Positions 1-43,425 of a stretch of 43,425 bases of DNA are shown piece by piece; within the stretch, counting starts at the first letter, position 1, and the number at the start of each line of letters is the position of its first letter. The stretch comes from Candidatus Micrarchaeaceae archaeon. GTDB taxonomy: Archaea; Micrarchaeota; Micrarchaeia; Micrarchaeales; CABMGC01. Under the pieces are notes generated by a model. The model made no database searches. It saw only the letters and a list, made by a program, of their open reading frames with translations, and was not told the DNA's origin. Where the stretch lies: positions 1-43,425 of the forward strand of contig JAVYWZ010000006.1 of NCBI GenBank assembly GCA_038877255.1. The letters run 5' to 3'. A program made the position numbers and the translations under genes.

Positions 1-2
1 AT

Positions 3-710
3 ATCCTGGATTCATTCAGACAGGCAAACAAGGAAGGAGGAGATGAACTCAACAGGGCAGAATTTAAAATAAAGGAAGCGATAGAATTCTTTGGAATAGA
101 CCTTAACAAGCACAAAAGAGGTTTGGACATAGGTGCTGCACCTGGCGGTTGGACTCATTACTTATCTCAACATGGGATTAAGGTTGTTGCAGTGGACAAC
201 GCACTTTTGGACTATAAAAAAATAAGTAAAGGCAAAAAAGTTCTTGTTTTGGCAGATGAAGCAAATGCGCCAAAAATTCGGGAAACGATAGCGAGCGAAG
301 GTTTAATCGAAAATGTTTCAGTTGAAGGAATTAGTAATCAGAATATCCAAGTCGACAAATATGATATAGTTCATATAAAGGCAAACATGGAACAGAACAA
401 TGGAATTGAGCTGCTCAAGAGATTTGGCAGATTCGACATTCTTGCCATAGATACAAACACACCGCCTTTGGAAAGCGCAACAATTGCCAATTCTTTAGTT
501 GAACTGCTAGATCCAGAGGCGTCGTTGATTATGACAGCCAAATTAATAACAAGAGATTTTAGCAGGCATATCTCAACTGTTGAGACTGAACTTTCTAAGA
601 ATTACAGAGCTATACAACTAAAGAAGCTATCGCACAACAGAAGAGAGCTTACAGCATATGGAATATTTAAGAGTGTGGCAAATGTGCAGGCAGCCATAAA
701 GGATGTCTGA
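3..710 (+). CDS. FtsJ/RlmM-like SAM-dependent RNA 2'-O-methyltransferase, 5'-truncated by the window edge
   Basis: The frame is open from position 3 (…LNRAEFKIKEA…GLDIGAAPGGWT). The NRAxxKxxEA and DxGAAPGGW motifs, and the C-terminal HNRRE, are typical of FtsJ-like methyltransferases. Confidence 0.8.
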   Translation: MLDSFRQANKEGGDELNRAEFKIKEAIEFFGIDLNKHKRGLDIGAAPGGWTHYLSQHGIKVVAVDNALLDYKKISKGKKVLVLADEANAPKIRETIASEGLIENVSVEGISNQNIQVDKYDIVHIKANMEQNNGIELLKRFGRFDILAIDTNTPPLESATIANSLVELLDPEASLIMTAKLITRDFSRHISTVETELSKNYRAIQLKKLSHNRRELTAYGIFKSVANVQAAIKDV

Positions 711-744
711 TTTCCTTCAGCACCTATGCTACCAAATCAACTAG

Positions 745-844
745 GTGATATCTTCCCACGAATGAATTCGTGGGCTTCAATGGTAGCGTGTAGTTCAGCC
801 CGTTCTCCACCAGGCATTCTGCAAGCATACGAATGGACAAAGAT
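745..844 (-). ncRNA. Orphan IS200/IS605 right end / TnpB omega-RNA-like scaffold (element 1)
   Basis: The minus strand reads ATCTTT..CATTC-hairpin-GAATG CCTGGTGGAG...CTACCA TTGAAGCCCACGAATTCATTCGTGGGAAGATATCAC. It has a subterminal hairpin (755-774), a TCAC end, and a 5' ATCTTT complementary to the 3' GAAGAT. Confidence 0.65.
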
Positions 845-940
845 GATTATCTAAACATTTTAAATGATTTTGAATTGGCTGTAGAATTCGAGCCTGACAA
901 GTTTCACTATGGTCTTTTGCTAGAGTGCAAAAGGTAAGAG

Positions 941-3337
941 CTATATTGCTTTGGCATCTACTATTTTGGCGCCTGGATCAAGCCTCATTAGCCTTACACC
1001 GCTAGCCGATCTGCCTGTGTGCCTTATTGACGCTATGGGAATTGTTATGCTTACCCCTTTTGAATTTACTATTAGCAGTCTCTGCTCGTTTCTTATGAAA
1101 ATTGCCTTTGCAACAGTTCCTGTTTTTTCATTAACTTTGAAGTTCCTTACACCTGAGCCGCCTCTGCCCTGGAGCCTATAGCTCTCTACAGAGGTAAGCT
1201 TGCCAAAGCCCTTTTCAGATATGCTCAGTACGCTTCCTGAACCATCTGCAGCAAGAACGTTAACTGCAGAATCATTAGGTGAGAGCCTTATGCTCATTAC
1301 TCCTGCAGCAACTCTGCCCATGCTTCTAAGCATATTCTCGCTGAACTTTATTGCCTTGCCGTTCCTTGTCGCTACAAATATATAAGGCGCATTGGCGTAT
1401 ATTGCCACGTCTGCTATGCTGTCTTCGCCTCTAAGCATTATAGCCCTTATGCCAGTGCTTCTTGGCCTCGAGAACAGCTTCGCATGCATTTTCTTAATGC
1501 GGCCACGTCTTGTCAAAAACAAGATTTTATTATTCTCAAAATCATTGATATTGAATGCATCAACAACCGCCTCGCCGTTTCCAGGCAAAGCCAGAAGATT
1601 AGTTACAGCTCTTCCTTCTGAATAACGACTTCCTTCTGGCAGATTATACGCTTTCAGCCAGAAAACCCTGCCTTTGTTTGTTACAAACATAATATAATCT
1701 TTGTTGTTTGCTGCAATCACGCGCTTTATAAAGTCGCCTTCTTTTAGATTGAAGGTTATGACGCCTTTACCGCCACGCTCCTGCTCCTTGTATGTGGCGA
1801 GGCCTAGCCTTTTAACGTAGCCAGAATTTGTAAGCAGCACAACCACAGGCTCGCTCGCTATCAAGTCCTCGTCTTTTATCTCCTCTGGCTGTTCCATGAA
1901 AATAAGCTCTGTCCTTCTTGGTCGCTGGTACTTGTTTTTGAGCTCCAGCGTTTCCTGTTTTATTATGGAGTCTATCTTTTCCGGCGAAGCAAGAACACTG
2001 GCATAAAAAGAAATTTTATCGGTTAGTTCTTTCTTCTCGTTTTCAAGCGTGTTATGCTCTAGTTTTGTAAGCCTGCCCAGACGCATGTCGAGTATAGCTG
2101 CTGCTTGCTTCTCGCTCATGCCTAGCTTGCTCTGCAACTTTTCTTTCGCGTCGCTTGCTTCTGCGCTGCCCTGTACTATCTCTATTATTTGGTCTATGTG
2201 CGTTATTGCGTTAAGCAGCCCCTCCACTATGTGGTTACGTTCGGTAGCAACCTTAAGCTCGTGCTCGCTTCTCTTCTTCACGACTTCTCTTCTGTAATTT
2301 ATAAATGCAGTGATCATCTGCAATAGGTTGTAGCTGCGCAGGTCGTTTCCCTTGACTGCGAGGTTTATTATAGGAAATGTAATTTCGAGCTGCGTGTGCT
2401 TGTATAACTGGTTTATTACCTGCTCAGCGTTTGCCCCGCTTGCTAGGTAAATTTTTATGCTTATTCCGTTCTTGTCGCTCTCATCGCGTATGTCGCGAAT
2501 GCCTGTTATTATTTTCTGCTTTACGAGCTCGACTATGCTTTTTACAAGCTGCGCCTTGTTGACTCCAAACGGCAATTCAGTAACTACAAGCTTGTTATCT
2601 TCTGTATTTGTTATTCTTGCGCGAAGTACTAACTGGCCCCTACCAAAGCGATAGCCGTTAAGCGCATTTCCAGACATTATGCATATTCCGCCTGTGGGGA
2701 AGTCAGGCCCTTTCACTATGCGCAATAAATCTTCTACTGTTGCGCCTTTGTTGTCTAATGCGTAAACCACAGCGTCACAAACTTCTGCAAGGTTGTGTGG
2801 GGGTATGCTCGTAGCTACACCGACAGCTATTCCCGATGCGCCGTTAACAAGAAGAGTAGGCAGCTTGGAAGGCAGCACTACAGGCTCCTGCTCTGTATTA
2901 TCGAAATTAGGCACAAAAGGCACTGTTTCCTTGTCAATATCGTTTAGCATCTCTTCAGCAAGCCTAGTAAGCCTGACCTCTGTATAACGCATAGCAGCAG
3001 GAGGATCGCCGTCAATCGAGCCCATGTTGCCTTGGCCTTCGACAAGAATGTGGTTCATTGAAAAGTCTTGGGCTAAATGCACGATCGAGTCATAAACTGC
3101 TATGTCGCCATGCGGATGGTACTTGCCTATTATTTCGCCAACCACCCTTGCGCTCTTCTTTGTAGGCTTGTCATGCGTATTGTTAAGCATATACATGGCG
3201 TAAAGTATGCGCCTTTGAACGGGCTTGAGACCATCGCGAATATCAGGTATTGCCCTACCAACGATTACGCTCATGGCATAGTCTATGTAGCTTCTCTGCA
3301 TCTCGTCTTCGACAGGGACCTTTGTTATGTTTGCCAT
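941..3337 (-). CDS. gyrA: DNA gyrase subunit A
   Basis: Motifs [16 protein letters not shown] and AAMRYTE (catalytic Tyr), the GyrA-box QERGGKG, and C-terminal beta-pinwheel repeats. Confidence 0.98.
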
Positions 3338-3361
3338 GTAGACCAACAAATCAAAGCATAA

Positions 3362-5272
3362 TCATATATCTAGGAACACGACCTCGCTTGCGTGTTCTTC
3401 CAAGAATTTTCGCCTTTTCTGAACATCAACACCCATAAGTATCTCAAAGAGCTCGTTTGCACGCTCTGCGTCGCTTATTGTTACCTGCTTCAGCATTCGG
3501 CTCTCCGGATTCATTGTAGTGCTCCAAAGCTGTTCGGGATTCATCTCTCCAAGGCCTTTGTACCTTTGCACATCTGCTCCGTCTCCGAGCTGCTTGAGCT
3601 TTTCGGCTAGCTCTGCGTCCGTATAGCAATAGTATAGTGCTTTGCCTTTTGAAACCTTGTAAAGCGGAGGCTGTGCTATGTAAATGTAGCCTAGCTCTAT
3701 CAGCTTGCGCATAAACTTGTAGAAAAACGTAAGCAGAAGCGTTTGTATATGGCTTCCGTCTACATCAGCATCGCTCATTATTATGATTTTCTTGTAGCGC
3801 ACTTTGCTTGGATCAAACGTGTCTTTTATGCCTGTTCCGAGAGCAGTAACAAGCGCGTTTAATTCTGCGCTGTTGAATATTTTTTCGTCGCTTGCCTTCT
3901 CTACATTAAGTATCTTGCCCCTAAGTGGCAGCACTGCCTGTATCTGCTTGTCACGGCTTTGCTTGCTGGAACCGCCAGCGCTTTCTCCTTCAACAACGAA
4001 AAGCTCGGCAGCTTCAGGATTATCTACTATGCAATCTGCAAGCTTGCCGGGCAGCACTGCACTTTCGAATAGGCTTCTCTTCCTCGCAAGCTCTCTTGCT
4101 TTTCTTGCGCTCTCCCTGGCGTCCATTGCCAAAGAGACCTTATCGACGATCGCCCTTGCATCTTGAGGATGCTCTTCCAAATACCTAGAAAACACAGTAT
4201 AAATTGCTGTCTCTACAGCGCTTTTTATTTCGGGGTTGCCAAGCTTTTCTTTTGTCTGGCCTTCAAACTCAGGATTTGGTATAAGCACGCTTATAACTGC
4301 TGTTAAGCCTTCACGCGTATCCTCGCCTGTTATTTTACTGGTGTCTTTGCTCTCTTTTGCCATGTAATTGAGCAGCGACCTTGTAAGGCCTGCGTGAAAG
4401 CCTATTACATGTGTGCCACCTTCCTCGGTGCGTATGTTATTTACAAACGATTCCAATCTTTCTTCGTATGAATTTGTATATTGTATTGCAAAGGCTACGC
4501 TTACGCCGTTGGTCGTCTTTTGTCCACTAATCACAGACGTTATGGCTTGCTTATCTTTGTTTATGTATTTTATAAGATCCTCAAGCCCGTGTTCTGACAC
4601 ATATACTTCTTCTTCATGGCTGTTGAATCTGTCATCAATAAATTCAATCCGCAAGCCGGGATTTAAAAAACAGATATAGTGCATTCTTTCTTTTAGCAGT
4701 TCAGAATCAAATTTTGGGCTAGGAAAAATTTCAGGATCTGGTTTGAACTGTATAGTAGTTCCTGTTTTATCAGTAGCACCTTGCTCTTGTAATTGGCTTT
4801 TAGGTACGCCTCTTGAGAATTCTTGATAAAACTGCTTGCCATTTTTATACACTGTGGCCTTTGTGTACTCTGACAATGCATTAACTACTGTGAGGCCAAC
4901 TCCGTGAAGGCCTCCAGCAATCTTATACACGTCGTTACTAAACTTGGCGCCCTTGTGAAGCGTGGTCATTATTACCTCTAGGGCGCTCTTGCCAAATTTG
5001 GGCATAGTATCCACAGGTATGCCCCTCCCATCATCTGAAACTTCTGCAATGTCTCCTGTGTCGTCTTGTGAAAGTCTTATTTTTATGTTTTTGGCGTAGC
5101 CTGCCATGGCTTCGTCTACCGCATTATCTATCACTTCCATAAGCAGGTGCAGAACTCCAGAGCTGCCAGTGGAGCCTATGTACATTGCGGGCCTTTTCCT
5201 TATGCCCTGAGTGCCTTCAAGAACTACTATCTTCGATGCGTCATACTCGCTTGCTTCGTTTGCACTAGCCAT
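3362..5272 (-). CDS. gyrB: DNA gyrase subunit B
   Basis: Motifs IRKRPAMYIG, EVIDNAVDE, GGLHGVG, VEGESAGGS, PLRGKILNV, DADVDG and RYKGLGEM. Start placed at MASANE. Confidence 0.98.
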   Translation of the reverse strand: MASANEASEYDASKIVVLEGTQGIRKRPAMYIGSTGSSGVLHLLMEVIDNAVDEAMAGYAKNIKIRLSQDDTGDIAEVSDDGRGIPVDTMPKFGKSALEVIMTTLHKGAKFSNDVYKIAGGLHGVGLTVVNALSEYTKATVYKNGKQFYQEFSRGVPKSQLQEQGATDKTGTTIQFKPDPEIFPSPKFDSELLKERMHYICFLNPGLRIEFIDDRFNSHEEEVYVSEHGLEDLIKYINKDKQAITSVISGQKTTNGVSVAFAIQYTNSYEERLESFVNNIRTEEGGTHVIGFHAGLTRSLLNYMAKESKDTSKITGEDTREGLTAVISVLIPNPEFEGQTKEKLGNPEIKSAVETAIYTVFSRYLEEHPQDARAIVDKVSLAMDARESARKARELARKRSLFESAVLPGKLADCIVDNPEAAELFVVEGESAGGSSKQSRDKQIQAVLPLRGKILNVEKASDEKIFNSAELNALVTALGTGIKDTFDPSKVRYKKIIIMSDADVDGSHIQTLLLTFFYKFMRKLIELGYIYIAQPPLYKVSKGKALYYCYTDAELAEKLKQLGDGADVQRYKGLGEMNPEQLWSTTMNPESRMLKQVTISDAERANELFEILMGVDVQKRRKFLEEHASEVVFLDI

Positions 5273-5417
5273 GTCAATCCACTGCGCCTTCCAACAAATA
5301 AAAATAGATTTAAAAGAATATAAACCCTCGCATAGCAATTTGTCGTCTAAAAACAAGGTTTGTTATCGGTTATGCAAGGCATAATAATTTTATGGTCGCA
5401 TATAACAAAGTGGTAGA

Positions 5418-6737
5418 ATGGCAAAGAAAAGGATTTTGATCCTTGGCGCTGCAGGAAGAGACTTTCACATATTCAATACGCTTTTCAAAAATAATGATGA
5501 ATATGAAGTGGTTGGATTTACTGCAGCGCAAATTCCTTTTATAGAAAACAGAATATATCCGAAAGAATTGAGCGGAAGCATGTATAAAAATGGCGTACAG
5601 ATATATGATGAAAAAGATCTGGCAAAGTTGATAAAAGATCTTAAGATAGATGCTTGCATACTCGCATACAGTGACTTAAGCGACGATATTGTAATGGAAA
5701 AGGCTAGCATAGTAAATGCCAATGGCTCCGATTTTTGGCTCATTGCTCCACAAGCGAGCATGCTCAAATCAACAAAGCCAGTCATAGCAATCTGCGCAGT
5801 GAGGACTGGCGCAGGGAAAAGCCCGACCACAAGATATGTGGCAAGGCTTTTGAGAGATTTGGGCAAGAAGGTTGTAATAATAAGGCACCCAATGCCATAT
5901 GGAGACTTGAAGAAACAGGCAGTGCAAAGGTTTGCGAGCATCAAAGACCTTGATAAATACAAAACCACTATAGAAGAGCGCGAAGATTATGAGCCACACA
6001 TAAAGAACAGGTTTGTGGTTTTTTCTGGAGTAGACTATGAGCGCATACTCAGAGAGGCTGAAAAGGAAGCTGACATTATAATTTGGGACGGCGGAAACAA
6101 CGATACACCTTTCATTAAGCCTGATTTGATGATAACGATAGCTGACCCGCTAAGGGCAGGAAATGAGCTTACGTACTATCCGGGCCAGACTGCAGCGCGA
6201 ATTGCAGATGTAATAGTAATAAACAAGGTAAATTCTGCAAACAGCGAGGATGTTCAGCGTGTAGAAAATGACCTAAGAAAAATAAATGACAAAGCAAAAA
6301 TATTGCTTGCGGATTCGGTAGTAAGTGCAGATAGCCCAAGTTTGATAAAAGGCAAGCGCGTGCTGCTCGTAGAGGATGGTCCTACAATAACGCATGGCAA
6401 TATGACCTTCGGAGCGGCAACGGTTGCCGCTAAGCAATACGGTGCTGCCGAAATAATAAATGCAAAGCCATATGCTGTTGGCACAATAAAAGATGTATTC
6501 GAAAAGTATCCTTCGTTAGGAAAGGAACTCCCTGCTGTCGGCTACAGCGCAAAGCAGGTCAGGGATTTGGAAGCGACAATAAACAGGGCAGATTGCGATT
6601 CTGTTGTTTCCGCTACGCCTACAGACCTGAAGCACATAATAAACATAAACAAGCCAATAGTACAAGTAACATATGAGATAAAACCTAGAACAAAAGAGTT
6701 TGACGAAATAATAAAAGCATTTGCTAAAAATAGATAA
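5418..6737 (+). CDS. Arginine synthetase ArcE-like P-loop NTPase (cyclic 2,3-diphosphoglycerate synthase-related family)
   Basis: N-terminal GAAGRDFH, P-loop AVRTGAGKS, RHPMPYG, TIEEREDYEPH, WDGGNND and EDGPTITHG are characteristic of this family. Confidence 0.75.
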   Translation: MAKKRILILGAAGRDFHIFNTLFKNNDEYEVVGFTAAQIPFIENRIYPKELSGSMYKNGVQIYDEKDLAKLIKDLKIDACILAYSDLSDDIVMEKASIVNANGSDFWLIAPQASMLKSTKPVIAICAVRTGAGKSPTTRYVARLLRDLGKKVVIIRHPMPYGDLKKQAVQRFASIKDLDKYKTTIEEREDYEPHIKNRFVVFSGVDYERILREAEKEADIIIWDGGNNDTPFIKPDLMITIADPLRAGNELTYYPGQTAARIADVIVINKVNSANSEDVQRVENDLRKINDKAKILLADSVVSADSPSLIKGKRVLLVEDGPTITHGNMTFGAATVAAKQYGAAEIINAKPYAVGTIKDVFEKYPSLGKELPAVGYSAKQVRDLEATINRADCDSVVSATPTDLKHIININKPIVQVTYEIKPRTKEFDEIIKAFAKNR

Positions 6738-6751
6738 TAGCGCATAGACGT

Positions 6752-6825
6752 GGGCCCGTAACTCAGCTTGGTAGAGTGACTGGCTCTTAACCAGTAAGCC
6801 GAGGGTCCGAATCCCTCCGGGCCCG
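6752..6825 (+). tRNA. tRNA-Lys(CTT)
   Basis: Acceptor stem GGGCCCG/CGGGCCC, anticodon arm ACTGG-CTCTTAA-CCAGT and T-arm GAGGG-TCCGAAT-CCCTC. Confidence 0.93.
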
Positions 6826-7294
6826 AAAAATATACAAACTAAGCGCTCAGCGCCTGCGCGGTCTTCGTCGCGTGCCCCTTGTTTTGGCTCTTGAGCTTCT
6901 TTTTGCTGCTCTCGGTGTAGCCTTCTTCTGCGCGCCTTGCGTGCAGCTTTGCCTGCGCGCTTCTTTTTTCAATATCATATAGAAGGAAATTAGTGAAGCA
7001 CGAGCAAGGAGAAACAGGCATGTGAATAGTATTAGGGCGTGCTCCGTAGCATAGCAGCGTAGTAGTGTAGTGCCGCTAGCTCGGCATAGCCTAGCATATT
7101 CAAACCTAATGTCACATATCTACTAATTTGATAATCTTTATATATCAGTTATGACATAATATTAAATGTAAGGCTGCGTTAGGCTGCGACCATTGCGTAT
7201 GACATATTTACAAAACTGCAAATTATTGCACATAAATTGTAACTTTATGATAAGTATATATATTTACTGAAGCAAAAAGTATTATGGTGATGTT

Positions 7295-8014
7295 CTGAAG
7301 AAAGCTTATCCTAAGAAGCATGTTGTTAAGAAAACAGGCAAAACACAAAAACACATAGCGAAAGCAACGCATAAGGTAGCGCAAAAACGCATAGCAGTAC
7401 TGCACAATACGAACAAAAAAGAGAATAAAGGCAAAGTCAGCAGAAAAACTGCTGAGAAGCGTGCTGAGAAAAAGAAAGCAGAAGAGAAGCATATGCACGA
7501 ACAGCACGCCAAGAACCTCGAAATAATCAACACAATCCTGGCAAACGACAAAGTAGCAGGCTTCCTTTCTAATAACATAAGCAAATATGCTATTGACATA
7601 ATAAGAAAGATAGACGGGCTTAAGACTGATGAAGCGATTGCCGCAAATATGAACATGAAGATAAATGAAGCCAGGAGACTTCTGAATAAACTGGGTGACT
7701 ATGGCATTACAAGGTATGATACGCACAAAGATTCCAAAGGCTGGCTCACATTTGAGTGGTATGTTGATGTTGAAAAGCTTAATGATCTCAACAAAACAAT
7801 AAACAGCATACAGGAAGAAAACAAAATCAATTTACCGGATAATTGCGACGACTTCTTTATTTGTGAAAAATGTTATGAAAACGATAAAATAGTGCTTCCT
7901 TTTGAGGCTGCTTTTGAACATTCTTTTAAATGCCCAGAATGCCACAGGCCACTAAAAAGGCTAAGCAAGCAAGAAGTTACAGAATTGCTTGCAGTCGCAG
8001 AAAAGAATATATAA
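7295..8014 (+). CDS. tfe: Transcription factor E (TFE/TFIIE-alpha) with a Lys-rich N-terminal extension; probable CTG start (first ATG at 7493)
   Basis: Winged helix TDEAIA…EARRLLNKL…GWLTFEW plus zinc ribbon CEKC…FEAAFEHSFKCPEC. The frame is open upstream to a CTG lying 4 nt after GGTGA. Confidence 0.85.
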   Translation: MKKAYPKKHVVKKTGKTQKHIAKATHKVAQKRIAVLHNTNKKENKGKVSRKTAEKRAEKKKAEEKHMHEQHAKNLEIINTILANDKVAGFLSNNISKYAIDIIRKIDGLKTDEAIAANMNMKINEARRLLNKLGDYGITRYDTHKDSKGWLTFEWYVDVEKLNDLNKTINSIQEENKINLPDNCDDFFICEKCYENDKIVLPFEAAFEHSFKCPECHRPLKRLSKQEVTELLAVAEKNI

Positions 8015-8036
8015 TAAAGGCCTATATTCTTATAGA

Positions 8037-8123
8037 AGCGAGGTAGGGTAGCCTGGAGTACCCGCTGGGCTCATAAACATTTGTGAAACCCAGAAATCGG
8101 TGGTTCAAATCCACCCCTCGCTA
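8037..8123 (+). tRNA. Initiator tRNA-Met(CAT) with a ~12-nt intron at 37/38 (8076-8087)
   Basis: A1-U72 acceptor AGCGAGG/CCTCGCT, three G-C pairs in the anticodon stem CTGGG/CCCAG, and CTCATA followed by the insert AACATTTGTGAA. Confidence 0.9.
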
Positions 8124-8137
8124 TACCCAGTACAGTT

Positions 8138-8233
8138 CCACTATTCAGCTTGCTTTTATTATTGTATGTATATTTTTAATTTATATTTAATTTAAAAACA
8201 AAAAACAAAACATAAAACAAAAGTGAATAGTGG
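8138..8233. repeat. Long imperfect AT-rich inverted repeat downstream of tRNA-iMet
   Basis: Perfect 10-bp arms CCACTATTCA (8138) and TGAATAGTGG (8224) enclose a T-rich then A-rich interior. Confidence 0.55.
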
Positions 8234-8289
8234 CATACAACCCACCTTTGCTACTATTTTATTTATTTTTATTGGTATTTTATTAATAA

Positions 8290-8763
8290 GTGATTTTCGT
8301 GACTGAAGTCAGTGCTGAAATTTTATTCGACAAGCTTTCGGCTGAGAAGTCAACAGGCGAACTTAATCCTCTTACTGCTGATTTTTATTACAAAGCGGAA
8401 CAGTATATCGCTTTGCTTGCTAATACTGACAAATCAAGCGTTGAAGTTGTAAATGCCCAAAAAATGCTTTCGCAGTTGAAAGAGAAAAGAAAACAAAAAA
8501 TACTTGTTTACTTGGCTTTCGGGAAGCCTTTGCCTAAGCCGATTCCAGAGGAAGAGGAAACCTTATATAATGAAATACTTCAAATACTTAGCAACAGTGC
8601 TGACGTAAAAACAACAAGACTTAAAATACTCGCTGATTTACCTGAAATTATGACTCCGGAAGGCAAAAAGCTCGGGCCTTTCAAAAACGGCGAAGTTATA
8701 GAAGTAACAGACGTGAAAGATGCAAGCTTTATAGTGAACAACAAGATAGGAGAAAAGGTGTAA
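8290..8763 (+). CDS. DNA replication complex GINS subunit (Gins51-type)
   Basis: LxPLxxDFY and KEKRKQKIL helical A-domain, C-terminal GPFKNGEVIEV B-domain, and the conserved position upstream of rpl44e. Confidence 0.8.
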   Translation: MIFVTEVSAEILFDKLSAEKSTGELNPLTADFYYKAEQYIALLANTDKSSVEVVNAQKMLSQLKEKRKQKILVYLAFGKPLPKPIPEEEETLYNEILQILSNSADVKTTRLKILADLPEIMTPEGKKLGPFKNGEVIEVTDVKDASFIVNNKIGEKV

Positions 8764-8765
8764 CG

Positions 8766-9047
8766 ATGGAAATTGAAAAGCAAATAATGGCTTATTGCCC
8801 ATACTGCAAAAAGCATACGCTGCATAATGTCAAACAAGTTTCTAGCGGCAAGGTCAGGTACAACAGCTTTAGAAACAGGAAGCATGAAAGGACAGCAAGC
8901 GGTTATGTTGGTAGTGTTGAGCCTAGGCTGATAGTGAAGAAACAAGGTAAGCGCCAGCGTGTTATTTTACAGTGTACTGTGTGTAAAAAGTCGGTTGAGC
9001 GCGTTTTCTTTGGCAGAACAAAGAAGAAAATTGAGATAAAACGATAG
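8766..9047 (+). CDS. rpl44e: 50S ribosomal protein eL42 (L44e)
   Basis: YCPYCKKHTLH…GY…LQCTVCKK zinc ribbon. Confidence 0.93.
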   Translation: MEIEKQIMAYCPYCKKHTLHNVKQVSSGKVRYNSFRNRKHERTASGYVGSVEPRLIVKKQGKRQRVILQCTVCKKSVERVFFGRTKKKIEIKR

Positions 9048-9048
9048 T

Positions 9049-9810
9049 GTGGCGAATATGATAATCAGAAAACAACTTCCAAGTGTTGGAGAAGTTGTTC
9101 TTATAAAGATAAACAAAGTTATGCCTTTTGGTGCTTATTGCTATTTGACTGAATATTCTATCGACGCATATTTGCCCATAAGTGAAGTAAGCGCAGGCTG
9201 GATAAAAAACATACATGAATTTATAAAAGAAGGCCAGAATGATGTTGCAAAGGTATCCTTCGTAGATCCTGAAAAAAGCGCAATAGATATTTCGCTTAAG
9301 AAGGTAAGCACCAAAGAAAAGAAAGACAAGCTTAACGAATATAGCCTTGAAAAGCGCGCTGAACAGCTTTTCAAGCAAGCGGTTGCTACAACAGGTAATG
9401 AAAAAAACATTGCTGAAATAATCAACGCTGCAGGCACAAAGTTCAAGACTTACACAGAGCTTCTAGACGCAGCTTATTCTGATGATCCTAGTGTAAAAAA
9501 GGCTATTGGCAGTGAACTTGCTGAAAAGCTTCATGAGATAGCGCAGAAAAATATAAAGCCAAAGGTGTATGGCGTGACTTACACGCTAGAGCTCCGCGCT
9601 AAGAATAAGATAGGCAACATAGAAAAGCTTAGGAATGCACTTGGCGCTATTGAAAAACTCGGAATAAAGGTCATTTATGCAGGTGCTCCGCATTATGTGC
9701 TTAAAGCAGAAGGCGATACATATCCAAGTGCAGAGGCAAAGATAAAGAACGCAGATGCGCTCCTTGCGAAGCATAACGAGCTCGAATTCTCGCTTGTAAA
9801 GATGGGTTGA
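9049..9810 (+). CDS. eif2a: Translation initiation factor 2 subunit alpha
   Basis: S1 domain LPSVGEVV…ISEVSAGWIKNI…IDISLK and C-terminal YAGAPHY. Confidence 0.95.
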   Translation: MANMIIRKQLPSVGEVVLIKINKVMPFGAYCYLTEYSIDAYLPISEVSAGWIKNIHEFIKEGQNDVAKVSFVDPEKSAIDISLKKVSTKEKKDKLNEYSLEKRAEQLFKQAVATTGNEKNIAEIINAAGTKFKTYTELLDAAYSDDPSVKKAIGSELAEKLHEIAQKNIKPKVYGVTYTLELRAKNKIGNIEKLRNALGAIEKLGIKVIYAGAPHYVLKAEGDTYPSAEAKIKNADALLAKHNELEFSLVKMG

Positions 9811-10553
9811 TGAAAGAGACAACAATAATTGCAGATAAGGTAAAGCTGAAAAATCCGGTGCTCATAGTAGGTATGCCGGGGATAGGCAATATAGGAAGCC
9901 TGGTCGCGCAATACTTGGTACAAAAGCTTAATGCAAAGCAGTTCGCCACGCTTTACTCTCCGCATCTGCCGTATATAATCATAGCACTTGCTGATGGCAG
10001 TTTCAGGCTTGTCAGTGACAGATTCTACTACTGGAAAGGCAAGGACAGGGACCTTGTCATTCTTGTTGGGGATTACCAGCCAGCAAGCTCAGAAGGTCAG
10101 TATGAAATAAACGAAAAAATAGTAGAATTTTTCAAATCAATAGGGGGCAACGAAATTTATACTATAGGCGGATATACTGCAGAGGACAGGTATGTTCAAA
10201 ATCCAAGGGTTTTCGGCGTTACTGCTGATGCTGCAATGAGGAAAAAACTCGAGAAGTTCAATGTCATATTCGGAGCGTTGCCGAATCTTTCAATAATTGG
10301 CGCAGCTGGAATGGTGGTTGCTTTCGCTAAAGAGCACAAAATGCCAGCAGCGTGCGTAATGGGCGAAACCGGCATGCTAGAGGTTGATGCAAACTCAGCA
10401 AAAAGCGTGCTGGAAATACTATCAAAGTTATTTAAGATAAAAATCGACCTGAATGACATAAGTGCGCTTCAAAAAGATACCGAAAAATTCATTAAGGAGC
10501 TTGAGGGGGCGACGCAAAGTCAAAAAGAAGAATTCCCTAATTATATAAAATAG
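9807..10553 (+). CDS. Proteasome assembly chaperone (PAC2) family protein
   Basis: Motifs GMPGIGNIG, LYSPHLP, YTIGGY, IIGAAG and MGET; conserved position after aIF2alpha. Confidence 0.9.
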   Translation: MMKETTIIADKVKLKNPVLIVGMPGIGNIGSLVAQYLVQKLNAKQFATLYSPHLPYIIIALADGSFRLVSDRFYYWKGKDRDLVILVGDYQPASSEGQYEINEKIVEFFKSIGGNEIYTIGGYTAEDRYVQNPRVFGVTADAAMRKKLEKFNVIFGALPNLSIIGAAGMVVAFAKEHKMPAACVMGETGMLEVDANSAKSVLEILSKLFKIKIDLNDISALQKDTEKFIKELEGATQSQKEEFPNYIK

Positions 10554-10576
10554 TTAAGGCAGATATTATCGGCAAT

Positions 10577-10660
10577 GCGCCGATAATCTAGCCTGGTAGG
10601 ATGCGAGCTTCCCAAAGCAGGAAACAGCTCGAAGCCCGGGTTCAAATCCCGGCCGGCGCA
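10577..10660 (+). tRNA. tRNA-Gly(CCC) with an 11-nt intron at 37/38 (10615-10625)
   Basis: CGAGC-TTCCCA[AAGCAGGAAAC]A-GCTCG, with a TTCC/GGAA central helix of a BHB-like motif and T-arm CCGGG-TTCAAAT-CCCGG. Confidence 0.9.
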
Positions 10661-10824
10661 GTGTAAAACAAACATTGAAAACATGAGAAAACAAAACACT
10701 GTTGCTTTTGCGCTATTCGTTATCAGATGCATGTTCGTGCCTTTCGTCGTAATAACAGCAGCAACCATGCTTAACAGCGCATCTTTGTTAGGTTTTTCAT
10801 ACAAGATATTAGCGATGCTTTGAC

Positions 10825-11328
10825 ATGGAAATAGTGCAAAAAAAGCTAGTTGCGGACGTGATGCTTGAAAAACTCGCAAGGTGGATAAGGCTCAGTGGCA
10901 CAAAAATAACTACTCTGCCATTTTCTGACGACAACGACATAATACGCTATGTTAAAAGGCACAATGCCACTTTGCTTACACAGGACGAACAGCTTGCTGC
11001 TCGAAGCAATCGTAGAAAGTTTAAGGTGCTGCTTGTAAAAGGGGCAAGCATTGAAGAGCAGCTTGCGTTTGTAGCGTGTTCACTTAATCTTAAAATCCAT
11101 ATTACACCTGCGTACATCTGCCCTTACTGCAATGCAACGCTCGTTAAAATGAAGAAGAAAAGTGTGCAAAACAGGATTCCAGACAGAGTTGCAAAATCAC
11201 ACACTTCTTTTTATATGTGCAAGAAATGCAAACGCATATACTGGCGCGGCACTCATTGGAATAACATAAGTGCGAGGCTGAGACGCGCCCTTCTAATTAA
11301 AAATCAGATATGTAATTCAGGAAATTAG
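10825..11328 (+). CDS. Mut7-C RNase domain protein (PIN-like fold plus zinc ribbon)
   Basis: Motifs ADVMLEKLARWIRLSG, LLTQD and CPYCN…CKKCKRIYWRGTHW. Confidence 0.9.
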   Translation: MEIVQKKLVADVMLEKLARWIRLSGTKITTLPFSDDNDIIRYVKRHNATLLTQDEQLAARSNRRKFKVLLVKGASIEEQLAFVACSLNLKIHITPAYICPYCNATLVKMKKKSVQNRIPDRVAKSHTSFYMCKKCKRIYWRGTHWNNISARLRRALLIKNQICNSGN

Positions 11329-11565
11329 CGTTTCATCAAGTACTTCTACTTCGTTTACACCTTTTATCTGCTTTAGTTTGTCTTCATAATCAGAGCTGCC
11401 TGTCTTATCATCATGCACAAACAGAACTTTCAGCACCTTTATTCCAAATGCAACATCCTCCACCGCAATGCTGTTTGGATGCAATACACTTGCTATTGTC
11501 TCTTTTACCTCTTCAGTTTTGCCTTCTTCAGGATAAACCCTGAATAGCACTGCAACGTCGCCCAT
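11317..11565 (-). CDS. ef1b: Translation elongation factor 1-beta
   Basis: MGDVAVLFRVYPE…EDVAFGIKVL…GVNEVEV. Confidence 0.93.
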   Translation of the reverse strand: MGDVAVLFRVYPEEGKTEEVKETIASVLHPNSIAVEDVAFGIKVLKVLFVHDDKTGSSDYEDKLKQIKGVNEVEVLDETLIS

Positions 11566-11732
11566 CAAGGTCCCTCAAATCCACATACGGCGCATTTGTA
11601 TGTGTGAAAATTCTCTCTGCAATCCCTGCATCTTACTATTATGCTATTGCCGCATTTAGGGCACTTGAATTCAGTATAGTCATTACTAAGCCTACCACAA
11701 GAGCTGCATACTTTTCCAACTGATCCAGTCAT
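11565..11732 (-). CDS. Small zinc-ribbon protein (DUF1610 family), missing from the ORF track
   Basis: Translated by hand: MTGSVGKVCSSCGRLSNDYTEFKCPKCGNSIIVRCRDCRENFHTYKCAVCGFEGP*. It overlaps ef1b at TGATG, the usual neighbour. Confidence 0.9.
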   Translation of the reverse strand: MTGSVGKVCSSCGRLSNDYTEFKCPKCGNSIIVRCRDCRENFHTYKCAVCGFEGP

Positions 11733-11896
11733 ATTGAGGCCTCTATGTTGCTTGTTATGCGTTATGTTGTTTTTAATGCCGTAGAACAGGTTAATATCTG
11801 TTCAAAAGTATTTATATGCCTATTGCTACGGCAAAACTGAGTGCATAAATAATATGTATAAAAGTCTGCTTTGCTTATTATTTACCTGTTTTGTTT

Positions 11897-11971
11897 GGGC
11901 ATGTGGTGTAACCTGGATAGCACGACGGCTTGCGGAGCCGTTGGTTGCGGGTTCAAATCCCGTCATGCCCG
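11897..11971 (+). tRNA. tRNA-Arg(GCG)
   Basis: Acceptor GGGCATG/CATGCCC, anticodon arm ACGGC-TTGCGGA-GCCGT and T-arm GCGGG-TTCAAAT-CCCGT. Confidence 0.95.
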
Positions 11972-11990
11972 CTACTGTAATGACAAATAT

Positions 11991-12015
11991 CCGAGTTCAA
12001 ATCTCTGCAGCCCCA
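11991..12015 (+). repeat. tRNA 3'-end fragment (T-arm plus acceptor strand, Pro/Trp-like), att-like copy 1
   Basis: CCGAG-TTCAAAT-CTCTG-CAGCCCC-A; does not match the adjacent tRNA-Arg. Confidence 0.7.
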
Positions 12016-12193
12016 TTTCCATTTTGACGTCTGAAAAGTCAGGGTTCAGTTTTGGAGACCAAAACGAACCATCAAAAGCTAGCACGGTTCAGAAAGACGA
12101 AAAACCCGAACTCGAAGTATCTAGGCTCCTTAGAGATAAGACAGATAAAAAGCGGTAAAGGTTGGAAATCAGTAATCGCATCCGAGCAAGAGA

Positions 12194-13024
12194 TTAGGAA
12201 CTCAAAACATTTTTTCTTCTAAGAAACTCCCAAATAGTTTCCGTACCGCAGATTTGATAATATTCTTTCAATAGCGGCAAAAGCTGGTCGGAGAGGTGTT
12301 TGGAGGCGGGTCTCTGTTGCACTTGCTGCCTATGATGCTTCTCTAAATCCAGCTTATGCTTCAGCAGTCCCACTTTTTCATCAAGGATGCCGTGGGGGCA
12401 GAAGTAATCCAAAAGTGCTTCTTCAAGGATGGGGTCCGAGTCTAGTAGCTTGTCTCTCAAACCGTTTTTGCGTATTAAATAATGAAGCGTTTCGTGAAGA
12501 AGAGTTGACACATTGCTTGTTTTATACTTTGGGTAGCTTAAGGCAACCAGGGGCGGGTTGTCTGAAATTAACATTCCCTGACCGAAAAAGGGGGTAATAT
12601 CGAGTATTACGTCTAATTTGTCAGGCAATCTAAATCCGAATATCTTTCGAATCCAACTAGAAGCAGCCATGTCATATTTTGTGTAATCCTTAACTAGCGC
12701 GCTTTTTGCGGTTTTCAATTTTTTGTCGTCTTTGATGACAGTTTGCAGGGTAATATCGTTCAGAAGCCCTTTGATTTTTTGAATGCGCTCGTCTTTTCCT
12801 TTCTTTGACACATTTTTGTCAAGCAAAGACAGCAGCAAATCAGATTTTGCATTTTCTTGGCCTTGCCAGTAAATCATGTTTGACACTTTCGCAGCCTTAT
12901 AAAAATTTGGGGTAAAGAAATCTGCAAACTTAAACAAATCGTTCGTTGGTTCTCTTGGGGAAGTCATGTAATGAATGCGGAGGAACTTTCTGATAAGAAT
13001 ATTGGTATTTACAGTTATTCTCAT
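12194..13024 (-). CDS. Hypothetical protein with an HExxH zinc-metallopeptidase-like motif
   Basis: TLLHETLHYL followed by a downstream LEEALL (gluzincin-like third ligand); lies between the att-like repeats. Confidence 0.6.
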   Translation of the reverse strand: MRITVNTNILIRKFLRIHYMTSPREPTNDLFKFADFFTPNFYKAAKVSNMIYWQGQENAKSDLLLSLLDKNVSKKGKDERIQKIKGLLNDITLQTVIKDDKKLKTAKSALVKDYTKYDMAASSWIRKIFGFRLPDKLDVILDITPFFGQGMLISDNPPLVALSYPKYKTSNVSTLLHETLHYLIRKNGLRDKLLDSDPILEEALLDYFCPHGILDEKVGLLKHKLDLEKHHRQQVQQRPASKHLSDQLLPLLKEYYQICGTETIWEFLRRKNVLSS

Positions 13025-13461
13025 GCTTTAACTAGGAAGTTGACAAATTAAATATCTTTGTGCACTTTTTATCGAGGTTTCTCTCCTCTCTTTTGTCGTC
13101 GGTATAATGAGTGAAAAGTAGGTCTCCTGAGAGACCAACTTGCGTTGGTCTGCCTTGCCAGGAGACAAAAACATAGAAACATGGGAGTTAAGAAATAAAA
13201 TACTAGAGATTTAGTCGTTCGCCAAAATCATAGTACAGAAATATGGCCATGTGTGTTCTTAACAGGATATTGCATAGGATCAATGGGTCTTATTATAAGT
13301 TTTATTTGGTTTGAACACCAGAAATCTAAAGTAACATCTAAGCTAAGTTCATAATATATATGTAAAATATCAGCGATGATATTTTTCCCGAACCCACACC
13401 GATTAAACACTTAATCATTTAAGCTTTAATCAGAGCAAAGGTGTTTCTATGCAGCGTAACA

Positions 13462-13481
13462 TTCGAATCTCGGCAGCCCCA
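13462..13481 (+). repeat. tRNA 3'-end fragment, att-like copy 2
   Basis: TTCGAATCTCGGCAGCCCCA; 19 of 21 nt match copy 1 when the following T is included. Confidence 0.7.
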
Positions 13482-13640
13482 TCTCTTATTTTTAAGAGCG
13501 ATGCTTGGGTTTGAATACGAATCATAGTTATGTTGTGTTATTGCCCTGCCTATTCTTTCCTATGTTTATTGAATAGATTCTATTGTATATTCTCATACTC
13601 TATTGCCTTATATTATAATCATGATATTTGTATTTCTGCT

Positions 13641-13856
13641 CTATCTGATTTTACCATTACTTTTTAGCCAAGCATACAAACCAGCAATTCCGCCTACAAT
13701 CAAAGAAAGCCATCCGCAATCTGCCACAACCCATACATCTGAACCATTATGTTGTGATGCCCAAGTCGCTGCCCACAATAATCCTATGCCAAGCATCAAT
13801 CCGAGTACAAATACAATGATCGGCGCTCTATCTTTATCCATAAATAAACTTCGCAC
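13641..13856 (-). CDS. Small membrane protein (two predicted TM helices)
   Basis: Two hydrophobic Gly-rich segments and a basic C-terminus. Confidence 0.5.
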   Translation of the reverse strand: MRSLFMDKDRAPIIVFVLGLMLGIGLLWAATWASQHNGSDVWVVADCGWLSLIVGGIAGLYAWLKSNGKIR

Positions 13857-13884
13857 GTCGTCCTTAAATAATTTATTTTACTGT

Positions 13885-14126
13885 TCAAGTACCAATGTCA
13901 TACTGGTCGGCAGGAGAACTCTTTTTGACATTCCAGCCAATAGACAAGCAGTGCAGGACATAGACTAGCGACTGTAGAAATATACTAACATGTCTTTTTG
14001 ATATTACTAATGTTTGCCCCTTTATGTTCAAATATAAATCCAGTATGGCAATGAAGTTCTTATCTTCATAAATCTTAAAGGCAATGACTTCGCCTTCAAT
14101 AATCATACAAAATAGGTCTTTTTCAT
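13885..14126 (-). pseudogene. HIT-family hydrolase remnant
   Basis: DLFCMIIEGEVIAFKIYEDKNFIAILDLYLNIKGQTLVISKRH matches the HIT N-terminus. The ATG at 14126 is out of frame and the HxHxH half is missing. Confidence 0.75.
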
Positions 14127-14133
14127 AACCACT

Positions 14134-14901
14134 TTATCTCCTTTTTACACAGACAAATATTGGTTGTTCTGAAGATTCCTTACTCCAAACTTTATCAGAC
14201 CAATCCCTGTAAACAAAGGTTTTGAAACCCAAATTATTTGTAATATCTCGAACTTTTGCAGTTTCTAGAAGTCCATATTCATATTTCAATACAGTTGTTT
14301 TGAACTCTTGGTATGTCTTGCTGCCTTTCAATAGCAATGTAACTCTATCAAAGTTTAATTCATTGTTTCGTATGCATCGGTGCGTCGTTGATATAAACTT
14401 TCCGCCCTTTACAGAAAGGACAGTGGTACTGGTCTCTCCATTGATCCAGCAGTCCTTAGCCATAGACAAGCTGAATATCAGCATTCCATTATTTTCTAGG
14501 TGTCTATACATGTTGCTCAGGGTCTTTATTATTCCTTTTCTAAGATCATCCCCATGATCTATAGCATCAAAGCAGGTTATAATGTCAAACTTCTCCTTAA
14601 GCTCAAAATTAAGCATATTAGCGGTAATAAACTCTACCCCCTTAACCTTCTGCCTTGCAAGTGCTATGTCTTCCTTGCTTATGTCAAGGCCCTTAGATTG
14701 ATAGCTATGCTTTAGCATACTGAGCAAAACACCATTACCACAACCAATATCTAACAAGGTCTTAGAATTCCCTTTAAGGTACCTTTTATCAGCCCATTTT
14801 ATGAAGGCCACCTGTCGTGCCTTATAGCTCTTATCAATCTCAGCGCTATGCTTGCCATATAACCTATTGAATTTAGCCGATAAGGACGTTTCTTCCTTCA
14901 T
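14134..14901 (-). CDS. Class I SAM-dependent methyltransferase
   Basis: Motifs LLDIGCGNG, GLDIS, FDIITC and HLENNGMLIF. Confidence 0.9.
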   Translation of the reverse strand: MKEETSLSAKFNRLYGKHSAEIDKSYKARQVAFIKWADKRYLKGNSKTLLDIGCGNGVLLSMLKHSYQSKGLDISKEDIALARQKVKGVEFITANMLNFELKEKFDIITCFDAIDHGDDLRKGIIKTLSNMYRHLENNGMLIFSLSMAKDCWINGETSTTVLSVKGGKFISTTHRCIRNNELNFDRVTLLLKGSKTYQEFKTTVLKYEYGLLETAKVRDITNNLGFKTFVYRDWSDKVWSKESSEQPIFVCVKRR

Positions 14902-15045
14902 ATAGCTCACACAAGGCACACATTATGCCAACTCTATAAAGCATAAACCTATAGAAAGGCTTTTACATCCCCAACTTAAACCTAATAAATTAGTGTGGGA
15001 ATATCGATACGATTAATCGTATAAAATAATGAAATTAATATTGGC

Positions 15046-16425
15046 TTACTTCTTTTTGGGCATTATTTCATCTATGCCGCATATGTCTGCGAGAACCTTT
15101 GGAACGTGTATTACGCCATCATCGTCCAGTCCATTCTCAAGTACGCATGCGAGTGTCCTTTCTATGGGAACCATTGTGCCGTATATTGTACTTACGTACT
15201 CCTTGTTCTGGGTACCTGTCTGCTGGTATTTCATGTTAAGTCTGTGTGCCTGCCAAGTTCCTACATTTGCATGGCTTCCAAGTTCGCCATATCGATTCTG
15301 CCCTGGGAACCACGCCTCCACATCAGCATGAAACACAGCCTTCGCATCCATATCCCAAGCAGGTAACAGTATCACTCTAAATGGCAGTCCAAGTTCATTG
15401 AGGAGTTCGGTTTGGTTCTTTATTGTTCCATTAAGTTCATTCTCGATTTGATCCTTCTTACATACTACATACTGCTCCACTTTGTTGAACTGATGATTCC
15501 TATATATTCCTTTCATGTCCTTGCCGTGCGCTCCTGCTTCCTTTCTGAAAGCGGCACTGAATCCAACGTATCTGAGTGGCAAATCTTTTTCTTCCAGCGT
15601 GGAATTGGAGTTGTATGCGGCAATAGGATGCTCCGAAGTTGGTATTAGATATGCATCTTCCCCCTCTATCTTGTATATCATCTCTTCAAAGGCACCAAGT
15701 GTGGTGGCTCCCTCCTCAACAACTCTCTTAACCATATAGGGCGGTATTATAGGATTGAACCCACTCTTATAAAGTTTTAGTAATGCGTACATAGAAAGTG
15801 CTGAATCTAAGAGCACCAACTCATTCTTCATATAATAGAATCTTTGACCTGCGAGCTCACCTCCTTTATCTTCATCTGCAAGGTCGTATTCCTTTAGTAT
15901 ATCATACTGGCTCTTCACAAGTTTTACCGGGATGTATTCGCCTCCAAATTGCTCTTCAAAGTCCGCGATCCTTGTGTTGAGCACTTTGGGTGTGCCGTAT
16001 CTGAAAACCGTCTTCTGCTCATCTAACGGCATAAGTGGGTCGACAAGGTTCGGCAATGACAACAGGGCTTCGCGACGCCTTTTCGCAATGTCTTTAAGTT
16101 CTTTCTCCCCTGCCTCCATATTTTTGTCTATTTCTGCTGCTTTCTTCCTAAGTTCCGCAAGTTCGAAATTTGAACCTCCTTTACTTATCTCTAGGGAAAG
16201 TTTGTTCTTAGCAGACCGGAAAGCGTTTACCTGCTGCAGTTTTTCCCTCCATATGGTGTCCAGCTCGAAAAATTTCTTGAGAGGCGCTTCATCAAGTTTT
16301 CTTTTTTTGAAAGCATCTTCAATTATAGCTCTGTTTTCCCTAAGCGCATGTACGTCCATACTGCTTCCAATGGGCATATCTGTAATTTTGATTCTTGGTA
16401 GACTAAATTTTTCTGGGTCTGTCAT
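15046..16425 (-). CDS. Seryl-tRNA synthetase homolog (divergent amino-acid pocket)
   Basis: N-terminal coiled coil, LPNL, GQRFYY, LIPTSEHP, motif 2 FRKEAG…HQFNKVEQ and motif 3 region ERTLACVLEN. The start is uncertain (16425 chosen; 16509 or MDVHAL possible). Confidence 0.85.
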   Translation of the reverse strand: MTDPEKFSLPRIKITDMPIGSSMDVHALRENRAIIEDAFKKRKLDEAPLKKFFELDTIWREKLQQVNAFRSAKNKLSLEISKGGSNFELAELRKKAAEIDKNMEAGEKELKDIAKRRREALLSLPNLVDPLMPLDEQKTVFRYGTPKVLNTRIADFEEQFGGEYIPVKLVKSQYDILKEYDLADEDKGGELAGQRFYYMKNELVLLDSALSMYALLKLYKSGFNPIIPPYMVKRVVEEGATTLGAFEEMIYKIEGEDAYLIPTSEHPIAAYNSNSTLEEKDLPLRYVGFSAAFRKEAGAHGKDMKGIYRNHQFNKVEQYVVCKKDQIENELNGTIKNQTELLNELGLPFRVILLPAWDMDAKAVFHADVEAWFPGQNRYGELGSHANVGTWQAHRLNMKYQQTGTQNKEYVSTIYGTMVPIERTLACVLENGLDDDGVIHVPKVLADICGIDEIMPKKK

Positions 16426-16711
16426 TAAATCATCGCTTCGTTTCTTGCAGTTAATTTCTTTTACTACTTGGAATGTTGAATTTTTAAATACCCATTCTTC
16501 CGAGTACAAACCAAATCTTTACACAGGGGGTTGTTACCTTCTCTCTTCCTGCCTTTCCTGTGCCTAGCCGCTGAAGGCCTTGTTGGTGAGGTTTTTGAAG
16601 AGGAAGACAAGGCCGAGCGGACGAGGGAGCACATAGTGAAATGCATTGAAGCCCTCGCAGCGTTCGCAGCGAACGCGTAGCACTTTTATACATATGCAGA
16701 TAAGCATAATC

Positions 16712-17542
16712 ATGCTTTTAAGCATAGAAGCGCTGCTGCTCTTCGCCACAGCGCTTGCCGTGGGTGTGATAGGCAACCTTGTAGGCATAGGCGGCGGCGT
16801 TCTCATAATGGTAGTGCTTCTCTTTGCATTCAGGATAAGCCCTCTAATTGCAAGCGGCATGAGCCTAGTAACAATACTTGTTAGCTCTGCCGTAGGTTCA
16901 TTGCTCAACATGAGGCAGCATGCGATAAGCAGGCAGCTCCTTTACATCATGGCGCTCACTGCAGGGGCAGGCGTTCTCTTCGGCTCATTCCTTGCGTATC
17001 ATGTAAGCACAAAACCCTTCGAGGCGCTGCTGGGCTTAGTTAGCCTGGGCATAGGTGTCTTTTCGGTGCTCGTTACGCGCACAGATGTGCGCAGGCTTGC
17101 AGGCCTTAGCACGAGCTTCAGCGCGCTCAGCAAAAGCGAGAGGGAGCATGCGCGCAGCGGCATAAGCAACAGGGCAAGCATAAGCCTTTTTGCCGCTATA
17201 GCAGGCATAATAGCCGGCCTATTCGGCATAGGCATAGGGGGCATAATGGGCACCTACCTTACAGCGATAAGGAAGCTCAACCCCAAGGTTGTATTCTCTT
17301 CTGTGCTCGCCACAATGATTGTGACCTCTCTTCTGGGCGCCTCGTTGCACTTGCTCAGCGTCAGAAGCGGCTCAGGCGTCGTTGTATTTATCGTGGCTAT
17401 GGTGCTCGGTGCGGCGCTTGGGGCGCTCTTCGGGGCCGCAGCTTCGAGCATGATCAGGCTTGGCAGCCTGAGGTTCCTTCAGGGCTACATCATAATAAGC
17501 CTAGGGCTCATAACGCTCGCCTTTTCGCTGCTGAATGTGTGA
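16712..17542 (+). CDS. Sulfite exporter TauE/SafE (TSUP) family membrane protein
   Basis: Two repeats of the GxxGIGGG motif (GNLVGIGGG, GLFGIGIGG) and about 8 TM helices. A TATA-like TTTTATA lies ~22 nt upstream of ATG 16712. Confidence 0.85.
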   Translation: MLLSIEALLLFATALAVGVIGNLVGIGGGVLIMVVLLFAFRISPLIASGMSLVTILVSSAVGSLLNMRQHAISRQLLYIMALTAGAGVLFGSFLAYHVSTKPFEALLGLVSLGIGVFSVLVTRTDVRRLAGLSTSFSALSKSEREHARSGISNRASISLFAAIAGIIAGLFGIGIGGIMGTYLTAIRKLNPKVVFSSVLATMIVTSLLGASLHLLSVRSGSGVVVFIVAMVLGAALGALFGAAASSMIRLGSLRFLQGYIIISLGLITLAFSLLNV

Positions 17543-17699
17543 CATATGCTTTTGCATGGCGGTTGCTCATAGGCGATACATGCAACAGCGTAGGCTCAAT
17601 GAAAAATACAAAAGCAAGAAGCAGGGCATAGCATATTGCTGCTTTATTCTGTGCGCAGCGCAAAAGATATTTAAAAGTCGAACCTGGAAAAGTTAAAAT

Positions 17700-17879
17700 A
17701 TGCTAAGCAACGTAGCGGCCAAAGCAAAAGATGCCACGCTGGAAGAGTATGCCGCCGCGCTGCGTTGAGCCGCCGCATATCTGATAGACAATATATCTGA
17801 AAGCGGCTATATCCCTGCCTCTGCGGATTACCCATGGTATAACCCGCATTGGTTCAGGGATTCTTCATGGGTTGCATAA
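17700..17879 (+). pseudogene. Glycoside hydrolase (GH15/glucoamylase-like) N-terminal remnant
   Basis: Hand translation: MLSNVAAKAKDATLEEYAAALR*AAAYLIDNISESGYIPASADYPWYNPHWFRDSSWVA*. It carries a GxIxAS…Y…WxRD motif, an internal TGA and a truncation. Confidence 0.65.
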
Positions 17880-18007
17880 TGAGAAAATTGTGGAGATAGT
17901 ATAATTAGAAATCTAAACGGCAATGCATGTTATGATATAAAAGTCAACACCCTAGCCATCTATCAATGCCTATTTAAAAGTTATTCATCTATTATATAAT
18001 AGATTGC

Positions 18008-19435
18008 ATGAACATGATGAAGCTTGCATATGCAATAATAGGAATAATAATTTTAGTGCTGCTGGCCTACATGGCAATTTCATATACGAGGCCAAGCATA
18101 AGCAAGCCGCTGCCTGTATTAGCTAGTTATCCTGTTATGGCCCAGCTTACTGATCCGCCACAAGTTCCTAACGGTACGCAAAGCCTTAACATGAGCTATG
18201 CCAGTGTAAGATTCCACATTATAGGTTCAAATTTTTCTGAGTGGCTAAATGCGGGCACTTCTGGGAAAATAGACCTGCTAAGCCTTGTCAATATTAGCAA
18301 GACTCTTGGCTCTGTAACAGTTCCTGCGAACAGCGCAGTAGACGAGTTGGCGTTTAACATTACAGGTCTCACCATAGAAATAAACGGGACTACTTATCCT
18401 GTCGCTGTGCCTAACAGCACTATACTTGTGCATTTAACCACAAAGGTCAATACATCAAGCAGCATACTAGCTGATCTGTCTCCTACAATCATCACTATAA
18501 TAACAAACAGCTCTGTGCCTGTATTTGTCATGGTGCCTTCGGTAAGATCAATAATAGTTTCCGGAGTTAGTAGCAGTGCAAAAACAACAGGCTACGCCTA
18601 TGTAAATACTACGCTGCGCGAGCGGTTCGAGCGTGTTGTGCCAAACATTTCCATTACTGGAGCAAGTATTGGCAGCGCAGGCAACATAACCACTATTACA
18701 CTAAGTGTAAAGAACAACGCCAACACAAGTGCCACGTTAAGAAACGTGCTCATATTTGGAAATGAATCTATGCATATGTATTTCAACCTTAGCCGTGGCT
18801 TCCTGCCGGCGCAGATCAGGCAACCTACTTCGCTTTCAAACGCTCTGACATCAAACATAATACCAATCTTCGTTACAAACAGCAGCACATCTAATAATAA
18901 ATTTATTCTCAGATTCGGCAATGAAATTGAGTTTAATAAATCGACTGGTGAAATTAGGTTTAACGAATCTGGAATAAAAGATATGGCAGCAGGCATGTCT
19001 GCCATTATGGCCGTGCACCACGGTCAGCTGAATGCAACAGAAATTCAGGCGATGCTTAGAAATATTACTGGAAACAGCTCGTTCACAATACCTGGGCTTG
19101 CACAAATGAACGCAAGCGCCATAGGGAAATTTATAAACGGCACATTAATTAGCGATAGAATGGAATCAGAGCACATGCATTTCAGGGTGTTCAACTTCTT
19201 GATAGCAAGCAACGGTACGCTTGTTTTGCCGTTTGACGCAGCAAGTGCAATGAATGAATATTATCGTGGAGGCTACACAATAAGCCCTGGCAGCACAGCA
19301 ACCTTGACATTCAGTGGGAGAATGACTCTCGGCAACAGCGGCATAGTAATGGATTTTGAGCCTAGCAACGTATATAGAATAGTAATTACCGGAGAAGAAG
19401 GCCTTTATGCCTCTTCAAACGTTACTGCAAGCTAA
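18008..19435 (+). CDS. DUF4382-like membrane-anchored surface protein
   Basis: N-terminal TM anchor, QLTDPP motif, many N-x-S/T sequons and beta-rich sequence. Confidence 0.7.
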   Translation: MNMMKLAYAIIGIIILVLLAYMAISYTRPSISKPLPVLASYPVMAQLTDPPQVPNGTQSLNMSYASVRFHIIGSNFSEWLNAGTSGKIDLLSLVNISKTLGSVTVPANSAVDELAFNITGLTIEINGTTYPVAVPNSTILVHLTTKVNTSSSILADLSPTIITIITNSSVPVFVMVPSVRSIIVSGVSSSAKTTGYAYVNTTLRERFERVVPNISITGASIGSAGNITTITLSVKNNANTSATLRNVLIFGNESMHMYFNLSRGFLPAQIRQPTSLSNALTSNIIPIFVTNSSTSNNKFILRFGNEIEFNKSTGEIRFNESGIKDMAAGMSAIMAVHHGQLNATEIQAMLRNITGNSSFTIPGLAQMNASAIGKFINGTLISDRMESEHMHFRVFNFLIASNGTLVLPFDAASAMNEYYRGGYTISPGSTATLTFSGRMTLGNSGIVMDFEPSNVYRIVITGEEGLYASSNVTAS

Positions 19436-19555
19436 TTACGTAACGCGCCCGATAGGTTTGCCGAACGGCTTCCCTTATTTGTTTACGCAACTACACAACT
19501 ACGCAACTATACAAATATTTAAATATGCAGAAATGCATAATTAATTAAGGGGCTT

Positions 19556-20695
19556 ATGGAGGCGGGGGTGGGCATTTCAAATTGGGTTAGGGCTCAATCT
19601 TCAGTAGAGTATCTGCTTGTGTTTGCTGTTGCGCTGGTAATAATTACTATTTCGTCATATGTAGCGCTGAGCGTCGGATCCAGTGCCAATAAGCTGGTGC
19701 CGCAAAGCTGCAGCTTTAATCTTGGTATTTACTGCTCAGACATTGCCGTTGCGTCGAATTCGACAGCAACGATGTTTGCGCTTATAGGCCACAACGCGCA
19801 AGAATATTCTATATCGAACCTTTCGCTTAATGTAAGCATAGACAACAGCAAAACTACAATTAGTTGCACTCCACGCATAATACTTCCAGGCCAGCCTTTT
19901 GTATGTGTATCGCGCCTTAGCGCATATACTCCTTATGCGCACAGCGTAGACGGCAAAATTACCGCAAGCACTGAATATTGCGCACTTGACAACTGCGCCA
20001 ACGCTATTGGCGAATCTTATGTTGGCGCATATTCTACCGAGGTTTCAAAACTCACAGATTCAAGGTTCGGCATAATGCTGAGTTCCCCTATTTACGCAAA
20101 AAGCGGAGCAGATTATGTAAACGTAAATCTGAATGTATTTGGCAGTAACTTCACCCTAGAAAAGCTCGCGATAGGGCCTTACGAACAGGTGCTGCCAACC
20201 AATGCAAGCCCCTCTTCATATTTCGTAAATGTATCCGGAGTTTCACAAAACGGTGCCGCAGAACTGAACGTAAGCTACGCTGGGCTTAGCGCTAACGAAA
20301 CTGTTGTAATAAATACACAGCTGCTAAGGAACGCATACTGCCTTAACGAGTCGCAAATACTTTCGGAAATTCTGCAAACCGCTTTCCTCTCAAGCTATAT
20401 ACAATATCCTAACGGGGCTAGCGTATTTACCTGCCCAGTCTACAACAACACTGTTTACTGCGGTGAAAATACAACATCTTATTTTGCCTCGCTTAAAAAC
20501 GCGGAACTTGGAGATTGGAGCAAAGCAGCACCGTACCAGAACTCAAGTAGTGGAGCCTTCGCTTGCCTGGTGCTCGACAACACCGACATGTGCTGGTCTA
20601 AAAATTACGTTTATTATGCGCCAGTATATGGCAACGGGATAGGCGTGTGGGAGGCGCTGCCTTACCCTGTTATTTTCAATTACACTTTCTGCTGA
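19556..20695 (+). CDS. Class III signal peptide (pilin-like) surface protein
   Basis: RAQ/SSVEYLLVFAVALVII prepilin-type motif followed by a Cys-containing extracellular region. Confidence 0.75.
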   Translation: MEAGVGISNWVRAQSSVEYLLVFAVALVIITISSYVALSVGSSANKLVPQSCSFNLGIYCSDIAVASNSTATMFALIGHNAQEYSISNLSLNVSIDNSKTTISCTPRIILPGQPFVCVSRLSAYTPYAHSVDGKITASTEYCALDNCANAIGESYVGAYSTEVSKLTDSRFGIMLSSPIYAKSGADYVNVNLNVFGSNFTLEKLAIGPYEQVLPTNASPSSYFVNVSGVSQNGAAELNVSYAGLSANETVVINTQLLRNAYCLNESQILSEILQTAFLSSYIQYPNGASVFTCPVYNNTVYCGENTTSYFASLKNAELGDWSKAAPYQNSSSGAFACLVLDNTDMCWSKNYVYYAPVYGNGIGVWEALPYPVIFNYTFC

Positions 20696-20788
20696 TGAGG
20701 CTTCGGTGTTTCTGAAAGCACGGCACAGCCACTGTAATTACACCTGCACGGAAAGCGTTATTAAACATTGTTGAATAAAAAGTGTTAG

Positions 20789-20908
20789 GCCAGGGTGGCG
20801 GAACCTGGTAACGCGCTGGTCTTGAGCGCAGCTCAAGAGCTGATCTGTGATGCGAAAGAAAACCAGTGCCCCTCTGTGGGCTTTAGGGTTCAAATCCCTA
20901 CCCTGGCG
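20789..20908 (+). tRNA. tRNA-Ser(TGA) with a 34-nt intron at 37/38 (20827-20860)
   Basis: Acceptor GCCAGGG/CCCTGGC, CTGGT-CTTGAG[intron]A-ACCAG, long variable arm GCCC/GGGC and T-arm TAGGG/CCCTA. Confidence 0.9.
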
Positions 20909-22004
20909 TACTAAGTCTATATGTTTTGCCACGCCAAACTATCTCTTTCATTTTTGCTGCTTTTATAAGGTTGTATAGGTATATGCCTGGCATTGCTATT
21001 GTTATTGCTGCTGTAACAGCATACGTTTTCGGTGTGCGGGAAAAAGCACGGTACTCGCTTATTATGAGATGGCTTAGAAACACGACGAAGAGAGGATTAA
21101 CAGCGAGCGCTAGCAATATGCCAGATGCAGTGAGCAAAAGCTCCGCTGAGTAATATGCTAATCCAAACTGCAGGTTTCTACGGTAACCAAGCAGCGTCAA
21201 CGCAGTTTGCCTGTTTGCCCATTCAAAAAAGCTGCCTCTGCTCTCTTTTACCATTGTTTCCGGAGCTGCATTTTTCACGTACGCTATTCTCTTTTTGAGC
21301 TCCTTGGCGCGTTTGGTTATGCTTATGTCATCTGATATTCTATACTTAGAGCGCGTAAGAAGATAAAACAACCTCTCGTCAATGAGCTCGCGCTTAAATG
21401 CAAGCGAACCGCCCCAGGCAAACCTTGTCCTTTCGTTATTCAGCAGACTCTGGCCAACTAGCCCCCATTGCATTTTTACCTTTGACCATATGTCATTATT
21501 TGCCGGAATAATTATTGGGAAAGTAGTTGCTACGCCAATGCCGCTTTCACTCAATGGCGCTATTAGATTTTTGAGCCAATCTTTCTTTACTCTTATGTCC
21601 GAATCTGCTATCACATAAACCTTGTATTGAGGCCTCGCAATCAAGGCGCTAACGATCGCTCTGTTTTTGCCACTGCAGTTTTTGGGCCATTTCCTGTTTG
21701 CAGTAGCAATTGCCTTTATTTTCGCACGCTTGGAAAAAGCAACTGCAGGGTCTTTTAAAGTGTCTGCCACTGCAATAACATCATATTTTGGGTAATTTTG
21801 CGACGCTATGCTTTTAAGGTTTTGTTCCAAGCCAAAGTCTATATTCTTTATCGGAATTATTACAAGCGCTTTGGGAGCAAAATCTTTGTCTGTTTCAACA
21901 TATTTGTCTTTTTTGATGTTTTTTGTTAAGTTGAAAATATCTATGCAAATTACTATTGCGAAAACGAAAGACACGAACACAATGTAAATGTAAATTATTT
22001 CCAT
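20898..22004 (-). CDS. Glycosyltransferase family 2/21 membrane protein
   Basis: N-terminal TM, GKNRA, IADSD (DxD), WGGSLA, SDD and WANRQ motifs, and C-terminal IVWRG. Confidence 0.85.
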   Translation of the reverse strand: MEIIYIYIVFVSFVFAIVICIDIFNLTKNIKKDKYVETDKDFAPKALVIIPIKNIDFGLEQNLKSIASQNYPKYDVIAVADTLKDPAVAFSKRAKIKAIATANRKWPKNCSGKNRAIVSALIARPQYKVYVIADSDIRVKKDWLKNLIAPLSESGIGVATTFPIIIPANNDIWSKVKMQWGLVGQSLLNNERTRFAWGGSLAFKRELIDERLFYLLTRSKYRISDDISITKRAKELKKRIAYVKNAAPETMVKESRGSFFEWANRQTALTLLGYRRNLQFGLAYYSAELLLTASGILLALAVNPLFVVFLSHLIISEYRAFSRTPKTYAVTAAITIAMPGIYLYNLIKAAKMKEIVWRGKTYRLSTPG

Positions 22005-22096
22005 AGCAGGTCTCAAAATTTATACGCATTTCAAGTTTTGCTCTAATATGCTATCTGAATGATATGGTTTCCCGCTCACTTTTATAAATAGGTTGG

Positions 22097-22203
22097 GCTA
22101 CGTGCTCATTGATGAGGTTATTTGATGCCGATTAGAGGCGCATAACAGTGAACCAATTGTGATTTATGTGACTAAAGCCCTTCCGTCAGGTTTGGTAGTG
22201 CAC
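22097..22203 (+). ncRNA. Degenerate orphan omega-RNA-like / IS200/IS605 right-end element (element 4)
   Basis: GCTAC..CTCAT/ATGAG hairpin..ATGCCGATTAGAG, long stem (TTAG/CTAA, CGCATAA/TTATGTG), then AAGCCCTTCCGTCAGGTTTGGTAGTGCAC. Confidence 0.4.
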
Positions 22204-22369
22204 TGCATTATAAGCAAACTGTTACCGTGCTTTAAAACACATTGTTCTTTTCTATGTATTGTATTAGCATTGTGCATAAACGTCAAAAACAAAACAAACA
22301 AGCAAACAAAATTCATAACGCTTAAATATTTTGGCATTGCTGTATAAAGCGTGGGTAAAACGTGAGTAT

Positions 22370-22933
22370 ATGTTTGTAGATCCTCTCGCTGTTATGCTGC
22401 TCGGTGTTTCAGCAAGCGCAGTCTTTATTGCATATTACCTAATTGCTGCCGCGAAAGGCAGGCGCGCATTTTCTGATATTGCGTTGCCTATGTTCTTGCT
22501 TGGTGCATTTGACTTCCTTAGCGGATTTTACATGAGCTTCTTCTGGCCTCTGCCTGGTGCATATAACATGCTTTTCGGAGATCCGATGCTAATGTTGGGT
22601 GTGATAATGCTTGCAGGAGGCTATGCGCTTTATAAAGGCATAAGTCCAAAGCCCATCTCGCTGCTGGGCTTCTTGCTTGGCATATACCTGTTTGCAGAGA
22701 GCTATGGCATGTATGCATTTTCAATGGAGCCCTTGCAAGACATGGCAGTTGCGCTTAGCTTCTATCTCGTTTCGGCTGTAGCGGCATTGCTTTCTCCGCT
22801 TGTTTACATAACTCCTAAGAAGAGCGGCAAAGCTGCGTATTACTTCCTTGCTGCAGTTTTAATAATCGTAGTAATTCTAGCAATGCTGATAGGCGTAACA
22901 TCTATAATAGGTCATTTGCAAGCTCCACCTTAA
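22370..22933 (+). CDS. DUF981 family membrane protein
   Basis: MFVDPL start, WPLPGAYNMLFGDP motif and about 5 TM helices. Confidence 0.8.
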   Translation: MFVDPLAVMLLGVSASAVFIAYYLIAAAKGRRAFSDIALPMFLLGAFDFLSGFYMSFFWPLPGAYNMLFGDPMLMLGVIMLAGGYALYKGISPKPISLLGFLLGIYLFAESYGMYAFSMEPLQDMAVALSFYLVSAVAALLSPLVYITPKKSGKAAYYFLAAVLIIVVILAMLIGVTSIIGHLQAPP

Positions 22934-22986
22934 CTTATGCCACTTTGGTTTTAGTGTTTTGTCCTTTAAAATGCGATTGAGTAGCG

Positions 22987-24228
22987 CTATTTTTTCAGTG
23001 CGGCGTGCGCAGAAGCCAGTTCTTGTCCTGCTTCTGCGGCAAGCAGGTTCAATTCTCCAGCAAGCACTGTGCTTGCGATCAATTCGGCAAAGCCGTATTT
23101 TGTTACGCCTTTATCATCGCCTTCGCCGTATACGCCGCTGGCCTTTAGAAGTTCTTGCGCTGTTTCCCTATGCGTGCCCCCGCCATAAGTGCCCAGCTCT
23201 AGGGCAGGCAGGTATACTGATAAGTACAGATCACCATTCGTAAGAGCTTTTGCATCATCAAATGCGTTCACTCCGTCAACAATTTGAGCAACATCTTGAC
23301 CATATGCGATGAATGTTGCGGCAAGCACATTGGCTACATGTGCATTGTGGGCAAGAGAGCCTGCAAGGCTAGAACCAACATAATTTTTTTCATAATTGAG
23401 CTCCTCTATTCCCTTTGCATCTGTTTTGAAGTACTTATGTAAAAGTTCTTTTTTGATTACTGCTTCAGCTATTACTGAGATGCCTCTGCCTTTTATGATG
23501 TTTATTGCAGAAGGCTTCTTGTCTGCGCACATATTCCCGCTTTCGCTTACAAACTTGGCATTTATGCCGCTGCGCTTCAGCGCGCTTATCAGTGCTCTTG
23601 TGGCGCTTGTGGATGCTATGGTGAGCATGTTCATGCCCATAGCGGCATTTGTTTCAGCAGTATATCTTATGTAAAGAAGCCTGCCAGTGCTATAAGTATC
23701 TATATTCAGTAGTTTTAGTCTTTTGTTGCTTCGTTCAAAAATATTTTTGATAAGAACGCGTCCTGCGCGCTTCAGATACGCCATTGCTTTAGCAGAAGCA
23801 ATTGCAGATGAAGTATCAAGCAGAACGCTTCTTGTCATACCACTATAAAGCACTTTTGTTGTAGCCCCGCCGCTCTTATTAATTACTGTGGCACCGCGGT
23901 TTACCCCTGCAACCAGCTTGCCTTCTGTTGTAGCAAGAAACACAGGCACTGTGCCTTTCAGGTATTCACCTTTAACATGTATTTCTGCAAAACCCACAGG
24001 AATCTGTACTGCGCCTATTGCATTTTCTATGTTCCTGCTGCTCGCATCTGAAAAATCTATGCTTGTGTTTGCTATGTTCTCAAGTCTGATGCCCGTTACC
24101 TTTTCTATATATCCTCTTCTTATCCTGCTAGCTTCGTTCTCATCGCTTGTTACTTCTGCAAGCGCATAAGGCTTAAGCCTGCCGCGCACTAGCATGCCAA
24201 TTGCTCTTTCAAGCTTTTCATCTCTCAT
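22987..24228 (-). CDS. hmgA: Hydroxymethylglutaryl-CoA reductase (class I, NADPH)
   Basis: Motifs ENAIG, LATTEGKLVA, AMGMNM, GNMCADKK, GQDVAQ and GTYGGGT, plus the C-terminal His. Confidence 0.95.
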   Translation of the reverse strand: MRDEKLERAIGMLVRGRLKPYALAEVTSDENEASRIRRGYIEKVTGIRLENIANTSIDFSDASSRNIENAIGAVQIPVGFAEIHVKGEYLKGTVPVFLATTEGKLVAGVNRGATVINKSGGATTKVLYSGMTRSVLLDTSSAIASAKAMAYLKRAGRVLIKNIFERSNKRLKLLNIDTYSTGRLLYIRYTAETNAAMGMNMLTIASTSATRALISALKRSGINAKFVSESGNMCADKKPSAINIIKGRGISVIAEAVIKKELLHKYFKTDAKGIEELNYEKNYVGSSLAGSLAHNAHVANVLAATFIAYGQDVAQIVDGVNAFDDAKALTNGDLYLSVYLPALELGTYGGGTHRETAQELLKASGVYGEGDDKGVTKYGFAELIASTVLAGELNLLAAEAGQELASAHAALKK

Positions 24229-24310
24229 GGAACGACCAAAACTATGGCTTATCTGCCTTTAAAATATCCTTCTCCAAGCAAAGCCAATAGACGAAGGTGC
24301 GTTCTTGCTT

Positions 24311-24420
24311 GTGAACTACCAAGCAATTGCGGGCTGGGCTTCTCGGGGCTTGCCGCTCTCTGAGTTAAATAACACATACATGCAAACGCATTTATTTTGG
24401 TTTACAAAAATTCGGCAGTT
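24311..24420 (-). ncRNA. Orphan omega-RNA-like / IS200/IS605 right-end element (element 3)
   Basis: The minus strand ends …GGCAAGCCCCGAGAAGCCCAGCCCGCAATTGCTTGGTAGTTCAC. The 5' AACTGCC (24420-24414) is complementary to the 3' GGTAGTT. Confidence 0.5.
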
Positions 24421-24467
24421 GCTAAATCGATAAAAAACTATTAATATACTTGCTATATTAACTATGC

Positions 24468-25289
24468 TTGGGTTTTAATACGGCTATTTATTTTCTTAAG
24501 CTTGGGGGCAGTGTGATAACCGACAAGAGCAAGCCTTATACTGAAAGAGTAAATACTATAAGGCGCATTTTTAAAGAAATAAAGCAGGCGCGCTCAGAGA
24601 GCTCTTTCGACCTGCTGATAGGTCATGGTGGAGGTTCCTATCCGCATACGCCTGCACATAAATACAAGGTGAACGAAGGGCTTATTTACAAATTCAGCAG
24701 AAAAGGCGCTTCAATAACGCACTTGGCGGCGCAGGACCTGAATAGAATAGTAGTAAGCGAAGGCATAAAGTTAGGCATAGACGCTTTTTCTTTTGTGCCT
24801 TCAAGCTTTGCTCTTTGGCATAACGGTGCAGCTAAGAGCGGTTATGTTGCGCACATAAAAGAGGCAATGTCGCGCGGGTTTGTGCCTATTGTTTATGGTG
24901 ACGCTGTAATTGATGAGTATAAAGGGGTAACAATCGCTTCTACCGAAAGCGTCTTTGAATTTCTTGCAAAAGAGCTCAATCCTGCACGTATAATACTTGC
25001 AACAGACGTAGATGGAGTTTTAGACAAGGACCCTATCGCAAACAAAGATGCACAACTTATCCACGAGATAAATTCCAGAAACATCAATAGCGTGCTTCGC
25101 AGTGCAGGCGCGTCACACACGGTAGATGTTACTGGCGGCATGTTCTCAAAACTTAAAATACTTTATGGCATTGTCAGAAGAACCGGTACTATTGGAATAA
25201 TAGCAAATGGCAATAGGCCCGGTATGATTAAAAAAATGTTGGCAATGCGTACTGTAAAACAAGGTAATTACACGATAGTAAGGGGCTGA
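24468..25289 (+). CDS. ipk: Isopentenyl phosphate kinase
   Basis: Motifs KLGGSVITDK, HGGGSYPH, YGD, TDVDGV and DVTGGM; mevalonate-pathway context. Confidence 0.92.
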   Translation: MGFNTAIYFLKLGGSVITDKSKPYTERVNTIRRIFKEIKQARSESSFDLLIGHGGGSYPHTPAHKYKVNEGLIYKFSRKGASITHLAAQDLNRIVVSEGIKLGIDAFSFVPSSFALWHNGAAKSGYVAHIKEAMSRGFVPIVYGDAVIDEYKGVTIASTESVFEFLAKELNPARIILATDVDGVLDKDPIANKDAQLIHEINSRNINSVLRSAGASHTVDVTGGMFSKLKILYGIVRRTGTIGIIANGNRPGMIKKMLAMRTVKQGNYTIVRG

Positions 25290-25315
25290 CTGTTTATGCT
25301 TGAATCGGTGAATCT

Positions 25316-26743
25316 ATGCCAGATTTCTCTTTAAGCGGGTATGTGCGTTCTTTAAAGGAGAGCCCGCTGAATGCAGGTACTATAGAAAGGGCATATGCCC
25401 CTGCAAAGATTCTCGCTGAAAACGAGACTAAAAGAATGGTAAAATTCAGGTTCAGGGATTCAAAGTACGAAATCGTAGGAAATTTGCTGCGAAGCAGGGA
25501 TCAAATCTGGCATGCACTTGGTGCAGGCAGCGATGAAGAGGCTTATAGCAAAATACTCGATGCAATAGAAAAGCCCGGAAAAGCAGTTGAAAGAAAGTTT
25601 TCGCTCAAAAAGGCAAATGCAACGCTGCATGACCTACCTTTCATACTGTATTTTCCTGGAGACGGCGGCATGTACCTGACATCTGGCGTTGTTTTTGCTA
25701 AAAACAACAGCATAGCTAATGCCTCATTTCATAGAATGCTCCTTCTAAGCGACCACCGTGCTGTGTTGCGCATAGTCCCAAGGCATCTATATACGATGCT
25801 TAAGGAAAAGAACAAGACAGGAGAAGACTTGCCTGTGGCGCTTATAGTAGGCATGCATCCTATCGCACAACTCGCTGCGGCAATGAGCCCTAGGTATGGA
25901 ATTTTTGAGATGGATGTTGCTGCCAAGCTGCTGCCAGGATTTGAAATTGCTTATACGCCTAAGTATAACATACCCGTGCCTGCCAGCGCATCGGTAGTTG
26001 TAGAAGGTAAAATACTCAGGGAAAAAGCAAGCGAAGGTCCGTTTGTTGACCTTACTAGCACTTATGATATGACAAGGGAAGAGCCTATATTTGAGGCAGA
26101 AACGTTCTATGAAAGCGAAGAGCCACTGCTAAACACGATACTTTCCGGAGGCATTGAGCACAAATTGCTGATGGGCTATCCGCGGGAAGCTGCGATATAT
26201 GAAACGGTTTCAAGAGCAGTGCCTAAAGTAAAGAAAGTGAGGCTGACCAGCGGCGGCGGCATGTGGCTGCACTGCGCCTTATCGATAGAAAAGAATACCG
26301 ATGGCGATCCAAAAACAGCAATGCTTGCAGCATTCACCGGACACACGAGCCTGAAGAGCGTGGTTGTCGTTGATCCGGATGTAGACATAGATAATTTAGA
26401 AGATTTGGAATGGGCAATATCTACAAGGTTCCAGCCAAACAAGCTTTTGATTATAAACGAGGCGCGCGGATCAAGCCTGGATCCAAGCGCAAAAGACGGC
26501 ATGACATCAAAGATGGGCATAGATGCCACTGCTCCGATTTCTGATTCAGGTAGGTATGCCAAAAGCAGGCTGCCAGAGCTTAAGCCACTGCCTGCCGATG
26601 TCAAAGCTGATTTGGAGAAGCTACTTGGGGAGAAAAGGTTAAAGGGGTATTCAAAATACATCGCTGATGGCATAGTGACTGTTTTCGGGGATACAACGCT
26701 CAGCGAGTTGCGCGGTTACAAGGTTAAGGTTGTAAGGGTTTGA
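25316..26743 (+). CDS. UbiD-family decarboxylase, probable trans-anhydromevalonate 5-phosphate decarboxylase
   Basis: Motifs DGGMYLT, ASFHRM, EGPFVD, EWAISTR, GSSLDPS and KMGIDAT; adjacent to the PMDh subunits. Confidence 0.88.
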   Translation: MPDFSLSGYVRSLKESPLNAGTIERAYAPAKILAENETKRMVKFRFRDSKYEIVGNLLRSRDQIWHALGAGSDEEAYSKILDAIEKPGKAVERKFSLKKANATLHDLPFILYFPGDGGMYLTSGVVFAKNNSIANASFHRMLLLSDHRAVLRIVPRHLYTMLKEKNKTGEDLPVALIVGMHPIAQLAAAMSPRYGIFEMDVAAKLLPGFEIAYTPKYNIPVPASASVVVEGKILREKASEGPFVDLTSTYDMTREEPIFEAETFYESEEPLLNTILSGGIEHKLLMGYPREAAIYETVSRAVPKVKKVRLTSGGGMWLHCALSIEKNTDGDPKTAMLAAFTGHTSLKSVVVVDPDVDIDNLEDLEWAISTRFQPNKLLIINEARGSSLDPSAKDGMTSKMGIDATAPISDSGRYAKSRLPELKPLPADVKADLEKLLGEKRLKGYSKYIADGIVTVFGDTTLSELRGYKVKVVRV

Positions 26744-26753
26744 GTGTGTTTTT

Positions 26754-27941
26754 ATGTATCTGACAAAAGACGAAGAAAAAATATTCAACGGCGAAAGAGG
26801 TGAGGTTTACCAAAAGGCGATTAAGGTAATAGTAAAAGTAGGCGAGGCTCTTGGTGCTGAAAGGCTTATCGACATTTCAAGCGCTCATGCGTCTGGTCTT
26901 TCATACAACAACATTGGCGATCCTGGGTTGGAGTTTCTCGAGGATCTAGCGCGTAAAGGCGCCAAGGCAGCTGTGCAAGCAACGCTAAACCCGATAGGCT
27001 ACGATACTACAAAACAGGTAATTCCACTGCCCCAGGGCTTTGCCGAGAAACAACTCCGAATAATAAATGCATTCAGGAGCATGGGATTCAACATAACCCT
27101 TTCATGCACGCCATACTATTTTAAGATGCCGAATTTCGGCGAGCATCTTGCATGGGGCGAATCGAGCGCAGTAATATACGCAAATACTGCAATAGGAGCC
27201 AGGACCAACAGGGAAGGAGGCCCGCTTTCGGTGCTTGCCGCGCTTATAGGCAAGACATACTATGCTGGTCTTCATGTTGACGAGCAGAGAAAACCTAGCA
27301 TAGTTGTTGACGTAAAGCTCGATGGCGTTACCGATTCAACAGCTGGGTGGCTCGGTCTGAAGATAGGAGAGACAGTAAAAGAAGGCATTCCATATATACG
27401 CGTGAAAAATTTGAGCGATTCAGCACTTCGTATAATGCTTGCGGCGATGGCTGCGAGTGGTAGCATAGGTATGGCGTTTGTTGAAGGCATTACGAAGGAG
27501 CATGCGGACATTTCAGGTCTAGAAAGAATAGAAATAAATGCTGATGACTTTCCTGGCGCGTTAAGCGCTGCAACAGGTGAAGGAAGTGACCTCTACTTTA
27601 TTGGTTGCCCTCACGCCAGCATAGAAGATATGCGTGACCTGCTATCGTATTTTGACAAATATGGGCATGTAGCGCGCGGGAAAAGGTTTTGGATAACTAC
27701 TGGCAGCAACGTGTATAAAGAGGCCGCAGAAAAAGGCATTGCAGACCAGTTACTTGGGCATGGCGCAGAAATAATAGTTGATACCTGCCCTGTTGTCGCT
27801 CCGCTTGGCGGCATGTTCAAGAGAATCGCAACTAATTCTGGCAAGTCGTTTTTCTACTTGTCAAAGGTACACGGTTCAACAGTGAGAATAATGAGCAGCG
27901 AGATGCTTGTTAAAGAAGCATCAGAAGAGGTGGTAACATGA
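26754..27941 (+). CDS. Phosphomevalonate dehydratase large subunit (aconitase X, DUF521)
   Basis: MYLTKDEE start; Fe-S ligand motifs SCTPY, GCPH and DTCPVVAP; WGESSA; GARTNREG. Confidence 0.9.
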   Translation: MYLTKDEEKIFNGERGEVYQKAIKVIVKVGEALGAERLIDISSAHASGLSYNNIGDPGLEFLEDLARKGAKAAVQATLNPIGYDTTKQVIPLPQGFAEKQLRIINAFRSMGFNITLSCTPYYFKMPNFGEHLAWGESSAVIYANTAIGARTNREGGPLSVLAALIGKTYYAGLHVDEQRKPSIVVDVKLDGVTDSTAGWLGLKIGETVKEGIPYIRVKNLSDSALRIMLAAMAASGSIGMAFVEGITKEHADISGLERIEINADDFPGALSAATGEGSDLYFIGCPHASIEDMRDLLSYFDKYGHVARGKRFWITTGSNVYKEAAEKGIADQLLGHGAEIIVDTCPVVAPLGGMFKRIATNSGKSFFYLSKVHGSTVRIMSSEMLVKEASEEVVT

Positions 27942-28330
27942 CACTGAAACGCATAGTGGAAGGCAATTTTGATTCTGAGGCGCTTGTTTCTCTTACTCCT
28001 ATCTCTTTCTTTGGAGATATAGATCCAAATACAGGAGTTGTAAAAGACCAGAACTCAAACATATTCGGAAAAAGCGTAAAGGGCAAGCTGCTGATACTGC
28101 CTGGCACACGAGGAAGTACTGTAGGCTCTTATGTGCTTTACGCACTGGCAAAGAACGGCGTTGCGCCTAGCGGTATAATTGTGAAAACCGCAGAGCCGAT
28201 ACTTATTGTAGGCTGCATACTTGGCAATATTCCTCTTGCTTCTGGTCTTACTGATAATTATATAGATGAAAAGATCAGTGGGAAGAGTGTCTTTCTCGAC
28301 AGTGAGACTGCAGAGTTAGTTGTACGATAG
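27938..28330 (+). CDS. Phosphomevalonate dehydratase small subunit (aconitase X swivel domain, DUF126)
   Basis: ISFFGDIDPNTG and RGSTVGSY motifs; ATGA overlap with the large subunit. Confidence 0.9.
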   Translation: MTLKRIVEGNFDSEALVSLTPISFFGDIDPNTGVVKDQNSNIFGKSVKGKLLILPGTRGSTVGSYVLYALAKNGVAPSGIIVKTAEPILIVGCILGNIPLASGLTDNYIDEKISGKSVFLDSETAELVVR

Positions 28331-28404
28331 GGCCATTTCAACTGGCTTTTCAATTCAAAATGGCTCGAATGCCAATTGCAAAGCGCGAAAGCAAAAGTCG
28401 GGTT

Positions 28405-29412
28405 TCAGGTAATTGCTTTCTTAAGTTTCTTGGCGCCTTCCAATGAGACATTTATACGCATACAGTTAAAACCAGAGTCTTTCATTGCCTCCTCAAGCCC
28501 TTCTGTGTTTATTGCTATTGCTATGCCGCCTCCTCCGCCTCCGCTGAGCTTTGCTCCGTAAGACCCATTTTTTCTAGCAAGCTCTACTGCTTTGTCAAGT
28601 CCTGTGCTCGAAACTCCAAGCGTTTTCAGAAACTCATGATCTTTGAACATTTCTTCTCCTAACAGTTTGATGTCGCCTTTTGTAAGCGCTAGCAAGCCTG
28701 CCTTTGTGCAAGCCTCTATCTTGTTCAGCGTGCGTTCAGTCTCTGCCTTTTTATGCTCCATCAGATACGCAACGTGACCTACTGTTTCAGCTGTGCTTTT
28801 CTTGGGCCCTGTGTCTATTGCCAGTAGCTTCAGCTCAACGTTTGAATTTAACTTTTTTGCTCCCTCTTCATGCGAATAAGTTACGAAGCCACCTAAGTAT
28901 GACGTATTTATGTCTATTCGACCGGCGCCCTCACTCCTATGCATGACTATTTCACCTATCCTAGCAAGCTCTACTGATTCTTGGTCGCTGCTTCCTGTTT
29001 CTTCAAGCAGCGCAACGGCCATTGCCGTCGAAAGTGCGGCGCTGCTAGCAAACCCCTTTTTAATGGGTATTTTTGAGCGCAATACAATCCTCTTGAAATC
29101 TATTCCGAATTCGGCGTTTGCAGAAGCAAGTATAGTGGCAAACGGAAGAAAATTGGCATAAGCACTATTGTTTGCAACATATTCTTCTATGCTTTTTCTC
29201 GACATAAAAGACCTGTAGAGTTTGTTGAGCTCGTCTATGCTGAATTTTTTCTTCTCGCCAATATCAGCAAGCTCTATCAAAAAGCCACTGCTGTCTTCAG
29301 CGTGCGCAGTAGCGTATATGTTTATTGCCATTGCCAAAGAAAGTTTGCCATACACTACCGCATGCTCTCCTAGGAGCTTTATTACGCCTGGCGCACTTGC
29401 TTCAATTTCCAT
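28405..29412 (-). CDS. mvk: Mevalonate kinase
   Basis: GHMP motifs APGVIKLLGEHAVVYG, IPIKKGFASSAA and GAKLSGGGGGG. Confidence 0.93.
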   Translation of the reverse strand: MEIEASAPGVIKLLGEHAVVYGKLSLAMAINIYATAHAEDSSGFLIELADIGEKKKFSIDELNKLYRSFMSRKSIEEYVANNSAYANFLPFATILASANAEFGIDFKRIVLRSKIPIKKGFASSAALSTAMAVALLEETGSSDQESVELARIGEIVMHRSEGAGRIDINTSYLGGFVTYSHEEGAKKLNSNVELKLLAIDTGPKKSTAETVGHVAYLMEHKKAETERTLNKIEACTKAGLLALTKGDIKLLGEEMFKDHEFLKTLGVSSTGLDKAVELARKNGSYGAKLSGGGGGGIAIAINTEGLEEAMKDSGFNCMRINVSLEGAKKLKKAIT

Positions 29413-29513
29413 AAGTAAAAATCGAAATGTAACTATAAATATAATAAGGTAATATTGAGAAAGTAATAAATATAAGAAAAGAGTGTTTTATGCTCTATTC
29501 GTAAGGTAAGCGT

Positions 29514-30074
29514 ATGTTACAGGATGACGCACGGCAGCAAGTTGTGCTTGTTGATGAGAATGATAGGCAGATTGGCGTAGCAGACAAGCTCGCTGCGCAC
29601 CGAAACGGAGCACTATTGCATAGGGCATTCTCTATATTCATATTCAATAGCAAGGGCCAGACCATGCTTCAGAAAAGGGCCCTCGGAAAATATCATTCTG
29701 AAGGAAAGTGGAGCAATACCTGCTGCTCGCATCCAATGGTTGGCGAAAGCGTGCTAGCAGGCGCGCACAGGCGCCTTAAGGAAGAGATGGGCTTCGATTG
29801 CAATCTTTCAGAGATGTTCTCTTTCACCTATAAAGCAGATGTTGGAAACGGTTTTACAGAATGGGAATATGATCATGTAATCTTCGGAATTTATGATGGC
29901 GAGCCCAAGCTCAACAAGCAAGAGGCGTCTGATTATTCTTGGGTAAACCTAGACGACCTAAAAGCAGATATTGAAAGAAACCCAGAAAAGTATACGCCTT
30001 GGTTAAGAATATGCATTGCTAAAGTCGTATCTGCCTATGGCACATTTGCAAAAAATAACGGCAAAAATAGGTAA
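29514..30074 (+). CDS. idi: Isopentenyl-diphosphate delta-isomerase, type 1 (Nudix-like)
   Basis: Motifs LHRAFSIF, WSNTCCSHP, RRLKEEMG, EWEYDH and YTPW. Confidence 0.95.
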   Translation: MLQDDARQQVVLVDENDRQIGVADKLAAHRNGALLHRAFSIFIFNSKGQTMLQKRALGKYHSEGKWSNTCCSHPMVGESVLAGAHRRLKEEMGFDCNLSEMFSFTYKADVGNGFTEWEYDHVIFGIYDGEPKLNKQEASDYSWVNLDDLKADIERNPEKYTPWLRICIAKVVSAYGTFAKNNGKNR

Positions 30075-30078
30075 TGCC

Positions 30079-31068
30079 TTGGTAAAAAATTCAAATGCTG
30101 AATTAATCAAGCGATTGCATTATGGCAGTGCGAAGAGAGGATATCTTGGCAAAGAAGTTGTTGATGTAAAGCTGCACAAAGGAATGACAGTTAAGCAGCT
30201 TTTGGAATCAATGCGCTACATAGGAGGCTTCTCTGCTCAGCATATGATTTATGGAATAGAAATACTGCAGCGCATGATCGACGATAAACGCTCATTTAAT
30301 TTTATATCTTTTCCTGCTGATATAATAGCGACAGGCCTCCGCGGCGTCATAGCAAGCTCGTTAAAGTATTTTGATGCTGTAATAACAACTGGCGGCACAA
30401 TAGACCATGACCTTGCGCGTTCTTTTAGCGGCAAGTACAGGTTAGGAAGCTTTTATGCTGATGATGCAGAGCTTCACAAGGCAAACATTTATCGGCTTGG
30501 CAACGTGTTTATAGGGCAAAAGGATTATGGAATGGAAGTTGAGAAGCACTTCTATGAAATAATGAACAAGATTTACGAGCATAATTCCAAAAAAGAATAC
30601 AGTGCCAGCGAACTGCTTTATGAGTTTGGCAAGCATATAAGTGATGATGGCTCAATACTAAGGCAGGCTTACCTTCATAACGTACCTATATTTGCACCAG
30701 GCATCCTTGATGGCGCATTCGGCACCCATCTCTCAATCTTTTCGCAGAATCACGATTTCAAGCTCAATCTCATAAAAGATGAGCTAACGCTCAGCAACAT
30801 AGCCTTTGACAACAAAGTCACAGGCGCATTCATGGTAGGCGGGGGCATAAGCAAACATCATGTGATATGGTGGAATCAATTCAAAGGTGGTCTTGATTAT
30901 GCGGTATATATAACAACGGCAACCCAGTTTGACGGCAGCCTATCTGGTGCAAGGCTGAGCGAAGCGGTATCGTGGGGCAAAGTAAAAGAGCATGCAGCGT
31001 ATGTGACAATAGACGGTGACGCCACAATAATAATGCCGTTCATGTTTGCCGCAGCGTCGCTTGTGTAG
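30079..31068 (+). CDS. dys: Deoxyhypusine synthase
   Basis: Motifs TGG…DHD, GGGISKHH and DGSLSGARLSEAVSWGK (active-site Lys). TTG start estimated. Confidence 0.93.
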   Translation: MVKNSNAELIKRLHYGSAKRGYLGKEVVDVKLHKGMTVKQLLESMRYIGGFSAQHMIYGIEILQRMIDDKRSFNFISFPADIIATGLRGVIASSLKYFDAVITTGGTIDHDLARSFSGKYRLGSFYADDAELHKANIYRLGNVFIGQKDYGMEVEKHFYEIMNKIYEHNSKKEYSASELLYEFGKHISDDGSILRQAYLHNVPIFAPGILDGAFGTHLSIFSQNHDFKLNLIKDELTLSNIAFDNKVTGAFMVGGGISKHHVIWWNQFKGGLDYAVYITTATQFDGSLSGARLSEAVSWGKVKEHAAYVTIDGDATIIMPFMFAAASLV

Positions 31069-31076
31069 GTGCTTAT

Positions 31077-32513
31077 TTGATCGAAAAACCCAACATAATA
31101 TTTGTCATGCTCGACACAATGCGCGCCGACTATTTGAGAATGTATTCTGGTTCTTTATATCTGCCTGTAATCGAGAACGTTGCAAAAAACGGAGTGATAT
31201 ATGAGAATGCAATAGCCCCAGGTACATATACTGCACCGTCACATGCATCGTTATTTCTCGGAAAGAGGGTAAAGCACATCAAAATATTTTCAAAAGATTT
31301 ATTCAATGCATATGACAAAAACATAGATCCGTTCGTAGAACACGTGCACTACTTGACGAATACAGATGTCACAGTCGCGGCAAAGCTTAAATACTTAGGT
31401 TATAAGACCGCACTCTTCTCAAACAATCCTTTCCTGTCGAGGGGCACCAATCTTGCTAACGGCTTCGATTATGTAAACAACATCTGGTTAGATGACAAAA
31501 TCGCGAAAAACATGCTTACAAAACTCGAGCTTGGCATAGTCGCCAATAAAAATCTGAGAAGTGGATTTATAAACTTGTCATATATGATTTCAAGGCTTGT
31601 CACCCAAAACAAACTCGATGAACTTTATCTATTGTTAAAACGCAAGCTTGATGCGCATTTTGCCCAAAAATATGGCTTTTTCAAGCTCGATGCCGGCGCA
31701 CGCAAGACGAATGCGAAAATTAAAAGATACGTTGAACACACTGAAAACACAGGCAATTTCATATTTGTAAACTACATGGAAGGCCACGAAGGTTATCCTA
31801 CGAACCTTGTCGGTAATGGCCATGCTGAGATAGATCAGGAGAAATGGCTCTACCTTGCAGGGCTTTCTGATTATTCAGGCGTCAAGATAATAAGCAAGGC
31901 ATATGAGAAGCGGCTTGCATACTTAGATTCGAAAGTAGGAGAGCTTCTGTCAGTACTCAAAAGCTCAGGCATACTTGACAATGCAGTATTGATCCTCGCA
32001 AGCGACCATGGCCAAGCGTTTGCAGAGCACGGGCTTATGTACCATAACATGTTTCCATTCCAGGAGCTTGCGCATGTTCCTTTGATAACTGCAAGATTTA
32101 TTGACGGCAAGCAGGTACATTCCAAGGAGCGTGTTGAAAAGCCAGTTAGCCTTTCCGCATTGCATCAATCAATTCTCGACATAGGCACCGCGTTTGCTGA
32201 CGATATAAATGGCAACCTGCGTGCAGACAATTTCGTATTCTCAGAGCATGTCGGCATAACTGAATTCTGGGATTTAGGCCTGCTCAACAAGCTCAAAAAG
32301 AGATCTGTTTACGCTAGCAAAATATATGCTGCAAAGAAAAGGCTCAATACCTTTGCCACTGCAGTATACTATCGTGGATTCAAGCTGATCATTTACAAGG
32401 ATAAACGCTTAGAGTTGTATGATTTAAAAGCAGATCCTGGTGAAACAGAAAACATAATTTCACGCAACAGAAGCATTGCTCATAAGCTGCTTGCTGCAGA
32501 GCATGCAGCGTGA
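31077..32513 (+). CDS. Sulfatase-like hydrolase/transferase (alkaline phosphatase superfamily)
   Basis: Motifs [26 protein letters not shown] (Thr at the nucleophile position), SDHG, HVPL and [11 protein letters not shown]. Confidence 0.85.
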
Positions 32514-32544
32514 AGCAATACAATCAATACAATCATGTGATAAA

Positions 32545-33705
32545 ATGTCTAGTTACTTTGTTACATCAGAGAGCGTTACTGAGGGGCATCCGGACAAGGT
32601 CGCTGATCTTGTTTCCGACTCTGTGCTGGATGCAATATTGGAAAAAGATCCTGTAGCGCATGTTGACTGCGAAACGCTGATTATGCAGGGAATGGTTGTC
32701 GTTACAGGCCAAATAAGCACTAGCGCGCACGTCAACATACCATCAGTAGTGAGAGATACGCTTAAGCGCATAGGCCTCGACGATGCAAAAGACGGGCTCG
32801 ACTGGGCAACTTGCGGCGTTGTGGTGTCAATCGAGGAACAATCGCAAGACATAGCTCTAGGAGTCAAAGAAACAAACGGTGCTGAGCTTGGCGCCGGCGA
32901 TCAGGGGTTTGTCTTTGGATATGCATGCAAGGAAACACCAGAACTTATGCCTATGCCTATAATGCTGGCGCATGCGCTGGTAAGGCGGCTTACTGAGTGC
33001 AGAAAAAATGGCACAATACCTTATCTTAGACCGGATGGAAAGTCACAGGTAACAGTGGAATATGTTGATAACAAGCCAAAGAGGGTAAGCGCAATAGTAA
33101 TTGCTGCACAGCACGATGCAAACGTGAGTATAAGCAAGGTAAGGAGCGACATTAAAAACAAAGTTATCAAAAAGGTAATTCCTTCGACAATGCTTAGCAG
33201 TAGCACCAAGATAATAATAAACGGGACTGGCAGATTTGTAATAGGAGGCACATTGGCAGACTCCGGTCTTACCGGCAGGAAAACAATTGTTGATGGCTAT
33301 GGTGGCATTGGCAAGTCAGGCGGAGGCTGCTTCAGTGGAAAAGATCCTACAAAGGTAGACAGATCTGGTGCATATTACGCTAGGTATATAGCAAAGAACA
33401 TTGTGGCTTCTGGCCTTGCCGATGTGTGTGAAGTGCAGATAGCATATGCAATAGGACAAGCAGAGCCTGTAGGCTTTTACGTAAAAACAGAAGGCACAGG
33501 CAAGCTCAGCGACGAAGAACTTGCAAAAATAATAAAGAAGCATTTTGACATGAGGCCAGCAGCTATTATAAAAGAGCTTAATCTGAGGCGACCAATATAC
33601 AGAGAGACAGCAGCCTATGGGCATTTCGGCAGAAAAGGGAAGGGCTTCACTTGGGAAATAACCGACAAGGCAGAGCTATTGAGCAGGTATCTGCCCAAGC
33701 AATAA
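32545..33705 (+). CDS. metK: S-adenosylmethionine synthetase, bacterial/eukaryotic type
   Basis: Motifs [48 protein letters not shown] and YGHFG. Confidence 0.96.
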
Positions 33706-33760
33706 CAAGAAGCTTGAAAAGAATAAGATTGACTAGGAAATGCAAGCTAGGAAATGCAAG

Positions 33761-34066
33761 CTATGAAATAGTAACCTCTATTTGTACTGAATCTGGCACA
33801 GGTATACGCATTACCTGCCTGAGCGACTGGTCGCTGCCATCTATCTCTACAAGCCACTTATGCACGCGCATCTCCCAGTGATCATAGGTATCTGAGCCGT
33901 CACCACAAGGAGTCTTCCTTGTCGCAATTATCATGTGCTTTGTAGGCAATGGCACTGGCCCTTTATACTTTACGCCTGTGCCCTTTGCTATATCTATTAT
34001 CTGCTTTGAAACGTCTCTTGCAGCTTCTTTGGAGCGGCTTATAAGTTTTATTCTTGCTATTGTCGT
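33761..34066 (-). CDS. rps10: 30S ribosomal protein uS10; apparent ACG start codon
   Basis: (M)TIARIKLIS…GPVPLPTK…TRKTPCGDGSDTYDHWEMRVHK. The 101-aa frame begins at an ACG 4 nt after GGTGA. Confidence 0.9.
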   Translation of the reverse strand, partial: TTIARIKLISRSKEAARDVSKQIIDIAKGTGVKYKGPVPLPTKHMIIATRKTPCGDGSDTYDHWEMRVHKWLVEIDGSDQSLRQVMRIPVPDSVQIEVTIS

Positions 34067-34084
34067 TGCTTCACCGTTTAGTTT

Positions 34085-35356
34085 TCAACCCTGCCTTTTG
34101 ACCACATCAAGCACTATGCCTGCAGCAACAGTTCGGCCCATGTCCCTTACTGCAAACCTGCCAAGCTGTGGAAAGTCGCTGTATTTCTCGATGACCGTTG
34201 GCTTTGTAGGTTTTACCTTTACTATCGCTACGTCACCGTTCTTTATGAATTCTGGATTCTTCTGCAGTGTTTGGCCTGTCTTAGGATCTTTCTTTTCTAC
34301 TATTTCAGAGATAGTGCATGCAACTTGCGCTGTATGTATGTGAAATACAGGGGTATAGCCCGGCGCTATTGCCGTAGGATGGTTCATCACGACAATCTGA
34401 GCCGTAAACTCATCAGCTACCGTGGGCGGGCTGCTTACAGGACCAACCACATCTCCCCTTTTCAAGTCCTTCTTTTCAACCCCTTTTATGTTAAAGCCAA
34501 TGTTGTCGCCAGGCTCTGCCTGCTGCAACGCCTGATGGTGCATCTCTATGCTCTTTACGTCGGTCTTTATACCAGGTGGCATTATTATGATTAGGTCTCC
34601 AGGTTTCATAACTCCTGTTTCAACCCTGCCTACAGGCACAGTGCCGAATCCCGAGACTGAATAAACATCTTGCAAAGGCAACCTCAACGGCTTGTCAAGT
34701 GGCTTCTGAGGCAGAACAAAAGTATCAAGTGCCTGGAGCAACGTCGGGCCAGAATACCATGTCATCTTGTCTGATGGCTTTGCTACGTTGTCGCCTTGCA
34801 GTGCTGAATAAGGCACAAATAACATTTTGCTAACGTCATACCCTATCGACTTAAGCAGCGTGCTTACCTGTGTCTTTACATCGTCGAACTTAATCCTGTC
34901 ATAGCCTACTGCATCCATCTTGTTTATGCCTATTACCATCTGGCTTATTCCAAGGACTTTTGCAAGGTATGCATGCTCCCTTGTCTGTGGCTGTATGCCT
35001 TCAGTAGCAGATACCACAAGCACAGCAGCGTCTGCTTGGCTTGTGCCTGTTATCATGTTCTTTACGAAGTCCCTGTGGCCCGGTGCATCAATTACAGTGA
35101 AATAATATTTTGGCGTTCGGAATTCCCTTTCGGCGATATCTATGGTCATGCCTCTTTCTCGCTCTTCCTTAAGCTCGTCAGTTACATAGGCGAATTCCAA
35201 AGTAGCCTGATTGTACTTTGCCTCCTCGTCTTTTAACTTTCTAAGCTCTTGCTCATTTACTGCTCCGGTTTCATAAAGGAGCCTTCCGACTGTAGTTGAC
35301 TTGCCATGGTCTATATGGCCTATGAAGATTAAATTCATGTGCGGCTTTTCTGCCAT
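34085..35356 (-). CDS. tuf: Translation elongation factor 1-alpha
   Basis: Motifs [30 protein letters not shown] and [10 protein letters not shown]. Confidence 0.98.
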
Positions 35357-35523
35357 AAAATCTCCCTTAAACATAAGTAGTTTTGGCTTTTAATTGCTTT
35401 CATATTGCTTCTATAATCAGTTAGTTTACAGCTATGACATTCAACGATAAATTTATTTCTAATACATATAAATATCTTTGCATATTTTCTTCGTCTGCAA
35501 TGCCAAGTTTAATTTCGCATTGC

Positions 35524-37164
35524 CTATTGAAAACTGCCAATTTTCTTTATCTGCTCTTCGGTTAGCTTGCTAAAGAGTGGTGCCAGATCAGAAAGATCGA
35601 GCTTCCTGCCTGCAATGTCTTCTTGCAGATTATCTAGTTTATGCTCAGTAGCGAAGAATCTGCATATTCTGTCGCTCGAATCCGGCATGAAAGGATATAG
35701 CAGAATGCCTATGTCATGCGCAAGCTTTGCGCAGGCAAAAACAACGCCATCTGTATCTTGGTTTTGATTTTTAAGCGCTTTCCACGGTTCTTTGGCGCTC
35801 ATAAACTCATTTCCCATGGATGCGATTGCAACAACTGAACGCAGGGCTTCACGCATTTGCAAGTGCTCAAAATAATCGACGTATCTTTTCTCTTCCTGTG
35901 CGACATTTTCAAGCAGCGCTTCTACGTCATCGTCATGTGCTCCTGCAACTGGTATTGTGCTTGAGAAATTGGTCTTTATGAAAGAGAGCGTTCTGTGCAC
36001 AAAGTTGCCGATTATGTCATTAAGCTCATTGTTTATGGCCTGTTCAAGCACCTCTACTGTAAAGTCAGTGTCTGCGGTTTCAGGCAGTATAGAAGCCATG
36101 GCAAAGCGCCAGTATTCGCCAGGCAAGGCCTCTAATGCTTCTTCAAGATTCATGCCTATGTGCCTGCTTTTCGAGAACTTCATGCCATGCCACATGAGAA
36201 ATTCATACGCATAAATAGTTGTGGGCATAACATAGCCTAGGTTGCTGCCCATCAATATAGCGGGCCACATCAACGTATGCGGCTCTATATTATCTTTGCC
36301 CATGAACTGAACGAGCTTTGTGTTGCTGCCAAGCCAATACCGCTCTGCAGTCTCCTTATCGTGCTCATAGGTTATTCCTATATAGCCAATGAGTGCATCG
36401 AACCAGACATAAAATACCTTATCTTCATAGCCCTGCTTTGGCACTGCAAAGCCCCACGCGGTATCGCGCGTTATCTCTCTATTCTTAAGTCCTTTCGCTA
36501 TGTAGCCTTCGCTGTTGTTTATCGCGTTTTTGCTCCAGTTGTTCTTTGCGCCGTTTTCTATAAACTGCTTTATCCTATTTTGCAGTGTTTCCAGGTTCAG
36601 CGCAAGGTTTTTTACTTGTTTGAATGTTATGTCGCTCTTTCCGCAGATGTTGCAATGAGGATTAATAAGCTCCTTAGGCGTCAAAAGCCTGCCGCAGTTG
36701 TCGCACTGGTCTCCGCGCGCGTGTTCATATCCGCAGTATGGGCACGTGCCTTCGATAAACCTATCAGGTATGAATCTCTTATCTATGTTGCAATAAGGTT
36801 GTTCGCTAACTGACTCTGTTAAAAAGCCATTGGAATCCAAGGCGTTGAAGATTTTGTAAACTATAATCTTATTTTGTTCTGTGCCTGTCCTGCCGTAATG
36901 CGTAAACGTGCAGCTGTATTTCTCAAGTATCTGCTTTAGTCGTTCATGGTTCTTGTCGGCAAGCTCCTTTGCAGCAGTGCCCTGCTTCAGCGCGGCAATT
37001 TCTATGGCTGAGCCGTGCTCATCAGAGCCACAGATAAATATTGCGTCTTCGCCTTTTAACATGAGATACTTGTAGTAAATATCAGCAGGCAGTATGCTGC
37101 CTACAAAATTGCCCAAGTGGATCATGTCCTGTACATACGGCAGTGCTGAAGTTATTATTTGCAT
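35524..37164 (-). CDS. metG: Methionyl-tRNA synthetase (short form, no C-terminal tRNA-binding domain)
   Basis: Motifs TSALPY…HLGN, GSDEHG, zinc knuckles, FYVWFDA and KFSKS. Confidence 0.96.
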   Translation of the reverse strand: MQIITSALPYVQDMIHLGNFVGSILPADIYYKYLMLKGEDAIFICGSDEHGSAIEIAALKQGTAAKELADKNHERLKQILEKYSCTFTHYGRTGTEQNKIIVYKIFNALDSNGFLTESVSEQPYCNIDKRFIPDRFIEGTCPYCGYEHARGDQCDNCGRLLTPKELINPHCNICGKSDITFKQVKNLALNLETLQNRIKQFIENGAKNNWSKNAINNSEGYIAKGLKNREITRDTAWGFAVPKQGYEDKVFYVWFDALIGYIGITYEHDKETAERYWLGSNTKLVQFMGKDNIEPHTLMWPAILMGSNLGYVMPTTIYAYEFLMWHGMKFSKSRHIGMNLEEALEALPGEYWRFAMASILPETADTDFTVEVLEQAINNELNDIIGNFVHRTLSFIKTNFSSTIPVAGAHDDDVEALLENVAQEEKRYVDYFEHLQMREALRSVVAIASMGNEFMSAKEPWKALKNQNQDTDGVVFACAKLAHDIGILLYPFMPDSSDRICRFFATEHKLDNLQEDIAGRKLDLSDLAPLFSKLTEEQIKKIGSFQ

Positions 37165-37223
37165 GCAAAAAATTCTCAATTGTATTTTATAAGCGTATAT
37201 GCAAATATGTAGTTAAACGCACT

Positions 37224-37742
37224 TCAAGTATATCTAAGATTTATAGAAGCTATTTCCTGCGTTGTATAGCCATACATTGGAACAGTGTAGTTTAACCAAA
37301 GGTAGCCTATAAACGAATTCCCAACCGGGCCCTTGTCTATGCCACCAGGTCCGTAGCAGTAAACGCTGAATGACTGCGCTGTGCCGCTGTACATGTTAAT
37401 GCCTGTTCCGGGTGCGCTATTCGTTGGATAATAAGCAACAGAATTTGTCACGTATATGTTGCCGAACATCGGTCTGTTTCCTGTTGAATTTGCAAGCGAA
37501 GAGCACGAAAGGCCGTGCACTACTATAGGCGTGCCTATTGCCTGTGCCAGGTTTATTGTTAGAACGCCGCTTGTGTTTATTGCATAACTTTGGCAGGCGA
37601 AGCCAGGCGCCGGGCTGCATGTTGAAGTGGAAAGCACAGGCGTGAGGAATGAAATTTTAACAATGACAGCTATCGCTATCGAAATTACTATAAGTGCTAT
37701 GCCGTATGACATTAAAAAGTCTATAGCCGCTTGCAGGCGCAT
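37224..37742 (-). CDS. Class III signal peptide (pilin-like) protein
   Basis: MRLQ/AAIDFLMSYGIALIVISIAIAVI followed by C…PGFAC, as in the 19556 protein. Confidence 0.75.
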   Translation of the reverse strand: MRLQAAIDFLMSYGIALIVISIAIAVIVKISFLTPVLSTSTCSPAPGFACQSYAINTSGVLTINLAQAIGTPIVVHGLSCSSLANSTGNRPMFGNIYVTNSVAYYPTNSAPGTGINMYSGTAQSFSVYCYGPGGIDKGPVGNSFIGYLWLNYTVPMYGYTTQEIASINLRYT

Positions 37743-37897
37743 TGTCATCAACTAAGACAATAGATTTTCATGCTTTTATTACTTTTTACTGTGTTGCACT
37801 GTGCAAGGCGCAAGCAACGCTATTTATTTATATCTTTTCTTAGAAATACGTATTGCTGTTTCTCCCGCAATCACTGCAATTTGCAGGAGGGATTTAC

Positions 37898-38533
37898 ATG
37901 CTTGAAGACAAATACCCTGAATTTGAGAAGTTCTTATCAGAGAACAAGGCCAAGCGCAAGTTTAAACAAACAGTAGAGCTTGCAATAAACTTCAAAGGCA
38001 TAGACTTCAACGAGCAGAGCAACAGGCTTAACCTTTCTATAACACTTCCTAATGGCAGAGGAAAGAGCAACAAAGTAGCAGTATTCGCCACAGAAAAGGA
38101 TATTATAGAAGACGCAGGCAAGAGCGGAATAAGGGTCATAAGCGGAGAAGAACTTATGAGTATAGCAAACGACAAGCAAAAGCTTAACGACCTGCTTGCA
38201 TACGACCTGCTTGCACAAGCCAGCCTAATGCCGACTATAGCAAGGCAGTTGGGCCAGTTTCTAGGGCCTAAGGGCAAGATGCCAAAGCCCATACTGCCAG
38301 GCAACAGCATAAGCAAAATCGCAAAAGAAAGTGCACAACAGATTGTAATAAAAAGCAGTGGCAAGTTCCTGCCCACTGTGCATTGCACTGTAGGCACTGA
38401 GGACATGGAGCCTTCACAGATATTCGAAAACATAAAAGAAGTGCTTAACACGATAGCAAGTAAGGTGAACACAAACAACATAAAATCAGTTTACGTAAAG
38501 CTCACAATGAGCAAGTCAGAGAGGCTGATATGA
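37898..38533 (+). CDS. rpl1: 50S ribosomal protein uL1
   Basis: Motifs RKFKQTVELAINFK, LGPKGKMP and VYVKLTM. Confidence 0.96.
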   Translation: MLEDKYPEFEKFLSENKAKRKFKQTVELAINFKGIDFNEQSNRLNLSITLPNGRGKSNKVAVFATEKDIIEDAGKSGIRVISGEELMSIANDKQKLNDLLAYDLLAQASLMPTIARQLGQFLGPKGKMPKPILPGNSISKIAKESAQQIVIKSSGKFLPTVHCTVGTEDMEPSQIFENIKEVLNTIASKVNTNNIKSVYVKLTMSKSERLI

Positions 38534-39375
38534 TGCAAAAAAGGCAAAAAGAGGCGCTTGTAAGAAGCCTTAAAGAAGGTATTGCAAAGAGCAAAACAGT
38601 TGCAATAATGCCTATAAATGGCATGCCAGATGCGCTCTTGCAAAAGGTGCGCAACCAGCTTAGAGACAGTTCAAAAATCATAGTTACAAGGAAAACATTG
38701 CTTTCGCGAGTACTGATCGGCAATTTAAGCCCACTTGCTGAGAGCATGCAGGGAAACGTGGCGCTTGTTCTAAGCGACCTTAGCCCGTTCGAATTGCATA
38801 AGAGAGCCAGCGCCAACAAGCTAGAGCTTATTGCCAAGCCCGGCCAAACGGCCCAAAATGACATAGTTATAAAGGCAGGCGAAACCAGCGTTGCGCCAGG
38901 CCAGTCCGTTACAGAGCTTAAAGCCGCAGGCATAGACGTGCAGATACAGAAAAACAAGGTAGTGATCGCGAAGGACAAGGTAGCAGTAGAAGCAGGCAAG
39001 CGTGTAAGCTCAGTTATAGCAAACGCGCTCAAAATACTCGGAATAAAGCCGTTTTTGGTAAGCGCCACAATAAGTGCGGCTTACTCTGAAAACGTACTTT
39101 TCAGCAGACAGGCTCTCAGCATTGATGAGGCATTCGCAACAAATGAAATAGCGAAGTCTTTTGCGGAGGCAAACAGCCTAAGCATAGGCATAGGCTTTGT
39201 CACGCAGTACAATGCAGGCTATTTTATAAGCAAGGCACATGCCGAGGCGCTCGCACTAGGCATTGCGGCTAAGGTTCCAGAACCAGAGATCACGAAGCTG
39301 CTTTTGGCTGGCGCAGCGGCACAAGCCAATAAGATTAATTCGGCGATAGGTAATTCCCCTTCGGCAAGCGCATGA
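38530..39375 (+). CDS. rpl10: 50S ribosomal protein uL10 (P0)
   Basis: LLQKVRNQLR, AKPG…DIVIKAGET…PG and LKILGIKP; follows rpl1. Confidence 0.93.
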   Translation: MMQKRQKEALVRSLKEGIAKSKTVAIMPINGMPDALLQKVRNQLRDSSKIIVTRKTLLSRVLIGNLSPLAESMQGNVALVLSDLSPFELHKRASANKLELIAKPGQTAQNDIVIKAGETSVAPGQSVTELKAAGIDVQIQKNKVVIAKDKVAVEAGKRVSSVIANALKILGIKPFLVSATISAAYSENVLFSRQALSIDEAFATNEIAKSFAEANSLSIGIGFVTQYNAGYFISKAHAEALALGIAAKVPEPEITKLLLAGAAAQANKINSAIGNSPSASA

Positions 39376-39388
39376 ATCGAGCAAAGAT

Positions 39389-39396
39389 ATTTATAG
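39389..39396 (+). promoter_or_regulatory. TATA box with upstream purine-rich BRE-like bases, ahead of the omega-RNA-like element
   Basis: GCAAAGATATTTATAG lies ~22-25 nt upstream of the first hairpin, the same spacing seen for tRNA genes in this window. Confidence 0.55.
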
Positions 39397-39416
39397 TCAT
39401 GCTAAATAATAGTATT

Positions 39417-39559
39417 GTCGGAAACGGCTAGCCTGCGGACGCAGGTTAAACGCTCGCAGAGGATTATGCCTCTGACATAAGCAAGCATGTTTATTGAAGC
39501 GAGAAGCTCCAAACAAGCAGACGTGGCGTAAGCTAAGTCTGTAAGTCGGGGTAGTTAAC
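39417..39559 (+). ncRNA. Orphan TnpB omega-RNA-like scaffold (element 2) between rpl10 and rpl12
   Basis: GGCTA-GCCTGC/GCAGGT hairpin, then AAACGCTCGCAGAG..CCTCTG..GCAAG..TGAAGCGAGAAGCTCC..CAGAC/GTCTG..GGGGTAGTTAAC. CTCGC pairs with GCGAG and GGCTA pairs with TAGTT. Confidence 0.72.
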
Positions 39560-39646
39560 TAATGTTGCCGCAAAGCAATAATGCAAATACTATTGGCGTA
39601 GAACCAGCGCCAAGCAGCAATGATGTTAAAACATGAAAAGGTGAAA

Positions 39647-39949
39647 ATGATGGAATACATATATGCAGCACTCTTGCTCGATTCGCTGGGCAAGGAAGTA
39701 AGTGAGGAAAACCTCAAGAAAGTCGTTGAGGCAGCGGGCCAAAAGCCCGATGAAGCAATGGTCAAATCTGTTGTTAACTCGCTAAAGGGCGTTAATATAA
39801 AAGAAGTTATAAAGAACGCCCAAGTGCAGCAGGTACAGCCTGCGGCAGCTCCTGCGGCAGGAGCCCAACAGGAAAAGAAAGAGGAGAAAAAAGAGGAAAA
39901 GAAGAGCGAGGAAGAGGCAGTAGGAGGCCTAGCAAGCCTATTTGGCTGA
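39647..39949 (+). CDS. rpl12: 50S ribosomal protein P1 (L12p)
   Basis: [10 protein letters not shown]…acidic hinge…GLASLFG. Confidence 0.97.
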
Positions 39950-40073
39950 GCAGCAACGAAACAAGTAGTAAATCAACGAACATCACGAAAACAATTAAAG
40001 GCGTTCTTTACACTATTATAAAAGTGAGCGGTAAACTCTATCATTCAGATAGTGAATGTTTTAGTGTGATATA

Positions 40074-40445
40074 ATGCAGGTATATGTAGAAAAAGAACAT
40101 TGCACTGGTTGCCAGCACTGCAAGGACGTTTGTCCTGTTGCAGTCTTCGAAATGAAGCCCAGAAAAATAAACGGAGCTATAAATCCTGATGTTAATACAG
40201 ACAAGGCACCGCCAGAGCATCAGTGGACTGGCAAGGTGGACCAGGCATCTTACAATAAATGGATTAATGTGCAAGACGGTCACAGGCATTTTGCCGATGA
40301 CAACGACGGTACAAGTGGCGGCATATCTGTGGCTGTAAATGGCGAAGCGTGCATACTCTGCCAGGCATGCCTTATTGAATGCGAAGGAGAAGACATTGTC
40401 ATAACCGATGACAGCGGCAACGTGTATAGGGCTATTTACAAGTAA
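40074..40445 (+). CDS. 4Fe-4S dicluster ferredoxin with a long inter-cluster insertion
   Basis: Cluster motifs CTGCQHCKDVCP and CILCQACLIEC. Confidence 0.85.
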   Translation: MQVYVEKEHCTGCQHCKDVCPVAVFEMKPRKINGAINPDVNTDKAPPEHQWTGKVDQASYNKWINVQDGHRHFADDNDGTSGGISVAVNGEACILCQACLIECEGEDIVITDDSGNVYRAIYK

Positions 40446-40588
40446 CGTTCTATTGCTAATAACGTCTGCAAACAAAATACAAGGATTGCTACTACGAACA
40501 GGCGCTCGAAACGCTTGCGTTTGTAGCTTTGTTCTTGTTTTTCTTGTTCTTCTTGTTGTTCTTGTTTTGCCTTTATGCCGTCTATTGC

Positions 40589-41293
40589 TTATTGCTGGGA
40601 AAACTCCCTGATATGCCTTTGCCTTATCTGCTTTATTGTCTGCCATTTCTGCCTTATATATGCTTGAAGCTCTTTGTTGTCCAAATTTTCCTTTAGCGCA
40701 CTTATCGTGAAATGATCTGAAGGATAACCAGAGCCGATATTCAGGCCAAGCTCCTGTGTCATTCTTTCTATTTCCCTATCTCTAATTACCTTTGAGATTA
40801 TGCTAGATGCAGACACTACCGGGTATTTCACGTCAGCCTTGTGTTCAGCAGTAACCCTTATAGTGCTTGCGCTCTCATGCGTGTTTTTTGCTTTTGCTCT
40901 GGCAGTGATTAGTTGTTTCTTGGAGAACATGCCTATACGCACGCCAAACCGCCATGGCAGCACGTCAGGCGAGTCTATATACAACTTCTTTACATCACTG
41001 TTTAAAGCGTCAACGAGCTTTGCGAAATGCAAAGCTTCAAGCTCGTTTAGCGATATGCCGCTCTGCATGTTTGCATTTATTTCCTCGTTGCTTATCATAT
41101 AGTAAACTACTTCTTCTGCTGTGTTATATATTTCATCAAAAAGGAACTCTCGCTGTCTTTTTGTTAGTTGCTTGGAATCTCTTACCCCTATTTCAGCGAG
41201 CCGTTTCTCTCGATCTTTACCTATGACTACAAGGCTCACTACAAGCGGGCCAAGCACGGCACCTCTGCCTGCCTCGTCGCCCCCTGCAATCAT
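40589..41293 (-). CDS. rnhB: Ribonuclease HII
   Basis: Motifs GGDEAGRGAVLGP, RDSK, EHKAD, VVSASSIISK and GSGYPSD. Confidence 0.96.
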   Translation of the reverse strand: MIAGGDEAGRGAVLGPLVVSLVVIGKDREKRLAEIGVRDSKQLTKRQREFLFDEIYNTAEEVVYYMISNEEINANMQSGISLNELEALHFAKLVDALNSDVKKLYIDSPDVLPWRFGVRIGMFSKKQLITARAKAKNTHESASTIRVTAEHKADVKYPVVSASSIISKVIRDREIERMTQELGLNIGSGYPSDHFTISALKENLDNKELQAYIRQKWQTIKQIRQRHIREFSQQ

Positions 41294-41382
41294 CACAAAA
41301 ACACCAATAAACATTATCAATAAAGTCTTTTATTAGTGAGCGCAAGAGGCAAAAGAATAAAATTAAAATAAAATTAGAAAGA

Positions 41383-41637
41383 TTAGCTTAGGTTTTTCCT
41401 ATCAACCATTATGTAATCATTTACCGCTATTACGCTATCGTACGAAACGTGGAGCTTGCCATCTTTTATTTCAAGCTTTTTCACAAAATCGCTATCGGGA
41501 TTTGGCTCCACTACAAGCGTAGTGAGCTTGCCAGTAACTTCGTTAAGCTCAGCATCAAGGAATTTCCCAATGTCCATGCCATCAGAAGTTACAACCTCTT
41601 TCCCAATAAGCTGTTCAGCAATTACATACTTTACCAT
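41383..41637 (-). CDS. PRC-barrel domain protein (CdpB-like)
   Basis: LIGKEVVTSDGMDIG…TGKL…VIAVNDYIMV. Confidence 0.85.
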   Translation of the reverse strand: MVKYVIAEQLIGKEVVTSDGMDIGKFLDAELNEVTGKLTTLVVEPNPDSDFVKKLEIKDGKLHVSYDSVIAVNDYIMVDRKNLS

Positions 41638-41726
41638 TTTATCACCGGTGCCTCCTTATTTAATACCACAAAAGGTTTATTAATGTTTTTTATACTCTGT
41701 GTTTTTGAAATTCAGGGATTTATAAG

Positions 41727-42143
41727 TCAAACCACTTCAACAATTGCCTTTTTCTTTACTGCGTTAAGCACGTGGCCATAGTCGCGATAGTGTATGAAAG
41801 CAGTAAGCGAGAGCGTATATTCGCCTTTGTCAGTACCAGCATCGCCATAAATGTCTATGCTTGTCTGCTTCTCCTCGTTAGGCGCAATCTGGCCAAGCCT
41901 AACCTCTTTCTCCTTTGATATGCCAGTTTCATCTAGGCTTAGGCCCTTCGGCACTTCTACAACAACCGAGCTAAGCGTCGGCTCAGCTGTCAAATTCTTT
42001 AGGCTGATGAACATGCGCAGAGAATTCTTCTGGTTTGCATAAAGCCTGTACGGAACAAACTCAGTAGAAATCCTGTACGGCACAGCTTTCGTAAGCTCCT
42101 CGGCAGCGTTCTTCTTTCCAAAAAGGCCAAACAACTTAACCAT
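41727..42143 (-). CDS. Hypothetical protein with an Ig-like beta-sandwich pattern
   Basis: ISLKN…VPKGLS…LGQIAPNEEK…GEYTLSL pattern. Confidence 0.65.
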   Translation of the reverse strand: MVKLFGLFGKKNAAEELTKAVPYRISTEFVPYRLYANQKNSLRMFISLKNLTAEPTLSSVVVEVPKGLSLDETGISKEKEVRLGQIAPNEEKQTSIDIYGDAGTDKGEYTLSLTAFIHYRDYGHVLNAVKKKAIVEVV

Positions 42144-42224
42144 ATAATCAAATTACATAATTCACTAAATTATTTAACGCTTGCTGAGCAGCATGTTTTG
42201 CTCTGCATATGCGTTCAAATGCAT

Positions 42225-42494
42225 CTATTCTTTTATCGACTCAAGGAGGCTCAGCAAGTTCCATATTACGGTTCGCGCATACGGCGGCAAGTTTACATCG
42301 TTGCTTACCTCATCTATCTGGTATATTGCTGTTGATGCGCGCACAGTATAGCTGTCTTCCTGCTTCTGTAAGGATTTCTTTGCAAGGTCAAGCGCGCTCT
42401 TAACATTCTTAGGCACGCTGTTGTCGCCAAGAAGTATGTCTATTTGCTGTTTTGCCTGTTCCACGATTTCATCAAATTTTGCATTGTTGTTCAT
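42225..42494 (-). CDS. UPF0147 family protein
   Basis: DNSVPKNVK…DEVSNDVNLPPYARTVIWNLLSLLE. Confidence 0.9.
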   Translation of the reverse strand: MNNNAKFDEIVEQAKQQIDILLGDNSVPKNVKSALDLAKKSLQKQEDSYTVRASTAIYQIDEVSNDVNLPPYARTVIWNLLSLLESIKE

Positions 42495-42510
42495 AATCTC
42501 ACCTTTTAAT

Positions 42511-42614
42511 CGGGCCCGGTGGGATTTGCATAAGCAAACACAAGCCTGCTTATTTTGAACCCACGGCCATCAGCTTAGAAGGCTGCCGCTCTGTCCAAGC
42601 TGAGCTACGGACCC
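42511..42614 (-). tRNA. tRNA-Arg(TCT) with a 29-nt T-loop intron (position 59/60; 42525-42553)
   Basis: Minus strand GGGTCCG…GCAGC-CTTCTAA-GCTGA…GTGGG-TTCAAA[ATAAGCAGGCTTGTGTTTGCTTATGCAAA]T-CCCAC-CGGGCCC-G. Confidence 0.9.
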
Positions 42615-42620
42615 TCTTTA

Positions 42621-43343
42621 TTATATGCCAAAGAGGTTTCTAATAGTTTGCGCTATCCCGTTAGCAACGGCTTCTTTATCGAGATTTTTGATCTTTGCAA
42701 TTTCATCTACTAATTTAACAATCTCTGCCGGAGATTTTCCCGCCACTGGCGAGTCAGTCTCAACAGCGATGTTATTAATGTCGAGCAAGCTTATAATCTT
42801 TTTCCTTCTTTTATCAAGAAACGGCGGCACAGAAATAATATAGCCTTCGTCAGCAAGTTCCTTTGCCTGTGCCTCATTGCCTTCGAAAAAATGAAACATC
42901 GCTTTGGCAGGCCTTTCCTTATGCACTATCTCAATTACTCTGTCAATGGTTCCGCGCGAGTGTACAACGATAGGCAAACCTAGCCCGTTTGCCACTTCTA
43001 TCTGCTTTGTAAACACGCTTTCCTGCGAGTGCATGTTGCAAATCCCAGAATCTGCTGTATGCACATCAAGTCCTATCTCGCCTATTCCCACTACTCTCTT
43101 TTTGTTTGCAAGAGCAATCTGCTTTATTTCGTTTACAAACGGCGCGTCTTTGCAAGCGAAGTCAGGGCCTATGCCTATTGTTGCAAATACATATTTCATA
43201 TCTGCTAGCGAAATGCATTCAGCACAGTCTTTTGCGCTGTCTCCTGAACAGACAAGCACGCTAACTCCAGATGCTGCTGAATCAATTATTGTCTTTTTTG
43301 GTTCGCTAAACAAGTTCAAGTGGCAGTGTGCGTCTATGTACAT
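42621..43343 (-). CDS. tatD: TatD family deoxyribonuclease
   Basis: Motifs IDAHCHL, IGEIGLD, VHSR, MFHFF and ETDSP. Confidence 0.9.
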   Translation of the reverse strand: MYIDAHCHLNLFSEPKKTIIDSAASGVSVLVCSGDSAKDCAECISLADMKYVFATIGIGPDFACKDAPFVNEIKQIALANKKRVVGIGEIGLDVHTADSGICNMHSQESVFTKQIEVANGLGLPIVVHSRGTIDRVIEIVHKERPAKAMFHFFEGNEAQAKELADEGYIISVPPFLDKRRKKIISLLDINNIAVETDSPVAGKSPAEIVKLVDEIAKIKNLDKEAVANGIAQTIRNLFGI

Positions 43344-43381
43344 TTTTGCACCATTTTTGCACCATTTATGCACCATTTATG
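43341..43381. repeat. 11-bp tandem repeat (about 3.7 copies) covering the tatD start region
   Basis: CATTTTTGCAC CATTTTTGCAC CATTTATGCAC CATTTATG. Confidence 0.85.
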
Positions 43382-43425
43382 TATTATTGCAAACAGGCTT
43401 TTGGAAGAGCCAGTAAACGCCATTG

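Follow-up and report, generated by a model that had tools for sequence, protein, structure and literature searches.

The four dispersed loci of the window (the whole 43,425-nt stretch analysed here, contig C6; loci e1 to e4 in order of position) are very probably right-end pieces of non-autonomous IS200/IS605-type transposons, comprising one complete miniature element (e4) and three stumps. Elements of this type move as single-stranded DNA by 'peel and paste' and carry tnpB. In all likelihood the 3' parts of the loci represent the right-end (RE) module of TnpB elements, an assignment that is weak for e2, and the loci differ from one another because they stem from three source families: A (e1), B (e3 and e4), and C-like (e2). 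An earlier note had labelled them omega-RNA-like and IS200/IS605-like, correctly: e1, e3, and e4 share 3'-end homology with RE copies that lie beside tnpB elsewhere in the genome, and the common layout that it described (AAGCC, hairpin, GG, and an xxAC end) corresponds to the conserved terminus of the RE. Its left boundaries have to be revised, as the element part amounts to 45 of 100 nt in e1, 29 of 107 in e2, and 53 of 110 in e3, and the 143 nt called for e4 fall within a 220-nt element beginning at 39340. The following features were identified, R1 denoting a covariance model of the family-B right end from whose building the window sequences were left out.

745..789, minus strand: terminal stump of a family-A right end, 45 nt, 3' part of e1 (nhmmer family-A RE profile, E 1.3e-7; BLAST)

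22010..22093, minus strand: family-A left-end fragment, 84 nt, absent from the earlier list (nhmmer E 7.5e-18; BLAST to 13 other loci)

22175..22203, plus strand: RE-terminus-like motif, 29 nt, 3' end of e2, weakly assigned (motif pattern)

24311..24363, minus strand: family-B micro-remnant, 53 nt, inside e3 (left-end pattern, left-end profile, RE identity, R1)

39340..39559, plus strand: protein-less family-B IS200/IS605 derivative (PATE/MITE), about 220 nt, holding e4 (left end, R1, sibling copy, empty sites)

39340-39396, plus strand: left end of the e4 element (left-end profile, nhmmer E 9.1e-7 at 39334-39396)

~39431 to 39559, plus strand: RE/omega-RNA-scaffold part of the e4 element (R1, 77.5 bits, E 5e-18 at 39476-39559)

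40006..40057, plus strand: another family-A left-end fragment, about 52 nt, lying 3' of the P1 gene (nhmmer E 3.4e-8; BLAST matches)

The source genome (0.71 Mb, 30 contigs, 92% complete) contains three IS200/IS605-type (TnpB) families, A, B, and C, represented by 2 full-length tnpB frames, 5 mini-tnpB copies with internal deletions, and approximately 84 end pieces. The TnpB zinc-ribbon profile PF07282 gave 7 matches in this genome, 2 of them within the full-length frames (441 and 462 aa), and in five frames of 137-157 aa the TnpB N-terminal HTH is joined to the C-terminal zinc ribbon. The protein encoded on contig C7 resembles the solved ISDra2 TnpB (E 1.6e-8). No nuclease or transposase gene was matched on C6, and the earlier statement to that effect is true of the window, with tnpB present elsewhere in the genome. 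BLAST revealed left-end segments fused directly to right-end segments on C16, C10, C1, C5 (twice), C15, C9, and C4. At a threshold of E ≤1e-3, with profiles built partly from the copies being counted, nhmmer gave 14 left and 17 right ends for family A, 16 left ends for family B, and 7 left and 10 right ends for family C, and R1 identified 20 family-B right ends (E ≤1.1e-5). Family-B left ends are preceded by TTAAC in the listed flanks and in 8 matches to a left-end-start pattern of which TTAAC itself formed part; the reversed control gave 0 matches.

The non-autonomous remnants that the earlier note had offered as its second reading fit the loci, and they do so most fully at e4, where a left end, empty sites, and a flank matching itself alone were all found. 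Both ends are homologous to the tnpB element and coding capacity is absent, and judged by its sequence e4 is a complete PATE. A sibling copy lies at C9:25931-26200 (89% over 148-149 nt). The site is empty in all five same-genus relatives (G001-G005), where R1 found zero matches at the P0 loci, and their alignment gives the exact insertion borders, showing no target duplication and an ambiguity of 1 nt at the right border (39559 or 39560). Directly 5' of the element stands TTAAT (39335-39339). The miniature, with its fused ends, inserted after this motif and cost ribosomal protein P0 its variable C-terminal tail; the insertion lies in the 3' end of the P0 gene, whose last 11 codons and stop are now supplied by the element. 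The description of all four loci as intergenic is consequently true only in part, the e4 element sharing with the P0 frame its final 36 nt.

In e3, about 20 nt of left-end start are joined to the last 32 nt of a right end, its 53 nt being the two extreme ends fused; e1 and, on a weaker assignment, e2 are terminal stumps. The left end of e3 is indicated by one of the 8 pattern matches (24354-24368), by TTAAC at 24364-24368 immediately preceding the remnant, and by the left-end profile (E 0.014 at 24370-24345). Its right end, 24311-24342, is 97% identical to C7:41420-41451, the RE end of a full-length tnpB element, and R1 scores 21.8 bits (E 9e-4 for the window, 0.014 for the genome). The e1 stump consists of the hairpin CCCACGAAT/ATTCGTGGG followed by GAAGATATCAC and covers model positions 57-102 of 102 in the family-A RE profile (the last 46). 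BLAST aligns it at 87-88% to C4:8791-8836 and C8:17405-17447, just 3' of mini-tnpB frames. A family-A left end was sought near e1 with the nhmmer profile and gave zero matches, and the neighbourhood is without synteny in relatives. Left ends, which the earlier note had proposed looking for, are thus present at e4 and e3 and were not detected at e1; e1 and e2 comprise a right-end piece only and are not two-ended PATEs.

The RE module stands at the tnpB 3' end in five of five orthologous loci from other genomes. By analogy with IS200/IS605 biology, the common layout would represent a subterminal RE hairpin recognised by Y1 TnpA, a linker, and the cleavage site, and the same DNA read as RNA would form the 3' end of the TnpB guide-RNA (omega-RNA) scaffold. 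The family-A right-end hairpin occurs in two compensatory stem versions, CCCACGAAT../..ATTCGTGGG and CTCCCAACC../..GGTTGGGAG, and family-C right-end stems vary from copy to copy. Among predicted pairs, 2 of 11 are compensatory in the family-B terminal module, and both sides are changed in 6 of 39 in the 170-nt family-B tail. The subterminal hairpins covary between copies, as expected of PATEs. Fold z-scores were -1.1, +0.8, -0.3, and -4.5 for e1 to e4, respectively, with only e4 beating its shuffles. The long-range 5':3' pairings proposed earlier found no support, and the AACTGCC of e3 falls outside the element.

The transposase itself is missing from the inventory: neither Y1 TnpA (PF01797, 0 matches) nor a serine recombinase was found in this 92% complete genome. 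PF01797 was likewise matched in 0 of the 3 same-genus genomes searched. Of 150 further genomes from the order, 81 had a match, a tally that takes in the unpublished G074. In two genomes, G086 and G041, Y1 tnpA adjoins the orthologue of the family-B tnpB.

The origin of e2 is the least secure. Its motif comprises AAGCCC, a short hairpin, and GGTAGTGCAC, and by eye is nearest to family-C right ends. No match was obtained by BLAST, with the family-C RE profile (E up to 100), or in 150 relatives; no homologue at E <0.01 per genome exists in its own genome or in the 150 genomes of the order, no relative was found for the remainder of the locus (22097-22174), and the one 20-nt match examined lies within a coding region. 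R1 scores 7.4 bits on e2 (E 3.9, rank 12 of 22 among window matches), and GGTAGTNNAC by itself is expected 0.44 times per window. These observations, together with a fold z-score above zero, would agree with a non-transposon origin of e2, and possibly of the 5' parts of e1 and of e3 as well, the motif being a chance likeness in an ordinary promoter region. Such an origin is nevertheless rather unlikely. The combined motif AAGCCN{8,25}GGYAGTKYAC, composed after e2 had been seen, matches the window twice against 0.01 expected and the genome 15 times against 0 in the reversed control, and each of the other 14 genome matches coincides with a right end of family B or C or shares the hairpin layout. 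Moreover, the family-A left-end fragment at 22010-22093 abuts e2 at a distance of 4 nt, which marks the spot as an insertion hotspot, and the syntenic site in G002 lacks both e2 and the fragment, in a region too diverged for exact borders.

Several of the remnants lie close to genes. The left-end fragment beside e2 contains TATA-like boxes and stops 7 nt short of the probable ATG of a glycosyltransferase gene, e3 is on the strand of the HMG-CoA reductase gene and 83 nt upstream of its start, and e4 supplies the end of P0, as might be seen if the host had co-opted the remnants as regulatory DNA (promoters or leaders of adjoining genes) and retained them for that reason. Co-option is improbable, given that the elements are absent at the same-genus sites (e4 in all five, e2 and the left-end fragment in G002, e3 in G004, where the intergenic region is too diverged for exact borders) and are therefore recent rather than conserved.

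The remaining alternatives concern guide function. In the debris reading the 'guides' are no more than the host DNA neighbouring each right end. In the host and virus searches that the earlier note had called for, the four flanks gave self-matches only in their own genome (≤1 mismatch over 16 nt), and 0 of the 4 20-nt flanks had an exact match in viral contigs, a test that detects exact matches only. The e4 flank is host P0 sequence alignable with relatives. In three of the four loci the element sequence that remains, 29-53 nt, is too short to make up a scaffold; measured against the 170-nt family-B tail, e1 keeps 45 nt, e2 29, and e3 32. Even e4, which like its C9 sibling retains about 130 nt of the tail, lacks a 43-nt stretch (C7:41327-41369) that contains one hairpin. 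The first hairpin of the tail, which e4 and its sibling retain, shows compensatory changes (CCTGC/GCAGG versus CCTAG/CTAGG). Should a family-B TnpB load the e4 scaffold in trans, the known selfish outcome would be expected, with cutting of the element-free allele and copying back of the element. Among the 20 right ends of family B, 12 are reduced, by a reading of BLAST segments, to roughly 85 terminal nt joined to a left end; they keep what transposition requires rather than a scaffold.

About eight family-B copies, e4 among them, retain the long scaffold, and in the alignment the single family-B TnpB of this reduced genome has Q in place of the canonical RuvC-II Glu. It is very doubtful that this protein uses those copies as distributed trans guides. 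If it did so as a nuclease with a rearranged site, homing would keep protein-less elements in a genome without TnpA; if it were nuclease-dead, the outcome would be RNA-guided binding at about eight host sites, the ribosomal P0-P1 operon included. The broader proposal of the earlier note, a dispersed, array-less repertoire of stand-alone trans-acting guide RNA genes serving the genome's TnpB against foreign or host targets, could draw on the two full-length TnpB frames, of which the family-C one has D, E, and D where the RuvC motifs normally place them (read from the translation, this frame being absent from the alignment), and on the sense orientation of e4 within the L1-P0-P1 operon, where read-through transcription is likely, but is hardly credible in view of the flanks and truncated ends just described.

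Transposon debris has close precedents. PATEs (palindrome-associated transposable elements) are characterised in a Haloquadratum study (PMC3119063) as protein-less, fused ends of IS605-type elements, and a Geobacillus study (bioRxiv 10.1101/2023.03.14.532601) deals with PATEs encoding omega-RNAs for use in trans. Shared with PATEs are the lack of inverted terminal repeats and of target duplication, subterminal hairpins, fused tnpB-element ends, copies far outnumbering full elements, and omega-RNA sequence in the right end; e4 and about a dozen other loci of this genome match on every tested point. The host differs, being an uncultured archaeon with a 0.71-Mb genome in which TnpA was not found, and e3, at 53 nt, is far shorter than the elements described, so that e1, e2, and e3 are better termed remnants.

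As in TnpB omega-RNA (the OMEGA system) and the archaeal sotRNAs of IS1341-type genes (PMC4615843), the family-B tail overlaps the tnpB 3' end and ends at the RE border. It also resembles omega-RNA in its covarying hairpins and in a degree of conservation above that of the protein (81% mean column identity over 170 nt versus 67-68% protein identity of TnpB). In contrast, most of the putative scaffold is kept by e4 only, and e1 to e3 retain just the last 29-45 nt. The altered RuvC-II Glu is shared with TldR, the nuclease-dead TnpB transcription factors (bioRxiv 10.1101/2023.11.30.569447), but the family-B element retains its two transposon ends, is accompanied by about 20 derived copies, and has tnpA beside its orthologues. 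All that recalls CRISPR arrays is the idea of many differing guides next to a shared repeat-like module. An array is lacking, as is acquisition machinery, and the flanks are host DNA at insertion sites with no exact viral match.

The loci are mobile-DNA debris of an ordinary kind rather than a new guide-RNA system. Protein-less omega-RNA-carrying IS605 derivatives have been published already, and the significance of the loci beyond annotation is small. They illustrate that a 0.71-Mb archaeal genome can hold some 84 IS200/IS605 end pieces and two full tnpB genes with no detectable TnpA, and that one such element reshaped a ribosomal protein gene at its 3' end. They also call for caution, in that right-end stumps resemble omega-RNA in raw sequence and most are debris. 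Archaeal TnpB branches with rearranged RuvC-II sites are already on record (PMC10691335), and the family-B TnpB, with its Q at RuvC-II and conserved 170-nt tail, could extend the catalogue of archaeal TnpB variants slightly.

Judged from their sequences, the four omega-RNA-like loci described in an earlier note (e1 to e4) are ordinary IS200/IS605 PATEs (protein-less derivatives with fused ends) and remnants, found here in a new host. The layout that they share, AAGCC followed by a hairpin, GG and a terminal xxAC, is the subterminal hairpin, linker and cleavage end of a transposon right end (RE), the features that TnpA recognises on single-stranded DNA in IS200/IS605 biology. The 3′ modules that had been pointed out are real, homology with right ends being found for e1, e3 and e4, but the extents and long-range pairings assigned to the loci were wrong; in e3, for example, the proposed 5′ partner, AACTGCC, falls outside the element. 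A direct alignment of the four loci is poor, with a mean column identity of 51%, and unusable. Rfam gave no family for any of them at the gathering score and nothing near in E-value mode. Two further fragments, both absent from the original list, were detected with a left-end (LE) profile.

745-844, minus strand: e1, as first delimited
22010-22093, minus strand: family-A left-end fragment, LE profile
22097-22203, plus strand: e2, as first delimited
24311-24420, minus strand: e3, as first delimited
39417-39559, plus strand: e4, as first delimited
40006-40057: family-A left-end fragment, LE profile

The window, which is the entire contig C6, carries gyrase, archaeal ribosomal protein genes L1/P0/P1, mevalonate-pathway genes and intron-bearing tRNAs, which together indicate a small archaeal genome (713,429 bases in 30 contigs, 92% complete), which by its size alone would be DPANN-like; the single public run containing the stretch is labelled as a hot-springs metagenome. 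A profile search of this genome gave seven PF07282 matches. Two lie in full-length tnpB frames, on C7 (462 aa) and C27 (441 aa); counted from the start codon, these ORFs are 446 and 433 aa long, and the C7 protein matches the solved ISDra2 TnpB at E 1.6e-8. The other five lie in mini-tnpB frames of 137-157 aa, in which the HTH of the TnpB N-terminus is fused to the zinc ribbon of the C-terminus. These frames belong to internally deleted copies of a family-A element, of which there are at least five with 93-97% mutual identity; across the copies listed below, the fusion is in frame and 129-157 aa long. No full-length family-A tnpB was found in the genome.

Element families and deleted copies; family borders were derived by comparing copies
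Family A: left end TTATAAAAGTGAGCGGGAAA; right end finishes ..GGAAGCCCACGAATTCATTCGTGGGAGGATGTCAC
Family B: left end follows TTAAC; right end finishes ..GGTAGTTCAC
Family C: left end not given; right end finishes ..GGAAAGCCCTTTCCGTTAGGGAGGGGTAGTTTAC
Internally deleted family-A copies: C8:16965-17447, C4:8354-8836, C7:5108-5604, C2:1-417, C21:2590-2961

Left and right ends with no gene between them were found by BLAST at many loci and in all three families; fused-end derivatives of this kind were named PATEs by Dyall-Smith et al. (PMC3119063). The covariance-model scan that had been proposed was run with a model (R1) trained on 17 family-B right ends of the genome, all outside the window, rather than on the four loci, and it recovered 20 family-B right ends at E <= 1.1e-5. 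With nhmmer at E <= 1e-3, 14 left and 17 right ends were counted for family A, 16 left ends for family B, and 7 left and 10 right ends for family C, using profiles partly built from the same copies that they count. By a reading of BLAST segments, 12 of the 20 right ends recovered with R1 are reduced to about their final 85 nt and joined to a left end; the part that survives in them is the one required for transposition, rather than a guide-RNA scaffold.

The right-end hairpins show covariation. In family A the hairpin occurs in two stem versions that are mutually compensatory, and in family C the stems vary among copies while the loop is similar. The 170-nt tail of family B, aligned from five other genomes and five copies of this one, has 6 of 39 predicted pairs altered on both sides; its DNA columns are on average 81% identical, compared with 67-68% identity for the proteins, which fits a single stretch that would serve as protein-coding sequence, guide-RNA scaffold and transposon end. 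The RE module lies at the tnpB 3′ end in 5/5 orthologous loci, and a Y1 tnpA immediately adjoins the family-B tnpB orthologue in two other genomes (G086 and G041), which together indicate that outside this genome family B exists as a normal element of the IS605 type. Neither TnpA nor a serine recombinase was found in the genome under study, at its completeness of 92%. TnpA was likewise found in 0/3 same-genus genomes searched, compared with 81/150 other genomes of the order, a tally that includes the unpublished G074.

The N-terminus of the family-B TnpB is atypical and lacks the HTH motif normally found there. Q replaces the canonical RuvC-II Glu in 3/3 aligned full-length orthologues from different genera (AYQND / SYQDD / AYQND; L016 of this genome, G000:C7:40106-41446, and L055 and L057), and the second residue past the Q is a conserved D. 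Since archaeal TnpB branches with rearranged RuvC-II sites have been described (PMC10691335), the substitution is read here as a variant site, not as proof of a dead enzyme.

The most complete of the four loci is e4. R1 scores it at 77.5 bits, and a family-B left-end profile built from nine copies, none from the window, matches at 39334-39396 (E 9.1e-7); nucleotides 78-129 of e4 have BLAST matches at more than ten genome loci, many at contig ends. Folded alone, e4 is the only locus better than its shuffles (z -4.5; -1.1, +0.8 and -0.3 for e1, e2 and e3). Alignment of the P0-P1 region with 5/5 same-genus genomes reveals a clean insertion with no target duplication: the empty site in the relatives reads ..AATAA(A/G)ATTAAT|AAT.., and in the window ~220 nt lie between ATTAAT and (T)AATGTTGCC. 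No R1 right end was found in the P0-P1 loci of the five relatives. The alternative entertained in the earlier note, that of non-autonomous IS200/IS605 remnants, is supported, most fully at e4, which has a left end, a right end and an empty site in the relatives.

The e4 element sits inside the 3′ end of P0 (rpl10), where part of its left end (39340-39375) now encodes the final 11 residues and the stop codon of that frame; the original P0 tail is displaced behind the element (39560-39619) and untranslated. This tail varies strongly among the five same-genus relatives, suggesting that the insertion site tolerates change. Together with a sibling on C9, e4 retains ~130 nt of the tnpB-overlapping tail, including the first hairpin with compensatory changes, and both lack a 43-nt stretch containing one hairpin (C7:41327-41369). 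One of three DNA contig sets contains the stretch and covers both element-host junctions at depth ~4; none of the contigs joined across the element, contigs being blind to rare excision alleles. The same 8 nt (TAATGTTG) directly follow the right end in two family-B copies (window 39560-39567 and C16:4610-4617), which is probably chance, because the window stretch is host P0 sequence alignable with the relatives.

The e3 element proper is reduced to 53 nt (24363-24311, minus strand): it reads TTAAC, TCAGAGAGCGGCAAGCCCC (the LE start) and the final 32 nt of the right end. By BLAST, these 32 nt match the 3′ terminus of a full-length tnpB element on C7. The element scores 21.8 bits with R1 and E 0.014 with the LE profile; the LE-start pattern has 8 matches in the genome and 0 in the reversed control. 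Positions 745-789 of e1 correspond to the last 46 of 102 positions of the family-A RE profile (E 1.3e-7), and its last 34 nt match two sites ~150 nt 3′ of TnpB zinc-ribbon matches on C8 and C4 (BLAST). No left end was found for e1, and its empty site is unreadable, as G002 and G005 carry a different neighbourhood after gyrA and the relatives are non-syntenic.

Only 22175-22203 of e2 resembles an RE terminus. The pattern AAGCCN{8,25}GGYAGTKYAC, composed after e2 had been seen, has 2 matches in the window against 0.01 expected, and 15 in the genome against 0 in the reversed control. BLAST found no match in the rest of the genome, and no relatives were recovered by R1, by the family-C RE and LE profiles, or by DNA search of five genomes from the same genus and 150 from the same order. 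We consider it likely that e2 is a right-end stump. A 20-nt match in G102 was rejected as lying inside a coding region, and a C/D-box reading (e2 has TGATGA) was dropped by eye, the D or D′ box being absent at the right spacing.

The reading favoured in the earlier note, a dispersed repertoire of trans-acting guide RNAs, is not supported. The 16-nt flanks of e1 to e4 match only themselves in the genome at <=1 mismatch, and at 2-3 mismatches match numbers are about chance level; 0/4 of the 20-nt flanks have an exact match in viral contigs, exact matches alone being detectable. Furthermore, e1 to e3 are far below scaffold length, and 12/20 family-B right ends, by the reading of BLAST segments, keep no scaffold. 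Protein-less elements carrying omega-RNAs for use in trans by TnpB are already in print (bioRxiv 10.1101/2023.03.14.532601), so a guide reading would not be new, even for e4.

The left-end fragment at 22010-22093, absent at the same site in G002, contains TATA-like boxes and ends 7 nt before a likely glycosyltransferase ATG; it may have become the promoter of the glycosyltransferase gene.

Several other features of the window were recorded. tRNA genes with introns of 14-37 nt lie at 20789-20908, 8037-8123 and 10577-10660; ARAGORN missed the first and misread that at 10576 with a 4-nt anticodon. A further tRNA gene, recognised by eye at 42511-42614 (minus strand), has the anticodon loop CTTCTAA and a ~27 nt insert in the T-loop; C3:45172-45270 resembles it, and neither is reported by Rfam (gathering score) or ARAGORN. 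Positions 1-110 match C21:1-110 in reverse complement at 99% identity, probably an assembly join. A 76-nt repeat (16473-16548) with promoter-like GTTGAATTTTTAAATACC at its start has five genome copies of 78-86% identity (the others at C8:120-193, C1:85542-85614, C3:44747-44818 and C19:6226-6297), unrelated to families A, B and C. Directly after the tRNA at 8037-8123 lies a 96-nt imperfect palindrome (8138-8233), 76% self-complementary.

Follow-up and report, generated by a model that had tools for sequence, protein, structure and literature searches.

A gene-less IS200/IS605-type tnpB/ωRNA transposon derivative as the probable insert at the rpl10-rpl12 junction of a Micrarchaeaceae archaeon

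The junction between the ribosomal stalk genes rpl10 and rpl12 raises a question in the 43,425-nt stretch of Micrarchaeaceae archaeon DNA analyzed here (the window): what fills the space between these two genes, and does it serve the host? The archaeal P0 gene rpl10 occupies 38530..39375 of the + strand (an ORF of 281 aa; Pfam Ribosomal_L10 56.8 bits, RL10P_insert 62.2 bits), and the archaeal P1 gene rpl12 follows on the same strand at 39650..39949 (Ribosomal_60s, 61.6 bits). The gap between them measures 274 nt, compared with 10 to 52 nt in 13/13 relatives, and a sequence-only reading of this DNA had rightly called it unusually wide. The 13 loci come from a set of 24 relatives in which P0 was matched; 12 of the gaps were measured by script and that of L024 (~18 nt) by eye from the DNA. 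The same reading took the insert for a stand-alone or domesticated RNA gene. We instead identify 39340-39559, with a probability of roughly 85%, as a gene-less element of 220 nt, derived by deletion from an IS200/IS605-type tnpB/ωRNA transposon and similar to PATEs and MITEs: it is one of 22 copies, possesses both transposon ends, lies in the rpl10 coding tail, and is found at this junction in 0/13 of the relatives examined.

The limits of the element were taken from a MAFFT alignment of 14 copies, in which homology starts with TC.GCGA.. after a TTAAC-type flank and ends with GTAGTT[C/A]AC. The latter is the homology limit in all copies, and the flanking sequence beyond it differs in each. On the + strand of the window the element thus delimited spans 39340..39559, with boundaries good to ~+/-2 nt. 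The unit starts inside the rpl10 ORF and not at 39389, where the sequence-only reading had placed it, whereas the guide position that it proposed, 39560-39579, proved correct, with homology among all copies stopping exactly at 39559. Directly 5' of the left end stands TTAAT (39335..39339, + strand), a target (TAM-like) motif that belongs to the ancestral rpl10 sequence; the corresponding site in rpl10 of the closest relative (G002) likewise reads AAAATTAAT. TTTAAC/TTAAC flanks 8/11 left ends in the window's genome and 9/10 in relatives, and L079 has TTTAAT. Comparison with the empty site reveals no duplicated target, within the uncertainty of single-base boundaries, and excising exactly 39340-39559 leaves the rpl10 frame unrestored, one base short, which points to an error of 1-2 nt in the boundaries or to a later indel. 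Insertion 3' of a short TAM, no target-site duplication, and a right-end TEM that resembles the TAM are what characterize the family, and all three are found here. The sequence TAATGTTG, common to the flanks of the window element and of the C16 copy, was considered as a part of the element and rejected, as (C/A)TGTTGC occurs at the homologous place in G002 rpl10.

As read from these alignments, a member of the family inserted at codon 270 of rpl10, 3' of the short target motif TTAAT, where the gene encodes its variable C-terminal tail. The left end of the element provides 11 new codons and the stop codon of this gene as well as the conserved TATA-type block, and the remainder is the right end, which in full-length copies is the tnpB 3' end encoding the ωRNA scaffold. 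The element encodes codons 271-281 together with the TGA stop (39340-39375, + strand), and the protein parts from its relatives exactly at the insertion point, where ANKIN is followed by the terminal SAIGNSPSASA. The former C-terminal tail has been displaced to 39562..39636 (+ strand), where 24 codons and a TGA still form an open frame that is now untranslated and serves as rpl12 leader. This displaced tail matches the P0 tail of G002 at both the nucleotide and the amino acid level, ending in APSSNDVKT before its stop, compared with QPSSNDVKA in G002. The rpl12 ribosome-binding site GGTGA (39640-39644, + strand) has been kept, and the rpl12 protein start (10 residues) is conserved in relatives together with a AAAGGTGAAA motif. 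The insertion was presumably tolerated because this region of P0 is unconserved and because the rpl12 ribosome-binding site and co-transcription are intact. Logan contigs of a public DNA run, at ~4x, bridge both junctions of the element, although the run may be the window's own assembly sample and is not independent. No contig of the DNA runs shows an empty-site allele, parts of the stretch without contig cover being uninformative.

Membership in a multicopy family is supported by searches of the window's own 713-kb genome. In this genome blastn detects 16 family places, and a covariance model of the right end (R1, described below) recognizes 22 right-end copies at E<=0.01. About 10 copies are miniature elements that join a left end of 175 nt to a right end of 84 nt at one common deletion junction, and there is a single full tnpB. 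Both ends of the window element can be aligned with related copies, and it contains no intact protein-coding gene, as is typical for PATEs and MITEs. Its left end (39340..39411, + strand), a diverged subterminal region followed by a conserved GAGCAAAG..TATTTATAG promoter-like block, aligns with the copies on contigs C7, C4, C5, C1, and C9 and with the left ends found upstream of tnpB in relatives. The TATA box noted from the sequence alone is confirmed as TTTATA at 39390-39395 (+ strand), within this conserved block and before the scaffold, and it presumably fits the archaeal TATA consensus. That fit, together with the position of the block upstream of tnpB in full-length copies, suggests that it acts as a promoter. 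A second trace of the family within the window is a 53-nt "nano" relic at 24311..24363 (- strand), in which ~15 nt of left end are fused to ~35 nt of right end after TTTAAC; blastn aligns it at 97% over 32 nt to C7:41420-41451, and R1 scores it at 14.9 bits (E 0.013). The subfamily of the window element has two copies only, the window's own and that on C9. Exact-pattern scans of metagenome contigs returned 0 matches for the junction of left end and scaffold and 0 for hairpin 1 with TAA, and G038 (unpublished), among the 41 genomes searched, gave a chance-level match only. As a side observation, ~11/16 scorable copies have a co-oriented ORF shortly downstream, a proportion that is not significant and that derives from crude ORF finding with no real gene calls.

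No tnpB or tnpA adjoins the element among the window ORFs, as the sequence-only reading had observed, and its expectation of a tnpB elsewhere in the genome was confirmed by a 443-aa ORF at C7:40115-41443, which ends inside the repeat. In Pfam the encoded protein scores 30.6 bits against OrfB_IS605 and 28.3 bits against Cas12f1-like_TNB, barely above cut-off in either case, and phmmer relates its residues 106-399 to the ISDra2 TnpB structures at E 1.5e-8. At the level of the family, assignment to IS200/IS605 is supported by Y1 (HUH) TnpA in relatives: in a scan of 100 upstream ORFs from 80 loci, Y1 tnpA (PF01797) was found directly upstream of a 68-71%-identical tnpB in L045, L046, and L050, and also in L095. 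The window's own genome, which is 92% complete, yielded no tnpA, and because of this the present-day mobility of the element is doubtful.

The catalytic residues of the C7 TnpB, which the sequence-only reading had singled out for inspection as a possible sign of a nuclease-dead protein, give a divided answer. The aspartates of RuvC-I and of RuvC-III are conserved (D215 and D377), and the canonical RuvC-II Glu, which we take to be E278 in ISDra2, aligns to Gln302. This Gln is found in 27/27 clade homologues, down to 31% identity, and in the same 27/27 an acidic D/E follows at position +2 (Asp, D304, in the C7 protein). Given this invariance, we rejected the idea that the C7 TnpB had recently been inactivated by an E>Q mutation. 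A TnpB2-type rearrangement, with a Glu ~45 residues downstream, was likewise considered, and alignment A1 has no conserved acid there. An archaeal IS605-type precedent is TnpB2 of Thermoplasma volcanium (TvTnpB), described in the available part of Jiang et al. (2023, Sci Adv, PMC10530073) as an active nuclease despite having no canonical RuvC-II Glu, with a 5-nt TAM of NTGAC. On that partial account, the C7 TnpB would resemble TvTnpB in lacking this Glu and in a target motif, TTAAC, similar to NTGAC, and would differ in that TnpB2 has its replacement Glu ~45 residues downstream, whereas the C7 clade appears to have only the invariant D/E two residues after the Gln.

The part of the element that corresponds to the ωRNA scaffold (39412..39559, + strand) consists of former tnpB 3' coding sequence and the right end. 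It contains in-frame stops, the former tnpB frame being interrupted by TAG and TAA, and by comparison with 24 other copies in alignment A2 it is without a 41-nt internal hairpin after 39474. Its proposed homology to tnpB 3' ends is borne out by blastn, which aligns the window right end to the 3' end of the genome's own tnpB on C7 at 81% over 83 nt, and by R1, which was built from 23 tnpB-linked 3' ends with the window left out and which scores 95 bits (E 6.7e-25) on 39439-39559, its positions 1-160 being aligned across an internal gap of 41 positions. At gathering score Rfam finds nothing but 5 tRNAs in the whole window, and at E<=10 it gives chance-level matches only in 39200-39800. ARAGORN likewise predicts no tRNA or tmRNA at the junction.

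Stems listed from the sequence alone are present, namely AATAGTATT/AATACTATT, TAGCCTGCG/CGCAGGTTA, CAGAGG/CCTCTG, and GCAGAC/GTCTGT, and the + strand folds at -81.1 kcal/mol, compared with -66.1 +/- 4.7 for 200 shuffles (z -3.2; 0 as good), with a z of -1.5 for the - strand. Hairpin 1 (39429..39448, + strand; CCTGC-GGAC-GCAGG, within TAGCCTGCG/CGCAGGTTA) corresponds to RNAalifold pairs 54-61/65-72 of alignment A2. The paired compensatory changes that had been claimed are indeed seen here, pair 55/71 being GC in 12 copies and CG in 10 and pair 60/66 GC in 11, UA in 8, and CG in 4, with the window carrying compensatory variants. By contrast, the hairpin CAGAGG-ATTATG-CCTCTG (39457..39474, + strand) gives no covariation evidence because it is nearly invariant in the family. 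Overall, RNAalifold finds 9/33 pairs with a change on both sides. The 3' stem S (39517..39542, + strand; GCAGAC/GTCTGT), the loop of which can form a candidate pseudoknot with the 3' tail, is 90.8% paired over the 38 copies of alignment A4, and 3/6 of its pairs change on both sides; a candidate pseudoknot pair, 73-86, is CG in 18 copies, AU in 8, and UA in 3. The 3' domain as a whole is 88.1% paired, compared with 32-42% when slid, and none of 500 shuffles attained its covariation score of 0.314, figures to be read with the caveat that the copies are mutually related and that the 3'-domain structure was proposed from the same sequences. The window copy keeps 6/6 pairs of stem S, 3/5 of the pseudoknot, and 2/4 of helix H, so that 4/15 scored pairs of the 3' domain are broken; the genome's own tnpB-linked copy likewise keeps 11/15.

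One of these stems extends beyond the element. The 9-bp helix AATAGTATT/AATACTATT (39408-39416/39586-39594, + strand), which pairs in 9/9 positions and had been taken to bracket the unit, joins element DNA to target-locus DNA. Of its two arms, the sister copy on C9 has the left one and not the right. With an estimated chance expectation of ~0.1-0.3 such 9-mers in 275 nt, we judged it fortuitous.

If the gene-less transposon copy is regarded in the light of what TnpB-ωRNA pairs do, a simple role for its RNA can be proposed. The ωRNA of ISDra2 has a pseudoknot, and a pseudoknot-like 3' domain is suggested for the family of the window element as well. As in ISDra2 TnpB-ωRNA (8bf8/8exa/8h1j), the scaffold overlaps the tnpB 3' end and the right end, and the guide comes from the flank, whereas the two RNAs have no detectable sequence similarity and the two TnpBs differ by Gln302, with Asp at +2, in place of the canonical RuvC-II Glu. 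Transcripts arising from the left-end promoter, or by read-through from rpl1-rpl10, would consist of the scaffold and ~16-20 nt of flank and would run into rpl12, and the flank that they carry would be the old rpl10 tail. Were the C7 TnpB to load this RNA in trans, it could recognize and cut the uninterrupted rpl10 allele (TTAAT followed by TAATGTTGCC...), and such cutting of an empty allele would favor retention of the insertion, in keeping with the selfish "homing" role that is standard for TnpB-ωRNA. For the window element, then, ωRNA transcription, RNA ends, and TnpB loading are predictions from sequence, and cross-recognition by the C7 TnpB is not assured because the right ends of this copy and of the C7 copy share only 81% identity. 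Nothing indicates a function for the host, and the element is best described as ordinary selfish DNA in an unusual place.

A reading that we consider possible, though doubtful, accepts the same origin and holds that the copy is now an immobile scar, with an RNA unused by TnpB, tolerated as a spacer between rpl10 and rpl12. The genome without tnpA speaks for it, as do the 41-nt scaffold deletion, the stops in the former coding frame, and the small subfamily (the window and C9), of which the two metagenome-contig pattern scans found no member. The terminal motif adds to this: at the TEM position the window has TTAAC (39555..39559, + strand) for the family consensus TTCAC, which is also the TEM of ISGst2 in the accessible part of Meers et al. 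(2023, bioRxiv 10.1101/2023.03.14.532601), and mutations in that TEM lead, on the same partial account, to mis-excision. Against full decay stand the retention of stem S and of hairpin 1, the latter through compensatory changes, a TATA block conserved as well as in tnpB-linked copies, and an intact TnpB in the genome.

The terminal motif also invites a regulatory interpretation, which we find improbable: ωRNA and TnpB would bind their own locus, or the promoter or the structured RNA would act as an rpl12 leader that sets the P0:P1 ratio. The motif at the TEM position, TTAAC, is identical to the family target motif and stands directly 5' of a flank that matches the guide perfectly; the RuvC-II Glu is a Gln, the promoter-like box faces rpl12, and the crude and nonsignificant count of copies upstream of co-oriented ORFs points the same way. 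However, TTAAC at this position is found in two of the 26 copies of alignment A2, the window's and L120, and the latter is tnpB-linked and at another locus. The Gln is clade-wide in a proliferating transposon family, always with D/E at +2. The comparison of junctions across relatives, proposed as a way to reveal a conserved scaffold or guide, found the element in none of the 13, which argues against its conservation as a regulator, and with no match to an Rfam leader or other family the locus does not behave as a ribosomal-protein autoregulatory leader of the L10-leader type. TldRs, described in the available part of Wiegand et al. (2023, bioRxiv 10.1101/2023.11.30.569447) as domesticated, nuclease-dead, TnpB-like repressors that are stably linked to the genes they regulate and often C-terminally truncated, offer a parallel. 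To the extent of that description, the likeness is that a catalytic residue is altered in a relative of TnpB and that a guide RNA stands beside a host gene, whereas the C7 TnpB is full length and belongs to a transposon of which many copies have decayed, and the conserved association of guide RNA and host gene across species that marks TldRs is seen at 0/13 of the relatives' junctions. A more specific version, in our view a distinctly long shot, would have the TTAAC end cause the RNA to steer the sole TnpB to its own junction (39560-39579, a perfect 20-nt match), where binding in place of cutting, or processing of the polycistronic rpl1-rpl10-rpl12 transcript at the scaffold, would amount to an RNA-guided brake on rpl12. 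If true, this would be TldR-like domestication at its very start, in a reduced symbiont genome.

It is scarcely credible that the insert is an orphan ωRNA gene programmed against a virus, the symbiont's host, or another genomic locus, despite the promoter-like box, the recognizable scaffold, and the absence of an adjoining tnpB, since the guide (39560..39579, + strand; as target, TAATGTTGCCGCAAAG...) consists of the first part of the displaced rpl10 tail, which is what any such element would be expected to have there, both transposon ends are present, and each of the many sister copies has its own flank as "guide." No further match to it with <=3 mismatches occurs in the window, and in a genome-wide fuzzy search every match had >=2 mismatches and lacked an in-register TTAAC/TTAAT; the best blastn match, a 14-nt identity at C5:8591 (E 1.7), is in a coding gene, at chance level, and has no in-register TAM. 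The idea of a programmed guide, advanced in the sequence-only reading, thus finds no target in the genome other than the element's own locus.

The preferred reading, a miniature transposon copy, places the element next to ωRNA-bearing PATEs, which "often encode ωRNAs" and need TnpB in trans, as already described in the part of Meers et al. (2023, bioRxiv 10.1101/2023.03.14.532601) available to us. Like the PATEs of Geobacillus stearothermophilus related to ISGst1/ISGst5, as far as that text presents them, the window element has transposon ends, no protein gene, and multiple copies, and its ωRNA region would have to be served in trans by the TnpB of another copy. Within the same limits, it differs from them in being archaeal, in a 0.7-Mb genome of Micrarchaeota type to judge by the labels of its nearest public homologues, with TTAAC/TTAAT as target motif, in a retained left-end promoter that adjoins the scaffold almost directly, and in a location in the coding tail of a ribosomal protein gene with a TEM that is TAM-like.

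In conclusion, what looked like an exotic RNA gene within the stalk operon can be explained as a miniature transposon. The locus provides a clean natural example, in which relatives keep the empty site, an essential ribosomal protein gene has received its stop codon from the left end, and the ωRNA "guide" is visibly no more than coding sequence displaced from the tail of the target gene. Annotators may take a warning from it, as ~20 scaffold copies set against one tnpB in a 0.7-Mb archaeal genome mimic structured noncoding RNA genes. The family, with its TTAAC target, TTCAC terminus, and RuvC-II Q-x-[DE] signature, with autonomous tnpA-tnpB relatives, promoter-ωRNA miniature elements, and one copy with a target-mimicking terminal motif, is a compact archaeal one in which the use of ωRNAs in trans may be tested.

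The feature between rpl10 and rpl12, read from its sequence, is an ordinary, nicely placed non-autonomous IS200/IS605 element. The dedicated stand-alone RNA gene proposed by the sequence-only reading, an orphan TnpB-type omega-RNA with its own promoter at 39389-39612, did not hold up against membership of a repeat family, the presence of both transposon ends and an empty site in relatives. Open reading frames (ORFs) and Pfam matches place rpl1 at 37853-38533, rpl10 (P0) at 38530-39375 and rpl12 (P1) at 39650-39949, all on the + strand. The rpl10 stop and the rpl12 start lie 274 nt apart, compared with 10-52 nt at the 13 relatives' loci examined, out of 24 relatives with a P0 match (12 by script; L024, about 18 nt, by eye). 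For 39376-39650, the + strand has a folding energy of -81.1 kcal/mol, compared with -66.1 +/- 4.7 in 200 shuffles (z -3.2; - strand, z -1.5). As the gap is far above the relatives' range, the fold has this z-score and the stems named in that reading are present, its observation of a long structured gap was real. An Rfam search of the gap gave no family match. In the window and 13 relatives (L023-L035), P0 ends in a short stretch that varies and lacks the acidic ...GLxxLFG, a peptide that every rpl12 examined in the window and relatives bears; in well-studied archaea, P0 has the acidic tail in common with P1.

In the assembly to which the window belongs (30 contigs, 713 kb, 92% complete), many contigs carry repeats of the gap's 3' two-thirds. 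A blastn search with C7:39800-41482 and MAFFT alignment of 14 copies define a family whose members have internal deletions. About ten join a 175-nt left end (C7:40013-40187) to an 84-nt right end (C7:41369-41451), the others retaining a longer stretch of the tnpB 3' end. Similarity among all copies ends after GTAGTTCAC, the downstream sequence differing copy by copy. Left ends start TC.GCGAGCGGGAAG..., with TTTAAC or TTAAC directly 5' in 8/11 own and 9/10 relatives' copies, and the base 3' of CAC at the right end is a pyrimidine in 14/16 and 20/20, respectively. A GAGCAAAG..T(A/T)TTATAG block, conserved 5' of the tnpB start in every left end, would, by the known consensus, be an archaeal BRE/TATA promoter. 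The window holds a second derivative on the - strand at 24311-24363, a 53-nt "nano" form that keeps some 15 nt of the left end fused to some 35 nt of the right, with the end GGTAGTTCAC and a TTTAAC flank at 24364-24369. By crude ORF finding, a co-oriented ORF follows about 11 right-end copies at a distance of some 10-215 nt and an opposing one about 5, a count without significance; the flank at C2:21049 resembles a tRNA 3' end in antisense. Elsewhere in the window, Rfam calls tRNAs at 10577-10660 and 20789-20908. Both may contain introns, since ARAGORN gave the first (10576-10661) an odd 4-base anticodon and missed the second, of 120 nt.

Alignment with family copies places the element on the + strand from 39340 (TCGGCGATAGG...) to 39559 (...GGTAGTTAAC), and its left end therefore falls within the annotated rpl10 ORF, of which codons 271-281 (SAIGNSPSASA) and the TGA are supplied by the element. 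The P0 of the closest relative (76% identical) reads ...ANKINNLLQHNNGGSEGQAAQPSSNDVKA*, and that of the window runs to ...ANKIN, followed by residues of element origin. The frame 39562-39636 opens two bases past the right end and encodes 24 residues that match the P0 tail of the closest relative, with rpl12 starting 13 nt on. The window junction is the filled site and the relatives' junctions are its empty-site homologues. The sequence-only reading had put a guide at 39560-39579, and this position was correct, as copies diverge directly past the right end; the bases themselves are the start of the displaced rpl10 tail. In silico excision of exactly 220 nt leaves the rpl10 frame one base short, so that either the boundaries carry an uncertainty of 1-2 nt or an indel arose after insertion; the pyrimidine preference after CAC may bear on this boundary. 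Both the left (39145-39401) and the right (39445-39884) junction are spanned, at about 4x, by contigs from one public DNA run, in which the right-end core appears as a 66-nt contig at depth 278. As the window itself may have been assembled from that run, this is not independent confirmation.

A covariance model (R1) built from 23 tnpB-linked sequences, window and sister copy left out, matches 39439-39559 at 95 bits (E 6.7e-25), covering the whole model except a 41-position internal hairpin absent from the window copy; the earlier call of a TnpB/IS200-IS605 scaffold is thereby borne out. With this model, 22 sites in the assembly score at E<=0.01, the window copy ranking eighth. In an alignment of the window with 25 copies (5 from its own assembly, 20 distinct tnpB-linked 3' ends of relatives and public MAGs), RNAalifold predicts 33 pairs, 9 with compensatory changes. 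Covariation is clearest in hairpin 1 (pair 55/71, GC:12 CG:10; pair 60/66, GC:11 UA:8 CG:4), where the window has CCTGC/GCAGG in place of CCTAG/CTAGG, with both sides changed in compensation. Across 38 copies of the 3' domain (a proposed helix H, stem S and pseudoknot), 88.1% of cells are paired against 32-42% with slid partners, a control that flatters a structure derived from the same sequences; pseudoknot pair 73-86 is CG:18 AU:8 UA:3. The window keeps 11/15 of the domain's pairs, as does the tnpB-linked C7 copy. As the former coding frame of the window copy contains TAG and TAA stops, the preserved signal is at the RNA or DNA level, not in protein.

A tnpB elsewhere in the genome, also anticipated, is represented by a 443-aa ORF at C7:40115-41443, which overlaps one repeat copy at the contig end and takes its stop from the TAG of GGTAGTTCAC. 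By sequence it is a TnpB: it exceeds the Pfam cut-offs for OrfB_IS605 (30.6 bits; 30.5) and Cas12f1-like_TNB (28.3; 26.3) and matches solved ISDra2 TnpB chains (phmmer E 1.5e-8), and of its 100 homologues (E<=1e-10) almost all bear both domains. It is the sole full-length tnpB of the assembly, further protein-level matches being fragments with stops; five ORFs of 105-157 aa (C4:8525-8671, C21:2720-2857, C8:17136-17282, C2:100-246 and C7:5298-5438) match the zinc ribbon only (residues 343-390, 36-40% identity). The right end of this copy (C7:41258-41482) and a decayed copy (C2:31130-31352) are 95% identical over 225 nt with an identical 24-nt flank, and may stem from a single locus present as two alleles or strains, or from a join made in assembly. 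A nuclease-dead partner, as the sequence-only reading suggested, is conceivable. The RuvC-II Glu position of ISDra2 TnpB aligns, with high posterior probability, with Gln302, and an acid (D/E) follows at +2. This Q-x-[DE] arrangement is found in 27/27 aligned homologues, down to 31% identity. Active TnpB2 enzymes carry a Glu relocated about 45 residues away (Jiang et al. 2023, PMC10530073), whereas this clade has no conserved acid about that far downstream, and it may therefore represent a different RuvC-II rearrangement or a binding-only clade.

The 92% complete assembly yielded no Y1 transposase (PF01797). Among 100 upstream ORFs of 80 loci, a Y1_Tnp gene lies immediately 5' of tnpB (68-71% identical to that on C7) at three public Micrarchaeota MAG loci (L045, L046, L050), and one distant Bacillota locus (L095) has such a gene there too. 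The family is therefore a true IS605-type transposon, some of whose members are autonomous. Its terminal motif (TEM), TTCAC, is that quoted for ISGst2 (Meers et al. 2023, 10.1101/2023.03.14.532601). The tnpB family is patchy (7/151 genomes sampled from the order), and the labels of its closest public homologues (80-85% identity) span several archaeal phyla. Homologues 74-85% identical (P0001-P0007) are labelled Conexivisphaerales, Nitrososphaeria, Thermoplasmatales, Thermofilum and Micrarchaeaceae, and titles of loci at 68-80% (L044-L053) add Marsarchaeota and Parvarchaeota; such mixed labels could reflect transfer between community members, perhaps symbiont and host, or binning error.

The window copy has the TEM TTAAC, the same as the family target motif (TAM) and shared with tnpB-linked L120, which in principle places a TAM beside guide-matching DNA and would allow self-targeting. 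With its sister (C9:25931-26190, about 60 nt upstream of a small co-oriented ORF) it has a distinct architecture in common, in which hardly anything separates the promoter from the scaffold to which it is fused. Metagenome contigs gave no further copies in two exact-pattern scans, and two copies prove nothing about this architecture. That TnpB and the ωRNA, directed at their own locus and possibly without cutting, act on rpl12 seems very improbable.

In the non-autonomous element, the left-end promoter and rpl1-rpl10 read-through probably both yield RNA of scaffold plus flank; the element has no T5+ runs. The insertion is probably tolerated by the host, because the P0 tail past ...ANKIN differs between relatives in both sequence and length and rpl12 has kept its GGTGA site and start. 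PATE elements "often encode ωRNAs," for which TnpB of other copies must act in trans (Meers et al. 2023, 10.1101/2023.03.14.532601); such elements are thus already described there, and the window element adds one case. TnpB could likewise load the element RNA in trans, and the complex would recognise TTAAT plus TAATGTTGCC..., that is, the uninterrupted rpl10 allele, which would match the standard TnpB-ωRNA role in retention and homing (Meers et al. 2023, 10.1101/2023.03.14.532601).
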